Shown here piece by piece: positions 1-64,000 of a stretch of DNA of 64,000 nt (position 1 is its first letter; each line of letters opens with the position of its first letter). This stretch comes from Amphiscolops sp. MND2022. Taxonomy: Eukaryota. The notes under the pieces were generated by a model. The model worked only from the letters and a program-made list of their open reading frames with translations, had not been told where the DNA came from and did not search any database. Both the position numbers and the translations under genes were made by a program. The stretch is from the NCBI GenBank assembly GCA_964187785.1, contig OZ076421.1:42966001-43030000 (forward strand), given 5' to 3'.

Positions 1-2050
1 ACAGTCTTTTAAGTCTTCCTGTCTTTGGAAGTTTTGTTTACACGCTCTAATGGTCACTAATTGTTTTGATTGTTTCTAATAGAATGTCATTCTGTGACAT
101 CATCAGATCAATACAAGTTTTCGACTTGTGTGTGATGGCTATTCGTTTTAATCTATCCCTTTGAGATAATGAGGCTCGGTAAAAAGCAATGGCTTCCACC
201 ACATAACCAGAGTTTTCTTTGAAAGACCGAATTTTGTATGATTTACTCTATTCTGGAGATTTTATGTGTCTGTGATCTCTGTTGTAATGGTCTAACGCCA
301 GAAAAGGCATTCATGTTGCGCGAAAGTGAAAACACGTATCTCTGCTACCAGTTCCAGAACATGACAATTTTTCATCTTCAAATGTTCTGCACAAGATACG
401 TTCTGACACTCAGGGATTGAATCCGGTCGTGATTTCTTTATGACCAGGGATAGGATTTCCTATCTGGGAGGTTTTCTGCTTTTCTCTCTATTCCTGGGTG
501 TCCTGCCAGGAGCCCTGGTTGATGGCGAAGTTCTGCTAAGTACATAGTGGTGGTAGAAAGCGAATGTAAAAGAAAACGTTTATTCAGCAGTTTTGATCAT
601 TTTACAGAGTGATACAAATGAATTACAAGAGGTTTCGCTGACAATGTTATATTATCGACAATGAATAAATTGAAATGACAGACTTTTGAGGCTTTTTGTA
701 CTGTTATGAATATGGAAAAATGACTTTTCGGGATGAAAATAACGTCTTTTCTTGAGACTCTTTTTCGCGCTTATGCCCTAGACAGAAGGTCTTCCTACTG
801 TTCGAAAGTACCAGTCAACCAAACCTAATCTGTCCCGAACCTTCCTGGTTTTCAGGGAAAACTTTCCCTCTTTTTTGTGTACTGAGACTGTAAACCTTTG
901 TGACATTAACATTTAGACATAGACCTTTGAGAAGTTGAAATGAAAGGTTCGAACCGAACTGTCAAAGTTTGAAGGTCAATAACATTCGCAAAAAGAACAA
1001 GTGCAAGCATTCAGTTCATTTTTCGTAGCAGACAGCTTTGCGCTCACTTGTCAAGACTTTGTTGTTTCAAACGTGTTAGCAACATCTTTCGATTGTTATT
1101 TGATGTTACGTAATCGAAACAGCTTTAAAACGATGGCAGAACAACGTTGCCACAACGGCTGAATTCTTCTGCGAATATCGATGTTAGTCAAATTAAGATA
1201 ACTTATTCCGAACACTCTCCAACAATTAACAAACAGAAAATGCTATTCTAACCTGGAAAATAGAATCTAAAATTAATACTTTTTTCTCAATTAAAAAAAA
1301 ACGAAACATTCGTATATATTTGGGCCTATGAGGAATTGAGAAACTCGTGAGTCTGTACCCAAGGATTTTGGGTAATGGCTGCAATCAACATGATTGAAAA
1401 GGTGCTACCTTTGCTCCAAGTCAGAGTTGTACATTTTAACAAGCTGGGAACGGCCAAAGTCGGCGCTATATCTAAGGCTCAAAAAGCGCGAAGCTTTGAA
1501 ATTTGTAAAAAGGTGGACCTTTTGGGCTTTTAGAAACTCCAGTTTGTTGCAAAGTATGAAAAGGGATCCCTTTGAAGACCTTAAAATTTTTTCCAGTAAA
1601 TGAAAAAAATGAGTGCCGAAGAACAGGGGGCCTTTAGCATCTATTCTCTTGCAAAATATTGAAACAAATGAACGGTGTACCCTTTGGTGCAATCCAAAAT
1701 TGTCGTTTTTTTTTTAAGCTGCGGGAAGTTGTTCTGGTCGAATCTTTTCGTTAAGATGTTAAACGATTCAATGGCTAACCTTACCAACAAAGCCTCCTAA
1801 ATCTGGAATTCTGATCAAATCTCAGGACGAAGCAACCAAAAGCTCAAGAAAGTGAAAATTCTTCGAAAAGTATTTGGGAAAACAAAAATGCATACGAATG
1901 AATTCAACACACACTGAAATTGAAACACAAATGTTCCAAATTGAGGCACAAAAACTATGTTTGAAAGTTATCGATAGTTATGCAGAGACAATCATGATGT
2001 GAATAGTAGCAAGGATGAATGAAGAGCGAGATGTCCGCTAATCTCACAAA

Positions 2051-2560
2051 TCAAAGATCAAGTTTGTTGCCAACGCGATGAGTCGGCAAAGATACAACTT
2101 GTTTGAAACCAATTTCTCCTAGGAAGCATTCAGGGCGTGTTGAGTCAGGGGAGTTGAAATCGCCTGTGATAATTGGAGTCTCGGGAGTAATGAATGCATT
2201 TTCCAAGGTTTTCCAAGAAAAGCGAAAGGGTGCAGGCGTGGTAACGATACACTCCAATCACTGAGAGACCTTCATCGTCTAAACGTATTTTTATCATTGA
2301 GTCATGGATTTTGATTGCGCAAGTGGTCTCTGTTGAAAAAACACTCAAGCCCCGGCCTCTGCCTTCTTTCAAATGTCGGCTTTTAACAAACTTCGGATGG
2401 AAGAGGGGATCTGGATAGCTCGTTTCGAGCCATGTTTCAGACTGAAACAGAATGTCGCAAGAATTGATTAGATGATCGGCCTTGAGATCTTCCATATTCG
2501 CATTCAAGGATTGGATATTTAGGCTACAAATGGTGAGTTTACTGGAGTTCATGAAAAGAC
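2051..2560 (-). pseudogene. Apurinic/apyrimidinic (APE/EEP) endonuclease domain at the RepHel C-terminus
   Basis: LTICSLNIQSL, DILFQSETWL, GRGRGLSVF, IITGDFN and PTHRVGNKLDL are the ordered APE motifs. A C-terminal APE domain defines Helentrons. Confidence 0.9.
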
Positions 2561-5500
2561 TTGCTGTCAACGTAGGTGATCTCTCAGACAGCTCAAGAAA
2601 GTCAGACACAACTTTAGCCTCCTCGCTACTGTTTGATCAGAGAGATACCAACGTCCTCATCATCGAATTTAACTAAGACACAATTAATTTGAGAAGAATC
2701 AGGGGAGATAATACCGACGATTGAACGCAGCTGTCCGTTGGTTGAGGAATCTTTGACATCTACATTATAGATCAACATTACTCGGGCTCCCACTTTCAAA
2801 GTGATCAAGTCACTGAAAGCAGTGTCATCAATTTCCCTTGCTTGATTTTGGGTCGGCAACCCACCGGCGAGTTGATAAGACTTTGAAGAAAACACTTGTC
2901 CAGGTAAACTATTCAAGTTCTCCTCGTTGTATCTGTCTACTTCAGCGTTTGTATAGAAAATGCGAGTGGCGCCAATAGGTAGGCTGTGGTCGTTTTTGAG
3001 AACTTGTAAAGATGATAAAATGGTAAGGTCATCTGCGGTCAGAGAAGCAGTTCTAACACGCTTGAGGGTTTCTACCTACTTCAAATCATCTTCTTGCCTA
3101 AAAATAAAAGATCAACACTAAGTAAAATGAATTTTATTAACAGAAAGAAACGATTGAAACTGACCCATGATTAGCGTGGAGGACAACGGAGCGAAAATCC
3201 ATCCAGAGATGGCAGAAATCATAGTAATCGGAATACTTTTGGGCACGAGGTCGTTGGAATATGAAGCGACCACGAACGGGCTTAAGTTGTAAGAGATCAC
3301 CAAAAAGGAGGACAACAACACCACCAAAAATGCGATCAGTCTGCTTTACTTGTTGGAGCATTTCGTGGAGCTGGTAGAATAAGTCGGAGCTCACCATACT
3401 CATTTCATCAATTACCAGTAAGACGAGTTCTTCGAGTTTGTTTCTAATACTGTCGAGTAAACTATCGGCGAGATTGATGAGTTCATCCCCGAAATTGAGC
3501 TTTCAAGGATTGGATATTTAGGCTACAAATGGTGAGTTTACTGGAGTTCATGAAAAGACTTGCTGTCAACGTAGGTGATCTCTCAGACAGCTCAAGAAAG
3601 TCAGACACAACTTTAGCCTCCTCGCTACTGTTTGATCAGAGAGATACCAACGTGCTCATCATCGAATTTAACTAAGACACAATTAATTTGAGAAGAATCA
3701 GGGGAGATAATACCGACGATTGGACGCAGCTGTCCGTTGGTTAGGGAATCTTTGACATCTACATTATAGATCAACATTACTCGGGCTCCCACTTTCAAAG
3801 TGATCAAGTCACTGAAAGCAGTGTCATCAATTTCCCTTGCATAATTTTGGGTCGGCAACCCACCTGCGAGTTGATAAGACTGAAGAAAACACTTGTCCAT
3901 GTAAACTATTCAATTTCTCCTCGTATCTGTCTACTTCAGCGTTTGTATAGAAAATGCGAGTGGCGCCAATAGGTAGGCTGGGATCGTTTTCGAGAACTTG
4001 TAAAGATGATAAAATGGTAAGGTCATCTGCGGTCAGAGAAGCAGTTCTAACACGCTTGAGGGTTTCTACCCACTTCAAATCATCTTCTTACCTAAAAATA
4101 AAAGATCAACACTAAGTAAAATGAATTTTATTAACAGAAAGAAACGATTGAAACTGACCGATGATTAGCGTGGAGGACAACGGAGCGAAAATTCATCCAG
4201 AGATTGCAGAAATCATAGTAATCGGAATACTTTTGGGCACGAGGTCGTTGGAATATGAAGCGACCACGAACGGGCTTAAGTTGTAAGAGATCACCAAAAA
4301 GGAGGACAACAACACCACCAAAAATGCGATCAGTCTGCTTTACTTGTTGGAGCATTTCGTGGAGCTGGTAGAATAAGTCGGAGCTCACCATACTCATTTC
4401 ATCAATTACCAGTAAGACGAGTTCTTCGAGTTTGTTTCTAATACTGTCGAGTGAACTATCGGCGAGATTGATGAGTTCATCCCCGAAATTGAGCTTTCAA
4501 GGATTGGATATTTAGGCTACAAATGGTGAGTTTACTGGAGTTCATGAAAAGACTTGCTGTCAACGTAGGTGATCTCTCAGACAGCTCAAGAAAGTCAGAC
4601 ACAACTTTAGCCTCCTCGCTACTGTTTGATCAGAGAGATACCAACGTGCTCATCATCGAATTTAACTAAGACACAATTAATTTGAGAAGAATCAGGGGAG
4701 ATAATACCGACGATTGGACGCAGCTGTCCGTTGGTTAGGGAATCTTTGACATCTACATTATAGATCAACATTACTCGGGCTCCCACTTTCAAAGTGATCA
4801 AGTCACTGAAAGCAGTGTCATCAATTTCCCTTGCATAATTTTGGGTCGGCAACCCACCGGCGAGTTGATAAGACTGAAGAAAACACTTGTCCATGTAAAC
4901 TATTCAATTTCTCCTCGTATCTGTCTACTTCAGCGTTTGTATAGAAAATGCGAGTGGCGCCAATAGGTAGGCTGGGGTCGTTTTCGAGAACTTGTAAAGA
5001 TGATAAAATGGTAAGGTCATCTGCGGTCAGAGAAGCAGTTCTAACACGCTTGAGGGTTTCTACCCACTTCAAATCATCTTCTTACCTAAAAATAAAAGAT
5101 CAACACTAAGTAAAATGAATTTTATTAACAGAAAGAAACGATTGAAACTGACCGATGATTAGCGTGGAGGACAACGGAGCGAAAATTCATCCAGAGATTG
5201 CAGAAATCATAGTAATCGGAATACTTTTGGGCACGAGGTCGTTGGAATATGAAGCGACCACGAACGGGCTTAAGTTGTAAGAGATCACCAAAAAGGAGGA
5301 CAACAACACCACCAAAAATGCGATCAGTCTGCTTTACTTGTTGGAGCATTTCGTGGAGCTGGTAGAATAAGTCGGAGCTCACCATACTCATTTCATCAAT
5401 TACCAGTAAGACGAGTTCTTCGAGTTTGTTTCTAATACTGTCGAGTGAACTATCGGCGAGATTGATGAGTTCATCCCCGAAATTGAGCTTTCAAGGATTG

Positions 5501-8468
5501 GATATTTAGGCTACAAATGGTGAGTTTACTGGAGTTCATGAAAAGACTTGCTGTCAACGTAGGTGATCTCTCAGACAGCTCAAGAAAGTCAGACACAACT
5601 TTAACCTCCTCGCTACTGTTTGATCAGAGAGATACCAACGTGCTCATCATCGAATTTAACTAAGACACAATTAATTTGAGAAGAATCAGGGGAGATAATA
5701 CCGACGATTGGACGCAGCTGTCCGTTGGTTAGGGAATCTTTGACATCTACATTATAGATCAACATTACTCGGGCTCCCACTTTCAAAGTGATCAAGTCAC
5801 TGAAAGCAGTGTCATCAATTTCCCTTGCATAATTTTGGGTCGGCAACCCACCTGCGAGTTGATAAGACTGAAGAAAACACTTGTCCATGTAAACTATTCA
5901 ATTTCTCCTCGTATCTGTCTACTTCAGCGTTTGTATAGAAAATGCGGGTGGCGCCAATAGGTAGGCTGGGATCGTTTTCGAGAACTTGTAAAGATGATAA
6001 AATGGTAAGGTCATCTGCGGTCAGAGAAGCAGTTCTAACACGCTTGAGGGTTTCTACCCACTTCAAATCATCTTCTTACCTAAAAATAAAAGATCAACAC
6101 TAAGTAAAATGAATTTTATTAACAGAAAGAAACGATTGAAACTGACCGATGATTAGCGTGGAGGACAACGGAGCGAAAATTCATCCAGAGATTGCAGAAA
6201 TCATAGTAATCGGAATACTTTTGGGCACGAGGTCGTTGGAATATGAAGCGACCACGAACGGGCTTAAGTTGTAAGAGATCACCAAAAAGGAGGACAACAA
6301 CACCACCAAAAATGCGATCAGTCTGCTTTACTTGTTGGAGCATTTCGTGGAGCTGGTAGAATAAGTCGGAGCTCACCATACTCATTTCATCAATTACCAG
6401 TAAGACGAGTTCTTCGAGTTTGTTTCTAATACTGTCGAGTGAACTATCGGCGAGATTGATGAGTTCATCCCCGAAATTGAGCTTTCAAGGATTGGATATT
6501 TAGGCTACAAATGGTGAGTTTACTGGAGTTCATGAAAAGACTTGCTGTCAACGTAGGTGATCTCTCAGACAGCTCAAGAAAGTCAGACACAACTTTAGCC
6601 TCCTCGCTACTGTTTGATCAGAGAGATACCAACGTGCTCATCATCGAATTTAACTAAGACACAATTAATTTGAGAAGAATCAGGGGAGATAATACCGACG
6701 ATTGGACGCAGCTGTCCGTTGGTTAGGGAATCTTTGACATCTACATTATAGATCAACATTACTCGGGCTCCCACTTTCAAAGTGATCAAGTCACTGAAAG
6801 CAGTGTCATCAATTTCCCTTGCATAATTTTGGGTCGGCAACCCACCGGCGAGTTGATAAGACTGAAGAAAACACTTGTCCATGTAAACTATTCAATTTCT
6901 CCTCGTATCTGTCTACTTCAGCGTTTGTATAGAAAATGCGAGTGGCGCCAATAGGTAGGCTGGGGTCGTTTTCGAGAACTTGTAAAGATGATAAAATGGT
7001 AAGGTCATCTGCGGTCAGAGAAGCAGTTCTAACACGCTTGAGGGTTTCTACCCACTTCAAATCATCTTCTTACCTAAAAATAAAAGATCAACACTAAGTA
7101 AAATGAATTTTATTAACAGAAAGAAACGATTGAAACTGACCGATGATTAGCGTGGAGGACAACGGAGCGAAAATTCATCCAGAGATTGCAGAAATCATAG
7201 TAATCGGAATACTTTTGGGCACGAGGTCGTTGGAATATGAAGCGACCACGAACGGGCTTAAGTTGTAAGAGATCACCAAAAAGGAGGACAACAACACCAC
7301 CAAAAATGCGATCAGTCTGCTTTACTTGTTGGAGCATTTCGTGGAGCTGGTAGAATAAGTCGGAGCTCACCATACTCATTTCATCAATTACCAGTAAGAC
7401 GAGTTCTTCGAGTTTGTTTCTAATACTGTCGAGTGAACTATCGGCGAGATTGATGAGTTCATCCCCGAAATTGAGCTTTCAAGGATTGGATATTTAGGCT
7501 ACAAATGGTGAGTTTACTGGAGTTCATGAAAAGACTTGCTGTCAACGTAGGTGATCTCTCAGACAGCTCAAGAAAGTCAGACACAACTTTAACCTCCTCG
7601 CTACTGTTTGATCAGAGAGATACCAACGTGCTCATCATCGAATTTAACTAAGACACAATTAATTTGAGAAGAATCAGGGGAGATAATACCGACGATTGGA
7701 CGCAGCTGTCCGTTGGTTAGGGAATCTTTGACATCTACATTATAGATCAACATTACTCGGGCTCCCACTTTCAAAGTGATCAAGTCACTGAAAGCAGTGT
7801 CATCAATTTCCCTTGCATAATTTTGGGTCGGCAACCCACCGGCGAGTTGATAAGACTGAAGAAAACACTTGTCCAGGTAAACTATTCAATTTTTCCTCGT
7901 TGTATCTGTCTACTTCAGCGTTTGTAAAGAAAATGCGAGTGGCGCCAATAGGTAGGCTGGGGTCTTTTTCGAGAACTTGTAAAGATGATAAAATGGTAAG
8001 GTCATCTGCGGTCAGAGAAGCAGTTCTAACACGCTTGAGGGTTTCTACCCACTTCAAATCATCTTGCCTAAAAATAAAAGATCAACACTCAGTAAAATGA
8101 ATTTTATTAACATAAAGAAACGATTGAAACTAACCGATGATTAGCGTGGAGGACAACGGAGCGAAAATTCATCCAGAGATTGCAGAAATCATAGTAATCG
8201 GAATACTTTTGGGCACGAGGTCGTTGGAATATGAAGCGACCACGAACGGGCTTAAGTTGTAAGAGATCACCAAAAAGAAGGACAACAACACCAAAAATGC
8301 GATCAGTCTGCTTTACTTGTTGGAGCCTTCCGTGGAGCTGGTAGAATAAGTCGGAGCGCACCATACTCATTTCATCAATTACCAGTAAGACGAGTTCTTA
8401 GAGTTTGTTTCTAATACTGTCGAGTGAACTATCGGCGAGATTGATGAGTTCATCCACGAAATTGAGCT
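2503..8468. repeat. Six-copy direct tandem array, unit ~994 bp
   Basis: Unit starts (ttcaaggattgg) at 2503, 3502, 4496, 5490, 6484 and 7478. The inner four copies are nearly identical. Confidence 0.97.
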
Positions 8469-8680
8469 GGAACGTTGAGTGTAACGCATTGCCATTCACA
8501 AGCGAAGCGGCCATTTCTGTCGGAGCTACAACCAATGCTTTTGGTTTGTCAAGTTCTGAACCACCGGAAGCAAATATAGACGATACGTAATTCATACTTG
8601 AGTTTGAGTTTTGTTTTCCCAGTACCCGCTTCGGACGATAATGAGTGGAGACGTTGGATTGCTACCACGTAGGAACTGGT
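2626..8680 (-). pseudogene. Pif1-family helicase domain of RepHel (internally amplified; C-terminal motifs missing)
   Basis: Frameshifted Walker A (EAGTGKT near 8620), VVAPTEMAASLV, ALHSTF, VIDEMSMV, FGGVVVLLFGDLLQLKPV, LKVGARVMLIYNVDVKDSLTNG. No QFPL/TIHK/SR motifs appear before the APE domain. Confidence 0.9.
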
Positions 8681-9589
8681 GGGCAAAATTTGCCACCACA
8701 TCAAAAACTTTGCGTTGCTCTTCATGCAATGATCGGACAGACTGTCTAATTTCTGTTGGTAGCAAAATCTTTATTGTCGGGATGTTACTGCCTATGACAG
8801 GAAAATCGTCAGTCGAGAAAAGACCGGGGTGTCTGTGGGTAAATTCCGGATTCTGCAGCTCATCCAAGTCTTCGTCGTTCATTTGCTCACCTTCGGGATC
8901 TAAGCAGTCACCAATATGAACAGCCCGGTAGCCAGATGGCTCAATAGATGCGAGGCACTCTTCAATCAAGTCATTTTGTTGAGTAAAAGGAAAAATTTTT
9001 AGCGCTTGTTCTGATTGATTAGCTCTCTCTTGTCGTGGTATAACTTGATCGAGTCTTCTGGAGAATGCCGATGGAGTTCATCTTGGAAGGTACAACAGAC
9101 ATTCGGGGTAAATGAATTCATGGTTCTCAGTTTTTCTTTTGGAATCATGTAAGCTCAGAACACAGGGCCTCTTCCTCAAACGCATTACACCGGCATTATC
9201 TTTTAATTTTACAAAAAGGGGCAATTCGGCAGCATTTCGCAGGAACTCGCTATCGGATAGATCTTCATCTTGCGGGTTAGAAGTATAGTTGGTCACAAAT
9301 TCTGCTGAACAGATATTATCAAGCGCGGCTGGTCGTTTGCCATACTTTTCATGAATGGTTGGTGTCCACAAGTACGCTCCTTCTCGGCCCTCAATTTGAA
9401 CAGTATCTTTAAGACGGTCTTCATCGGTCCACTTCAGAAATTGATACCTGTTTCCAGGAATTCCAGTTGTTACAAAAACTGTAGTTATGTTGGAATCTTT
9501 CAAATGCATATTCTTCAGCAGTCCGTAGGTTGCTCCACAAGCTCCAATTTGCCTGTGTTTAAGATAAACGCTTTTCTAAACTCTCACCA

Positions 9590-10690
9590 TTCCATGCACC
9601 GATTTTTGTTGGTCCGTTTGTTGTTTGATAGTTTGCTTGAGGACGTCGGTGATGCCGGTTTCATCCTTCGAGTAATAGCCACAAATGTAAGTGACAACAG
9701 CATAGGAATCGCAACAAAATTGCAGGTCCATATTTCCATTCCATGCAAGCATCCACTTCCGATTGTAGTTGTTGATGTACAACTCATTTAAATTACGTTT
9801 CAGGATGACAATTTTTCCCCTGGTGGATTTGGAGAGCGCGGAATGATAGGCGTCACGAGAGACGTCGAGCTTTTGATAGAACTCTTGGAAAGTTGTGGGT
9901 GGGCTGGTACTCTCTAGCAGAATTTTCGCTTTGTGGAGAAAATGGCGACATTGTTCAACTGACTTTTTATCTTCCGATTCAGGCTGCTGAGCTATTAAAG
10001 TTAATTCTGAAGGGAACTTCGGAAAACCAAAACGGCTAGAGGAGGATTTTTTCATTCAAGATTTCGTATGATGATGGGTCTGTTTTTGACGCAAAGGATC
10101 GTCCTCAGACGGTAACTCGCAGGTGATGAAATTGTCATTCAAACAGGTTATCAACTCTGCTTCCGAAAGTAGGCTACTATTTTGCAGGAACTTTTCATCC
10201 AACCAAAAGAAGCCGTGAATGTGGGCCATTCCTCGTAACTGCATATCAACTCGGTAAGTATAAAACAACACCGGTACGCGCAACCCTCGTATTTTGACAT
10301 TACGATTTTCTGGATAAAAGTCTTTTGTTGAAAATCCTCGAGACATGTACAACGAATTGACGGAGGAAGCTGGCTCTTTCTACAGGTTTGGATTGAAGGA
10401 AAATTTCCAAGGGTTGACCGTCAACGAAAACTTCGTAATCTACGCCATGCTTGTTAAAAGTTGTTTCAAGACTGATGGTATCCCCTTGTGACTTCAAAAT
10501 TGTCACAAAAACTTCGGGCCATCTCATTTCAGCACACGACAGGGTGAAGAAGTACTGGAACGGACCTAGTTGTTTCACTTTCGCGAGCAACTCATTCCGA
10601 GCAACTCTCCAGTACTGGCTGGTGCCACGAATACGTTGGAACACAGTTTGTATATCTTCTTGACTAACTTCGATGGTATCGTTATCCAAT
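9590..10690 (-). pseudogene. HUH/Y2 rolling-circle replication initiator (Rep) domain
   Basis: FFTLSCAEMRWPE, YRVDMQLRGMAHIHGFFW (HUH), QTHHHTKS, RFGFPKFP, INNYN...WNGNMDLQF...YICGYYSKDE (two-Tyr motif). Confidence 0.92.
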
Positions 10691-11819
10691 CGCTCGGTCT
10701 TTCCTTTGCGAAAAAAATGTCGCTTTGACGCTCGAGCTGTTCTCGTTCAACTCGCTGCTGAGCAGCAAACAAATAAGCGCTGTTTTCTGCGAAGCGACTG
10801 TTTTTCTTTGGTTATACGTTGACTAAAGTATTGCTCGAAACTGATTTTGACCACCCTTGTATCAGTTAATGTAAATTTGCCGGACGGAAAAAACAAGGGA
10901 ATGATTTTGCTTCAAAGTCCACATTGGATAACCAGTTGCTGTTGGTCTGATGTTTTTTATCTCCTGGAGCGGCAATAATAGTTTCTGAAAGTACTTTGCG
11001 AACAACTCCATAATTCGAAATGACATGAGCAGCAGCATTATGAGGAATGAGACAAGTATCCAAACAATCATCTTTATCAACCTGAACTGCTTCTTGATCA
11101 TCATTTTCTGTTTCTGTCTGCTCCCCAACGTTAGTAAGAGCAGCTTCATCGAAAGTGAAATTTTGATTTGAAACAACATCACGGTAAAAAGGATTCCCTA
11201 TTAACTGCAGATAGGTTAACGCCCTGAGTAACACGTGCGGTCTAACAAGCGCTTCAGAGTGGATATTCTTGAAATCTTTGGGGCGTTTGAATTGTACGTT
11301 GACGAGAAGGGAATCATCCAAAGATCGTGGTAGTACCTGCGCTGTTGTTTGATGATCAATACTAGTGAGGGGTACGTTTATCACCTTGTCCTTCAGCGCA
11401 GGCATGCGTGATTTCGGAAGCTTGAAAATTTTCATCAACAACAGATCTTTGGCTATCAATTGCATTTCGAAGTCCGACAGGTTAGGTTCTTCATGATTTG
11501 GTTCAATGGTAAGACCATTCAGAGTAGACAAGCTCGGCTTTTCGCCCTTTCGCAGACATCGATAACAGTAGTGACACATCACTTTTGAGCCGGTAAGGTT
11601 TTCTGCACTGATGCTTCTCGCAACAACGGTGTCATCAAGTTTAGAAAAAGTGTTTTCCGACAATTGTATAACACCATTCTCGAAGTGAAGTCGTTCACAG
11701 CAAATAAATTCGAATGTTAAACCCAGGCACATTCCACGGAATTCTTTCAAAAGTTCATCGAATTGTTTCAAAGACTTGCACAATCGATATTTCAGTTTGT
11801 TTGTTTGATTGTTTGAGCG

Positions 11820-12350
11820 AGTTTTGGTATTTCACGCGGAGAGGTTCCTTCAAACATTCACGGTATTTGATCTGCAAGGGTTCCTTCAAGGAAGTCTGGT
11901 ATTTTCTTCTAAGAGATCTCTTCAAACTGTCTTGGTACTTGCTTTTCAATGACTCTTTCAAACTCTCTTGGTATTTTCTTTTTAAGGACAGTTTGAACAC
12001 TTCTTGGTACTTCCTTTTCAAAGACTGTCGCAGACTTTCTTGGTACTTCCTTCTCAATGAGTGTTTCAGCTTTTCATCGTACTTCTCAATGATTGTTTCA
12101 AACTAGTTTCGTACTTAATTTTCAACGACTGCTTCAACTTTTCTTCGTACTTTCTTTTCAACGACGATTTCAGCTTTTCTTCGTACTTTCTTTTCAACGA
12201 CTGTTCCAACTTCGTACTTTCTTTTCAATGACTGTTTCGTCTTCGTACTTTTTTTCAATGACTCTTTCAACCTTTCTTGGTACTTTCTTTTCATTGACTT
12301 TCATTGTTTCTTGGTACTTTCTTTTCAATGACTGTTGCAAACTTTCCCGG
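11820..12350 (-). repeat. Coding 12-aa (36-bp) repeats SLKRKYQExLKx in the RepHel N-terminal part
   Basis: ORFs 11755-12057 and 12194-12382 show repeated KRKYQE units, i.e. a charged coiled-coil-like linker. Confidence 0.85.
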
Positions 12351-12899
12351 TCTTTCAATACCGAAGGCTCCTTTGCGATCAACCCAGCAGATGACTGAGT
12401 CTAATGTTGTTTGATTGTATCTTGCATGGTACTATTCAGACCGTTTTAATCGCCTCCTTTCAGCTAAAACTGTCTGATAAGAGGTCTTAAAAGAGCTTCG
12501 GGGAAAATGCTGAAAGCCGTAATGTGAGTTTGAAAGGTTGCTGAGCACTTCACACACGGTTTGTCAAGAAAAGTTTTGACATCAATGGCACATGCAGGTT
12601 GCAGAAAGGCACTTTCAGAGGACTCATCACATTTTCAGATCCCGAAATGTTTTCCCACAAGCTTTGCAAGAAAAGCACATTCAGAAGACTGCAGGTTTGG
12701 AGAAGCTTGACAATCTCCCAAACCTCCCAAACGTTGGATTGACGGTGACTTTTTTCCACAATTAAACTTTTCATATGTGCCTACAGGTTGCGAAAACGGC
12801 TGGCTTTCCCTGGCGTCTATGAGGGTAACAGCAGCATCTCTATGAACTAATGAATGTTTTGAAGAACGGTAGACAGAAGACTGGAAGCATTCTATATGT

Positions 12900-13374
12900 T
12901 GAATATTGGCTTTCCAAGGGAAATGCAGGTTACAGAAACGTAAGGAACTTGAACCGACTTCAGTTAATTGATAACAATCCAGAGTTTGAGATGACATCTC
13001 CATCACAAAGGCTTTGATTCCGTTGAACACTGCTGACTCGTATTGGTACTGGTATGACAATTAATAGCACTTAATATCACCGGTGTACCCCGGACATGCG
13101 TATGAAACCAGCCGAAAACAATTTTCCCCGAAAGTTGGGTGCATAAATAATGCATGAAAACTGCCGAATCCTGGTTATTGATGCCTTTGTCCTCGACGAA
13201 TACTTCACTACTAGATTGAGTTGGAAGGATGACATCTGTAATAGTGTAGTCATTGACACCATCTTTTACAGCGAGCAAAAAAGCGAGAGTTTCCACGAGC
13301 TCTCCTTGGTTATTGAAATTTGAAGTCTCAACATCGGTAAGAAAACGAAGGGCTTCTTTTGCCAAAACGATCAT
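12900..13374 (-). pseudogene. JAB1/MPN (JAMM) metalloprotease domain, AMSH/STAMBP-like, within the Helentron polyprotein
   Basis: VETLAFLL...YTITDVILPTQ...GWFHTH...LSAINCHT, then (after a 1-nt frameshift) YQY...CYQLTEVG. This parallels AMSH VETCGIL...FTITHVLIPKQ...GWIHTH...LSSVDLHT...FKLTDHG. The third Zn ligand is Asn (AAT) rather than Asp. Confidence 0.8.
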
Positions 13375-14896
13375 CGACCTGAAAAAGTGAGATCGAGTGT
13401 TAGAACAAAGAGATTTAGTTGGAAAGCTAAAAAAGACCTAGCTACTACCGCAATTGGGTGTAGATATATTTGGTATACGTCGTCGAAGGGCATGCCTCGG
13501 CATGCCCACAGACGGTGGGCGTTGGTAACAGTATGTGGCGGTATAGTCTCAATTTGGTAGCCAGTAATGTCAATCGGTCACATTGTGGATGCAACAAATT
13601 GCCTATTGGAGAAGACGGAAAATTGGAGCATACTTTTAGAACCTACACCGTTGTGTAATGTACATGTAACTAAATGCAATCCGTTGTTATCTACTCTCAA
13701 ACAGGGAGATACAAGAAACACTTTCAAATGTATAGTAGCGGAGAAAAAGTCCGAACGCATCCCCTTCAATTTTTTTCCCGATGCTCCAAATGACTTGAAA
13801 GAAGGGAACGAATAATTTAATAAATGCTTCAACGGTATTGTTCCAATACGTTTAACAAGAGCAGTCGACAGAAAGTTTCACGAAACCAAAGGAAAACCGA
13901 TTAAACATGCGATTTAAACTAGCAGAAGAAAATTCAGCAATGACCTCATCGAAAGATTTTTCAATCACAGTGTAGTCGTTGAACTGTGGAATAGATTAAG
14001 ACATGGTAACCTCGTTCAAGGGCTTCAGATAACCAACAGTAAGCAAGAGCCATAGGCAAAGTGTTGAAAAAGTACTCGCAGTTACAAGCGACTGCTGATC
14101 CTATGAATAGTAATGTGCACATCACGGCTGACCAATCACACTTACAAGAATAACTCCGTGTAACGTACAAAGGACACAAAGAACATAGTCGATTTTCAGT
14201 GTTCTGTAGCAGTCGTACGCCAAATTTCCTGTTTTTGAATGGAACTCCCGTTGGCAAGTTCACTAGCCTCAGTGGATAATCATCATTGCTCTCTCGCAAG
14301 CATTTGTCACATCGGTCACGGTTGTTGCAAAATTGATTGTATCCTACAAAATTCTCTCAAAGTTCTTTATCCAAAGCAGTTACGAGGCAGGTTGATTTAG
14401 GGGTATTATATTATCATAACAAGAATCAAGTACCGGTTGCTCATCGTCCGGTCATTAGACAAAACCCACATCAATCCACTTGTCTACATGTTCACTGCTA
14501 CACTTTTTTCAGCTGTACAAACTTGAGACTGAACGATAAAAACATTTTCGCTCTCTGCTTGACACAAGTTAGATGGATTAAACTGGCCACGTCTATTGCG
14601 TTTATATCGATTCCGTTTTGGACCCATGAAATGCTAGCAGTCGAGATATTCAATTAATCTTAAAATGGCATTTACTTGTTATTCCATCAATGAATTACGC
14701 CATGTACGATATACATAAAAGGTGATTTTGTAAAACAAACAGAATTAATCACCTGAATTCAATAGCTACCAAAGTGATATGACATCTATATGCTATGAAT
14801 ATCAGCTGAAAACAAAAGCGGAACCAAGTGAACAAAAAAATTTCTTTTGCCATTATATAAAGAACAACAATATATTTAGATGACCAGCAAGATTTT

Positions 14897-15328
14897 TTAA
14901 ATGCGTGGTAGATCTTTCTCAGTTTTTCTCTGGCGACGAACACCGTCATACTCAGGATTAAAGATGTTTGTTTTGAAATCCATATAGATCTCGTTCTCTG
15001 TTTTTGTCTGTTGACGAACTCCTTCATACTGAGGATGAAATATTTTGGGTTTAGTGGCCACATAGTCACTGGGTAGAAACACCGTATTCTTATGAAATAA
15101 ATCCTTCCTTTGCATTATACGATTCATGAACAATTTGGCTTCTTCATGATGGAAGAATTTGATAATTCCTTTGGCTCCGTCGCATTTTCCTGCTACTGGA
15201 CCAGCACGACTGACAGAAACACAAACACGTTTTTCATCTCGAAATTTGAGTGAATGTCGTATAAAGTTAATGATCCTTTTGCTGGAATAGGTCCCGCCTT
15301 GCAATTTAATAGTTCTGTAGTACTTCAT
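14897..15328 (-). CDS. Small accessory ORF (143 aa) of the transposon block, possibly RRM-like
   Basis: Uninterrupted ORF from ATG 15328 with a strong acceptor (tttttttgtttatag) 6 nt upstream. KGIIKFFHHEEAKLFM resembles an RNP1-helix segment. The C-terminal IF(H/N)P(Q/E)Y(E/D)GVR motif is duplicated. Confidence 0.4.
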   Translation of the reverse strand: MKYYRTIKLQGGTYSSKRIINFIRHSLKFRDEKRVCVSVSRAGPVAGKCDGAKGIIKFFHHEEAKLFMNRIMQRKDLFHKNTVFLPSDYVATKPKIFHPQYEGVRQQTKTENEIYMDFKTNIFNPEYDGVRRQRKTEKDLPRI

Positions 15329-15947
15329 CACTACCTATAAACAAAAAAATACGGCGAATTGAGAGTAACAATAGAAGGTTCTTGCATTTAACATTACCAC
15401 TATTTTAAACAATCTTTTCAAACAAAACAAGAAACGAGTCGACGAAACACCCGAAAAAATTGTGGAAGGAACGAAAAAGGCACGAAATAGAATGCTGAAA
15501 CCTGCAATGAAAACGGCAGAAAAACTAGCATACCAGTAGAACACCGTAGCGAGTATCATTCACTAAACATTACGAGAAAAATAGGAGTAAGTAATGACTA
15601 CTGCGACGAAGAATGATGTGCGCTTATTAAATCACGTAACATTTTCGTAGGAAATAACCATTGTTTACTGGCGGGAAGTAAAAGAAAAAGCGCAATGAAA
15701 AACATTCTCCAATGAGACACTATTATCAACCCCAAAACAATAAAATACACATGATAAAGAATGAAAAAAGAGATAGGATAATAACATCATTAGTACGAAA
15801 ACTTAATCAAGTTTTATTAAATCAATAAAATACATGCAATAACAAAGTTCAAAGAGATATCAACAAAAAAATGTATGCCATATATTCAATAGCAGTTGTA
15901 ATTGGAACCAAATGCTCATAATATAACTGAAAGCTTGATTAAAAAAT

Positions 15948-16020
15948 AAAGGTTGCAGTAGAGGATTGAACTCGCACCAATGAACTCCAAGCCTGATGTA
16001 ATATCCACTGTGTCAACTTG
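15948..16020 (-). pseudogene. Degenerate tRNA-like segment
   Basis: Minus strand has A-box-like ttgacacagtgg and B-box-like gagttcaatcc; the stems are poorly paired. Confidence 0.45.
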
Positions 16021-16195
16021 CATATTGAAACAAATAATATTAATCTCACTTGTTTCGAAGACTTGCTGTTATTAACGCTTAATACGCAATTCAACAGTAG
16101 AAATTGAATTGTGTCAAATTAAAATACGAGAAATCAAAGGAACACTCTCATCGCATTAAATTTGTGCATAACTCGTTATCAAAGAATATATTAAG

Positions 16196-16265
16196 CTATG
16201 CGGGAGAATCGAACTCACAATATCTGCTTCACAGGCTGACGCCAAACCTCTAAACCAAGTGTCGG
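16196..16265 (-). pseudogene. Degenerate tRNA-like segment (His-GUG-like loop)
   Basis: Minus strand reads ttggtttagagg (A box), tcagc-ctgtgaa-gcaga (anticodon arm with a mismatch), gagttcgattc (B box). Confidence 0.5.
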
Positions 16266-16711
16266 TCCTGAAACAACAAAGAATATTAGGTTGTTTTAAC
16301 TCGTACATAATAAAAACTAACAATTACATCAAGACAAATGCCTGATAATCACACGTAAGATGAACGTAACATGAAGTATAGAAAGCTGTTCAAAATTGCA
16401 ATATCCTTAACAAATAGGAAATCGTAGCAAGTGATAAATGAATTATACAAGTAAACCAATCAAAAAGAAAGATCTTTTTCTCGTTTTAACTAAGAAATAT
16501 TATTCGCGATAAGCAAATTCAGCGCCTGAGCCAGTTGAAAGTTGAAAAAAGATCGAACAGAAATGTTAATTTTTCAGATTACTAATTTGAGGAAGATGTA
16601 ATGAGTGTATCAATCAACATTTTTAGGGGTACACATCGAACAAATAATAAATCATCCGTAACAACAAAATACATAAACGAAAATCGAAACAAAAACAGGA
16701 CAAAGAATTCA

Positions 16712-18525
16712 CTGTCAAACACGATATAACAAAAAATCTCCAAGATATCATTAATCTTGAAATCAGTGTTGGCACAGGATCGTTTCCTCAGTCAAAAATT
16801 ACAGCAGACATCTTAATGGTGTTTACAAACGACAATGTATAAAGACAAACTATACATTATTACCAACAACGCAAAGTGACATTTTATGCAATAGAACAAA
16901 ATTATCGAAGTTTAGTGAAAAGTTTCAAACTGTTAATAATGATCCAACACTAACAAATAAACCGAAAAGAACTTTTGAACTTCATGTCAAGTGCTATTTA
17001 AACACAACTTGTATGAGTTGTGAAGAAGAAAAGAAATCCAGTCCGTTAAATAATACGATAACGAAAGCATAAACGTTGAACAATGCCAAAGGGAAAAGAA
17101 ATTACTGCAATATCCAGTCACACAGCGACTGGATGTTGCAGGGTGGAAAGCAACTATTGGAGGGAAGGAAGATGCGTTTAATAATGCTCCGAAAGTCTGT
17201 TAACATCTGTGTCCCGAGCCACAGAAGTGTTTAGTAGATTGACACGTTCGTCAGGATTAGTGGGTGCTTCCAGAAGGTGTTGCGGGGGACTGTCAAACAC
17301 GATATAACAAAAAATCGCCAAGATATCATTAATCTTGAAATCAGTGTTGGCACAGGATCGTTTCCTCAGTCAAAGATTACAGCAGACATGTTAATGGTGT
17401 TTACAAACGACAATGTATAAAGACAAACTATACATTATTACCAACAACGCAAAGTGACATTTTATGCAATAGAACAAAATTATCGAAGTTTAGTGAAAAG
17501 TTTCAAACTGTTAATAATGATCCAACACTAACAAATAAACCGAAAAGAACTTTTGAACTTCATGTCAAGTGCTATTTAAACACAACTTGTATGAGTTGTG
17601 AAGAAGAAAAGAAATCCAGTCCGTTAAATAATACGATAACGAAAGCATAAACGTTGAACAATGCCAAAGGGAAAAGAAATTACTGCAATATCCAGTCACA
17701 CAGCGACTGGATGTTGCAGGGTGGAAAGCAACTATTGGAGGGAAGGAAGATGCGTTTAATAATGCTCCGAAAGTCTGTTAACATCTGTGTCCCGAGCCAC
17801 AGAAGTGTTTAGTAGATTGACACGTTCGTCAGGATTAGTGGGTGCTTCCAGAAGGTGTTGCGGGGGACTGTCAAACACGATATAACAAAAAATCGCCAAG
17901 ATATCATTAATCTTGAAATCAGTGTTGGCACAGGATCGTTTCCTCAGTCAAAGATTACAGCAGACATGTTAATGGTGTTTACAAACGACAATGTATAAAG
18001 ACAAACTATACATTATTACCAACAACAGTATGATTTGCTCAGTGTGGAAAACACACAAGTGGAAACCGTGAACTATTTATGCACGGAAATTACATGTTAA
18101 ACAACGCAAAGTGACATTTTTATGCAATAGAACAAAATTATCGAAGTTTAGTGAAAAGTTTCAAACTGTTAGTAATGATCCAACACTAACAAATAAACCG
18201 AAAAGAACTTTTGAACTTCATGTCAAGTGCTATTTAAACACAACTTGTATGAGTTGTGAAGAAGAAAAGAAATCCAGTCCGTTAAATAATACGATAACGA
18301 AAGCATAAACGTTGAACAATGCCAAAGGGAAAAGAAATTACTGCAATATCCAGTCACACAGCGACTGGATGTTGCAGGGTGGAAAGCAACTATTGGAGGG
18401 AAGGAAGATGCGTTTAATAATGCTCCGAAAGTCTGTTAACATCTGTGTCCCGAGCCACAGAAGTGTTTAGTAGATTGACACATTCGTCAGGATTAGTGGG
18501 TGCTTCCAGAAGGTGTTGTGGGGGA
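16712..18525. repeat. Tandem triplication, unit 578 bp (third copy 658 bp)
   Basis: ctgtcaaacacgatataac starts at 16712, 17290 and 17868. The third copy has an extra 79 nt at 18027-18105 flanked by aacaac. Confidence 0.95.
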
Positions 18526-19741
18526 CTGCTGGATCCTTCCCGATCATTTCCGGGGGGAATGCTGGATGCTTCCCGATTGTTTTGGGGGGCACTGCTGGAT
18601 GCTTCCCGGTCGTTTTCAGGGGAATGCTGGATGCTTCGCGATTGTTTTTGGGGCGACTGTATGATGCTACTTCTTCAGGTGGAAGAGTTATTGTGTGGCT
18701 TGTGGAATGATAATAAGCAGCATCTGTTGCTGGCCGCATCATTGAGGAAGAAGTACCGGCAGTATAAGAGTATGGGGCTCCGTACATCAGTGATTTCTGA
18801 TGGTCACTCAAAGCAGTAACAGGCATTAAGCTACAAATATGGTAGCTGAAACTTCCTGAGGTAACGTGATTCTCTTCATCGTTCGCTGGTTTAAACCAAA
18901 CTACAACTCGGAAGCCTTGACAAGCTTCCACTGATGCAGCAACTCGGGTTACCGCTTCTTCCATTTCATAGACATCGATGTCCTCGCTGCAGAGGGACTT
19001 TGCCAAAACTGAAGAATGAACGAAAACTCTTGTGGCGTTAGCAGACGTCGTCGCCAGTGACACTATCATTTAATTCTTCACAAGTAAAACTTATGCTTAA
19101 AGCCCAGTGCTTCTTCGATTCGGCTACTAAACAACCACAGCTGCTGCCGTCCACTTGACCATCACACATTCTTCCTTTACAAATGTTTTCTTTCGGTACA
19201 GCATGGCAAACATCGAAAGCTGAAGCTTTAAAATCAAAGAAAACATAGCTGGCAGTACTGACGTCACTTTGTGGCATCAAAATTTGTATAACCTTTCGCA
19301 GGGAACTAGAGGGTCTCCGGTAGATATCAGCACGTTCTGCGTTCCCTTCAACAAACCCACAGCTTTTAGAGACAAAACCGAAACAGGAAGTCCTGGTTCC
19401 ATGACTTTTTCCAGGCTGAGAAGACGTTTCGACTCTTCTGGGGTCTTTGTGATCGTCAGCAGTACGTGTTGTGTCCCCTCAACACCCAATACAACAAACC
19501 TATCGTAGTTGACAACCTCCTGGAGTCGTACTTTCTGAAAAGCACGGAACGATTTCGAATAGTTTATGCGCTTCTGACAAGCTGCGGCATACAAGAAAAC
19601 ACAACGATTTCGGAATCTTCCTTTCAACGATGAATCACCATCAGTGAAATCGTGGTATTCTGCGATTCTGAATTGGCGCTCCACTTCCGCCTGCACCTCC
19701 ACAAGACCTTTTCCAATTTTGATGTAACCGGGTAACGGCAT
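18467..19741 (-). pseudogene. Accessory ORF of the Pif1/GIY-YIG unit (Cys-cluster protein; two frameshifts)
   Basis: Fragments 19277-19741, 19038-19280 and 18467-19069 join in order. They contain YDRFVVL, CKGRMCDGQ..SCGC, GFRVVVWFKP..HICSLMP and C-terminal GKHPA(V/F)PP repeats encoded by a ~33-bp minisatellite (18526-18660). Confidence 0.6.
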
Positions 19742-19944
19742 AGCAAGCTCTGAAATACATGGAGCAAGATGTTACATCACGAAGCAGGACAATAACAAAA
19801 GTTCGAATAATGACAGCTATCACTATAGATGTTGGTTAAATCGAACAAAAAGAAAACGGTTTGGAAGACTTGATTTTTAAACAGAGCATACAAGAAGGAC
19901 GAAACAGTTACAAACATGTACTCAACACTCAACTCATTATAGCG

Positions 19945-22200
19945 TCAGGTATTGGAGACAAAGGTCAACGTTCCACCCAGAACAAGAATAGGTGAACCAA
20001 AATCACCAGACTGCGTCATGATGCATAACTCATCCATCATTGGATCAACTCGGAAACCAAACAACGATTCTTTCGACAACATAATTCTTTTACTGTCCGA
20101 TACAAAGTTAAAGGCGAAAGCAGCTAGACTCCAAGGTCTCAAATGCTGCTTAGCCGTGAGACTCGGAATGTCACCAGAGTTGTGACGACCCAACTCTTCT
20201 AATAAATTGTTGTTTGTGTGGTTTCCCCGATGAAAATAGCTTTGAAGGAACTGTCACGCAGACTCACCAGGAGGTAAACGAAGCCGTTCTCTACTCTCGG
20301 GATTTCTGTGACAATGGGTTTCATCAAAAGATTCGGGATAGCAAAATAGTAGCCTGCTGTTGTTTTCATTCTATGTAAAGACTGTAATCTTTGGTCAACC
20401 AGCAATTCCTTGTTTTGTTGTTTTTCTGAGAATAGTTGTAATAGCAGCTGAGGTATCCTCACTAAAAAAAAGCAGCCTAATAGTTACAAAAATAAATACC
20501 ATTTGGCTAGAAACAGTAGCGAAAACACATAAAATCCTGATTTAATGGCAACTAATTTCACTTAACTCACCGAAGACCGACGAAATGTACATTACACAAC
20601 TGCTTTACACGGCTAACAATCACATACAGCTGCGAAGCCAACCGGAGACAGTAATCGGCTTCAGTCAACGAAATTTGTGTTGCTATTTTGTCAAAGGTGT
20701 CGCCCATCAATTTATGGCAAGTAGAGGCAACATAGTTTGTGAAAGGAAGTTGCGTCCGTCGCAAAGAAGAAACCCAAGACTTGCTGAATGAAGTAATTTT
20801 TTGAATTCTTATTTTAGGCCATTCTTTGAATAGTTCTTGCTCCATCAAGTTGTCCCACAGGAATGAATTAGTTGGTGCAACGTAAGCCACTATCGATCCA
20901 CCTGAAGAAGAGGGCAGTTCTGCTAGCACAGCAACTTGTCCTTGCGACAAATTAGACATATTGACAGTTAATCTCAGCAGACAGTGCTCGTGAAGTAATA
21001 GTTTACGTGGCTCTCTACACAAGATACATAGAAGCATTTTCAGTAGCATTCGTCCAATGATTTGAAAAACTGGGACACATTTCATCGAAAGCATTGAGCA
21101 CAACTGTAGGAACGCCCGAGTTTCTAATACTATTCTGATACAAAGTGACCGCCTCCCGTTCGGCTCGTTTTTTGCCGAAAACTTTCACCACAGTCTTATG
21201 ACCGAGGTTGGCCCAAGTGTCGACGAAGTTGCAGCTAGTTTTCAACGTGTCCACAATAAATGCTATGTCTTCCTCGAGTATTGGTTTCTTAGACATGGCA
21301 TTCAGTACCGCCTGTCCTCTAAAATCGTTCATGCGTACAAAATGGCGCAAAAAGTAACAATCAAAATCGAATATTAGTCGTGAACTGAGAAAAAAGTGTC
21401 CCCGTTAGCAAGCACCATGACGCCTCCAAAACGTAGGCTGCTGTTGCATAACTTTTGTAAAACTAAATCCATTATAGCCAGTAATTCAACGCTAATAAGA
21501 CCAATTTCCTGGACAAGTAAAATGTCAATAGACAACAAATCATCAGCTTTCTGACTCTCACGTTCCAATTTCTTCATTGCTTTCTCAGCTGCAGCCGACA
21601 CATCATCATTGGCATTAACTACAATACCGAAAAGACGGTGAATGTGCTCATAACGGAAAATTGAAGCACGGCGAGAAGCTAAGCTAGTAATGTAGCAATT
21701 GAGACCATTCAACAAAGCGAATAGTAAACTTATTGATGTAACGTTGCTTTTTCCTGAACCAGATTTCCCAAGAATAATCTGAAGCTTCAGCTGCCGCATC
21801 GAATAGTTAGGTATTTTGCGGTAAAGGTAATCAAGTGTTTCACACTGTTCTGAAAATGATAAACTCGATTGACATGTCATGATAAATATCATACGATAAT
21901 CTTACGAGTTTCAAATAGGCTATAATATGGAAACCGCAGTTATGATCCCGCACAAATAACAGTTAATCTACTTCCGATATAAAACTTGAGGAAAACTTAA
22001 AACTTTCGTATTTGAAGTAGACACCGCACGAAGTTGAAACACTCTTCTCCTTAAATAGCGGAGCGCAAAAAGTAATGCATCATCAAAATGAGAATAAGAT
22101 AGAGGAAAAAATGAAGCTTGAATAAGAGATACCGTAATACGACTAGACAAGTGAAAAACTATCAAAAGCTGATAAAACTCCTGCGCATGAAAGAGTTCAT
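19945..22200 (-). pseudogene. Second Pif1-family helicase with C-terminal GIY-YIG endonuclease (Helitron2-like; no Rep domain seen)
   Basis: ILGKSGSGKS (Walker A), ILLVQEIG (degenerate Walker B), FGGVMVLANGD, QLPFTNYVASTCHKLMGDT, QLYVIVSRVK, then GFVYLLVS...IFIGET...LGRHNSG...RPWSLAAF (GIY-YIG). Confidence 0.85.
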
Positions 22201-22402
22201 TGAGAAGATGCTGCTAATAAAGTTGAGGCTGGGTGTTAAGACAAGAGAATTCTTCAATCTATGAGTTATCTAGACATTAGATAAAACAGGCTGCGAAAAC
22301 CCGCAAAACAAGGGGAGTCGAAATGCCAGAAATAAAACTGAAAGTGACAATGTGTCATAGTAAAAATGTTGTAGTAAATTGAACGATTACACATCGAATG
22401 GT

Positions 22403-23528
22403 TTAGACATTACAAATCGTCATCACTTGGAACACTTCGTTGTAGACAGCACCTGCAAGTGCAGCAGATCTTTTCGATTTACGCGTCGAAGTTTTTCCTA
22501 CGGCGTGAATTGGTTGCTTGTTCTTTTTACTGATATTTGCACAAGAACCAGAATTTGGTATCTTCTGACCAAGAGCGATATGGCCTACATTGTCAGCAGT
22601 AAGTGATTCTCTGTCAGCAGGAGCAATGGATTCAATGTTACCATCAGTTAGTGATGCTTTGAAATTGTCATCAATGGAGTTTTCTTGGAGAGAGAACGTG
22701 GCTTTCCGCGATTTAGCAAAAGAACATGAAGTAGAAGGCTCTTCTGATTTGCGATCCAAGGACTGAGTTGGCTCATCTTCTATTGGTAAGTTAGCTATAA
22801 GATCATCAAGGGAACTACCGCCGAGCGACAGCATAGACTTGGTGTCAGATATTTCAGTACGTTTCATCACTTGTAGTTGTTTTCTTCTCTTGAATTTCTT
22901 TCCAGCAGATATTTGAGAGGTTGGAGGATTTGTAATGACTCTTTGGATATGGTTTATATCTCTGCAGTTGCCTTCAGATGATTGCAGGTGAGGACTGAGC
23001 ATTGGATGCATGAAAAGCTGAAGTAAAAACCCTTGGTGAAGCAGAAAATGACTTCATAGCAGGTGGGTATAGGACTCGTGGAGACACTGTGTGAGTTGTG
23101 TTGGAAAGTTTCTTCGCAGGAAACTGAAGAAGCTCCGTTGTTTCTCAATTTTTGCGCGCTTTTCGTGAGAAGCAAATTATGCTGTCTTGAAGAATCGCGA
23201 TGGATGTTTCTCGCGTTGGACAGGTTTTTCAAGGCTTCACATAATTGGCACGAGAACGCTCAGTTGACTGGACTGTAGCAAGCAAATCGTTGCGCTCTTT
23301 GCTAATTTTCCCAGCTATTTTTTTCGCATGAAGAAGGACCTTGTCAATGGCGGCCACCAAGGTTTTCTCACCATCATACAGCCGAGGGACCACTTTATTC
23401 GAGACAGAAGGTCGTTCCGCGATGGCATAAGAGAAGGAAGCTTTGACAGAAAGCAGTATGTCATGAATAGTTTCGATTTCTTCGAGAGAATTGTTCAGTA
23501 GAGGCAACAATTTCCAATCAGTAGACAT
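22403..23528 (-). pseudogene. Frameshifted low-complexity ORF, unknown function (upstream-most ORF of the block)
   Basis: ATG 23528 (MSTDWKLLPLLNNSLEEIE...) has a tttttttcag acceptor 8 nt upstream. It continues through ORF-track pieces 22954-23232 and 22403-23011. No recognisable domain. Confidence 0.4.
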
Positions 23529-23576
23529 TTGGTTCACTGAAAAAAAGCCAATGAAAAGGCTGACGCTTGAAATAGG

Positions 23577-23945
23577 AACAAGCCGGGAACGGCCCAAGTC
23601 GGCGCCATATCCAAGGCTCAAAAATAGCATAAGGACTTCAAATTTCCAAGTATTGGTGAATTGGGAACACTTTTACGAAAAAATTTTTCGAAAAAAGTCC
23701 CACAATGCCGAAAAAACTCAAAGGGAGGACCCTTTGGTCTCGTCCAGTATTGTATGTTACGCGGGAAACCTTTTTGGTTCAGTTCTTTGGGCCACCAGGT
23801 ACATTTTGGCGTCTTCTGTAAATTTTGTAGAACTTTTGGTAGAACTATTTTGGTCAGTCCAGGTCTATTTTGGTCTTTAAAAAAACACTGACGAAAAGCC
23901 ATGACTATAGTCGACTCTTTTCTTCAGAAAAGCGCCGACTAAAAA
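23577..23945 (-). mobile_element. HINE family 1 (non-autonomous Helentron) copy
   Basis: aacaagccgggaacggcccaagtcggcgcc...aaagcgccgactaaaaa: asymmetric IRs AGTCGGCGC/GCGCCGACT, a GCCG-GGAA-CGGC terminal hairpin and A/T-run ends. Confidence 0.8.
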
Positions 23946-26031
23946 ACAAAGAGCAAGTCCTTTTAGAGCGGTAAAAACAACCGTAAGCTGAACAGATACG
24001 GGAAACGAAAGATTCGACGGAACGCTATATTACTGATTTCTTTCTCGAACCTGATTAACAGGAACGGAAAATTCCGAAGTCATGATACTTTTTAAAAAAA
24101 CTTTGAACTGTTGACCTCGAAAGTTATAAGTGGTTCTAGTATTGAAGAATACAAAAAGTAGTAACCGAACTAGTGTTCAATAGTAGCACCGATTGCACAA
24201 TAACGACGACATGACAATAAACTATCAATTTACGAAAACAAACGAAGGTGGGAACAATTAAATTATTTCAAATGAATTCATGAAAAGAACTGAGCAAGAT
24301 AAATTAGGTGGTTCATTGAAAGGCTGAATCAATCACGAAAACACATTAAAACATTTTGTGCAGAAGAATATATATTCCCTTATCGCTGTCAGCTTATAAA
24401 ACATCGAAATGGTCAAGCCGGTATTAGTTGGGCTTTCTTGGACTATCTTTTTTCTATTCTGGAGAAAAACTTCAAGGGGAGGTGGCCTTTTTTTACACTT
24501 TAAAGAGACGAAAAGCCTTACTCCGCACCAACTGGGTGCGGAGAGGGACCATCCTTGGAGCCCTCCAGCAGCGATGCCACCTGGGAAGAGAACCCAGACG
24601 ACGGCATACTGAGTTGGTTCTTTTGGGCCTTCAAGCTATCTGCTTATGGACTATGAATTTGGTGCTAGATCAATCCCCAGTGCTACAATCTGATTCCTTT
24701 CAAAAATATCTGCAAGATGCATTGCCAAATCGCCAAATTGAGATTCGCCAAATTGAGATTTTATTCATAATTCTATTGTCCAAGCAGAAAGCTTTGAAGA
24801 GGGGTCACCCGAGTTCCCGACAACATCATCTCTCTTGATGAGATCAGTTTTCACGGATGGTCGACTTACGAACAAAAGCCGGGCATATAAGGTGACAGCA
24901 TTTTGCGTCCAAACAGTATGCGGACCCCATGCGCATAAAGTTGGGACGCAAAACGGTGCCACCCAAGCTCTAGAATTCCTCGAAGGGACCAGCCGCGCTT
25001 GGTCTAGGAAGGACGTGGGCTGCTACACCCCCAAAGATGAATAGAGCAACCACCAGTCGGTCAGTCGAGTCTGCCACACCCAAACAGTTCGTTCTGGCGT
25101 ACTTGGGCCCATTGGCCCCTGAACGAACTACTACAAGACAAAGACAAGAGCAGTCAATGAACAATCATAGCAGTCAAAAAACCAATAAATCACAATCAAT
25201 AACAGTGAAAACTCAACTGATTTTTACCCGACAGCCTTCAGGCAGAAAAACAAAACGTACCTGAAAAGAAAAGAAGTAAAGAAGAAAAGAATTGGAAGTA
25301 GAGGGAATGTAAAAAATTTGAAGGGGAGCCTTTGTAGTAAAAAAGAAAGTTCGGAAAAATGTCCCATAGTGTCGAAAAAGTTCGAAATGTCTAACTTTGG
25401 ACCCTTATTATGTTTTCCAGGATGTCCGTTTGTTTGTTTTTTGTTTTGCACAAGGTTCTTTCGAGTGTTTTGAACCTCACCCAAGTTGTTGAACAAGTGA
25501 ACTGAACGAAAAAGTGGACCTTACGCGTCTAAAAAAAAACTACCCACTGTGAGAGTCGGGCACATTTTCTACTAAAATGCGCCGACTAAAAACAAGCCGA
25601 GAACGGCCAACGTCAGTGCCCCGCTCAAGGTTCTAAAAGAGCGAAATGTTCGAAATATTAAAGTGGCAACTTGTGAAACTTTTTCAGGTATCATACAGTT
25701 CCGAAAAATACCCTTGAATTTCAGAAAAATTCGCTACTTTCAAAAAAGTTGCGTACTGCGATCCAAACCTGTAACTTCAAAAACTCATAGGTATATCCTT
25801 TTTCAAAGGTTTTCGGCTGAGAAAGATATGTTTTTTTTTGTTTTTTTTCCAATGGTTTTCGAGTCTTATGCGCCCCTTCGGGTATTTATTGGCGAACTTA
25901 GAGGCGGAGCCGTGCTTCCCAAACACTTGCGAAGAAAGTTGCTAACTTTTGAAGAGAAAACCAAATAAGCAATATCATATGTAGATCGAACGGTAGAAGG
26001 ACGATGCTAGAATTTTATCAATGAACGTTTT

Positions 26032-26120
26032 ATCTAACATCTAGGTAGCGCCGAAGTGTTTGTTTTCAAATTGATTCAATTTGAAAAGATAAACACTTCG
26101 GCGTTACCTAGATGTTAGAT
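26032..26120. repeat. ~89-bp near-perfect palindrome (~43-bp arms, 3-nt loop)
   Basis: atctaacatctaggtagcgccgaagtgtttgttttcaaattg-att-caatttgaaaagataaacacttcggcgttacctagatgttagat. Confidence 0.9.
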
Positions 26121-26458
26121 CAAACCTTTCAAAATGTGAAGGGAGTACCCTTTGGCTAGATGCAAGTTTTTTTCCGAAAAAGACGCTTAATGCCGAAAAA
26201 ACCGCTGGTCTTTCTAACAACGATTGAGAACACAACAGTCCGACTGGGCCGAAAAACAAAGAGCCCATCTTTAAGACTCAGAAAATGATTTTCCGTAAGA
26301 GAAAAAATACAAAAAAATACTCAAGAATCTCTATATGACCGGCGAATATTTTCTCTCTGATATGGATGTCAAAATTGAGAGCTCATCAATTTCTTATTAG
26401 ATTGGCTCAGTGATTTGGAGTAGTACTCAGAACAAAAGTGATAGGTTTTATAAATAAC

Positions 26459-26980
26459 AACAAGCCGGGAACGGCACAAGTTGGCGCTACATCTAAGGCT
26501 CAAAAATAGCAAAAAGGACTTTAATGTGTCAAGTGTTCTCTTCTACAGTACCCGCGTGAGGAAAAAATTGATGAAATTCCGAATTTTTCGAATTTTTTTG
26601 GTCTCCGGTTAGTCGCATAGTGCCGAAAAATGTAAAAGGGGGCCTTTGGGAGTTTTTGAACATCCATTCTTTTGCAAAATAGGAAAAAATGAAGGTTGGA
26701 CCCTTCGGAGACATTTAAAAAATTGCGAAAAAAGTCTCACCAAGCCGAAAAAAAACCTGCACAAAAACTTTTTGTTCACGGGTGGGACTCGAACCCACGT
26801 CCTTCTGCTTGGCAGACATCAAAAACTATCCTAATTAACCTCTATGCTAAGTGGCAGTAGAAGTTACAAGTGTGACAGTTAGTGGACGCAGCTTACATAG
26901 CTTATGAAATCTGTCACTTCGTTGGTCTTGAAAAAAAGTCACTGCTATAGTCTGCGTTTTCTACAAAAATCGTCGACTAA
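26459..26980 (-). mobile_element. HINE family 1 copy carrying a tRNA-derived cassette
   Basis: Both termini are present. It interrupts a repeat whose empty-site version is at 28180-28400. A/B-box cassette at 26775-26856. Confidence 0.85.
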
Positions 26981-27180
26981 AAAGTATGAAAACAATATTT
27001 ATGAACAAATATACTAAGTTTCATTCGGATAGAAAATTGCATTTTGACAACCAGAAAGTTAATGAACTTCAAATTGACATTCAATATCACGCTACCTTCC
27101 TTTAAAAACTCCCACTGGTTGAAAATTCGGTATTTCCATTGACCAAATTGAGGTTTTACCACCACCCATTGAACCCTCTA

Positions 27181-27640
27181 AACAAGCCGGGACCGGCCCA
27201 AGTCGGCGCCATATCCAAGGCTCAAAAATAGCAAAAAGACTTCCAAGTGTCAAGTACTCTTTTACAGTACTTGAAAATCGAAATTTTTTGAAAAAAAATT
27301 TTTCGAAAAAATTACATACTCAAAAAAATGGACCGAGTGGCGCGCCGGGGCTCGCTAGCGCGAGCCCCTGGCGCGCTAAAGTCTCACAATGCCGAAAAAC
27401 TGAAAGGGAGGACCCTTTGAGGTTTTTCAACATCCATTCTGTCGCAAAACATGAAAAAATTGAAGAACACAAAAATTTTCATTTTCGGGAAAAAATCTCA
27501 CAATGCCGAAAAAAACTGACAGGGGGGACCCTTTGGGATTTTCAACATCCATTCTGTCGCAAAACATCAAAAAAAATGTAGGGGGACCCTTTGGGGAAAT
27601 TTTTTTTCGAAAAAAAGTCTCGCAGTGCCGAAAAAAAATG
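27181..27640 (-). mobile_element. HINE family 1 copy (5'-truncated) with GC-rich internal hairpin
   Basis: aacaagccgggaccggcccaagtcggcgcc terminus, repeated gggggaccctttggg modules, and a hairpin at 27340-27376. Confidence 0.75.
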
Positions 27641-27689
27641 AAATAGATGTTCGACAAACTGTCACAGCCTGACTCCGATATGAAGAGCA

Positions 27690-27995
27690 AAAACAATTTA
27701 AATTCAAACAAGACGCCCGGTAAGCACCGGGATATTTTCCGCGAAACTCTTATTGCAAAAAAAGTATGGCGAAGGAGAAGATCGAACCCACGACCTACTG
27801 GCTGGGAAACACGAAAAAATTTCAAACACCAGCCCGGGTTCGAACCCACGACCTACTGGCTGGGAAAGCAATAGGTGAAGTGGACTTCACTCGATGGAGT
27901 GGAGATAAAGTGGAGTTTTGGCAGAATTTGTAAAAAAAACGCGTCACATATTATGATTTTCCTCCCCCATTTATGTGGGCGGAAAATAACAAACT
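27690..27995. repeat. Dispersed repeat with tandem tRNA-B-box-like segments (related copies at ~46620-46790 and inverted at ~50300-50515)
   Basis: Two tcgaacccacgacctactggctgggaaa segments; shared attatgattttcctcccc...gggcggaaaata end. Confidence 0.6.
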
Positions 27996-29603
27996 ATCTG
28001 TCGAAGCCGTAAACAGTTGGTGATAGCTGCCCACAGACTTTTCCCATCTCAATTCAAGACCAAGTGCCCAAAAATCAAAAAATTCCATGATGATTGTGAC
28101 TTTCCAAAGAGCCCATGCCATCTAGGTCGTCCAATGGGCGTGGGGTTCTTCAGCTCGAAGGCTCCGCTCCTGGCCACCAACTCAAGAATCTCTATTTGAC
28201 CGGCGAATGTTTTCTTTCTGACTTGGATATCAAAATTGAGAGCTTATCAATACTTTATCAGATTGGGCACTCGATGGTTTGGAGTAGTGCTCACAACAAA
28301 AGTGATCGATTTTATAAATAACAAAATATGAAAATGTTTTTTCATTTGAATAGAAAATTCCATTATGACAATCAGAAAGTTAATGAACTTCAAATTATGG
28401 CATTCATTATGTCACAATCATTGTGTAAAATGTGCTGAAAAACATCAATGTGGTTCTATAAGCTCGTAAATTAAAGCTTCTTTTACGTTTTTTTTTCATC
28501 TCTTTTGGGGACCGTGCGAAGCGAAACTATGTTGGTCTGCAACAGGAATGATGGCCCAGAGTTCAAAAAGGCAATTTTTTAACGAGGGATAAGATAGTGC
28601 CGAATCGCTGCGGAGCCTCCTTGCAGTGTCAGTAATTTGTTTCGTGTCAACTAAATGTCAAAGGGCACTTCTCTTCAAAAATTTCAAAAAAAACACGATG
28701 CTGAAAATCCCCAAAGTGCCCCTTTATATTTTCAAGTATAATAATTTTGTCCAGCGCAGGTTTCGAACGCATCTACAAGGAGAGACACTCATTACGTAGA
28801 AAAACTCGCCTTAACCTCTAGACCAAGCGAAAAATACCTTCGAGCGATTTCAGTAGCTATTGGCTAAAAGTGGTTGAAGAAATAAAAAATAAAATTGGGC
28901 CGTCACGGGCTTGTTTTCGAAGCTCTATACTTTTTACTAAACACTTTTAATGAGTGATATGCTTATGTAATGTTACAATTTTTCATATATTGACTTAATT
29001 ACATCACGTACCTTATTATGGTGACAATGGTGACAATCTTTTGCTCTCATGCCGTTTTCGCCATTTTAGTTCCGTTAATTTTTGGTTGTGTGATCTTTTA
29101 CAGACCTGTACTGACAAATAATCGAACCTTTCGGTTGATTAAATGGTCACTACAGTTTTGATCCACTTTGATTCCCCTTTCTCAAGTTTTTCTTTGTGAT
29201 CTTGGTAGTTGATCTTAGTGATCTTTGTGACTTTTTCCATATACAGTCAACTGAAGGAATTTTTTTCCGCTTTTATTTCTAACAAAAAGTCGCAAAGTGC
29301 GGAAAAACACGACAGGTTACCTTTTAGGCTCGCGAAACACCTTTTCCGAACCAAAAACATCTCTGATCTCTATGGCTTGCTTGTCAAAATTACAAGTTGT
29401 AACAGACCGCTCTCTGCTTCCAAGTCGCTAACTGGTGTCTGATTTTTAATGATGTTCACATATCTAAACTGATACATGCTTTTGAATTTATAACCAACTC
29501 CTGTTTTCTTCATCATGCTTTAAATGCTTTTCCTTCCTATTGATTCCGTTATTTTGTTGTAATTCTGTTTTTCATGTATATTCACGCCTTTGCCGTTTTT
29601 CAG

Positions 29604-30720
29604 CATTTGGAGACCTGAAGACGATTTGCTTCTAATCGACGCCGCTTTGCAGACCAGCGATTTGTTCGCAGTTTTCTGTGCAGTCAAGTTTTCAACCCAC
29701 TTCACACTGAGAGAAGTCCAAGAACGCTGGGAGTCCCTGTTGTATGATTGCAACATTTCCAAAACTGCATTGGATCGAATCGGGAAACTTCCTATTGACA
29801 TCCGGAGACGTATTTTGAGCAAAGCGCTTTTCTCAGATTCCGAGGAACAAATTCTGATGGACATAAATTCAAACAACTTGCCATCGCTTGAAACCTTTCA
29901 GTCAACTTTGTTGAAAAACAAAAACACCTTTCATGCCTCTCGTACGGCGAAAGCTTTGAGGAAACATTGGTTGTTACTCAGACGTTATCAGCTACTATCA
30001 AATCAGGGCGTGAACAACCAGCTTAATCAGGAACAGTTCAGTGACGCAGAGGAAAGAATGGAAGAATCTGCGGTCGAAAGTGTGAACAAACCACAGTTCA
30101 ACGATCCTGTCATTTTGAACGAAATTGATTTAGCAGCCAGTAGGGCTTGCGAGGAAATCAAAGTTCTTGAAACCGAGATCCCAAGATGGCAATTTTTACT
30201 CACCCAAACCTCGGCAGGTCATAAAATGTCGGATTTCGACAGCCAGACTTTCGCAATACTCAGAGGGCGTTCCATCAGGTATTTCATGAAGAAACGTACC
30301 ATCACTATTGGGCGCACCTGTAAAGGACATTCGGCCGATGTTGATCTGAGTCTAGAAGGACCTGCCCATAAGATATCCAGGATCCAAGCAATAATCAAGA
30401 TAATCGATAGCGGAGTTTTTGTCTTCCAAAACCAAGGAAAGCGTCCTGTTTTCATCGACGGGCGTCCCGTGTTGCCAGGATCGAAAAGAAAGCTATTTGA
30501 CAACAGTGTGATAATTATTTGCAAACTGGCGTTACTGCTTTTGACAAATGAGAATTTGATATCCAAACTGCAAGACAATTTCAATGAAAAGATTCTACAA
30601 CAGTCTGCTACGTCTCAGAAGGCTACCGTGTCTCAGAAAGATGGGCCAAAAGCAGTTTCAGCCGAGGCACCGTCTTCGCAGAGTACTGTTGAGAACGAAG
30701 TGAAAGCAACTAATTTTTGA
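29604..30720 (+). CDS. MCRS1: Microspherule protein 1 (MCRS1/MSP58), MCRS_N plus FHA domain; 5' end unresolved
   Basis: WRPEDDLLLI..., VKFSTHFTLREVQERWESLLYD, FHASRTAKALRKHWLLLRRYQLL, FSDAEE, and FHA domain AILRGRSIRYFMKKRTITIGR...VDLSLEGPAHKISRIQAII. There is no in-frame ATG before the conserved block; likely acceptor at 29601-29603. Confidence 0.95.
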
Positions 30721-31558
30721 TGGATTATTTTTGATGAATGTATTTTTGTTCAGTTCCTTCACTCTTGTCTTCGTTGCCTAGTTTAATCATTGTCTGACTT
30801 GACAGTCTTTTAGATTTAATTTACTCACTTGAAAGTTTTGTCTTCTCGTTCAATTCAAACTATTCATCTACAAATCTGACAGTTAACTTTAAACTGGTAA
30901 ATCTTTTTGAAGACCTATTCAGGCATTGGATTTTTTGGTATGAACCGTTTCCGTTTCTAAATTGAAAATTTTGAAAGGTTTTTCGTTAATTCTATTTCGA
31001 TATAGTAGTGGAAGGGAAACGCTTTAATGCATGCAGTAGCATTTAAACCAATTATTAATTTAGTGAATTGACTTGTGTACTGAAAATCGTGTGTCGTGTT
31101 TTTCGTGTAGTTTCCCGTAGAGCATATTTATCGTGTGCAAAAAAAAATATCGAGTACGGTAATGTGTATCGACTGTAAAAATTTTTTCAAATTCAATTCA
31201 GAAGTTTATTCAAAAAAGACAGGACCGTGTCATCTATCCCCCCCCCCAAACTGCGGCGGGGGAATAAGACAGAAGGTTCAAATACCATTATGTCGACATC
31301 GTTTGCGTTGAAATTTTGGTCCAATAAAGTAATTGATGTCGACATAATCCTACCCATTACATTTACTGCCAGTTAAAAGTTGCTCATTAGATTTAATAGC
31401 GGACAAAATTTGTGCTGAACAAGGGGTCTTTTTATACGATTTTAGCTAGTTCCAAACGTGAATTACTGCTATTTTGGACAATAGCAAAAAAATTATAATT
31501 TTTTGCCTGAAGTGTCCAAACAGTTGTAGAGACAATCCTCTAAGTATTTACATTTTTA

Positions 31559-32516
31559 CAGGGCTGTTCACAATTAAAATGCAATCATTTTTTGCGTCTA
31601 CATTTTTATTTACATTCTTTAACATTGGCAACAATTATAATTGCATTTATTGTTACATTTTTTCTTATATGAAACAATATATGTAAAACATTTGAAACTA
31701 AAAGAACAACAGAAAGTCCCGGTTGACTGCCAAGAAAATTTGACTTTCAAGATGGTGTGGTCAGAAGTGCTCAAAAATTAATTGATGGGCAAAAAATCAA
31801 TTATTCAGGAAACAATTAAATAATTGAAATTACTTATCAGAGGCAATCAATTAATTGCAACAATTGCAAAAAATTGCAATAATGTTTAACACTAGCGCAC
31901 ACTTCGCTCACAAGTTCTTCGTCCCAGAATTTCCTATTCAGTTTCAGAAAACGTTGCATCTCAAAATTTGCTGGTGTCAGGCGTTGCCTGTTATCACTAA
32001 AAGAAAAGACTGTCAAGCTGAAAAATCTTTCAACCACGTTTGAGGTTGGCAACAGAAATCGTGAATGTAGCCATTTTTAATAATTTTCGAGGATTTTACT
32101 TTTTTTCGAGATAGTTTGATACCTTTTACATGTACTTGTCTGAAACAATTAATTGCAATTAATTGCTTGCCCCAAAAATCAATTCACTAATTGGTTTCAA
32201 ATTCCCAATCAATTAATTGTATGCAATTAATTGCGATTAATTGGAAGTACAATCAGTTTTTGAGCACCCCTGGGTGTGGTAGCATGGATTTTCTGTAGAA
32301 TGTCCTTTTCCAGACTTGAAATTTACTCTCCGTTCTGATACTTTCTCAGCGCTGTTTCAAAAACCGGCGAATGAATTACACAGTGAGGCAGGAACAAAAT
32401 GTTACATTTATTTACATGTTGCAATTTTTATTGCATTTTTCCCTATGATCACATTTTCTAGTACCAGTAGAAAAAAGACAATTATTGTTATGACAATTCA
32501 TTTTTGAACAGCCCTG
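31559..32516. mobile_element. Tc1/mariner-type MITE
   Basis: Perfect 12-bp TIRs cagggctgttca/tgaacagccctg; TA on the left flank, CA on the right. Confidence 0.65.
31762..32272 (-). mobile_element. Non-autonomous hAT element retaining a transposase dimerisation-domain fragment
   Basis: 8-bp TSD GGTGTGGT on both sides; TIRs cagaagtgctcaaaaa/tttttgagcacccctg; ORF PTSNVVERFFS...DNRQRLTPANFEM...LKLN. Confidence 0.9.
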
Positions 32517-33389
32517 CATTTTTATAATATTCTCTTAATAGTGAACTAATTTTATTCACGAACAAAATGTGCTTTCGTGTTGGGGGGGGGATACCCAACA
32601 ATGTGTACCTGGGGGAAATAGATGACATGGTCCAAAAGGTAATTTTAACAATCTATTCCAAATTCATTTGTAAAAGTCGGATGCGTCTGTCAGCTCATCT
32701 GAAATTATGATGAAAGAACATCCTTTCCACTGATCCTGAACTGGCCAGTTCTCCGGAACTAGATTGCTGCATTTTCTCGTGTATTTAATCGTCTAAATTG
32801 GTAGTTCGTGTTACGGTACGAGAAAATTCATGTATTCCGGTACTGTACATGTACCGACGTCAATTCACTGCTTGGAATTCTTTGTTGCTGTATTAATGAC
32901 TCCGAAAAGTTCCCCCTTTCTCCATCAGTTGTGACATTTTGATTTCCTTTGCGCGACAGGGGCCTGTTTATCAGATTTCAGGTTATTGAATTCATCAATA
33001 AAGACGCCGTAATGAAAACCCGCACTTTTACAGTGTTTAAAGCCGTGGCTTGCTAATGTGAAAAATGAATACGTCATATGCGCCCTTATTGCTGCTAGAA
33101 TTTATACCATTTTGTGCTATTCTTGTTGCCTCTTACTTTTTTTCGTTGGCATCGTTAATGACTGGCATTATTCGTGGCATCGTGTACTTCTGCTTCTTTT
33201 GTTCAGGTCAAACTTTTCTCAATTCCTATTGTTTTTCTCTTCAACCAGATCATTAGAAGGTGTTTCCTTGCAAAAGATTTTCAATAAGCTCTTTTTGCAA
33301 GCTGAAAAATAAATTGTAAAATTGACTTCAAATTAATTATTACAATGGACATCAAACAAACCATGAGACCAGGGTTGGCATGTTGTTTA

Positions 33390-33725
33390 CTTGTCAAAAT
33401 CTAAGTTAAAATCTCCTAGGTTAAAATCTCCCAAGTTAAAATCTAAACTTAAATCTCCTAAAATTAGAATAAAAGGAACTCATCGAAAAACAACTCGCCA
33501 ACTTAATTGAAGCGGAAAGCTGATCGATTAGGAACAAAGGCTAACGTCAATTTTCAACCATTTTCAAACTTAATTGCAAACTTTCAATGGCTGTCTCAGC
33601 TATTAATGCTTAATCAAAGTAACTTTCACACTATGAAATTCAATTTAGGAGATTATGATCTAGATTTAGGTCGAGGAGATTTTAACTTAGATTTTAACTT
33701 AGGAGATTTTGACCTGATACCGGCA
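33390..33725. repeat. Foldback-like element with inverted arrays of (t/g)taaaatctc motifs
   Basis: gtcaaaatctaagttaaaatctcct... on the left is mirrored by ...aggagattttaacttagattttaac...gattttgac on the right; termini unclear. Confidence 0.55.
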
Positions 33726-34445
33726 TGTTATTTAACACCGTTTTTAAACTACCTCAAAAATCGCAGTTTTTCGTTTTGGGAACAGATGTTTGTTGCATTT
33801 TTGGAGTGTTTTCCAATGTTTTCCAATATTGACGTCAAATATCATTTTGAAGCTCGTGAGACGCTATTTATGATTCAATGACTCAAATTTCAGCAAAGCA
33901 TCTTCAGCAGCGGCGAGTATGGCGAGAAATTTCAACCCTAGGTCTCACCTATGGGAAACTACGGGCGCAGTTGGGCATGAAAAAGCCGGGAAACTAGCGT
34001 TTCTGTTCAACGAATTGAACAAAAACTGAATGTCATGTTTTTTGTATCAGCTACGAAATAAATTACAAAGTTTTTTTTCGATAAAATACTGTTAGTTCAT
34101 CTTTGAAAATAACACATTACTAACCCTGCATGAGACGAAAAATTATTTTTCGACTAATGGATTTTTTGTGTTTCCAATTGGTGAAATTCGCGTAACCCTC
34201 GGTGTATCTTTCGGCGCTGAGAATCTGATAAAATTTGACCGTATCCGGATATTATGAAATTTGACCAGCTGATGAACTCCGTGAATATTGAACTATTAAA
34301 TAGTTTCTGCTTTGTGCGGTAATATTTTATAAAGCTTGTACATTTAGTTACTAGCTAATTATTTTTTTATTTTGTAATTTGTACGCCCTCGGGTAACAAA
34401 TTGATAAATTTTTCATTCATTCTCTCATTGATTGTAGATTGTACC

Positions 34446-37400
34446 ATGGGATTGGTATTGGGCACGTGTTGTGCTGCGCAGATGGCATGTTGTGTGGGCT
34501 CCACTGTGTGTTCCTGCTGTTGTGGCTGTTTACCCGCCATCAAGGCCTCCACATCCACAAGACTCATGTACTTAGCCATGCTGTCTCTCATCGCCCTGCT
34601 CTCTATGGTGTTCCTCAGTGGACCTTTCGAGGATTGGCTCCAAAAGGTGATTAGTTGTTAAATCGCCCTCAAATGTCTCCAGCAAAAATCATCAGATTTG
34701 CAGTAAAAAAGAAGGAAATCTAGCAAGGAAGTTTTTGAAAAAGGGAAAAAACGCAGCTTTCACGGCTGCTGAAATTTGACATTAGAAACTCAGACAAGAA
34801 ATGAAATCAGTTGTTAAATGCAAAGTTTCGGAGTTTTCGTATGGTGCTCTCAATTAGCGGTTTTCAATAAACTTTTTGCAGTCAACTCCGTTTCGTATCC
34901 GGATAATTCGGATCTTCGTTTGATGGGTTTGTATCTGAAACCCCAATTTCGAAACGACCAAAATATTCTCCGGTTAATTCGTAACTGCCATTATTCGTGC
35001 TATTTTATGCTAGCGATACGAATTAAACGGTTTCAACTGTAGTTGTTGAAGTTGCCGTTGAATTGGGAAAGAATTCGATAACGTTTATTGAGTTTGTTCT
35101 GCAGGACACCTGATGTTTTATTTTCGAGTTGTTACTTTGTTCATTTTCCGCGGTTTTGTCTCTATGAACACCGTATCAATCTTGATTTTCAACAAAAGTC
35201 AAAGAAGAAATGCAAACAGTTTCGGCACATTGATAACAATATCGAGATTGATCTCTTCAAAGATTGGAAATTTTCGATACTTATGCACTTGTATCTTTTC
35301 TCCCGACCTTTCGATGCAAATTTTAAAACCTGTCTATACAATTTTTATAACATTTAGCGCTGTCATTCTACACCCAAAGGTGCTCTTGCGTGCCCAATGA
35401 CACATCAAAATAGTATGACTGGGATTTGGAAACAGTCTAATTTAGTCCAAAATGACCAAAAAACGACCATTTTTGGATTTTTTCCGAATATCTTAACTGT
35501 CCATACGATTCGAACGAATTTTTTTTTACATCATTCTACACCATATTCTACGTCATTCGATGTGTGCAACTACATCAAAATAGTATGACTGGGATCTGAG
35601 AAACGCAGCCAAAATTAGTGCAAAAATCCTGAAGAGAATCCTGCGACAATAAAGTACGTTCTTAGTTTTTCAATATTTTAATCAGTTTCCGACTGACTTA
35701 CCGCACATGCGGCTCTGGTTACTACCCTTAGGCTAATGTGTGAAGTGTTCTGCTAAATTAAAGAAAAGGTCTTGCCAATTTTGTTCAAGCTACTAATCCC
35801 TCTTCTGCGTGAAACGACATTTTGACCTTCCAAATCACAAAACCTCCATTTTAAATCTTTGATATTTTTCAGCTGAGCTTTTACTACGACTTCTGCAAAG
35901 AACAGCAGGTGGCCGAGGGATCCATCTGCAAACGAGTGCTGGGCTACTCTGCCGTGTACCACATCTGCTTTGGTGGCTTCCTCTTCTTCGCACTCTTGGC
36001 CCTACTGATGGTGTGCGCCAAGTCCAGTGCAGACCCACGTGTCAAGTTCGACCGAGGGTGAGTTGGTGCCATTTTAATGAACTTTTTATTTATTTATTCC
36101 ACCTTTTTTTCATAGGGATTGTTGTACAGAGTCGAATTATGCAGGATCGAAAAATGCGCAAAACTATCTAGGATCGAACTCTGACTAGATTTTATCTAGG
36201 ATCGAAAGAAGTGAAAATTTCTATACTACCATATATTACCATTGCTATATTGCTCTGTAAAGTTGGATCCTAAATAATTCGACTCCAGAAATTTCAGTTG
36301 CAATTTTCGATTCTACATAATTCGACTCCAAAGAGGCAACTTTTAAAATAGGGTTTATTTAGTTTAACGTTTTGACATTCAAGTATATCAACGTCACAGA
36401 AAAGCAACGGCAATGCTCAGTTCAAAAGTTGGTTCTGGTTGGTGAAAGCTTTGAAGAGCTGATCAGCTCGTTCTTGCATCCTTTTTATTTGTATGTATTT
36501 TATTTATATACAAATGAAATAAATGAACTCTTCTTTAATTACAGGGTTTACAGTTCATTTGAACTATTCATTTGAATTAAAACGTTAAAAATTAATGAAA
36601 TGAACTGTAGGCCCTGTAAGTTGCAGCTTCTATTATGACCGCTGGACAAGACATTGGGATCTAATTCACCCAAGTTGGTCTTGTTTTTGAAATATGACGT
36701 CAATTTTAATGCTAACGTGGTATCATTCAATTGGTATCATCAAAAGGCGACTTTCCACCACTTGAAGTCTGAAAGTCCGAACTTGATCTTTTGCGATTTT
36801 CACGGATTCCATAAAGGGGATTACTTGCCCGATTCCAGAAACAACTTTGGATTGAATTGAATTTTAGCCCATTGGTTTTAAAAAACTCGGTTTTAAGATT
36901 CCTGCATCGGCGTTGAAAGTGATTCAAAGTTCTAAACATTCCCGTTAAGTTTCATGATGTACCATTCAAATGTATCCATGAATCAGTTTGACTTTGGAAC
37001 GAAACTCAAGGATAGATATTTGCAGTTAGATTTACAGCCACGTTAGAGTAGTTTTGAAGTAGCTGATCAAGTTTAACCCCAATCGACCTGGGCGTTTTTT
37101 TTAATTTTCGAAAAATTTGCCAAAAAAATTTCAATCATCAATATCTCCACAACTACGCGTACCAGAGGAACGAACTATAGCGCGTTTGAAAGGTCTGATA
37201 TTGGGCTTTCATTTTGGTCAGGTGAGCCCCTGTCGCCGCTGCGCGGGGGCTTGTAGTAGCAACAGAATATTATAGGGTTTTGTTGCACCAGGACTTGTTG
37301 TGGAAGGGTATGTGGTTGGTTTTTTCTATTGATCAAAGACTTTTGAGGAAACAGGATTTCGTCAAAATCTGAATTTTGAGAAAATATAACTCTTTTTTTT

Positions 37401-40400
37401 GTGCAAAAAACCCATTTTTCTCAGGTTTGGAGATATTTTCCCTTTTTCTAATGCTTGTGCCATTCAACTCAATCTAGGTAGAAATTACTTGTTGAAAAAA
37501 AATCGTGCTAGAGAAAATGGGCTATTGGCAAAAGGAATCAGAATTTGGAAGAAAAGGTAGGCTGCTTTAAAGCATCACTAGGTTCATTGGGGTTAACATC
37601 TAGAAATTGAACTGACTATAAACTGTCATGAACAGCTGGAATTTATCTTTTCACAGCAGGGGGTGTCGAAAAACTTAGTTTTGACCATATCAAAAGACTT
37701 TTGTTTCCAACTTGTTAACATCTAGAAATTGAACTGACTATAAACTGTCATGAACAGCTGGAATTTATCTTTTCACAGCAGGGGGTGTCGAAAAACTTAG
37801 TTTTGACCATATCAAAAGACTTTTGTTTCCAACTTGTTAACATCTAGAAATTGAACTGACTATAAACTGTCATGAACAGCTGGAATTTATCTTTTCACAG
37901 CAGGGGGTGTCGAAAAACTTAGTTTTGACCATATCAAAAGACTTTTGTTTCCAACTTGTTAACATCTAGAAATTGAACTGACTATAAACTGTCATGAACA
38001 GCTGGAATTTATCTTTTCACAACAGGGGGTGTCGAAAAACTTAGTTTTGACCATATCAAAAGACTTTTGTTTCCAACTTGTTAATGATCTCAAGAAAAAT
38101 GGGCATGTGTTCGGATAGTCAGCTTGAATTTTTCCACGTACTTCCAGTTTGGAATTCCGTTAACAAACTCTGTGTCACGTGTTTCAGGTTTTGGTTGTGG
38201 AAGTTCATAATGCTGATCGGTGCTATTGTGGCTGTGTTCTTTATACCCACGAATACTGCTTTTACAACTAGTAAGACTGCTCTTAAAATTTTCTCTGCAA
38301 ATTTTATTTTTCTAAAGACGTCAAATGAATTGTGTTCTGTGTTATAGCCATGTACGTCATCGGGTTGATCGGAGGCTTTGTCTTCATATGCGTGCAGATT
38401 CTCATGCTCATCGACTTTGGACACTCTTGGAATGAAGCATGGTTAGCATTTTATTTTTAAAGCCTTTATGGGTGCTATCGTAGTGGAAGAGATAGTGCTT
38501 AGTAATTCACTGACACCCGCCCATATTTTCATTTCCGCCTATATTTTCCAATATCTTATGTTTTCCCTAATTAAGGCGTTTTCCCTAATTTTGCCAACGT
38601 TTAACTATAATCAAAAAAGAGTGCCTTAAATGAGAAAAGCCATGTGTTTAAATTTTCGATATATATTTTGTTGCAATCATTCTATTAGCCAAAGCGTCTT
38701 CTGGACCGCCACTCAAGACTGTAATTTGTTCCATAATATATACTTCGCGTGATTTTATGGTCGAATATTTAGGTCAGACCTCGGATGTTGCATGTTTTCT
38801 GCAGTTTTTATACCCTTTGACTAGAAAGCTGATCTTTCTTTAATAACCTATAATGCTTTCTATCATTCTTTAAAAAAATCCGACATGCGATGCCGACTCT
38901 GGTCGTTTTTTGTTGCCTCGAGTTTGTGATGAATATTTGTTTACAGGGTTGGTCGAATGGAGGACAGTGACAACAAGGGCTGGTTCATCCTGCTCATGTT
39001 CTGCACCTGTCTCATGTTCGGGGGCGCCTTCATCGGAGTGGTGCTCATGTTCATCTACTACAGTGGCTCCGGTTGCCATGACAACACCTTCGTCCTCTGC
39101 CTGCTCCTCGTTCTCTCCCTCGTCATCTCCGTCCTCTCTATTCTCCCAAAAGTGCAGGATGGTTAGTTGCAAAGCACGAGTGCAGAGCACGTTTTTTGAC
39201 ATGAAAAACAAGCCGGGAACGGCATAAGTCGACGCCATTCCTAAAGCTCAAAAATAGCACAAGGACCTCAAAGTGTCAAGTATTCTCTTCTATATTACCC
39301 AAAAAGCCCAAAAGTTGGACGAATTTTGAACAGTCTCTTAGTGCCGAAAAATGTAAAAGAGGAGACCTTTTGGGATTTTTTAACGTCCATTCGGTTTGAG
39401 AATATCAAAAAATTGAAAGGGTCCTTTGGAGACATTAAAATTTTTTCAAAAAGTCACAATGCCGAAAAAATGAAATGGGGACGCTTTAGTCTCGCCACGC
39501 ATTGTATGTTACGCTGAAAAAAAAGGAACAACTTTTATAATTCAGTTCCTTGGGCCAAATGGTCCAATTTGATACCTCAAAGTTTTGTAGAACTTTGTAG
39601 AACTATTTTGGCCAGTTCTTGTGGATTGAAAAAAATTGAAAAAGATTGACTTACTAGTATAGTCGCGTTTCTCTTCTTGAAGCGCCGACTAACAAGTGAA
39701 TTAAATCAGTATAAAAGTACATCAATAGAAGGCGGTATAAACAATGAGTCAATGAGAGAGTTCAACATGGAGTTGCTCATCGTAGGTTCTGAGAGATCAG
39801 AAGCTTCCTTGGTCGAAATGACGTCAAATTTATTCATGTCACCGAATCTTTTTCGCTGTTTTTCAGAGGTGTTTTCTGTGCATCAGCGTTGTGGAATTTT
39901 TGCACATGACGAAGTCAATGTGCATTGCAGTCCAGCTAAGAAAGTTTTTTTTCCACAATAGCCAACTTCATAATAAGCGCGTTTTAGAGAAAAGCCAAAA
40001 CCCCATAGAGATTCGAACCTGCAGCCTCCCGATTGCGCGGCATAAGTGTTAACCACTGTGCCATAAGGACGTTATTGAATAAAGTTGAACTGTTGAATAT
40101 ATACGCATGCGATTAAAATAATAATATATATATACGCATATTAAAATAATCGTTGTCTTCGTCATGTGTTGCGAAGCACCGCTTCGCCTCTGTGTTCAAC
40201 TTTAAAATTTAACATTTTCAAACTTGAAAACTTTTCAAATTTAAAATTATGAGCCGAGGAAATAAAAATTTGAGGTCGAAAGGTGTTCGATTCAGGGTTC
40301 GCATGTTTAAAACATGCCGTGTTTTAAACGCGTTTCAAACAAGTTCTTTAAACATGACAAAGCATTCTTTTGTTCAATTGATTTTATTTCAGGTATAGAT

Positions 40401-43400
40401 ATTTTCACGTTCCTAAAATCGCAAGTAATCTTGGGCAATTTGGCGGAAGTCATCAAGAAAATTGCTGACGCGCTACTGGTTCTTATCCCAAGTTCGGCGT
40501 GCTTGGAACGAATTTTCAGCACCCTGGGATTCGTCCACAACCAAAAGCGAAATCGACTCTCAATTGAAAAAGCCAACGAACTTACTTTCTGTCTTCGCTT
40601 ACTACAATAAACTCAGTTGTTAGGTCGTCTAGGCGTTGGAAGTATTCATGTGATAGATCTAGATTTTGAACATGTTTAAAACAAAAAAACAATGTTTTAA
40701 ACGTTTTAAACACGATTTTTTCAAAATCTTGTTTTTCCGAACCTTGGTTCGATTGCAGAAACGTAATAATAATAATAATAAATTAATTTATCTGGCAACA
40801 TTACAAAACATCATCAAATTAAAACACCAAAAGAATATATCGATGCCACAAAAGACTCCCAAAAGGCGGTGGCCCGGTTGAAGGGAGCCTTTTGATAATT
40901 GCGAATTTTAGAACAGTTATTTCTGGAACATAAGTTGACAAAAAAGAAAAACGGAACATCAGAAAAAAAACAATTCAAGGACGTTTTTGGTGGGTTTCAA
41001 TGCGCGTGTAAAACAGTGAGAGATCATGTGCTATCAATTTTAGGCACACACACTCTACAGTGTATTAAGACAGCTGGAAAAAAACCGAAAGTGATGATGA
41101 AGTTCCACTGAAATTCCCTGAAAACTCGCTTCTCGTACCCCCTCTGATATAGTTTCAATTGATGGCTTCTGCGCACCCGATGCCCGACTTTACAGGCCCA
41201 GGAGTCTTCAATGCTCTGTGGGAGCAAAGATTCAAACACCTGAGAACTCTAACGCGGGATTTTTTGCATCAGGTGGCAGAAGCTTCTGGGGTATGATAGT
41301 AAATACAGTAGGGGGCTTTTATAACGACCCTGAGGGGCAGTTGATTTTAATGTCGGTATAAAAACCGTCGTTATAAAGATAGTCGTTGCAAGCATTTGCT
41401 GTATGACAGGAACTTGGAAAATGGTCGTTATAAACGCTCGTCGTTATAAAGCACTCCGTTATAAACAACCCCTACTGTACTATGATACCCCCTTGTTGGA
41501 TGTATGGCTAAGCAAAACAAAACAGAAAGGATCAATATCGGCTTAGCACTTACACTTGGCTCCGCAAAAATAACGAGACTACATTGGCATTTATTATTCA
41601 AATTAAACAAAATGACACTTCCAAAGAAGAAGAAGAACCAATTGCTTTTTAACTGACGGCTGTGGAAAACTGACAAATTGGAACTTGAATTTATTTGAAG
41701 GGCTTTTTAATTATTTTTATTATTAATTCGCCGGCGCTCTCCTCCGTCGATAGAAGAGATAATTGCACGCGGGGGTTACCGAGACAGAAAGCTGCTCTTT
41801 TGGAAAGCGCTATCACTCGTAATTTTACTTCGACTCGTGAATTTACAACGGTTTATTATCAATTCACGCGTTCAAATGTTGTCAAAAAGTATACTTCTCA
41901 ATTCTCTGAATTTTAATGGGCAATTTAAATTTCTCCATTTAACTTGAGCCTCTTTAAATCAATTTTAAGGTTGAATTATTATTTGAATTAATTATAAATT
42001 TCGATATGTAAATGTATATGGAATCAATTAAATGTTTAAATTTAACTTTCAAAATGTAAAGGTAGATCACTGTCGTTGAAAAAGGCATACCCAAAAACTC
42101 GTGGTGTCCATAAGTAGAGTGACGTCACCTTTCTAAGTGGTGTGTTTTTCAGCCAATCCCAAGTCGGGTCTCTTGCAGGCCTCACTGACTAGTTTGTTCG
42201 TGGTCTGCATCACGTGGATGGCGTTCTCCTCGGACCCCCGCGAGCAGTGCAACGCCAGTGACGACACTGAGCAGTGGGTCATCATCGCACTCGCTCTCTT
42301 TCTAGCCGACTTCACTATCCTCGTTGCCAGGTATTCCATTGTCTCTCACAAGCTTTCAACTCTTATTTGCAAATCTGTTATTTTCATCCATTATTTCCAT
42401 ATGGAAGTCAAATTCATTTTTCAGCCGCATTTTTTCCAGATTTTTCACTTTTACAATTTTATACTCATAATTGACACTGCAACGAGGCTCTGCAGCTTGG
42501 AGCGTAATTGACACCTTCACATGAAATTTTCCCGAATTTGACAGCTGTGATATGAGCTCAAAAGTGATATGGGCTCTTGAAAGAAGAAAGTTTATTTTTG
42601 AAATTTTGATACTATCCAAGTTTTGTAGAATTTGTTTTCTCGTCGGCTTGAGTATCCGCAGTTCAGCGACAAAAGCATTCGCTTTTTACCATACTTTTCA
42701 AATCAAGGGATTTCAAGTTTCTAGAGTATCTGAAATGAACCAAAAACAAGGCAAAACTTGTTAAAAATTTCTATTTAAAAATTTGAACATTTTTCGTTGT
42801 TATCGGTTACTTTCGAGACTAGATGTTGAATCGCCACCGCAGTCATAACTAAAAACCAATAATTAAAATCCTATTTCTCTACGGTATCTTTACAACGTTT
42901 TATTCCACGAAAAGTTCGTGTAACCCTTGGAGCACCATGCTCTTCGAATACTCATTGAGCCCACTTTTTGCACATGACGAAGTCAATGTGCATTGCAGTC
43001 CAGCTAAGAAAGTTTTTTTTTCCACAATAGTCAACTCCATAATGAGCGCCTTTTAGACAAAAGCCAAAACCCCTGAGAGATTCGAACCTGCAGCCTCCCG
43101 GTTGCACGGCATAAGTGTTGACCACTGTGCCATAGGGACGTTATTGAACAAAGTTGAACTGTTGAATATATACGCATGCGATTAAAATAATATATATACG
43201 CATATTAAAATAATGTCTTCGTCATGTGTTGCGAAGCACCTCTTCGCCTCTGTGTTAAATAGAAAACCTTATGGTTGGATTTGCTCATTGGTCACATAGT
43301 GAAACTTCATTTCCTTGATGAAGCCTACTTGGAACGGTAGTCGATCTCAGTATTTGAAACCGCTGCTGTGAAATATAGGATAATACCTTGTCCTGTGTTT

Positions 43401-46400
43401 ATACCAGGGTTGTGATGATTTAAATCAATTGATTTAAATCAATGATTTAAATCCGATTTTAATCGTGGAATAAAAATCAAAAAAATCATTGACCCAGTTA
43501 TTGTCCTTTAGTCACGGATGACAGAAGAGTTGATAGGCGCGCTCAATCATGTTCAAACAAAAATCGCAAGACTCTGGCGGTATTTATAACACATTAATCA
43601 ATAGTTTTGTTATAGAAACTGTAATTTTCACGTAGCAAGTTCGTTTTACTAGAGTGCCTGGATCACATGTTCACATTGCGCATTCTACAATTCACATTAT
43701 TCACATCATTCACATTTGGATTCGTTCACTCCAGCTCCCGAAACCGATTGGGAGTCGAAAAATGCGGCAAACTTGTTTTCTGTTTCCGTGTTTTGAATCA
43801 ATGATTGATATTATGTATTGATATTAATTGATTCTTTAACAAAAAATTTCGTTTTCAATAAAAATCAAAAAAATCAATTAAATCAAGCAAAAATAATAAA
43901 AATCGGATTTAAATCAAGCAAGAATAAAAATCGGATTTTTTCACAACCCTGGTTTATACATGGATTCTTAAATGGAATATTTTTTTGAGAAAATGTACCT
44001 GGGAGTTTTCGTTCCCACTTCAGTCTTTCATTGTAGCATATCTGGATTAATAAATTAGTAAAAGTTGCTGTATCCTTAATCCCGATATTTCATTTATATC
44101 ATATTGTGAAAATCATGAAGTGTCAATTTTGAAAATTACCGTCATCATATTGAACGGTTTTTGGTGGAAGAATATTCTATAACTGAAAAATCTCTTTAAC
44201 AAGACATCTGAAAACATTTAAACTTGTGCTGAAGCTCACTCATTCGTTGTAAGAATTTGGTGCTCCTTTCAAGGTCATTTCTTTATATACAAAGGCCCAT
44301 ACAATGTTCTATCGTGCTCTGCAAACTACTCTATTGAGTTCATAATCGGTGTTTTATTGCATATTTCAATATTGTTCCAGTGGCTCGTCTCGCAGCAGTG
44401 ACAGTGCCACCAACTATGCCTCGGACGAGGGAGACCGAACAGGGGGACAAGCAGTGGTGGACGACGAAGAGGACGAGGTCTCCTACAGCCACTCCCTGTT
44501 CCACGTGGCCATGGCCACTGCCTGTCTCTTCGTCATGATGACTCTCACCCAGTGGGACAGGTACCAAACAACAACTTGAATGACAATTATAAACAAGCCG
44601 GTAACGGCACAAGTCGGCGCCATATCCAATGTAGAAAATGCATCTAAAAATGCAGAAAAGTCTTGTAGTACTGAAAACCTGACCCTCAAGAATTACTTTG
44701 GACGCAAATTTTGTGAAATTTCGTGGAAAAATCGATTGTTATGCGAGAAATGAAAAAAAGTTACATCCGAACTTTGAAAACGTTACATCCGAACTTTGAA
44801 AACGTTATATTCGAACTTTGAAAACGTTATATCCGAGTACCCTTTTGGTCCCGTTGATGTAAAATAAGTATTCTCAGATGATGTAAAATACGTTGCTTGT
44901 ATGCAAGATGAATACGTTGCAAGATGAAAATTGTAAGAAAAGTGGACCACACAGAGTGAGATTGTCAGCCGAAAAAAACTACCCACTGTAAAGACAAATG
45001 GAGCTTGCTCTGGTTGAATATTTTAGCACTAGAACATGAACAATCGCCTCGGGCATCTTTTAGGGAAAAAATTGTACTACCTCAATACAAATACTTTCGA
45101 TGATATAGGCCTTAAGAAACCAAATGGGCTAAAAAGTCGCATTTGATCAATGAATGTTTTTTGTCAAAAAAGTACTAAGTAGCGCAACTTTAGCGAGATT
45201 AAGGTAGTTCCACCAGAAGGTTCTAGGAGTGCACCATAAAAAGTATTTACCCATCATGCCAGTCCCTCGAATGGTTCCGGAGATATTAGTAGCCAACTGG
45301 CAGGAAATGGGATTTCAAACTCAACCGACCAAATTGTTTAACGAAATAAGACTGATGCATCCTGCTCTGGTTAAAAACTCGAACGCAAGAACATGGACAA
45401 ATGCTCGAGACATCTTTCAAAGGAAGGATTTTTACTGCATCGTGAAAACTCCTGATGATATACGCCTTAGAAAACCAAATAGACTAAAAAGTCGCATTTG
45501 ATCAATAAACATTTTTCGTCAAAAATTGCACTAAGCCGCAAACAAAGTTAGCGAGATGGAAGCTGTTCCTCGAGAAGGTCGTGGGGATGCACCATGAAAT
45601 GATATTTACCCGTCATACCAGTAGCTCGAATGGTTCAGGAGAACAGTAGCGAACTGATTACAAACTAGTGTTTAGCTTCGACCTATCAAGTTTTCTAATC
45701 CGGAAAAGTCTTTTGGAACCCCCATTGACAACTTTTTTACTGAAAAAAAACGAAACGTCATCATAGAGGACGAGAATTAAGGGCGCCAAATCGAAAAAGT
45801 TGGTCAATCTCACGTTTTGGCAGAAAAAAGTGGAAATTGTCTTTGAAAATCGAATGACCATAGGCTTCGCTCCGCCTAATAATCCGTGTATACCAGTGAT
45901 GACCAATATAATGGACGATTAAATTCATTTCCAAGTAAAGAATCCGTTATAATTTTCTAAATTTAATAAACGATTGAAAGCCATTAGAGGAAACCATTAT
46001 AATTATCTTCAATGAAAATATATTGCACTGCACGTTCTACCACAAATCGAAACTTTTCTGTGATTTCCTGAAACCGCCAACTCCTGGTAATATTTCAAGT
46101 GCGTATAAACTATGCTTTAATTGTGGCAAGAATAACCAATCAATGATTTTTTGGTTGCGATTGATTTTGAAACAATTCTAAAAATGAATACCTCAATTTT
46201 GAATTTTCTATTTAAAAAGTTTCTTGGCCGTCACTGGTTCAAATCACAATCGGCGGCCCACTTGGGTCTTTAGCCTACCAAAAGTGAAATAATTCAATTG
46301 TGTTGTATTTTGGGAAGCGGGTGTTTCGGAGGAACACTAATTATTTTTATTCGTCAGCTGGAATATTACTCAAATTTTAATGCATATGAAGAGCATTCCA

Positions 46401-49400
46401 ATTTAGTTGAATACCGAAGCGGCGTTGACAACCAAAGAACAAGACGGGAACGTCTCAAGTCAGCGCTATACCTAAGCTCTAAAAGTTTTTGAAATATGCT
46501 CAGGACGTTATGAAAAACTCACAAAGTTCCCAAATACGCTTCAGAACTTCGGATATAGCGTGCTGGAACACATGGGGGCGCTTGCTCTCGAACCTCCGCC
46601 TCCTCCTTGGTAAAACGCAATATTAAATATAAATTTTTGTGGGCGGAAAATAAGTGACTGAAATAGTCAAATAACTAAAATAGCCAAGTGGATGGAGATC
46701 GTGGCGATTTTGCGAAATTTGGAAAAAACGCAACACAGATTATGATTTTCCTCCCCAATTATATATGGGCGAAAAATAAAAATAGGAATGAACCTTCAAG
46801 GTTGGAATAAAACTGGTGTAAAACAAAGATATATATCACGAGTACTTAACCCCCGGGGGATATTTGCAAAAATTAAAAAAAAAATTCGTTAAAAACTTTC
46901 AATGGTTAATATCTCCACAACTAAACTAAAAGCATATTGAGAAGCTAGTTTAATTAGGGTTTAATAATCAAGAAACGAATCATTAGATCGATTTCTTAGT
47001 AGACTGGCTGTCGGTCACATTGATACTTCAGAGATTTCAATGTAATGTTTTGAAGAAACCAAATTTTTCTTTTTTTTGAAGAGCATTTTTGAGAAACCAA
47101 ATATAATTCGAATATAACGTTGAAAATTCTGATTGTATTGGAAAAATTGGTGGATGTACAGTAGCGTTCTAAAATATTGCAACCTCTTCGACGGTTTTCT
47201 AGGCAAATAATATCAAATATCTCAGACTCTAGGGTAGCTAGGAAAGTAAATAAGGTTTCAATCGAAAGGTAATTTGACAAGCTTTCTCACAAAAGTTTGT
47301 TTATTTTCATTCTCATAACCAAAGATGCCTCAAACCTGCGCTAAAGATAGAGCAAATATTATAACTTTATATTGCAAGAAAATCAGTTTATCACAGATTT
47401 CCAAAATACTGAGCATTCATAAAAGCACCGTTTCACGTGTTATTCGGAGATTTCTGGAAGGAGGAACAATTCAGCGCAAATTCAGCCCCGGAAGACCCCG
47501 AAAATGTACCAAATTTACTGAAAAAACCGTTGTTCGGAGCTGTAAAAAAGACCCTTTTTAACAGCTTCTGAAATTGCCCAGACTTTACCAATTATGATCG
47601 CACCTTCTACGGTCCGCAAGATTTTGTGTAAATACAACCTGAAGGCAAAAGTTTACAACAAAAATCTCATTATTTCCCACATTAATCGGGTGAAAAGGGT
47701 CACTTTTTGCAGAACAAAATTATATCAAAATTCGGCAAAAAATGGACTAAACTGGTGGAATGTCGTTTTTTCTGACGAAACGATGATTGAATTACAACCT
47801 ACTCGTCGGATACTTGTCAGAAAACCACCTAACTTAGGTTTTCATCCGTTATTTACGCCAAAATTCAAAAAAGTGCCAGCAAAAAAATTGATGATCTGGG
47901 GATGTGTCAGATCGAATGGCGAAAGATTGATTTTTCCCATCAAAAACAAAGTCAACGCTGATGTTTACTTCGACTGTCTAAAAAACAAGGTTCTACCCTT
48001 TCTGAATCTCCATGAAGTTTTTCAACAGGACAACGCACCGGCTCATAAAGCAGAAAAAACGATGGTTTTTTTTCAAGAGAATGCCTTCACATTACTGGAA
48101 AACTGGCCCCCACAATCTCCGGACTTAAATATTATCGAAAATTTGTGGCACATTTTGAAGAAAAATGTTATTCGAAGAAGCCCTGAAACGTTGGAACAAC
48201 TTTGGACTTTCACGGAGGAAGAATTTTACCGAATTCCAAACTTCTACATAAAAACACTTTATGCATCTATTCCGAGACGAATACAAGGAATTTTGAAAAA
48301 TAAAGGATACCCAACGAAATATTAGACTGTTAATAACGTTTTCTTACTTTAACGCTTTTTTGTACGATGTATTTTTTGTGGCCCAATTTAATTTTGAACT
48401 TTCGTTTTCATTTTCAAAGAGTTGCATTATTTTAGAACGCTACTGTATATTGACAAAACCTAATATCAGAGAAGGAGAATTTTGAAGTGCCAAAAAAATC
48501 GAAAGGGGTCCTTTTGTCTCTTCCGGTTTTGTATGTTGCGTTATAAAAGTGAAAAAATTAAAGGGGGACCCTTTGCAATAACTTAGATGCGTTTCCGAAT
48601 TATTCGTTTAGTTGAACAAACTGAACAAAAATTGCGTCGCATTCGAGTCTGTTTTACTGAAAATCAGAAAAACGAGTGACTGTAATAGTCGGGCTCTTTT
48701 ATTATATAAAAGCGCCGAATAAAAACGGCAGAAAACAGAATCTATTGGATTCCAAAATATGTGAAGCAAATTGTTTTTCAAGTGAATCTAGAGAAGAGTT
48801 ATCAAACTTTCGGAAGCTACTCAAAAGTTTAATCAACCCAATATCCATTTGAAATGAATAGAGAATCACTTTAAGTGAATATTGGTGAATAAAAACAAAC
48901 GTAGCTGTTGTTGTTCGTGACGGTTAAAGTTTATTTTCTCGCTGCCTTACTGAAAGATTATATTTTCAGCGATTGATTCATTCAACTTGGAATTTATATC
49001 ATATGAACTTAAATTGTATTGCCTCGTTTTCTTTCGTTCGCAGTTAGAGCTCACTTGAAGTTCCTTTAGAACTTCACTTGAAGCTCACTTTAGATATTCT
49101 TTCACTCAGTGCGGAACTTTAAAGCGACGCTATGGTTAGGATACGACTCACTTTTAGCATTGATTCACTTAATGTGTAAATTGCTTCATTTAAAGTAAAA
49201 CTGATGTATTAGGACACAGAGAGCTCTGTGGCTACCTTCATAGCAGTGAATACAGGAGGTCAGTATCACTGACTAATGTTCAGCCTTTTCAGCCCAATGG
49301 ACATCGATGCCAACACGACGAAAATCGATCTGCAGCATTCCAAGGCCTCCAAGTGGGTCAAAATCAGCAGCACTTGGGTCTGTTTTGTAGCCTACGTCTG

Positions 49401-49446
49401 GGTCCTTTTTGCCCCCATGATTTTCCCTGATCGCGATTTCAATTGA
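34446..49446 (+). CDS. SERINC: Serine incorporator (SERINC/TDE family), 8 exons, 429 aa
   Basis: join(34446-34646, 35873-36057, 38188-38270, 38348-38441, 38947-39161, 42153-42330, 44381-44560, 49293-49446) = 1290 nt, all GT-AG with consistent phases. Motifs: Cys-rich N-terminus, [86 protein letters not shown]. Confidence 0.96.
37077..37592. mobile_element. piggyBac-type MITE in SERINC intron 2
   Basis: TTAA on both sides (37073-76, 37593-96); TIRs ccccaatcgacct/aggttcattgggg match at 11 of 13. Confidence 0.8.
37593..38084. repeat. 122-bp minisatellite, 4 near-identical copies
   Basis: ttaacatctagaaattgaactg starts at 37593, 37715, 37837 and 37959. Confidence 0.97.
39207..39692 (-). mobile_element. 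HINE family 1 copy in SERINC intron 5
   Basis: aacaagccgggaacggcataagtcgacgcc...agcgccgactaa. Confidence 0.8.
39897..40196 (+). mobile_element. HINE family 2 (DINE-1-like) copy with internal tRNA-derived segment
   Basis: T-run, then a perfect 12-bp asymmetric IR cacatgacgaag (39903) / cttcgtcatgtg (40157), 3' hairpin GCGAAGC-ACC-GCTTCGC (40171-87), end ctctgtgtt. Confidence 0.85.
40293..40746 (+). mobile_element. Non-autonomous hAT element retaining a transposase dimerisation-domain fragment
   Basis: 8-bp TSD GTTCGATT on both sides; TIRs cagggttcg/cgaaccttg; [39 protein letters not shown]. Confidence 0.9.
41306..41477. mobile_element. Short Tc1/mariner-type MITE
   Basis: TA-cagtagggg...cccctactg-TA; internal gtcgttataaa repeats. 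Confidence 0.75.
42965..43256 (+). mobile_element. HINE family 2 copy in SERINC intron 6
   Basis: Closely similar to 39897-40196, with the same IRs, hairpin and tRNA-like segment. Confidence 0.85.
43405..43951. mobile_element. hAT MITE
   Basis: 8-bp TSD GTTTATAC on both sides; TIRs cagggttgtga/tcacaaccctg; subterminal gatttaaatc repeats. Confidence 0.9.
44760..44835. repeat. 22-bp tandem repeat (~3.5 copies)
   Basis: gtta(c/t)at(c/t)cgaactttgaaaac repeated. Confidence 0.85.
45005..45660. repeat. Old diverged tandem duplication, period ~357 bp
   Basis: gctctggtt at 45007 and 45364; ctaaaaagtcgcatttgatcaat occurs in both copies. Confidence 0.7.
47159..48445 (+). mobile_element. Tc1-family DNA transposon (1287 bp) in SERINC intron 7
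   Basis: TA on both sides; 25-bp TIRs cagtagcgttctaaaat(a/t)... with 1 mismatch. Confidence 0.95.
47325..48325 (+). CDS. Tc1-like transposase, DD35E, split by a single frameshift at 47552-47561
   Basis: HTH N-terminus plus GRPRK; [38 protein letters not shown] -1 shift at CCCTTTTTA restores [10 protein letters not shown] and gives a 333-aa protein. Confidence 0.9.
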
Positions 49447-50585
49447 GCTCCAACTTCGATATCTGGATAGAAGCTAGAAACTGTGCTAAATTTAATTCGA
49501 ATACATAAAATCATCTTTTCTCCAAATATCAACACTTTTTCGAATCTTTTGATAATTTGTGTCACCTCACCTTTGTGGTGTAAGCTCTCTTGAAAACCGA
49601 AGCTCTCTTGATTACATCAATTGCCGCCCTAAACTGAAAAAGCATATGACGAAATTTGAAACTCTAGTCTGAGCCCGTGTGATAGTAAAGTTGAATAGTT
49701 GAAAAGAGATAGGTACTTCTATCTGTTTGAAATACTGGATATATTGAACTCAAAATCAGACTATGAATGAAAAGTTGTCTTCTTGAGAAAAATTTGATTC
49801 TCTCGTTTGATGTGAATAATTTATTTGCTGTAACTTTAGATTAGTCGTTCCTTACAAAAATATTTTCCCTCTGCTATTTTTGAGTCGTGATGTTTTGATT
49901 TTTAAGCCATCCAACCAGCTTTTATTGAAGTTTGTCATTTTTCCCAAAAAATGCTATCATTCAGCCAATCCCGCTTCTCAATTTAATTTGTGTAGTTACT
50001 CCTGTAGATTAATCGCTTATTAAATTTTAATTTAATTATTTAGTTATAAAGCCATCTGTTTTCTCAATGTTGATTATGTTTGCAGAATCCACAGCTAGTG
50101 TCACCCAAGTTTTCAATCGTATCAAATTCGAATTCCTAGGATGTCATCAAACTTCACGTTCGAGCAAATTTGATAAAGTCTCGAATTAACTTAACTGATC
50201 ATTGCACGTCATGTCAGTCTTGAGGTTTCTATTTCGCATCTATGAAAATCTAGGAAGATTTTTCACCGCTATTTTGATGCTCTCAAGTTCACTATGTTTT
50301 GTCATTTTCGGCCCCATAGTTTATTGTGTAGGGCGAGAAAAATCACCATCCGTGTAGCGTTCTTTTCAAAACTCTGCCAAATCTCCACTTTATTGGTCTA
50401 TTCAGTATTTGGGTATTTTGGCAGACAAGAGGTCGTGGGTTTGAAGCCGGGCTGTAGTCTCAAGTTTTTATTACGGAAAATATCCCGATGCTTAGCGGGC
50501 GTCTTGTTATATTTACCACCGTGGTTCATCTCCTGTTGTAGCCAGTAGTATCAGTAAGTTTACTGCTTTGAACTTCAGATTCAAA

Positions 50586-52866
50586 ATGATGTCATTTGAC
50601 GACACAGCTGGGACCACAGTTGAAACAGTCTGGTCGCTAGCAACGAAAGAAGTGGAGGCTCAAAATGAGCGTAAAAAGGAAGAAAGACTTCTATCCGAAG
50701 AGCGAACGATGATAGTGTCTGGAACAAAACAGGCCGGAAAAACATCTTTGTTGCTCAAATTTCTGGAAAAGAATGAAGAACGCGTGAAGCCATCTGTTGC
50801 CCTGGAGTATACATTCGCAAGGAGACAGAGAATGAACTCATTGGAAAAAGATATTGTGCATTTATGGGAGCTTGCGGGAGGTACTAACCTAACAGATTTA
50901 ACCGACGCTGTTATAACAGCTGATAACCTACCTGGACTTTCACTTGTGATAATAATTGACCTTTCTCAGCCCGGAACTCTGTGGGTCACATTAGAGAAGC
51001 TTTTGAACGACACGAAGGAGAAAATTGATAAACTAACTGGCAGTAATAAAGAGTTGAGGAATGTTCTGGAAAAGTCGAAAAATGAGAGAATCCAAACATT
51101 TGCCAAGAATTTCGACCATTCGAATATATTCCCGATACCGCTGTTAATCGTGGGGTCTAAATATGACTTGTACGCGAACTTGGATTCCGTTGAGAAGAAA
51201 ATGATAGCGAGGACTCTGAGATTTGTGGCCCATTACTATGCTGCTCATTTGGTTTTTGTGTCTGAACGAGTGGCGTCAACACTGAGATACTTCAAAGCTT
51301 TTTTCAACAGCCTCGCCTTCAATACAGGTATTATACATGTGATGTCGTTAATTTTTCTAGGCGTTGGAAATTTCAGGTTTGATCGTAGTCTTGTATCAAT
51401 TTTAGGTATTTGGGTGTCCGGACATGACGCCCAATAATTATGGGGACGGTAAATAACGTCTAAACGTTTTGAGAGTAAACAGTCCGAAAAAAAACTAATC
51501 ATGGTTCACCACGGCCACATACCTCTAGTGCCCTAAACGCAGGCCCGAAACGGAACGACGTGCTATTGGTCGTAATGTCCGAACATCGATTCAAACAGCG
51601 CTGAAATTTCATATCAATTTCGATTCGAGAAAACGTCTTTTTTAGCCGGCGCTCTTCTTTAGAAAACAGTCGACTATAGTCATGGCTTTTCGTCAGTGTT
51701 TTTTTCAAGACCACCTGAACTGACCAAAATACTTCTACCAAAACTTCTACAAAATTTTCAGAAGACGCCAAAATGTACCTGTTGACCCAAGGAACTGAAC
51801 CAAAAAGGTTTCCCGCGTAACATACAATACCGGACGAGACCAAATGGTCCATTTTTTCGGCACTGTGCGACTTTTATCCCCACGAAAGGCCCCCTTCAAT
51901 TTTTTGGAGTTTTGCAACAGAATGGATGTTGAAAAATCCCAAAGGGTCCTTCCTTTCAGTTTTTTTCGGCATTGTGAGACTTTTTTTCCAAATTTTTTTT
52001 CATAAAAGTAGTCCCAATTCACCAATACTGGAAATTTTGAAGTCCTTTTGCTATTTTTGAGCCTTGGATATGGCGCCGACTTGGGCCGTTCCCGGCTTGT
52101 TAAACCAAGGTACAAGTATGTTTCATTGGAAGATGGTTGGTTGTCTTCAACTTTTGTCGCATTCCCAAAGCGCCGAAGATTTGCCAAATATCAGAAGCAT
52201 TCAAGAACGCTTGTTGATTATAACATGCTGTTGGTGAGACAGGAAAAAGTATGAATCTGACTGACAATCAGTCAGCTAAGAAATCGATCTAATACATTGC
52301 ACTCTCCGTTTCATGATTCCTGAACCCTAATTAAACTAGCTTCTCTAATAATCTTAGTTGAGATATTAACCATTGGAAGTTTTTAATGAACTTTTTGAAT
52401 TTTTGCAAATATGTCCGGTGTTAAGCTTACTAGTACTCGTGATGTATATTTTTGTTTTACACCAGTCCTATTCCAACCTAGAAGGTTCATTCTTGTTTTT
52501 ACCTCCATGTTTTCTATTTTTTTTTCAGGAATGCAGAAAGTGATTTCATTTGACGAGAACAAACCTATTGTGATCAGCGCCGGCAACGATGACTCACTGG
52601 CCATAGGTGGTCCCCTCACTCCTGATGGCTCAGTAATCAAGGATGTATACTCCTGGACAGACTGGAAGAAACACTTCTGCACTTTCTTCGCCCAGAAAAG
52701 TCTAGATCCTGACCAAAATAAAACAACCGACGACCCGGGACTCGATCCTAAGTACAAGGAGTCTGTGATAGACCAGCTGAAGAAGCAAAAGTTCATGGAA
52801 ATCGAAAATCTGCGGCGCAAGTTCAGAAAAGAGGCAAACACTATGTACAAAGTTGGATCTCATTAG
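50586..52866 (+). CDS. DYNC2LI1: Cytoplasmic dynein 2 light intermediate chain 1 (D2LIC), 2 exons, 359 aa
   Basis: join(50586-51327, 52529-52866) = 1080 nt, GT-AG, phase 1. Motifs GTKQAGKTS, KPSVALEYTFARR, KDIVHLWELAGG, FPIPLLIVGSKYD, RTLRFVAHYYAA, KPIVISAGNDD, DPKYKESVID. Confidence 0.94.
51638..52101 (+). mobile_element. HINE family 1 copy in the DYNC2LI1 intron
   Basis: tttttagccggcgc...ggcgccgacttgggccgttcccggcttgtt. Confidence 0.8.
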
Positions 52867-54202
52867 CGGTGCAGATCGTTATCGATATCACGTGCAGTGT
52901 AATTATGATAATATGGTTAAATGTAATAGGTTGTACAAATTTGTATTTATATGTACAAATGTTTATTGTTAATTGATCTGTTCAATGAAATGATTTTCAA
53001 ATACCAACCAATTTTCAATGCTTTCCTTCTCAGGGAAATTAGTTTTCCCTCGAAAAGATTAACTGATTGTTGTATTGGAATTCTTCAAGGTTGGATTTTC
53101 AGTATCCGTGCAATTCTTTTCTACCAATGTCAGCGTTTTCTCTGAAAATCCTTGAATATTGCATGTTTCGTGCATTCATTTTTTGCCCAATGGTTCATGT
53201 CAAAAATTTTATTCATTCAGAAAGTTTGATTGTTTTTGACACCACTTATAAGCTGTGCGGGATAAAGTGTCGGTAGCATTTACCTTTTCGAAAATATGCC
53301 GGCAAAATCGCAAATATTGCAGCTCTTCAACCATTGAACGTTCTGTTTATGTACAGCGGTATCCTAGAAGAATGCTATCTATTTTCGTTGTCTCGTGTCT
53401 CGCAGTGTATTCAGAAACGTCTTTCTTAGATTTTTAAGAATCTTCAATTCTACGAGCAGTAATTCAGTAGTAAGTTGAAAAGTAAAAAATTTTCCAATTT
53501 TGACTTTGTTCCTAAGAAATTTTTTTAATCTAGTAGTTCACAGTAGGAACATACCTTCGAGTGAATTAAGTTGAGTCCAGTTCTTTTTGAAGTCCAGTTT
53601 GTTGCAAAATATCAAAAAATTGTAGGGGGACAGTTTGAAGACATTTTGAAAATTCGAAAAATAACGAAAAATGAGAATTTTGAAACAGTATCACAGTGCC
53701 AAAAAATTGAAAGGCGAGACCCTTTGGACTTTTCGAGACTTCAGTTTGCTGCAAAATATCAAAAAACTTGAAGGGAGACAAAAAAATCGAAAAGTCGCAC
53801 AGTGCTAGAAAAATTCAAAGGGGGGACCCTATAGTCTCGTCCGGTTTTGTATCTTACCATAAAAATGGAGTAAATGAAAGGGGACCCTTTGCACTAACTT
53901 AGATGCGTTTCCGGTCCAGTAGTTTAGCAGTGTACAAAGTGTCTACTACGCATACATTCTGTTGTCTGATGAAAAAAACTAGTCACTATAATAGTCGGGC
54001 TATTTTCCTTAGAGGAAAACGCACCGCCTAAAAACGTCATTCTGGGAAAATGTGAGATTTTTTCATTCTTTTTTGGGAACTGCCCTTTGGGTTTGTAAAA
54101 ATTTCATTTGTAATTTTAATTATATCTGTGATAGCAGGAATATTATTGAAACCTCAAGAAGTTTACTTTTTTCAGTCAAATTCTTCGAATGATACTGAAT
54201 AA

Positions 54203-55140
54203 TTCAGATATTTTGTTCGGCTGTGACTATGAGCGTGAGAATTAAATTTCTCAAACGACATTTCAACTCTTGTGTGATGGAACGAGCGAGTGGTAATTAT
54301 GCATTCGTACGCTGACGTCATTGAGATGAAGCGAGTGAATGTTCGTAATTATGCTTTCGTGCCCCGAGTTATTGAGATGAAGCGAATGAGTGTTGATTAT
54401 TCGTTAGCCGAGAGCTTCGCCTGCATTCAAATGCGAATGCGAGACTTCGTATACGCTTAGTAGTTATATTTGCTTTAGTCCGAGATTCAAAGGCGGTTTA
54501 AACTGGTACAGTGATTAATTGTGCGCTAAGGAATGATTAAACAGGAGTGTCTTGGTATTCCAAATATGATTCTATTATTAATGAAAGATTAAAGCGGAAA
54601 CGGAAACGATAGTGTGCCCCGGAGGGGCCTCTTTTTGAATGTGATTGATGTGGGATATTTCCACTGTATTTTCGATATTTCTGCAATAGCAGGAATAATA
54701 ATGAAATCTGATTTTTGCAACTTTTTTAGTCAACTTTTCGTACGCGATTCGAGTACATACTGAAAAATTCAGATATTTTGTTCGGCAGTGAGTATGAGCG
54801 TGAGGTTTGAATTTCTGAAGCTGCCGACGACAATCCGTTTCTCGTGCGGTAATTATGCATTCGTACGCCGACTTCATTGAGATGGAGCGATCAAATGTGC
54901 GTAATTATACTTTCGTACGCTGAGTTTTTGAAATGAATTGAACGAGTCCTAATTGTTCGTTAGCCGAGAGCTTCGGCTGCATTCAAATGCGAATACGAAA
55001 CTTCGTCTACGCTTAGTAGTTATTTTTTCTTTAGTCTAAGACGAAATAAAGGCGGTGTAAACTGGTACAGTGAAAAAATGTGCGCTATATAATGATTAAA
55101 CAGGAATGTGCAGTTATTCCAGATATGCTTTTTTTGAATA
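54203..55140. repeat. Diverged tandem duplication, period ~565 bp
   Basis: ttcagatattttgttcggc at 54203 and 54768; ttagccgagagcttcg...cattcaaatgcgaat occurs in both copies. Confidence 0.75.
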
Positions 55141-55179
55141 TGAAAGCCCAAAAGCAGAAATAAATCTGTGACCCTGCCG

Positions 55180-57300
55180 TTTTTAGTCAGCGCATTTCAG
55201 TAGAAAATGTGCCCGACTCTTACAGTGTTTAGTTTTTTTTAGTCGGGGCATTTCAGTAAAAAATGAGTCCGACTTTCACAGTGGGTAGTTTTTTTAGACG
55301 CGTAAGGTCCACTTTTTGTTCATTTGTTCAACAACGTCAAACCTCAACAACTTCGAACCTCAACAACTCGAACCTCAAAAACGCGTCCAAAACGAAAAGA
55401 AGAAACAAAGCAGACGTCCAGAACCTCGAAATCACACTGAGGATCCCCCCATAGCCCCACTTTTTTTCGGCACTATGCGACCTTTTTCGAAACTTTTTGG
55501 ATTGCACCAAAGGGTCCCCCCTTCATTTGTTTCGACATTTTGCAACACAATGGATTTCAAAAAATCCCAAAGGGTTGCCCCTTTCACTTTTTTCGGCACT
55601 GGGACACTGTTCAAAAATCTCATTTTTTAAATTTTTTTGAGATTTTTTTTCAATTCCCCAAATGGCTCCCCTTCAATTTTCATCATATTTTGTATTCAGC
55701 TGGAGTTTCACAAAGCTCGAAGGGTCCCCCCTTTTTCAATTTTTAGCCTTAGATCTAGCGCCGACATTGGCCGTTCTCGGCTTGTTTAGTCGGCGCATTT
55801 TAGTAGAAAATGTGCCCGACTCTTACAGTGTGTAGTTTTTTTAGACGCGTAAGGTCCACTTTTTTATTCATTTGTTCAACAACGTCGAACCTTAACAACT
55901 TCGAACCTCAACAACTCGAACCTCAAAAACGCGTCCAAAACGAAAAGAAGAAACAAAACAGACGTCCAGAACCTCGAAATCACACTGAGGATCCCCCCAT
56001 CGCCCCACTTTTTTTCGGCACTATGCGACTTTTCGAAACTTTTTGGATTGCACCGAAGGGTCCCCCCTTCATTTGTTTCGACATTTTGCAACACAATGGA
56101 TTTCAAAAAATCCCAAAGGGTTGCCCCTTTCACTTTTTTCGGCACTGGGACACTGTTCAAAAATCTCATTTTTAAAATTTTTTTGAGATTTTTTTTCAAT
56201 TCCCCAAATGGCTCCCCTTCAATTTTCATCATATTTTGCATTCAGCTGGAGTTTCACAAAGCTCGAAGGGTCCCCCCTTTTTCAATTTTTAGCCTTAGAT
56301 CTAGCGCCGACATTGGCCGTTCTCGGCTTGTTTAGTCGGCGCATTTTAGTAGAAAATGTGCCCGACTCTTACAGTGTGTAGTTTTTTTAGACGCGTAAGG
56401 TCCACTTTTTTATTCATTTGTTCAACAACGTCGAACCTTAACAACTTCGAACCTCAACAACTCGAACCTCAAAAACGCGTCCAAAACGAAAAGAAGAAAC
56501 AAAACAGACGTCCAGAACCTCGAAATCACACTGAGGATCCCCCCATAGCCCCACTTTTTTTCGGCACTATGCGACTTTTTTCGGAACTTTTTGGATTGCA
56601 CCAAAGGGTCCCCCCTTCATTTGTTTCGACATTTTGCAACACAATGGATTTCAAAAAATCCCAAAGGGTCGCCCCTTTTACTTTTTTCGGCACTGGGACA
56701 CTGTTCAAAAATCTCATTTTAAAAATTTTTTTGAGATTTTTTTTCAATTCCCCAAATGGCTCCCCTTCAATTTTCATCATATTTTGCAACCAGCTGGAGT
56801 TTCACAAAGCCCGAAGGGTCCCCCCTTTCACAATTTTGAGCCTTATATATAGCGCCTACTTTGGCCGTTCTCGGCTTGTTGTAATAATACGGTGCCTATT
56901 TTTAGTCGGCGTTTTCGAAGAAAATCCCGACTTTTACAGTGGCTAGTTTTTTTTTTCGTCAGTTCAACGCGTACGTCCACTTTTTGTGCATTAATCCAAT
57001 TAATGCACATTTACCAACTTTTACCATATGTACTTAGTACTTCATTTTCAACGCATCCAAAGCGTCAAACATGAGGTAAAAAGCGTCCCCCCTTTTACAT
57101 TTTTCGGCACTATGCGACTTACCGGAAACTTCGAAAAAAAATTTCAAAAAAAATTTTTATCTCAATTTTTAGTTTTTTGAGAGCTTTTGTTGTTTTTTCT
57201 TAAAAGGGTCCCCAATTCACCAATACTTTGACATTTTGAAGTCCTTCTGCTATTTTTGAGCCTTAGATATGGCGCCGACTTGGGCCGTTCCCGGCTTATT
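55180..57300 (+). mobile_element. Head-to-tail array of HINE family 1 copies
   Basis: Units ~55240-55786, 55787-56332 and 56333-56880, with direct junctions cggcttgtt|tagtcggcgc; a fourth subfamily copy at ~56900-57300. Confidence 0.9.
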
Positions 57301-57644
57301 ATGTTGGGCACGTACGAGCACGGTTGGGAAAATCTTCCTGTGCCCTAATGTTGTCCTCGTCAAAGCCTGGAAAAAACTAAAATTGAATAACTCGTAAACC
57401 TTTTCTACTTGTTGAGCGATATGGTGTAGTAAAATGTGCGTTTTACGATGAACATGTGATAATGTGCAACAGTTCATTGGGCTTTTTTCTATCCGATCGA
57501 TCTTCATTCCGTCAAAAGCCTCCTGTTCCGCATAAGTCGCAGCAGTTATAATGAACAGCACGTGTACAGACAAAGCGCCCATTTTACACAGTCATAAGCG
57601 CCCCAATACAAAGCGCCTTGCTAGTTTTTGTGCTGTTTTCGGAT

Positions 57645-58170
57645 CACGTAAATAACTTCTAAATAAATAAGTTCTAAAATTATATTAGTAAATAACTTCT
57701 AAATAAATAAGTTCTAAAATTATATTAGCAAATAACTTCTAAAATGCATTTGCGTCTGGTAACTTCTGAAATCGTTCTAGTAAAGATTGCTATTCATTCT
57801 TCCGAAAATAAATTAACCGTTCCATTATTCCGAAAATAAACTTACCGTTCTATTATTCCGAAAACTGTTATTTGAAAAGATTAGCATATTTGTTGTATGG
57901 CTCGGTCGCTTCGCTCCCTTCGCCAAGTAGCAACATTGAGGCATGGCCATATGGCACGTCGCTCCGCTCCTGCATTTAGGGCACTAGGGGTATGTGAACA
58001 TAGCTAACGACGTTATAGAAATAATTACGTCAAAATAGCTGTTTGGAAGTTATTTACTAGATGCCATTGCAATTTAGAAGTTATTTACTAAAATAATTTT
58101 AGAACTTATTTATTTAGAAGTTGTTTACTATATTAATTAGAAGTTATTTATTTAGAAGTTATTTACTTCC
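57645..58170. repeat. Foldback element with inverted AT-rich arrays upstream of ALKBH7
   Basis: (aaataacttctaaataaataagttctaaa)n on the left versus (tttagaagttatttat...)n on the right. Confidence 0.7.
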
Positions 58171-58552
58171 CCCCTGTTTTCATTGCCTCTAATTAAATCT
58201 AAAGAACAAACAAAATAATAATTCTCTGGTAATGCCATGTTTAACACTTTCACACCTAACAAATTCCAATTGAAATCTACTTAAATTGTGAATTGTGGCA
58301 TTACTGTATACCAAATAATTTCTTTAAGAAGCAATTAGTCAATAAATTGTTTCAAAATGAAAAACTCAATTATTTAATATTATTTAATTGAAGTGAGGAG
58401 CTTGGAGTTGGTTGCGGAAAAGAGCCAGCAAGTCCCATGACTGGGCGCTTTTGACTGTGTATTTTGGGCGCTTTTGTCCGGCAACCGAACAGCAAAATCG
58501 TCAAAAAATATCATTGCCAAGGGTACCATATATTGCCGATTCCAGAGAGAAA

Positions 58553-61500
58553 ATGGTGGTGAGGACCAAAATAGCCGGCACTTTTCTCCAGTTGTCGGAT
58601 TCGTTAAAATCAGTTGCCAAACTGGATTTGTCGCATCTGAGAATCCTTCCAAACTTCATTACAGCCGAAGAGGAGTCCAAAATATTAGAAGAAACTGACA
58701 AGCGACTAGTTAGACAGAAGTACCAGAGAGATCATTGGGATGATGCCATCGTAGGATACAGGCAGAGACTTTGGATCATGGGAGATTTTTCGTCGTGTCA
58801 CCCAGAAGTAGAGCAAACCGAGGGTTGTTGGATTCGGTTTTGCGGAAAACCAGTCTAACACAACTCGCCGAATGCAACTCGTCGAAATTAAAGCGCGGAA
58901 AACTGGTCGAAAATTAAGTCGTCGAATAATAATTGAGTGCAAACGTGTCGAATACTTACAGGTTACCCGCAGGGACTCCCCGGGGCTAATAATGCATAAT
59001 TTTTACATAATTGATGCGTGAAATTTTTACATAATATAGCTTTTTTTGATGATTTAATGGCTTGAAATTTTTCTTTTTCAAAAATTTTCCAGTGTAATAA
59101 TTTAGAACTTCAGAACACAGTACGATCACAACGTTAACATCATATTTGCCTGAGATTATTTTCTGCACTTGCGACGAGTTTTCCACGAGTTGCTTTTCGA
59201 CAAGTTTTCTGCCTAGTTTTTTCGACCATTTGTTTTTGACAAGTTTTACTACAGTAGTGATATTATTAAAAGCAACAAAAGGCAAATCTCAAAATCGAAT
59301 ATCTCTGAAACAGCAGCGAATTTTGAAAAATGATAAAAGTGAAAGTTTCTTAGATTTTTATCTAGTTTACAAATATGTTTGTTTGAAGGTTATGCGATGA
59401 AAATTGTAGAAGTTACGATAGGCTATTTTTAGCCAAATTTAGGCCAAAATTGAGGTTTTTCTCACTTTTGACATACTTTTGCTCAAAATTTTTGAAAAAT
59501 TTTATGTTCAATTGGCACCCCTGATTTAACTGAAGCCCCTGATATGTTTTGATTAAAAAATCATTCTAAAATCGCAAAGAAAATACGCTGTAAAATTAAG
59601 TTTTTTTCGAAAATACATGTATTAAGATACGATTTTGAAATCTAGCCACTTAAAACAAGCTCGTACTAAAACAATTTACAATATTTTCGAGAAAAAGTTA
59701 TATTGTCAGATTCGAAATGTTTGGGAGAATTTTTCTGTCAAAATTATTTTGAAATCAAAAAATTGTACGTGGGTCAAAAATTCAAAAAACTAAAAATTGA
59801 TGTTTTGGAAATCGCTCTCGACCAATGAAATCAGCGCGTGAGACGTTATTTAGCCAATGAGATTTGTTTATTTGCTCTCTTTCCGCGTGCTTTGTTGCTT
59901 TTAATAATATCACTACTGTAGATTCGTTGGGTGCAAACGTGACTCATTATCGGTTTGGTGCGGCTAGCAGTTTAAAAGGTCTATGACATCTCTTCCATAC
60001 TCGGGAAACATTGTGAACGCTTAAAAAATGAAACTAATTGTAGGTTTTGTATAAGTGTGTTAAGAAAAGATGTCTATCTTACTACTTTAAGAGAATGCCC
60101 GAGAAACTTCGAAAAGTAGAGCCTGATACCCAATTTTTTTTCGAATCCTCAATCGGAATTTTTTTGAACCCCATAAAGCACAGACCTCTTGCTCAACTGA
60201 AGTCTCTGCGTGTAGAGAGTTTGAAAGCGATAGATGGAGTGAAGAGACATCGAATGTGATCAACAGAATCAGAGAAACAGCCCAGTTTGAGAACAGGCCC
60301 CGCCATCTGGTTCACGTTCTGGACATCGAGGCTGACGGTTATATCAAACCCCACATTGATAGTTCAAGGTTGTCTCAGCAGTGTTCTGTGTTAAGTAAAG
60401 TCTACAAAAGTACTAGGATAATGTTTGTTCATCTCCCTTGCCCAGTCCCCTAAGAGGCTGCAGATAGACACATCGCTAACCAGCAAAAGATGAGTCATCC
60501 ATTAGCCCCATGTTTTACGGGGAAGGGCTGTGTCGAATTTAGCAGTTTTCCGGGTACAACTCAATTAGGCCATTCTTGAGGCTCATTGAAAATACCCCTT
60601 CAAAAATGTGCTTAAAAGTTCCACCAAATACGCCGATTCAATGACTTGTTGTCACATTATTCAACTGATTTTTTAGTCGGCGCTTCATGAAGTGAACGGG
60701 ACTCTGCTAGTGACTTTTTTCAATCCACACGAACTGACCAAAATAGTTCTACAGAGCTCTACGAAACTTTAAGTTGTCAAATTGGACCATTTCGCTCAAG
60801 GAACTGAAATATAAAAGTTGTTCCTTTTTTTCAGCGTAACACAATACCGGGCGAGACGAAAATTTCAATTTTTTCGGCATTTTGATGCTTTGCGACAGAA
60901 TGGATGTTGGAAAATCCCAAAGGTTCCCCCTTCTTTTAGCGTGCCACTTCCGTCCAACTTATGGGATTTTTTTCGGGTACGGTAAAAGAATACTTGACAC
61001 TGAAGTTCTTTTGCCATTTTTGAGCCTTAGATATGGCGCCGACTTATGCCCTTCCCGGCTTGTTCTAGCTACTCTCGAAATGGGCATCACAAAAATTTTC
61101 TGTTTTTGACATTTGAAAAGGAAACAGCAAGTTTTACTTACGAATTACACCTACATGTACCTCTTAATCATAAAAATTATATTCCAATTACTCTACTCAA
61201 ACGAACTTGTTTCAAGCCATATGAAGAATCAAATCTACTTATTGAAGATGAGTGAAATTATTTTTGCTCCAGATTTATTCTTCGATTCGATTCTAAACTT
61301 GAAATACCATTTTTTTGATAGATACATTTTTAATTACTAATGCCGAAGTCGGATGTCAACTACGTTTTATAGGCCCACTTTTTATAGACACTGTTGTAAT
61401 CGCAATGAAAAACGCCAAAATTGAAAGTGAGTAAAATTTGCCCAAGTAATAGGAACAAGCCGGGACCGGCCCAAGTCGGCGCCATATCCAAGGCTCAAAA

Positions 61501-62483
61501 ATAGCAAAAGGACTTCCAAGTGTCAATTTACAGTACTCGAAAATCAAAAAAGCAAAAAAATGGACTGAGTGGCGTACCGGGGCCCGCTAGCGCGAGCCCC
61601 TGGCGCGCTAAAAGGGGGACACTTCCGAAATTGTCAACATTTTTGTCGCAGTAGAAGGGGGGACCCTTTGGAGAAAAAACAAATTTTCGAAAAAAATCTC
61701 AATGCCGATAAACTGAAGGGGGACCCTTTGGGATTTTTAAACACCCAATGTGTTGTAAAATATCAAAGAAATTGAAAGGGGGACCTTTTGGAGAGAAAAA
61801 ACTTTAGAAAAAAAGTCTCAATGCCGAAAAACTGAAAGGGGGACCCTTTGGGATTTTCCAACATCCATTCTGACGCTAAACAGTTAAGAAAATTGAAGGG
61901 GGACCTTTTGGGGAAAATAATTTTTCTGGAAAAAACGTGTCGCAGTGCCGAAAAAAAATAGAAAGGGGGGACTCTGGTCTCGCCCGGTATCGTATGTTAC
62001 GCGAAAAACAGGAAAAACCTTTTTGGTTCAGTTCGCTAGGCCACATGGTGCAATTTGGTGCAATAATATTTTGTAGAACTTTTCAAGAACTATTTTGGTC
62101 AGTTCGTGTGGATAGAAAAAAAAGAGTCACTATAATAGCGCCGACTAAAAACCAGTAAAACATGCATTCAAAGTGAAATGGTTAGAAAGACAGATGTTGA
62201 ATTACCCTTCTTGCAGAAGAACACTGGCTGTTTCACCAGGTACTGTGGAGACAAGGTAGCTGGTCTCTCGCTCTTGTCCGATTCAATCATGAAACTTGTT
62301 CACTCAGAAGATAAAGACAAGTTCGTGTTAATGTTCTTGCCAAGATTATCGCTATACGTTCTATCAGACACCTTCAGATTCGACTTCACTCATGAAATTC
62401 TGAAAAACGAAGAATCCGCTTTTGATGGAGTCCCAGTGCCGAGATCTCGGAGGATCTCAATCGTGTGTAGAAGTGAGCCGTGA
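58553..62483 (+). CDS. ALKBH7: Alpha-ketoglutarate-dependent dioxygenase AlkB homolog 7, 3 exons, ~201 aa
   Basis: join(58553-58761, 60216-60368, 62240-62483) = 606 nt. Motifs NFITAEEE, YQRDHWDDAIVGYRE, HVLDIEADGYIKPHID (HxD), VAGLSLLS, SLYVL...RFDFTHEIL, RSRRISIVCR. Intron 1 has a GC donor. Confidence 0.92.
59252..59918. mobile_element. Tc1/mariner-type MITE in ALKBH7 intron 1
   Basis: TA flanks; perfect 28-bp TIRs cagtagtgatattattaaaagcaacaaa. Confidence 0.9.
60669..61064 (+). mobile_element. HINE family 1 copy in ALKBH7 intron 2
   Basis: ttttttagtcggcgc...ggcgccgacttatgcccttcccggcttgtt. Confidence 0.8.
61454..62150 (-). mobile_element. HINE family 1 copy in ALKBH7 intron 2
   Basis: aacaagccgggaccggcccaagtcggcgcc...agcgccgactaaaa; multiple gggggacc(c/t)tttggg modules. 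Confidence 0.8.
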
Positions 62484-63408
62484 TTGGATGATTGAATGAG
62501 CCGAAAGAATCTTAGTTCAAATATGAGATGCTGCCTATCCGAAGTTGTGAAATACATTCTATTTTGTTTTTGATCATGAGACTTCCTAGAATTTTCATAT
62601 CTTTGGTTCAATTTCTCAAATTAAATATAAAATTGATTGTTGAAAATCAAACCAATTTCATTATTGAGCTTTTTCGGAATTTTTCAAAAGCCACTCATGA
62701 GTATATTCATAGGATGTTGTGCTTTTTGAACCCTGCATGGCTCTGATTTCAGACGTTCCCGGCTTGTTTGTTAGTTGACGCGTTATGAAATATAGTGACT
62801 TCTGTCGCTTTCCATTTTGTAGTCGACTCTTTAATTGAAACGTGGTGATTTTTGTGATTTTTTGTTGTTTTTTTTTTCAATCCGATCGAAGTGACCAAAG
62901 AATTTCTACAAAAAGCCAAAACGATTCAGAGGGTCTTTTTCATTTTTAAACGTATATATTCGGATGTAAAAACAGGTGTGTCCATTTTCACTGCGTTTTT
63001 TTCGCAAGATTTTGGAAATTTTTTGAAAACAGTTTCTTTACTATGCGGAGGACTTTTGCGTTTCTTGAGCTTTAAGCAGGTGCCGTTTTTGAGCCTTTGC
63101 GTTTCCGGCTTTTCCAAAATATGGGGGTGATGTGGATTTCTCATCTTCGCATGTTGATGAAACCTATCAATTCATATTGAATACCTCGAAATCATACCCG
63201 TAGTTAAACCTGCTGAACTTTCTACATGTTTCCATAAGATGCCACAAATATTTATCATGATTCTATTAAACATGGAGAAACTTTCAAGATCAAAAGTAGC
63301 AGTTGTAATAGACTTTTACCTAGCGGCAGTTCGAATCCATGGAGATTTTCAGGTTTTAATAAGCATTAAATCTATTCTCCATATCTTTGCTATTTAATTT
63401 GAACTTAA

Positions 63409-63998
63409 CCTTAAGTTGGCCAGGAAAAATCTTGTTGCATCCAAAAATCAGGTGCTTCAACTTTAAACCGCAATATCTCCTGAACTATACAAGTCCGACA
63501 AACGATTTATACAGCGTTCGAAAGAGGAGCATTGGGGCTTTCAAATCAATTTTTAAACTGCTGGCCTTGGGGCCCGCTAGCAAGGGCCCCTTGCGCGCAA
63601 AGTTTTTTGCGCGAAGTTCTCCGCTGGCGTGCGGCTTCGCCGCACTGGCTCCGAACTTTGCGCCAAAACTTTGCACGCGTCGTGTCTCTGCTTGCTTTTC
63701 AGCATGTTTCAAAACATGCTGGGGACGCTTTGACCCAATGTTGATACCAGTGGGATAAAAGGGGCACAAACGAAAACTGGGAAAACGGAAAATCTGCACT
63801 TATTTTTCTTTTGATTTTTTCGCGTCATTTTCTGGGTTTTGGAGACATCACGTCAATTTTCCGTGAAAAGGCGCCGAATGCTATGCAATATTGTCTGAAA
63901 CTCTTATTAAAGGGTTTGCTTTACCATACAATCAGCTGGTGCGTTAAGAATTTGCAGAAACAAAATGTGCCAAATTTGGCACATTGGCCAAGTTAAGG
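63409..63998. mobile_element. piggyBac-type MITE
   Basis: TTAA at 63405-08; TIRs ccttaagttggcca/tggccaagttaagg match at 13 of 14; the window ends with TT of the presumed right TSD. Confidence 0.75.
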
Positions 63999-64000
63999 TT

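Follow-up and report, generated by a model that had tools for sequence, protein, structure and literature searches.

A decayed Helentron with an MPN domain in the window

The window, that is the whole stretch of 64,000 nucleotides that was analysed, carries a Helentron on its minus strand. The HUH Rep and Pif1 helicase that are a feature of these elements are present, as are an AP endonuclease and a DUF6570 region, and upstream of them lies a decayed AMSH-like MPN/JAMM domain with a whole extent of 13374-12770 (-). The first part of the domain (13051..13374, (-)), which bears the Glu of VET, GWFHTH and S-A-I-N, falls within a 123-aa ORF with a Met start (13374..13003, (-)) containing ELVETLAF, GWFHTHVRGTPVILSAINCHT, GWFHTH and S-A-I-N-C-H-T, and was defined by this ORF, by tblastn, by STAMBP and AMSH-LP as best structure matches and by 38 family matches. 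After a slip of 1 base near 13051, the rest of the domain is encoded in the frame of a second ORF (13060..12635, (-)), where it reads YQYQYESAVFNGIK...DCYQLTEVG...RFC...IQHIEC. This second part (12770..13060, (-)) is an Ins-2-like region with a conserved C...QH..C, and was placed by the relatives P0003 (aa 108 onward) and P0037 (aa 122-266).

A post-MPN linker follows (12426..12769, (-)), located by tblastn of P0003 aa 108-315 and containing the C2H2 zinc-finger remnant FSCKACGKTF; zf-C2H2 is also a weak Pfam match in P0003 itself. An in-frame stop at 12635-12637 and more frame changes interrupt this linker. Aligned to the window by tblastn, P0003 falls into three segments in three different frames, with aa 1-107 at 13374-13051 (60% identity), aa 108-279 at 13051-12533 and aa 285-315 at 12518-12426. 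A sequence-only reading of this locus had listed the Glu of VET, GWFHTH and YQ...YQLT as motifs of an AMSH-like MPN, and all of these were found on the minus strand. Its S-x-x-N/D-x-H motif is present as well, with Ser, Asn and His in the window copy and the Asp ligand in relatives. The Asn that it reported as the last zinc ligand was confirmed, with S-A-I-N in the window at a site that is S-x-x-D in 22 of 22 complete relatives.

Downstream of the linker, about 12 copies of a basic 12-aa (36-bp) repeat of the KRKYQE type form a polyprotein linker (11897..12345, (-)), detected by Tandem Repeats Finder and self-BLAST, with the former mapping the 36-bp repeats at 11930-12345. The DUF6570 region (10866..11783, (-); Pfam E=9.8e-13; tblastn to P0037 aa 371-736) is the zinc-finger-like stretch that HLE2/Helentrons typically carry on the N-terminal side of Rep; the HELIANO report describes DUF6570 as almost exclusive to HLE2 (PMC11417382). 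Frameshifted remnants of the HUH Rep (Helitron_like_N) and of the connector between Rep and helicase occupy 8676..10908 (-) (Pfam E=6e-9; tblastn to P0037 aa 669-1474), with the Rep motif H-I-H in the ORF 10056-10352 and many additional lesions. The N-terminal part of the Pif1 helicase retains the Walker A GTGKT (8134..8619, (-); Pfam PIF1 E=1.2e-4; tblastn to P0037 aa 1501-1664). Tandem copies of a 994-bp stretch of the helicase, about 6 in number and 96-98% identical, make up an internal amplification (2500..8468, (-)), seen by self-BLAST and as repeated ORFs. The C-terminal part, from the 2B domain region, lies at 2647..3069 (-) (tblastn to P0037 aa 1674-1816), and the element's coding remnants end with an AP endonuclease of the exo-endo-phosphatase type at 1973..2594 (-) (tblastn to P0037 aa 1932-2151, E=1.7e-13), which aligns to the part of P0037 that matches Exo_endo_phos.

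The order of these remnants matches that of P0037, to which the minus strand aligned by tblastn at 13347-12770, 11750-10704, 10908-8676, 8619-8134, 3069-2647 and 2594-1973, a colinearity spanning MPN aa 67-266 through APE aa 1932-2151. Together with the mapping of the repeats, this bears out the earlier placement of the MPN domain upstream of the KRKYQE repeats and colinear with the Rep, Pif1 and APE remnants. The window copy is dead, because Asn replaces the zinc-ligand Asp, the frame slips, stops interrupt the reading and the helicase is duplicated about six-fold.

Family and fold of the MPN domain

Searches with the single sequence of the 123-aa piece were weakly significant. Pfam JAB matched at E=0.0032 and 17.7 bits, under the 22.5-bit cut-off, and the best solved structures were STAMBP (3e-5) and AMSH-LP (1e-3). 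The case for the domain therefore rests on an exhaustive protein search and on family profiles. HMMER of the 123-aa piece against 1.84 billion representative proteins returned 38 matches at E<=1e-3, the best three of which had E=6e-37 to 2.5e-32 and 56-64% identity, well outside what chance would give; none of the 38 was a cellular AMSH protein. A profile of the MPN family, built from 30 domains, matched AMSH-LP at 5.9e-22, STAMBP at 2e-19 and Sst2 at 1e-18, and the other JAMM proteins Rpn11, CSN5 and BRCC36 at 1e-8, 2e-8 and 3e-5, respectively.

An AlphaFold (AF2) model of residues 1-215 of P0003 had a pLDDT of 92.1 and a pTM of 0.86. When this model was compared with PDB structures by Foldseek, ranks 1-24 were all catalytic domains of AMSH, AMSH-LP or Sst2, with TM of 0.71-0.81 by target, a probability of 1.00 and E=5e-14 for the AMSH-family matches; Sst2 F403 mutant structures appear in the same list. 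A second tier was formed by the Jab1/MPN domain of Prp8 bound to the Brr2 helicase (E ~1e-10). By profile and by predicted fold, the transposon MPN resembles AMSH more closely than it does Rpn11, CSN5 or BRCC36. Membership of the JAMM/MPN family, as the sequence-only reading had proposed, was not recovered by Pfam JAB above its cut-off on the window piece and was recovered by the family profile and the fold ranks.

Other libraries returned more distant proteins. The AlphaFold DB clusters held cellular AMSH-type proteins only, with a C-terminal MPN and 19-25% identity, and the viral structure library gave distant phage JAB matches only (TM ~0.4, 10-23% identity). A look-up in the ESM Atlas led to generic JAB clusters, mostly archaeal, and word-index protein searches, which have limited reach, yielded two matches for the P0037 MPN and nine short metagenome matches for the family profile. 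Pfam JAB scores of the transposon MPN domains were mostly under the curated cut-off, and domain surveys may for this reason have missed the clade.

MPN domains in intact Helentron polyproteins

A DUF6570-Rep query returned 120 related Helentron proteins, and hmmsearch of these with the MPN profile found at least ten different full-length ORFs of 1,858-2,305 aa with the domain in N-terminal position (P0037, P0049, P0051, P0052, P0053, P0054, P0056, P0063, P0070 and P0084). The ten carriers scored 147-253 bits, with nothing intermediate among the ~110 others. P0037 is a single uninterrupted ORF of 2,152 aa on a metagenome contig, in the order MPN (aa ~57-257), DUF6570, Helitron_like_N, PIF1 and Exo_endo_phos; P0049 and P0053 are 2,165 and 1,858 aa long. 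The P0053 protein is identical in three assemblies and that of P0049 in two, one of which is a Tara Oceans scaffold. No MIT domain was matched in the MPN carriers scanned with Pfam, and neither VTD nor OTU was detected in those carriers or in the precomputed Pfam annotation of the remaining ones. Intact ORFs that join MPN to Rep, Pif1 and APE in frame, which the sequence-only reading had suggested seeking, exist in P0037, P0049, P0053 and seven more.

A transposed unit that includes the MPN domain

Two further contigs from one ENA sample, L003 and L004, each carry JAB, DUF6570, Rep, PIF1 and APE on one strand. The two are 97% identical, and this identity is confined to a unit of 11.4 kb (L003:6516-17927) with unrelated flanks on either side; the MPN starts 3.5 kb inside the unit. 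At its 5' end the unit reads TTTTT-AGTCGGCG... and at its 3' end ...CGCCGACT...GCCGTTCCCGGC..TTGTT, with T-runs at both boundaries, subterminal inverted repeats AGTCGGCG / CGCCGACT and a short GC palindrome ahead of ...CTTGTT. Subterminal inverted repeats, a 3' palindrome and T-rich boundaries are hallmarks of Helentrons (PMC4067079), and L003 and L004 display all of them; the window displays the 3' end. These dispersed copies with Helentron-type termini speak for the mobility of the MPN-bearing unit. The domain is in frame with RepHel in the intact ORFs and lies within a repeated unit in L003 and L004, so that a separate, out-of-frame capture, which the sequence-only reading had named as a way in which it could fail, is not what was found.

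The last 63 bp of the unit are 89-90% identical to window positions 1500-1438, with the coding DNA only ~65% identical, and this match fixes the 3' end of the window element. This terminus, canonical for a Helentron (1438..1500, (-)), comprises CGCCGACT, a remnant of the GC-rich palindrome and ...CTTGTT, with the end itself located at 1468-1438. No Helentron terminal motif was found within window positions 1468-23586, in agreement with the earlier statement that no recognisable terminus separates the MPN from RepHel.

In L003 only one stop codon separates the MPN ORF from the ORF for the linker and DUF6570, and both are in the same frame. A frameshift common to L003 and L004 occurs further on, where the window reads straight through. 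The shared frame in L003 and the read-through in the window indicate that the window/L003 lineage descended from a continuous polyprotein. The stretch of L003 homologous to the KRKYQE repeats also matches an offset position in L004, which suggests that the L003/L004 linker may hold internal repeats too.

Further upstream in the window, an ORF at 22430..23529 (-) is homologous to an upstream ORF of L003 by tblastx and blastn colinearity with L003:8380-9403, and the start codons of the two align. The L003 counterpart lies ~1.6 kb upstream of the MPN start, and ~9 kb of unrelated DNA separates the window ORF from the MPN start. This ORF is a possible upstream part of the MPN-bearing element. The region that resembles the 5' part of L003 runs from 25592 to 22430 (-) and has the 3' end of another element inside it, at 23607-23577. 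The sole window occurrence of the L003 5' motif is at 56901 (+), and no 5' end of the MPN-bearing element was identified in the window.

Exchange of MPN and OTU modules between lineages

The DUF6570-Rep tree has MPN carriers in four places. The window and L003 form a clade (100/100) that is sister (91/91) to P0037, P0049 and P0051; P0056, P0024, P0052, P0008, P0053 and P0054 form an all-MPN clade; P0063 and P0070 form another placement; and P0084 sits beside P0082 (100/99), nested in a clade with members that have an N-terminal OTU. From residue 289 of P0084 and residue 218 of P0082 onward, the two proteins share 65% identity across 1,816 aa. Their N-terminal 217-288 aa are unrelated, being an MPN in P0084 and an OTU with the boxes DGDCFFH and HFEPI in P0082. 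The OTU call was made from four weak Pfam OTU matches at one position together with DG(N/D)CFFH and HFE.I boxes in the alignment; the OTU of P0082 was not recognised by a single-sequence search of solved structures.

The tree of the MPN domains mirrors the Rep clades with the exception of the P0084 MPN, which groups (91/87) with the P0037 clade and so suggests transfer of the module between lineages. Fish Helentrons with VTD (herpes tegument-like) and amphioxus and sea-urchin Helentrons with OTU were returned by the DUF6570-Rep query. The proposal, made from the window sequence, that deubiquitinases (DUBs) had been recruited repeatedly to one slot receives direct support from the MPN/OTU swap between the sisters P0084 and P0082.

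Catalytic residues, putative second zinc site and selection

Although the 22 complete MPN domains are only 25-36% identical between clades, all of them have HxH, Ser, Asp, the His at D+2 and, further on, a Cys, a His and a Cys. The H-x-H...S..D consensus that the sequence-only reading had asked about is consequently present in 22 of 22. The catalytic Glu, which aligns with ...GIETCG of AMSH-LP, is found in 21 of 22, the exception being P0051, for which the alignment is disrupted towards the N-terminus. The invariant His/Cys/His/Cys presumably correspond to the second, structural zinc site of AMSH-LP, which is made up of His and Ins-2 ligands. The transposon MPN would therefore have a putative second zinc site of AMSH type (His, Cys, His, Cys), with the last putative ligand a Cys one position past the AMSH His.

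Several features depart from AMSH. The spacing from HxH to Ser is 8 residues in the transposon family (H-V-R-G-x-x-C-G-F-S-S-x-D), and HMMER places a 1-residue gap in AMSH-LP. Ins-1 contains a conserved, family-specific V-x-D-x-G-I stretch and Ins-2 is longer. In an alignment read by eye, a conserved Gln aligns with the AMSH-LP Phe that precedes the Ins-2 His; this Ins-2 aromatic (Phe in AMSH-LP) is used by AMSH-family enzymes beside the second zinc site and is a determinant of K63 specificity. Given the altered spacing, the insertions and the Gln in place of the Ins-2 aromatic, the K63 specificity of AMSH is not simply transferable to the transposon domain. The spacing in the textbook JAMM motif, ExnHxHx7Sx2D, is 7 (PMC9313428).

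The non-canonical x8 spacing is one of two observations by which the MPN could be integral to the transposase without being a deubiquitinase, having instead a structural or regulatory function, for instance as a helicase regulator, or a zinc site with another role. The second is the place of the Prp8 domain, which regulates Brr2, in the second tier of fold matches. MPN- scaffolds typically lose zinc ligands, whereas the divergent transposon lineages have kept Glu, HxH, Ser and Asp with no or almost no exception. In addition, the domain has been exchanged with an OTU whose catalytic Cys and His boxes are preserved, which points to a shared enzymatic role. A non-deubiquitinating function of this kind is accordingly very unlikely.

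The insertions bear on the choice of substrate. An active JAMM isopeptidase may act on something other than a ubiquitin chain, namely NEDD8, another ubiquitin-like modifier or its own polyprotein, and both the V-x-D-x-G-I insertion of Ins-1 and the replaced Ins-2 aromatic would fit such a role, as would the deneddylase activity of the JAMM protein CSN5. The VTD of Helentrons also cleaves NEDD8 substrates (PMC9741609). Against this, the profile lies 13 orders of magnitude nearer to AMSH than to CSN5 or Rpn11, the fold is also nearer to AMSH, and the exchange partners belong to ubiquitin-directed families, OTU and, as reported, VTD (PMC9741609). A substrate other than ubiquitin is considered unlikely.

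Selection was assessed between the intact elements P0037 and P0049, for which synonymous sites are saturated (pS 0.6-0.8). The pN was 0.127 for MPN, 0.138 for DUF6570, 0.150 for Rep, 0.173 for APE, 0.195 for the helicase and 0.261 for the linker. The lowest value among all domains is thus that of the MPN, for which a nominal dN/dS of ~0.11 was obtained, implying purifying selection at least as strong as that on the Rep/helicase core of the transposase.

The broken state of the window domain and its missing Asp ligand could also be explained by a pseudogene derived from host STAMBP, or by a recent, non-functional capture beside a transposon, and Helitron-like elements do often capture fragments of host genes. 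A fragment of this kind would be expected neither from the 38 sequence matches, which are devoid of cellular AMSH, nor from the cellular AMSH-type proteins of the AlphaFold DB clusters, given their low identity and C-terminal MPN. Many intact polyproteins contain the MPN in frame, and its divergence for the most part follows that of Rep; it also has the lowest pN and lies inside the transposed L003/L004 unit. Pseudogene or passenger capture was rejected on these grounds and is regarded as extremely improbable.

Interpretation and significance

In the joint reading, to which a probability of roughly 0.88 is given, the window contains a dead Helentron (HLE2) with a decayed N-terminal AMSH-like JAMM/MPN+ module, and the module of its intact relatives, whose homology, architecture, conservation and interchange with OTU are observed directly, is predicted to be deubiquitinating. 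Within active copies the MPN would be a zinc-dependent isopeptidase that removes ubiquitin, and perhaps K63-linked chains would be what it removes. It would probably act on the element's own transposase or on host factors present at the nick, the single-stranded DNA or the repair site. The MPN may in this way fill the job of the OTU, VTD or USP modules of other Helentrons. The stronger proposition, that an old Helentron clade encodes an active AMSH-like metallo-DUB in the OTU/VTD/USP slot and that the module has been exchanged by recombination, is put forward tentatively as a possibility with the odds against it.

AMSH-type enzymes are normally strict K63 specialists, and AMSH/STAMBP, AMSH-LP/STAMBPL1 and S. 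pombe Sst2 are K63-specific endosomal JAMM deubiquitinases. JAMM is, to our knowledge, the only class of deubiquitinase that is not a cysteine protease, and we know of no functional test of the OTU domains that have been noted in Helentrons for about twenty years. VTD activity was shown in 2022. A third, mechanistically unrelated predicted enzyme in one slot, together with a clean swap for OTU, makes passenger capture a hard explanation to sustain. With MPN, OTU and VTD in one position, the common factor would be chemistry, the removal of ubiquitin. Because AMSH-type enzymes are so strict, the linkage preference of the transposon MPN could narrow down the ubiquitin signal relevant to rolling-circle transposition. 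If AMSH-type K63 specificity has been kept, removal of K63 chains would be what all Helentron deubiquitinases have in common, which would point to K63 ubiquitin signalling at nicked or single-stranded DNA as the host response that rolling-circle transposons have to silence.

Comparison with known systems

OTU cysteine-protease domains have long been known in Helentrons (PMC4067079), and the VTD deubiquitinases of Helentrons are active, cleaving K48, K63 and K11 chains as well as NEDD8 (PMC9741609). The same study already put forward that Helitrons depend on deubiquitination and that more than one DUB class can provide it (PMC9741609). In its main text, the HELIANO survey reports 20 extra domains stably present in Helitron-like elements, among which OTU, UCH, Peptidase_C48 and Herpes_teg_N are named; neither JAB nor MPN appears in that main text (PMC11417382). 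In full-text searches of the literature, no description was found of a Helitron or Helentron with a JAMM, JAB, MPN, metalloprotease or isopeptidase domain, consistent with the earlier view that the architecture is undescribed. The presence of different DUB classes (OTU, VTD, USP) in Helentrons is therefore a published idea, and the predicted JAMM module appears to be the new element.

The closest architectural parallel is with OTU Helentrons, which share DUF6570, the HUH Rep, Pif1, APE, subterminal inverted repeats, the 3' palindrome and T-rich boundaries with the elements described here. The protease module is upstream of Rep in both, and the OTU of P0082 occupies exactly the position of the MPN in P0084. 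The two modules differ in that OTU is a papain-like thiol protease and the MPN a predicted zinc metalloprotease of unrelated fold. VTD Helentrons likewise fuse a deubiquitinase with conserved catalytic residues to a RepHel-APE polyprotein (PMC9741609), and their fish carriers are included in the Rep tree. VTD is a cysteine protease, in contrast to the predicted JAMM module, which is mechanistically unrelated. Phage JAB and RadC-like JAB proteins offer a looser parallel as MPN-fold metalloenzymes on prokaryotic mobile elements and phages, from which the transposon MPN is set apart by their distant fold, their lack of AMSH-type insertions and their non-eukaryotic context.

Cellular AMSH/STAMBP has an N-terminal MIT and STAM-binding region. 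With AMSH, AMSH-LP and Sst2 the transposon domain shares the motifs P-x-Q, G-W-x-H-T-H, S-S-x-D-x-H-T and L-T-x-x-G, and they are its best profile and structure matches. It may also have their second zinc site, for which the ligands would be the His at D+2 and residues of Ins-2. It is only 21-26% identical to them and has one extra residue between HxH and Ser. Unlike AMSH, in which the MPN is C-terminal, the transposon protein carries its MPN at the extreme N-terminus, without MIT, and Helentron domains follow. As judged from these comparisons, the transposon MPN is AMSH-like and probably not an AMSH orthologue, and a divergent, compact clade characterised by x8 spacing and a putative His/Cys/His/Cys second site would be added to the AMSH-like proteins.

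Tandem amplification within the decayed Helentron

Within the decayed, minus-strand Helentron, a 994-bp stretch of coding sequence for the Pif1 helicase occurs in approximately six tandem copies (2500–8468) that share 96–98% identity. This array is an internal amplification of the element rather than a set of separate insertions.

The region upstream of the MPN domain

Upstream of the MPN start on the minus strand, the window shares a conserved ORF (23529–22430) with the related element carried by L003 and L004, two contigs of one ENA sample, in which its counterpart lies at L003:8396–9403. The ORF gave no Pfam match. The ORF may represent a second gene of the MPN-bearing Helentron family. In the window it is separated from the MPN start by approximately 9 kb and is immediately preceded by the 3’ end of a foreign Helentron (23607–23577). 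A second, distinct Pif1-like helicase remnant lies between the ORF and the MPN start on the minus strand (19945–22200; PIF1 E=2.9e-5 at 21374–21892). A different Helitron-like family probably gave rise to it through a nested insertion.

On the plus strand, a tandem repeat of 578–658 bp (17076–18470) carries a 52-aa ORF in three identical copies, starting at 17076, 17654 and 18312, and is adjoined by a set of 33-bp repeats (18497–18668).

Variant arrangements in related proteins

Two predicted proteins matched by the MPN piece of the window showed repeated partial matches to the middle of the MPN domain (query aa ~41–112), with 12 in P0004 (1,673 aa) and seven in P0011 (580 aa). This suggests that MPN fragments are tandemly reiterated on long contigs. 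A different layout was observed at the loci encoding P0053, an intact MPN-bearing protein, where the AP endonuclease occupies its own 245-aa ORF, whose start lies 79 nt downstream of the 1,858-aa MPN-Rep-helicase ORF. This layout is identical in three assemblies (L008, L009 and L010), and may reflect either an intron or a genuine two-ORF layout.

Terminal sequences and possible short derivatives

The last 63 bp of the element (1438–1500) share 89–90% identity with L003:17865–17927, against only ~65% identity of coding DNA between the two lineages, a pattern that fits selection acting on the signal for Rep recognition and termination. With up to three mismatches allowed, the 22-nt Helentron 3’-terminal motif occurs 10 times in the window, against an expectation of 0, at sites including 23586–23607, 26468–26489, 27190–27211, 52071–52092, 55756–57291 and 61463–61484. 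The motifs at 55756, 56302 and 56850 recur with a periodicity of 546–548 bp, each followed within ~10 bp by 5’-end-like sequence, and an exact 5’ motif is present at 56901. These periodic sites resemble arrays in which short non-autonomous, HINE-like derivatives are joined head to tail.

What the first reader, a model, noticed from the sequence alone, without database searches (positions are those of the whole stretch)
14620..58560. YAG acceptor 6-8 nt before the ATG in 3 host genes and 4 transposon ORFs: possible SL trans-splicing
Seen: SERINC tag|attgtacc-ATG34446 (8 nt), DYNC2LI1 cag|attcaaa-ATG50586 (7), ALKBH7 cag|agagaaa-ATG58553 (7). On the minus strand: cag|tgaaccaa-ATG23528 (8), cag|agcttgct-ATG19741 (8), tag|gtagtg-ATG15328 (6), tag|catttc-ATG14627 (6); most have pyrimidine tracts. 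Established: in animals with spliced-leader trans-splicing, unpaired acceptors often lie just upstream of the start codon and resolve polycistronic RNAs. Inference: this genome trans-splices. The four same-strand host genes may be operon-like (SERINC stop to DYNC2LI1 start is only ~1.1 kb). Caveats: some transposon ATGs were chosen after the fact, and the Tc1 ATG does not fit the pattern.
Basis: partly seen in the sequence, partly recalled or inferred. Interest (0 to 1): 0.72.

Follow-up and report, generated by a model that had tools for sequence, protein, structure and literature searches.

The report
Splice acceptors before start codons, acoel
The window comes from an acoel worm already published to add a common 31-base leader to about 30% of its messenger RNAs, so acceptors just before the start codons of three genes fit a known mechanism; no RNA data could be reached to show that they are used.

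Summary
All seven YAG-N6-8-ATG contexts are in the sequence as written. The general inference, that this genome trans-splices, is correct but already published. The 32-base leader reported for Symsagittifera roscoffensis (PMC9911081; 30.2% of genes trans-spliced) occurs 2107 times in the window's own genome and never in the control. I also found the SL RNA gene itself: more than 1286 copies in 904-bp tandem units with 5S rRNA. Other windows of this genome were flagged for the same pattern earlier in the scan.

Site by site, the evidence is uneven.
- All three host ATGs are the true conserved starts.
- The DYNC2LI1 acceptor keeps its position (6-7 nt before the ATG) in five acoel species while the upstream sequence diverges, so it is a real 3' splice site.
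- The element site at 23528 is also kept in 5 of 6 diverged copies.
- The TAGs at 15328 and 14627 are simply the in-frame stop codons that bound those ORFs.
- The site at 19741 is undecided.

About 8.5% of all ATGs in the window show the motif by chance. No RNA run was reachable (the four runs found are DNA), so leader addition at these sites, as opposed to an ordinary 5'UTR intron, is inferred and not shown. The operon idea is not supported: the gene spacings are 1.1, 3.7 and 5.7 kb.

The parts
34435..34445 (+). TAG acceptor (34435-34437) plus the 8 nt before the SERINC start codon at 34446; candidate SL acceptor, first exon base 34438
   Evidence: Sequence. The ATG aligns 1:1 with residue 1 of solved SERINC3/TMS1d. 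The C3 paralogue has ttgtag 4 nt before its ATG. TTGTAG does not fit the YTNCAG motif reported for M. lignano SL acceptors. No RNA evidence.
34446..49446 (+). SERINC gene, at least 7 coding exons, stop at 49444-49446; a Tc1/mariner transposase ORF (47594-48325) lies in its last intron
   Evidence: Exon-by-exon PF03348 matches; Pfam on ORFs; sequence.
50576..50585 (+). CAG acceptor (50576-50578) plus the 7 nt before the DYNC2LI1 start codon at 50586; best-supported site, first exon base 50579
   Evidence: A YAG followed by A sits 6-7 nt before the ATG in five acoel species, while the upstream sequence is not alignable. It fits YTNCAG. DNA contigs read through it, as expected for DNA.
50586..52866 (+). 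DYNC2LI1 gene: exon 1 to about 51331, intron, exon 2 from about 52526 to 52866
   Evidence: PF05783. A spliced RNA contig of a relative, L014, maps at 50567-51331 and 52526-52904. tblastn of P0039 and P0003.
58543..58552 (+). CAG acceptor (58543-58545) plus the 7 nt before the ALKBH7 start codon at 58553; candidate SL acceptor, first exon base 58546
   Evidence: Sequence. Exon 1 matches ALKBH7 structures 4QKB/4QKD. In the one relative found (L031) the nearest good acceptor is 52 nt upstream, not 6-8.
23529..23539 (-). tttttttcag acceptor and the 8 nt before the ATG at 23528, the start of ORF1 of a Helentron-linked repeat family
   Evidence: The family's called proteins start at this Met. Five of six copies, in 3 of 4 diverged lineages, keep a pyrimidine tract plus YAG 8-9 nt before the ATG. 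At least 47 copies in the genome.
22406..23528 (-). Decayed copy of ORF1 (343-415 aa when intact), broken here into two ORFs (23528-23232 and 23011-22406)
   Evidence: P0043 (343 aa) covers both pieces as one frame. ORF map. The 'cag N6 ATG' at 23011 is therefore internal and chance.
19742..19752 (-). tatttcag acceptor-like site 8 nt before the ATG at 19741 (154-aa ORF of a family with at least 150 copies); status undecided
   Evidence: Sequence. Family size, and longer open frames (up to 441 aa) in other copies. Copies could not be fetched.
15329..15337 (-). TAG 6 nt before the ATG at 15328: the in-frame stop codon bounding the ORF, most likely not an acceptor
   Evidence: No Pfam family.
14628..14636 (-). 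TAG 6 nt before the ATG at 14627: in-frame stop codon, weak pyrimidine tract (8 of 15), short 41-codon ORF; most likely chance
29604..30720 (+). MCRS1 large exon, entered through an ordinary internal cis acceptor (ccgtttttcag at 29603); its start codon lies in an unidentified upstream exon, so it cannot be scored for the pattern
   Evidence: PF13325 plus FHA; sequence.

Best explanation
The window is from the acoel Symsagittifera roscoffensis or a very close relative. In this animal a 31-nt spliced leader (SL), donated by a small SL RNA, is trans-spliced onto roughly 30% of mRNAs.

The YAGs 7-8 nt upstream of the SERINC, DYNC2LI1 and ALKBH7 start codons are 3' splice sites at the outron/first-exon boundary. 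The SL would be joined at 34438, 50579 and 58546. That would remove the variable upstream RNA and give each mRNA a 38-39 nt 5'UTR made of the leader plus 7-8 nt.

Shown here:
- the SL and SL RNA genes are in this genome;
- the three ATGs are the true starts;
- the DYNC2LI1 acceptor is conserved across acoels.

Inferred: that the partner of these acceptors is the SL rather than an upstream cis exon.

Among the element sites, 23528 is a conserved acceptor in front of ORF1 of a Helentron-linked family, with an unknown splicing partner. Sites 15328 and 14627 are stop codons seen by chance. Site 19741 is open.
For: - The published SL matches the own genome 2107 times, against 0 in the control.
- SL RNA genes carry a GTAAGT donor, two hairpins and an Sm-like site, arrayed with 5S rRNA.
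- The true starts are confirmed.
- Across five acoel species an AG|A sits 6-7 nt before the DYNC2LI1 ATG, with diverged upstream sequence.
- All three host exons begin with A. The published 32-mer ends in an A that the SL gene does not encode.
- The DYNC2LI1 and ALKBH7 sites fit the YTNCAG motif of SL acceptors in M. lignano, where trans-spliced genes are enriched for conserved genes.
- Three of three scorable host genes show the motif, against an 8.5% background.
Against: - No RNA evidence exists for any site. The only runs found are DNA, and no S. roscoffensis transcript contig was in the protein collection.
- An RNA contig of a relative runs unspliced through the DYNC2LI1 acceptor.
- The ALKBH7 relative lacks an acceptor at 6-8 nt.
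- The SERINC site is TAG with a mediocre pyrimidine tract.
- There are no SL-fused retrocopies of the three genes.
- The 264-kb ORF-start sample shows no enrichment, though it is underpowered.
- Only about 30% of genes are trans-spliced, so the prior for any one gene is modest.
Confidence: 0.6

Rival explanations
1. The acceptors are the 3' ends of ordinary cis-spliced 5'UTR introns. A promoter-proximal non-coding exon further upstream is joined to them, and no leader is involved.
For: Conservation of the DYNC2LI1 acceptor and of the ORF1 acceptor fits a cis intron equally well. About 70% of genes in this species are not trans-spliced. The relative's RNA contig holds 131 nt of upstream sequence that could be a retained 5'UTR intron.
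Against: No upstream exon or paired donor could be identified. Within 1 kb upstream, the only consensus GTRAGT is 25 nt from the DYNC2LI1 acceptor, which is too close to be its partner. An acceptor within 10 nt of the ATG in a conserved gene of an SL-using animal is the typical SL arrangement (Lasda and Blumenthal 2011, from my own knowledge).
Confidence: 0.25
2. The pattern is mostly coincidence. YAG 6-8 nt before an ATG is frequent, and the reader selected fitting ATGs after the fact.
For: 8-9% of all ATGs in the window fit. Two element TAGs are the in-frame stops that bound the ORF. Another apparent case, at 23011, is internal to the intact ORF. There is no enrichment in 264 kb.
Against: The position of the DYNC2LI1 site is conserved in five species, and that of the ORF1 site in 3 of 4 lineages. 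Three of three true host starts fit. Chance explains some sites, not all.
Confidence: 0.1
3. MCRS1, SERINC, DYNC2LI1 and ALKBH7 form an SL-resolved operon transcribed as one precursor.
For: All four genes are on the same strand. SERINC stop to DYNC2LI1 acceptor is 1132 nt, with a possible ATTAAA signal at 50019 that leaves about 540 nt. That is borderline under the 1-kb repeat-adjusted rule used for M. lignano.
Against: The other gaps are about 3.7 and 5.7 kb and hold repeats. The operon mode in M. lignano and C. elegans is about 100 nt. Operons are not reported for this species (0 mentions). No RNA was available.
Confidence: 0.08

Closest known systems
SL trans-splicing of Symsagittifera roscoffensis (Martinez et al. 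2022, G3, PMC9911081)
   Same: The same leader sequence is present in the window's genome. The SL RNA gene has a donor and an Sm-like site. [quoted passage not shown]
   Different: The paper gives genome-wide numbers only. Whether these three genes are among its 10,433 trans-spliced genes could not be looked up. The published 32-mer carries a final A that the SL gene here does not encode (gene: AAATAG|GTAAGT).
SL trans-splicing and operons in Macrostomum lignano (PMC8629364) and C. elegans
   Same: Same YTNCAG-type acceptor, same enrichment in conserved genes, and short distance from acceptor to ATG.
   Different: Operons there have spacers of about 100 nt. Here the spacers are 1.1-5.7 kb, so operon membership is not supported.
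Cis-spliced 5'UTR introns ending close to the start codon
   Same: A conserved pyrimidine tract plus YAG a few bases before the ATG.
   Different: This needs an upstream exon and donor, and none was identified here. Only RNA data can separate the two readings.

Membership tests
SL trans-splice acceptor (outron/first-exon boundary) | The organism has an SL RNA gene: a leader exon followed by a GT donor, stem-loops and an Sm-binding site | tested here: met
   More than 1286 copies of ...AAATAG|GTAAGT, with two hairpins and AAUUUUUG, in 904-bp units with 5S rRNA. The leader is identical to the published one.
SL trans-splice acceptor (outron/first-exon boundary) | A 3' splice site (pyrimidine tract plus YAG) upstream of the first coding exon, at the true start of the gene | tested here: met
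   Contexts. True starts confirmed. Position conserved for DYNC2LI1.
SL trans-splice acceptor (outron/first-exon boundary) | The acceptor is unpaired: no cis donor or exon upstream in the same transcript | tested here: inconclusive
   No consensus GTRAGT within 1 kb except one 25 nt away. Weak donors and distant exons cannot be excluded without RNA.
SL trans-splice acceptor (outron/first-exon boundary) | Transcripts carry the leader joined exactly at the acceptor | not testable with these tools
   The runs found are DNA. No transcript contig of this species was found. There are no SL-fused retrocopies.
SL-resolved operon | Same-strand neighbours separated by a short spacer (mode about 100 nt; under 1 kb repeat-adjusted in M. 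lignano) | tested here: not met
   1132 nt, about 3.7 kb and about 5.7 kb. Only the first is borderline under the loosest published rule.
SL-resolved operon | A polycistronic precursor RNA spans the genes | not testable with these tools
   No RNA run was reachable.

The most novel reading that the evidence does not exclude
ORF1 of a Helentron-linked repeat family keeps a 3' splice acceptor 8-9 nt before its start codon across diverged lineages. This may be because the element's genes are expressed by SL trans-splicing out of host read-through transcripts: a DNA element without its own promoter hitch-hiking on the leader, as this genome's LINE RNAs are reported to be leader-capped.
Probability: 0.2. 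Interest if true: 0.5.

Novelty: already known. Interest (0 to 1): 0.2.

Why it matters
It shows that a reader of raw sequence can infer SL trans-splicing from acceptor placement alone. For this species, however, the mechanism, the leader and its prevalence are already published, so the general inference adds nothing new.

Three things are modestly useful:
- the DYNC2LI1 acceptor is fixed in position across five acoels, which hints that leader use at individual genes is old within Acoela;
- a rolling-circle-element ORF keeps a start-proximal acceptor;
- the SL RNA genes sit in a large tandem array with 5S rRNA.

Each of these could be settled quickly with the species' existing RNA-seq.

Tried and rejected
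- **RNA runs.** The look-up of sequencing runs returned four runs of unknown kind. Laid on 47450-53400, they show even depth over intron and spacer, so they are DNA. There is therefore no test of leader addition.
- **Transcript contigs through the protein collection.** The only spliced DYNC2LI1 contig (L014) belongs to another species, 83-87% identical in nucleotides. ALKBH7 gave one relative. SERINC exon 1 gave nothing.
- **Genomic fossils.** I searched the own genome for the SL tail fused to the sequence after each acceptor. There were no hits for the three host genes or for the two element families. This is uninformative, because such retrocopies are rare.
- **Genome-wide AG-to-ATG profile.** The resulting ORF-start profile is flat, but the sample is dominated by repeat-element ORFs, so it neither supports nor refutes enrichment at host genes.
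- **False enrichment in the window.** An apparent excess (7 of 33 ORFs of at least 100 aa) came largely from in-frame TAG stops and a duplicated repeat.
- **Other blanks.** Rfam finds no RNA gene in the window, and there is no SL copy in the window. The Atlas look-ups for the two element ORFs gave nothing.
- **MCRS1.** It could not be scored, because its start exon was not found.
Full report
**Observation.** The seven contexts are in the window exactly as quoted:
- tag|attgtacc-ATG at 34446
- cag|attcaaa-ATG at 50586
- cag|agagaaa-ATG at 58553
- on the minus strand, cag|tgaaccaa-ATG at 23528
- cag|agcttgct-ATG at 19741
- tag|gtagtg-ATG at 15328
- tag|catttc-ATG at 14627

Pyrimidine content of the 15 nt before each YAG is 8-12 of 15. 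The motif is common: 8-9% of the roughly 2000 ATGs in the window have a YAG 6-8 nt upstream, and 30% have one within 1-15 nt.

**Which organism, and is trans-splicing known there?** Earlier notes of this scan named the acoel Symsagittifera roscoffensis, and I tested that lead.
- The genome paper for the species (PMC9911081) reports the leader GCCTAATTGTTGTGATAAACTTATTAAATAGA and 10,433 SL trans-spliced genes (30.2%).
- That 32-mer occurs 2107 times (up to 2 mismatches, at least 100 exact) in the window's own 1.07-Gb genome, and never in the reversed control. It does not occur in the window.
- The pattern ...GATAAACTTATTAAATAG followed by GT occurs 1286 times, mostly in a tandem array of 904-bp units on contig C1 at about 16.2-16.4 Mb.
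- Each unit holds a canonical SL RNA gene: a 31-nt exon ending AAATAG, the donor GTAAGT inside the first hairpin, a second hairpin, then AAUUUUUG. Each unit also holds a 5S rRNA gene.

Both were already published (the paper's Supplementary Fig. 2).

**Host genes.** Four are recognisable on the + strand.
- MCRS1 (PF13325 and FHA) is entered at 29604 through an internal cis acceptor. Its start exon was not found, so it cannot be scored.
- SERINC runs from 34446 to the stop at 49444-49446 in at least 7 exons. Its first 68 residues align 1:1 with residues 1-68 of solved SERINC3 and TMS1d.
- DYNC2LI1 (PF05783) has two coding exons, 50586 to about 51331 and about 52526 to 52866. This follows from a spliced RNA contig of a related species.
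- ALKBH7 exon 1 matches the human ALKBH7 structures.

All three scorable host genes thus carry the motif in front of their true start.

**Conservation.** I fetched the orthologous DYNC2LI1 loci of four other acoels, among them Convolutriloba macropyga. In all five species a pyrimidine tract plus YAG followed by A sits 6-7 nt before the ATG, although the upstream sequence is otherwise unalignable. This makes 50576-50578 a real, selected 3' splice site.
- For ALKBH7, the single relative found has its nearest good acceptor 52 nt upstream.
- For SERINC, no orthologue was found. The paralogue on C3 has ttgtag 4 nt before its ATG.

**Trans or cis?** This could not be decided.
- The only runs that hold the locus are DNA, with even depth across intron and spacer.
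- No transcript contig of this species was in the protein collection.
- The relative's RNA contig reads unspliced through the acceptor. That fits an outron as well as a retained intron.
- SL-fused retrocopies of the three genes are absent.

Several points favour the leader:
- The animal uses an SL on about 30% of its genes.
- In Macrostomum lignano, SL-spliced genes are enriched for conserved ones, and their acceptor motif is YTNCAG (PMC8629364). The DYNC2LI1 and ALKBH7 sites fit that motif.
- All three exons begin with A. This matches the extra A at the end of the published 32-mer, which the SL gene does not encode.

I put SL addition at about 0.6 overall (DYNC2LI1 highest, SERINC and ALKBH7 lower) and a cis 5'UTR intron at about 0.25.

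**Element sites.**
- The TAGs 6 nt before the ATGs at 15328 and 14627 are in frame. They are the stop codons that delimit those ORFs, which is expected whenever one picks the first ATG of an ORF. The same artefact, together with a duplicated repeat at 55810/56356, produced an apparent enrichment among long ORFs in the window.
- The ATG at 23528 is different. A library-wide search shows that relatives at 52-81% identity start at this very Met. The intact protein is one frame of 343-415 aa, broken in the window copy.
- Five of six copies fetched, representing 3 of 4 diverged lineages, keep a pyrimidine tract plus YAG 8-9 nt before the ATG. One copy has CAC instead.
- In one copy the next gene has a JAB domain. 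That links the family to the Helentron noted earlier in this window.
- No SL-fused fossils of this family or of the 19741 family were found.
- The 19741 ORF belongs to a family of at least 150 copies with longer frames elsewhere. Its acceptor could not be tested, because no more genome sequence could be fetched.

**Operon.** The distances are 1132 nt from the SERINC stop to the DYNC2LI1 acceptor, with only an ATTAAA at 50019 as a candidate poly(A) signal; about 3.7 kb from MCRS1 to SERINC; and about 5.7 kb from DYNC2LI1 to ALKBH7, with repeats in between. These are far from the 100-nt mode of known SL operons. The first pair is borderline under the loosest published rule. I rate co-transcription at about 0.08.

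**Genome-wide test.** Only 200 kb beyond the window could be fetched. CAG 6-8 nt before the first ATG of ORFs of at least 100 aa is 4.4%, against 4.0% for all ATGs. That sample is dominated by repeat-element ORFs, so the test is underpowered and settles nothing.

**Verdict.** The sequence observation is real but is partly chance and partly an artefact of ORF definition. The core inference is right and already known. The assignment of individual sites remains inferred. Other windows of this genome had already been flagged for the same pattern by the scan.

Noticed in passing
G000:C1 about 16.23-16.42 Mb (loci L017-L026): SL RNA genes lie in a tandem array of 904-bp units, each unit also carrying a 5S rRNA gene. 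There are more than 1286 SL-gene-like copies genome-wide. The species' genome paper does not mention the 5S linkage.
   Followed up: partly
L019:1488-1520 and the published leader: The SL gene reads ...AAATAG|GTAAGT, so the leader exon is 31 nt. The published 32-mer ends in an extra A that must come from the acceptor exons. All three host exons here start with A.
   Followed up: partly
L001, L004, L005 (about 1501-1570): Some genomic leader copies are followed directly by the reverse complement of the leader's own 3' half (AAATATTTAATAAGTTTATCAC), forming a hairpin-like palindrome, rather than by a donor or an mRNA body.
   Followed up: no
window 3140-8100, minus strand: About five tandem copies, with a period of about 994 bp, of an internal piece of a Pif1-type helicase (PIF1 and Pif1 2B domains). 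The same three ORFs (121, 94 and 86 aa) repeat in each unit.
   Followed up: partly
window 50421-50484: A very high-copy repeat with a tRNA T-arm-like sequence (ggtcgtgggtttgaagcc) lies about 100 nt upstream of the DYNC2LI1 acceptor. Summed contig depth is 60,000-150,000 in DNA runs, against 20-85 for unique sequence. It looks like a SINE fragment. ARAGORN calls no tRNA.
   Followed up: partly
window 51629-52225 and 48445-48842: Extremely high-copy repeats lie in the DYNC2LI1 intron (summed depth up to about 2 million) and in the last SERINC intron. DNA contigs join 48725 to 52101 on opposite strands, which suggests inverted copies of one repeat.
   Followed up: no
window 50554-50559: A perfect consensus donor, GTAAGT, lies only 25 nt before the DYNC2LI1 acceptor. 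It is absent from the relatives and too close to be its splicing partner.
   Followed up: partly
window 37592-38084: A 122-bp unit repeated 4 times at 99% identity inside a SERINC intron.
   Followed up: no
window 55810-56946: Two adjacent copies, 546 bp apart, of a repeat whose ORFs start with identical sequence (ttttagtagaaa|ATGTGCCCGACT). No Pfam family.
   Followed up: no
G000:C13:43104656-43104687: An exact copy of the 32-base leader lies about 75 kb downstream of the window's end. Whether it is an SL gene or a retrocopy was not checked.
   Followed up: no
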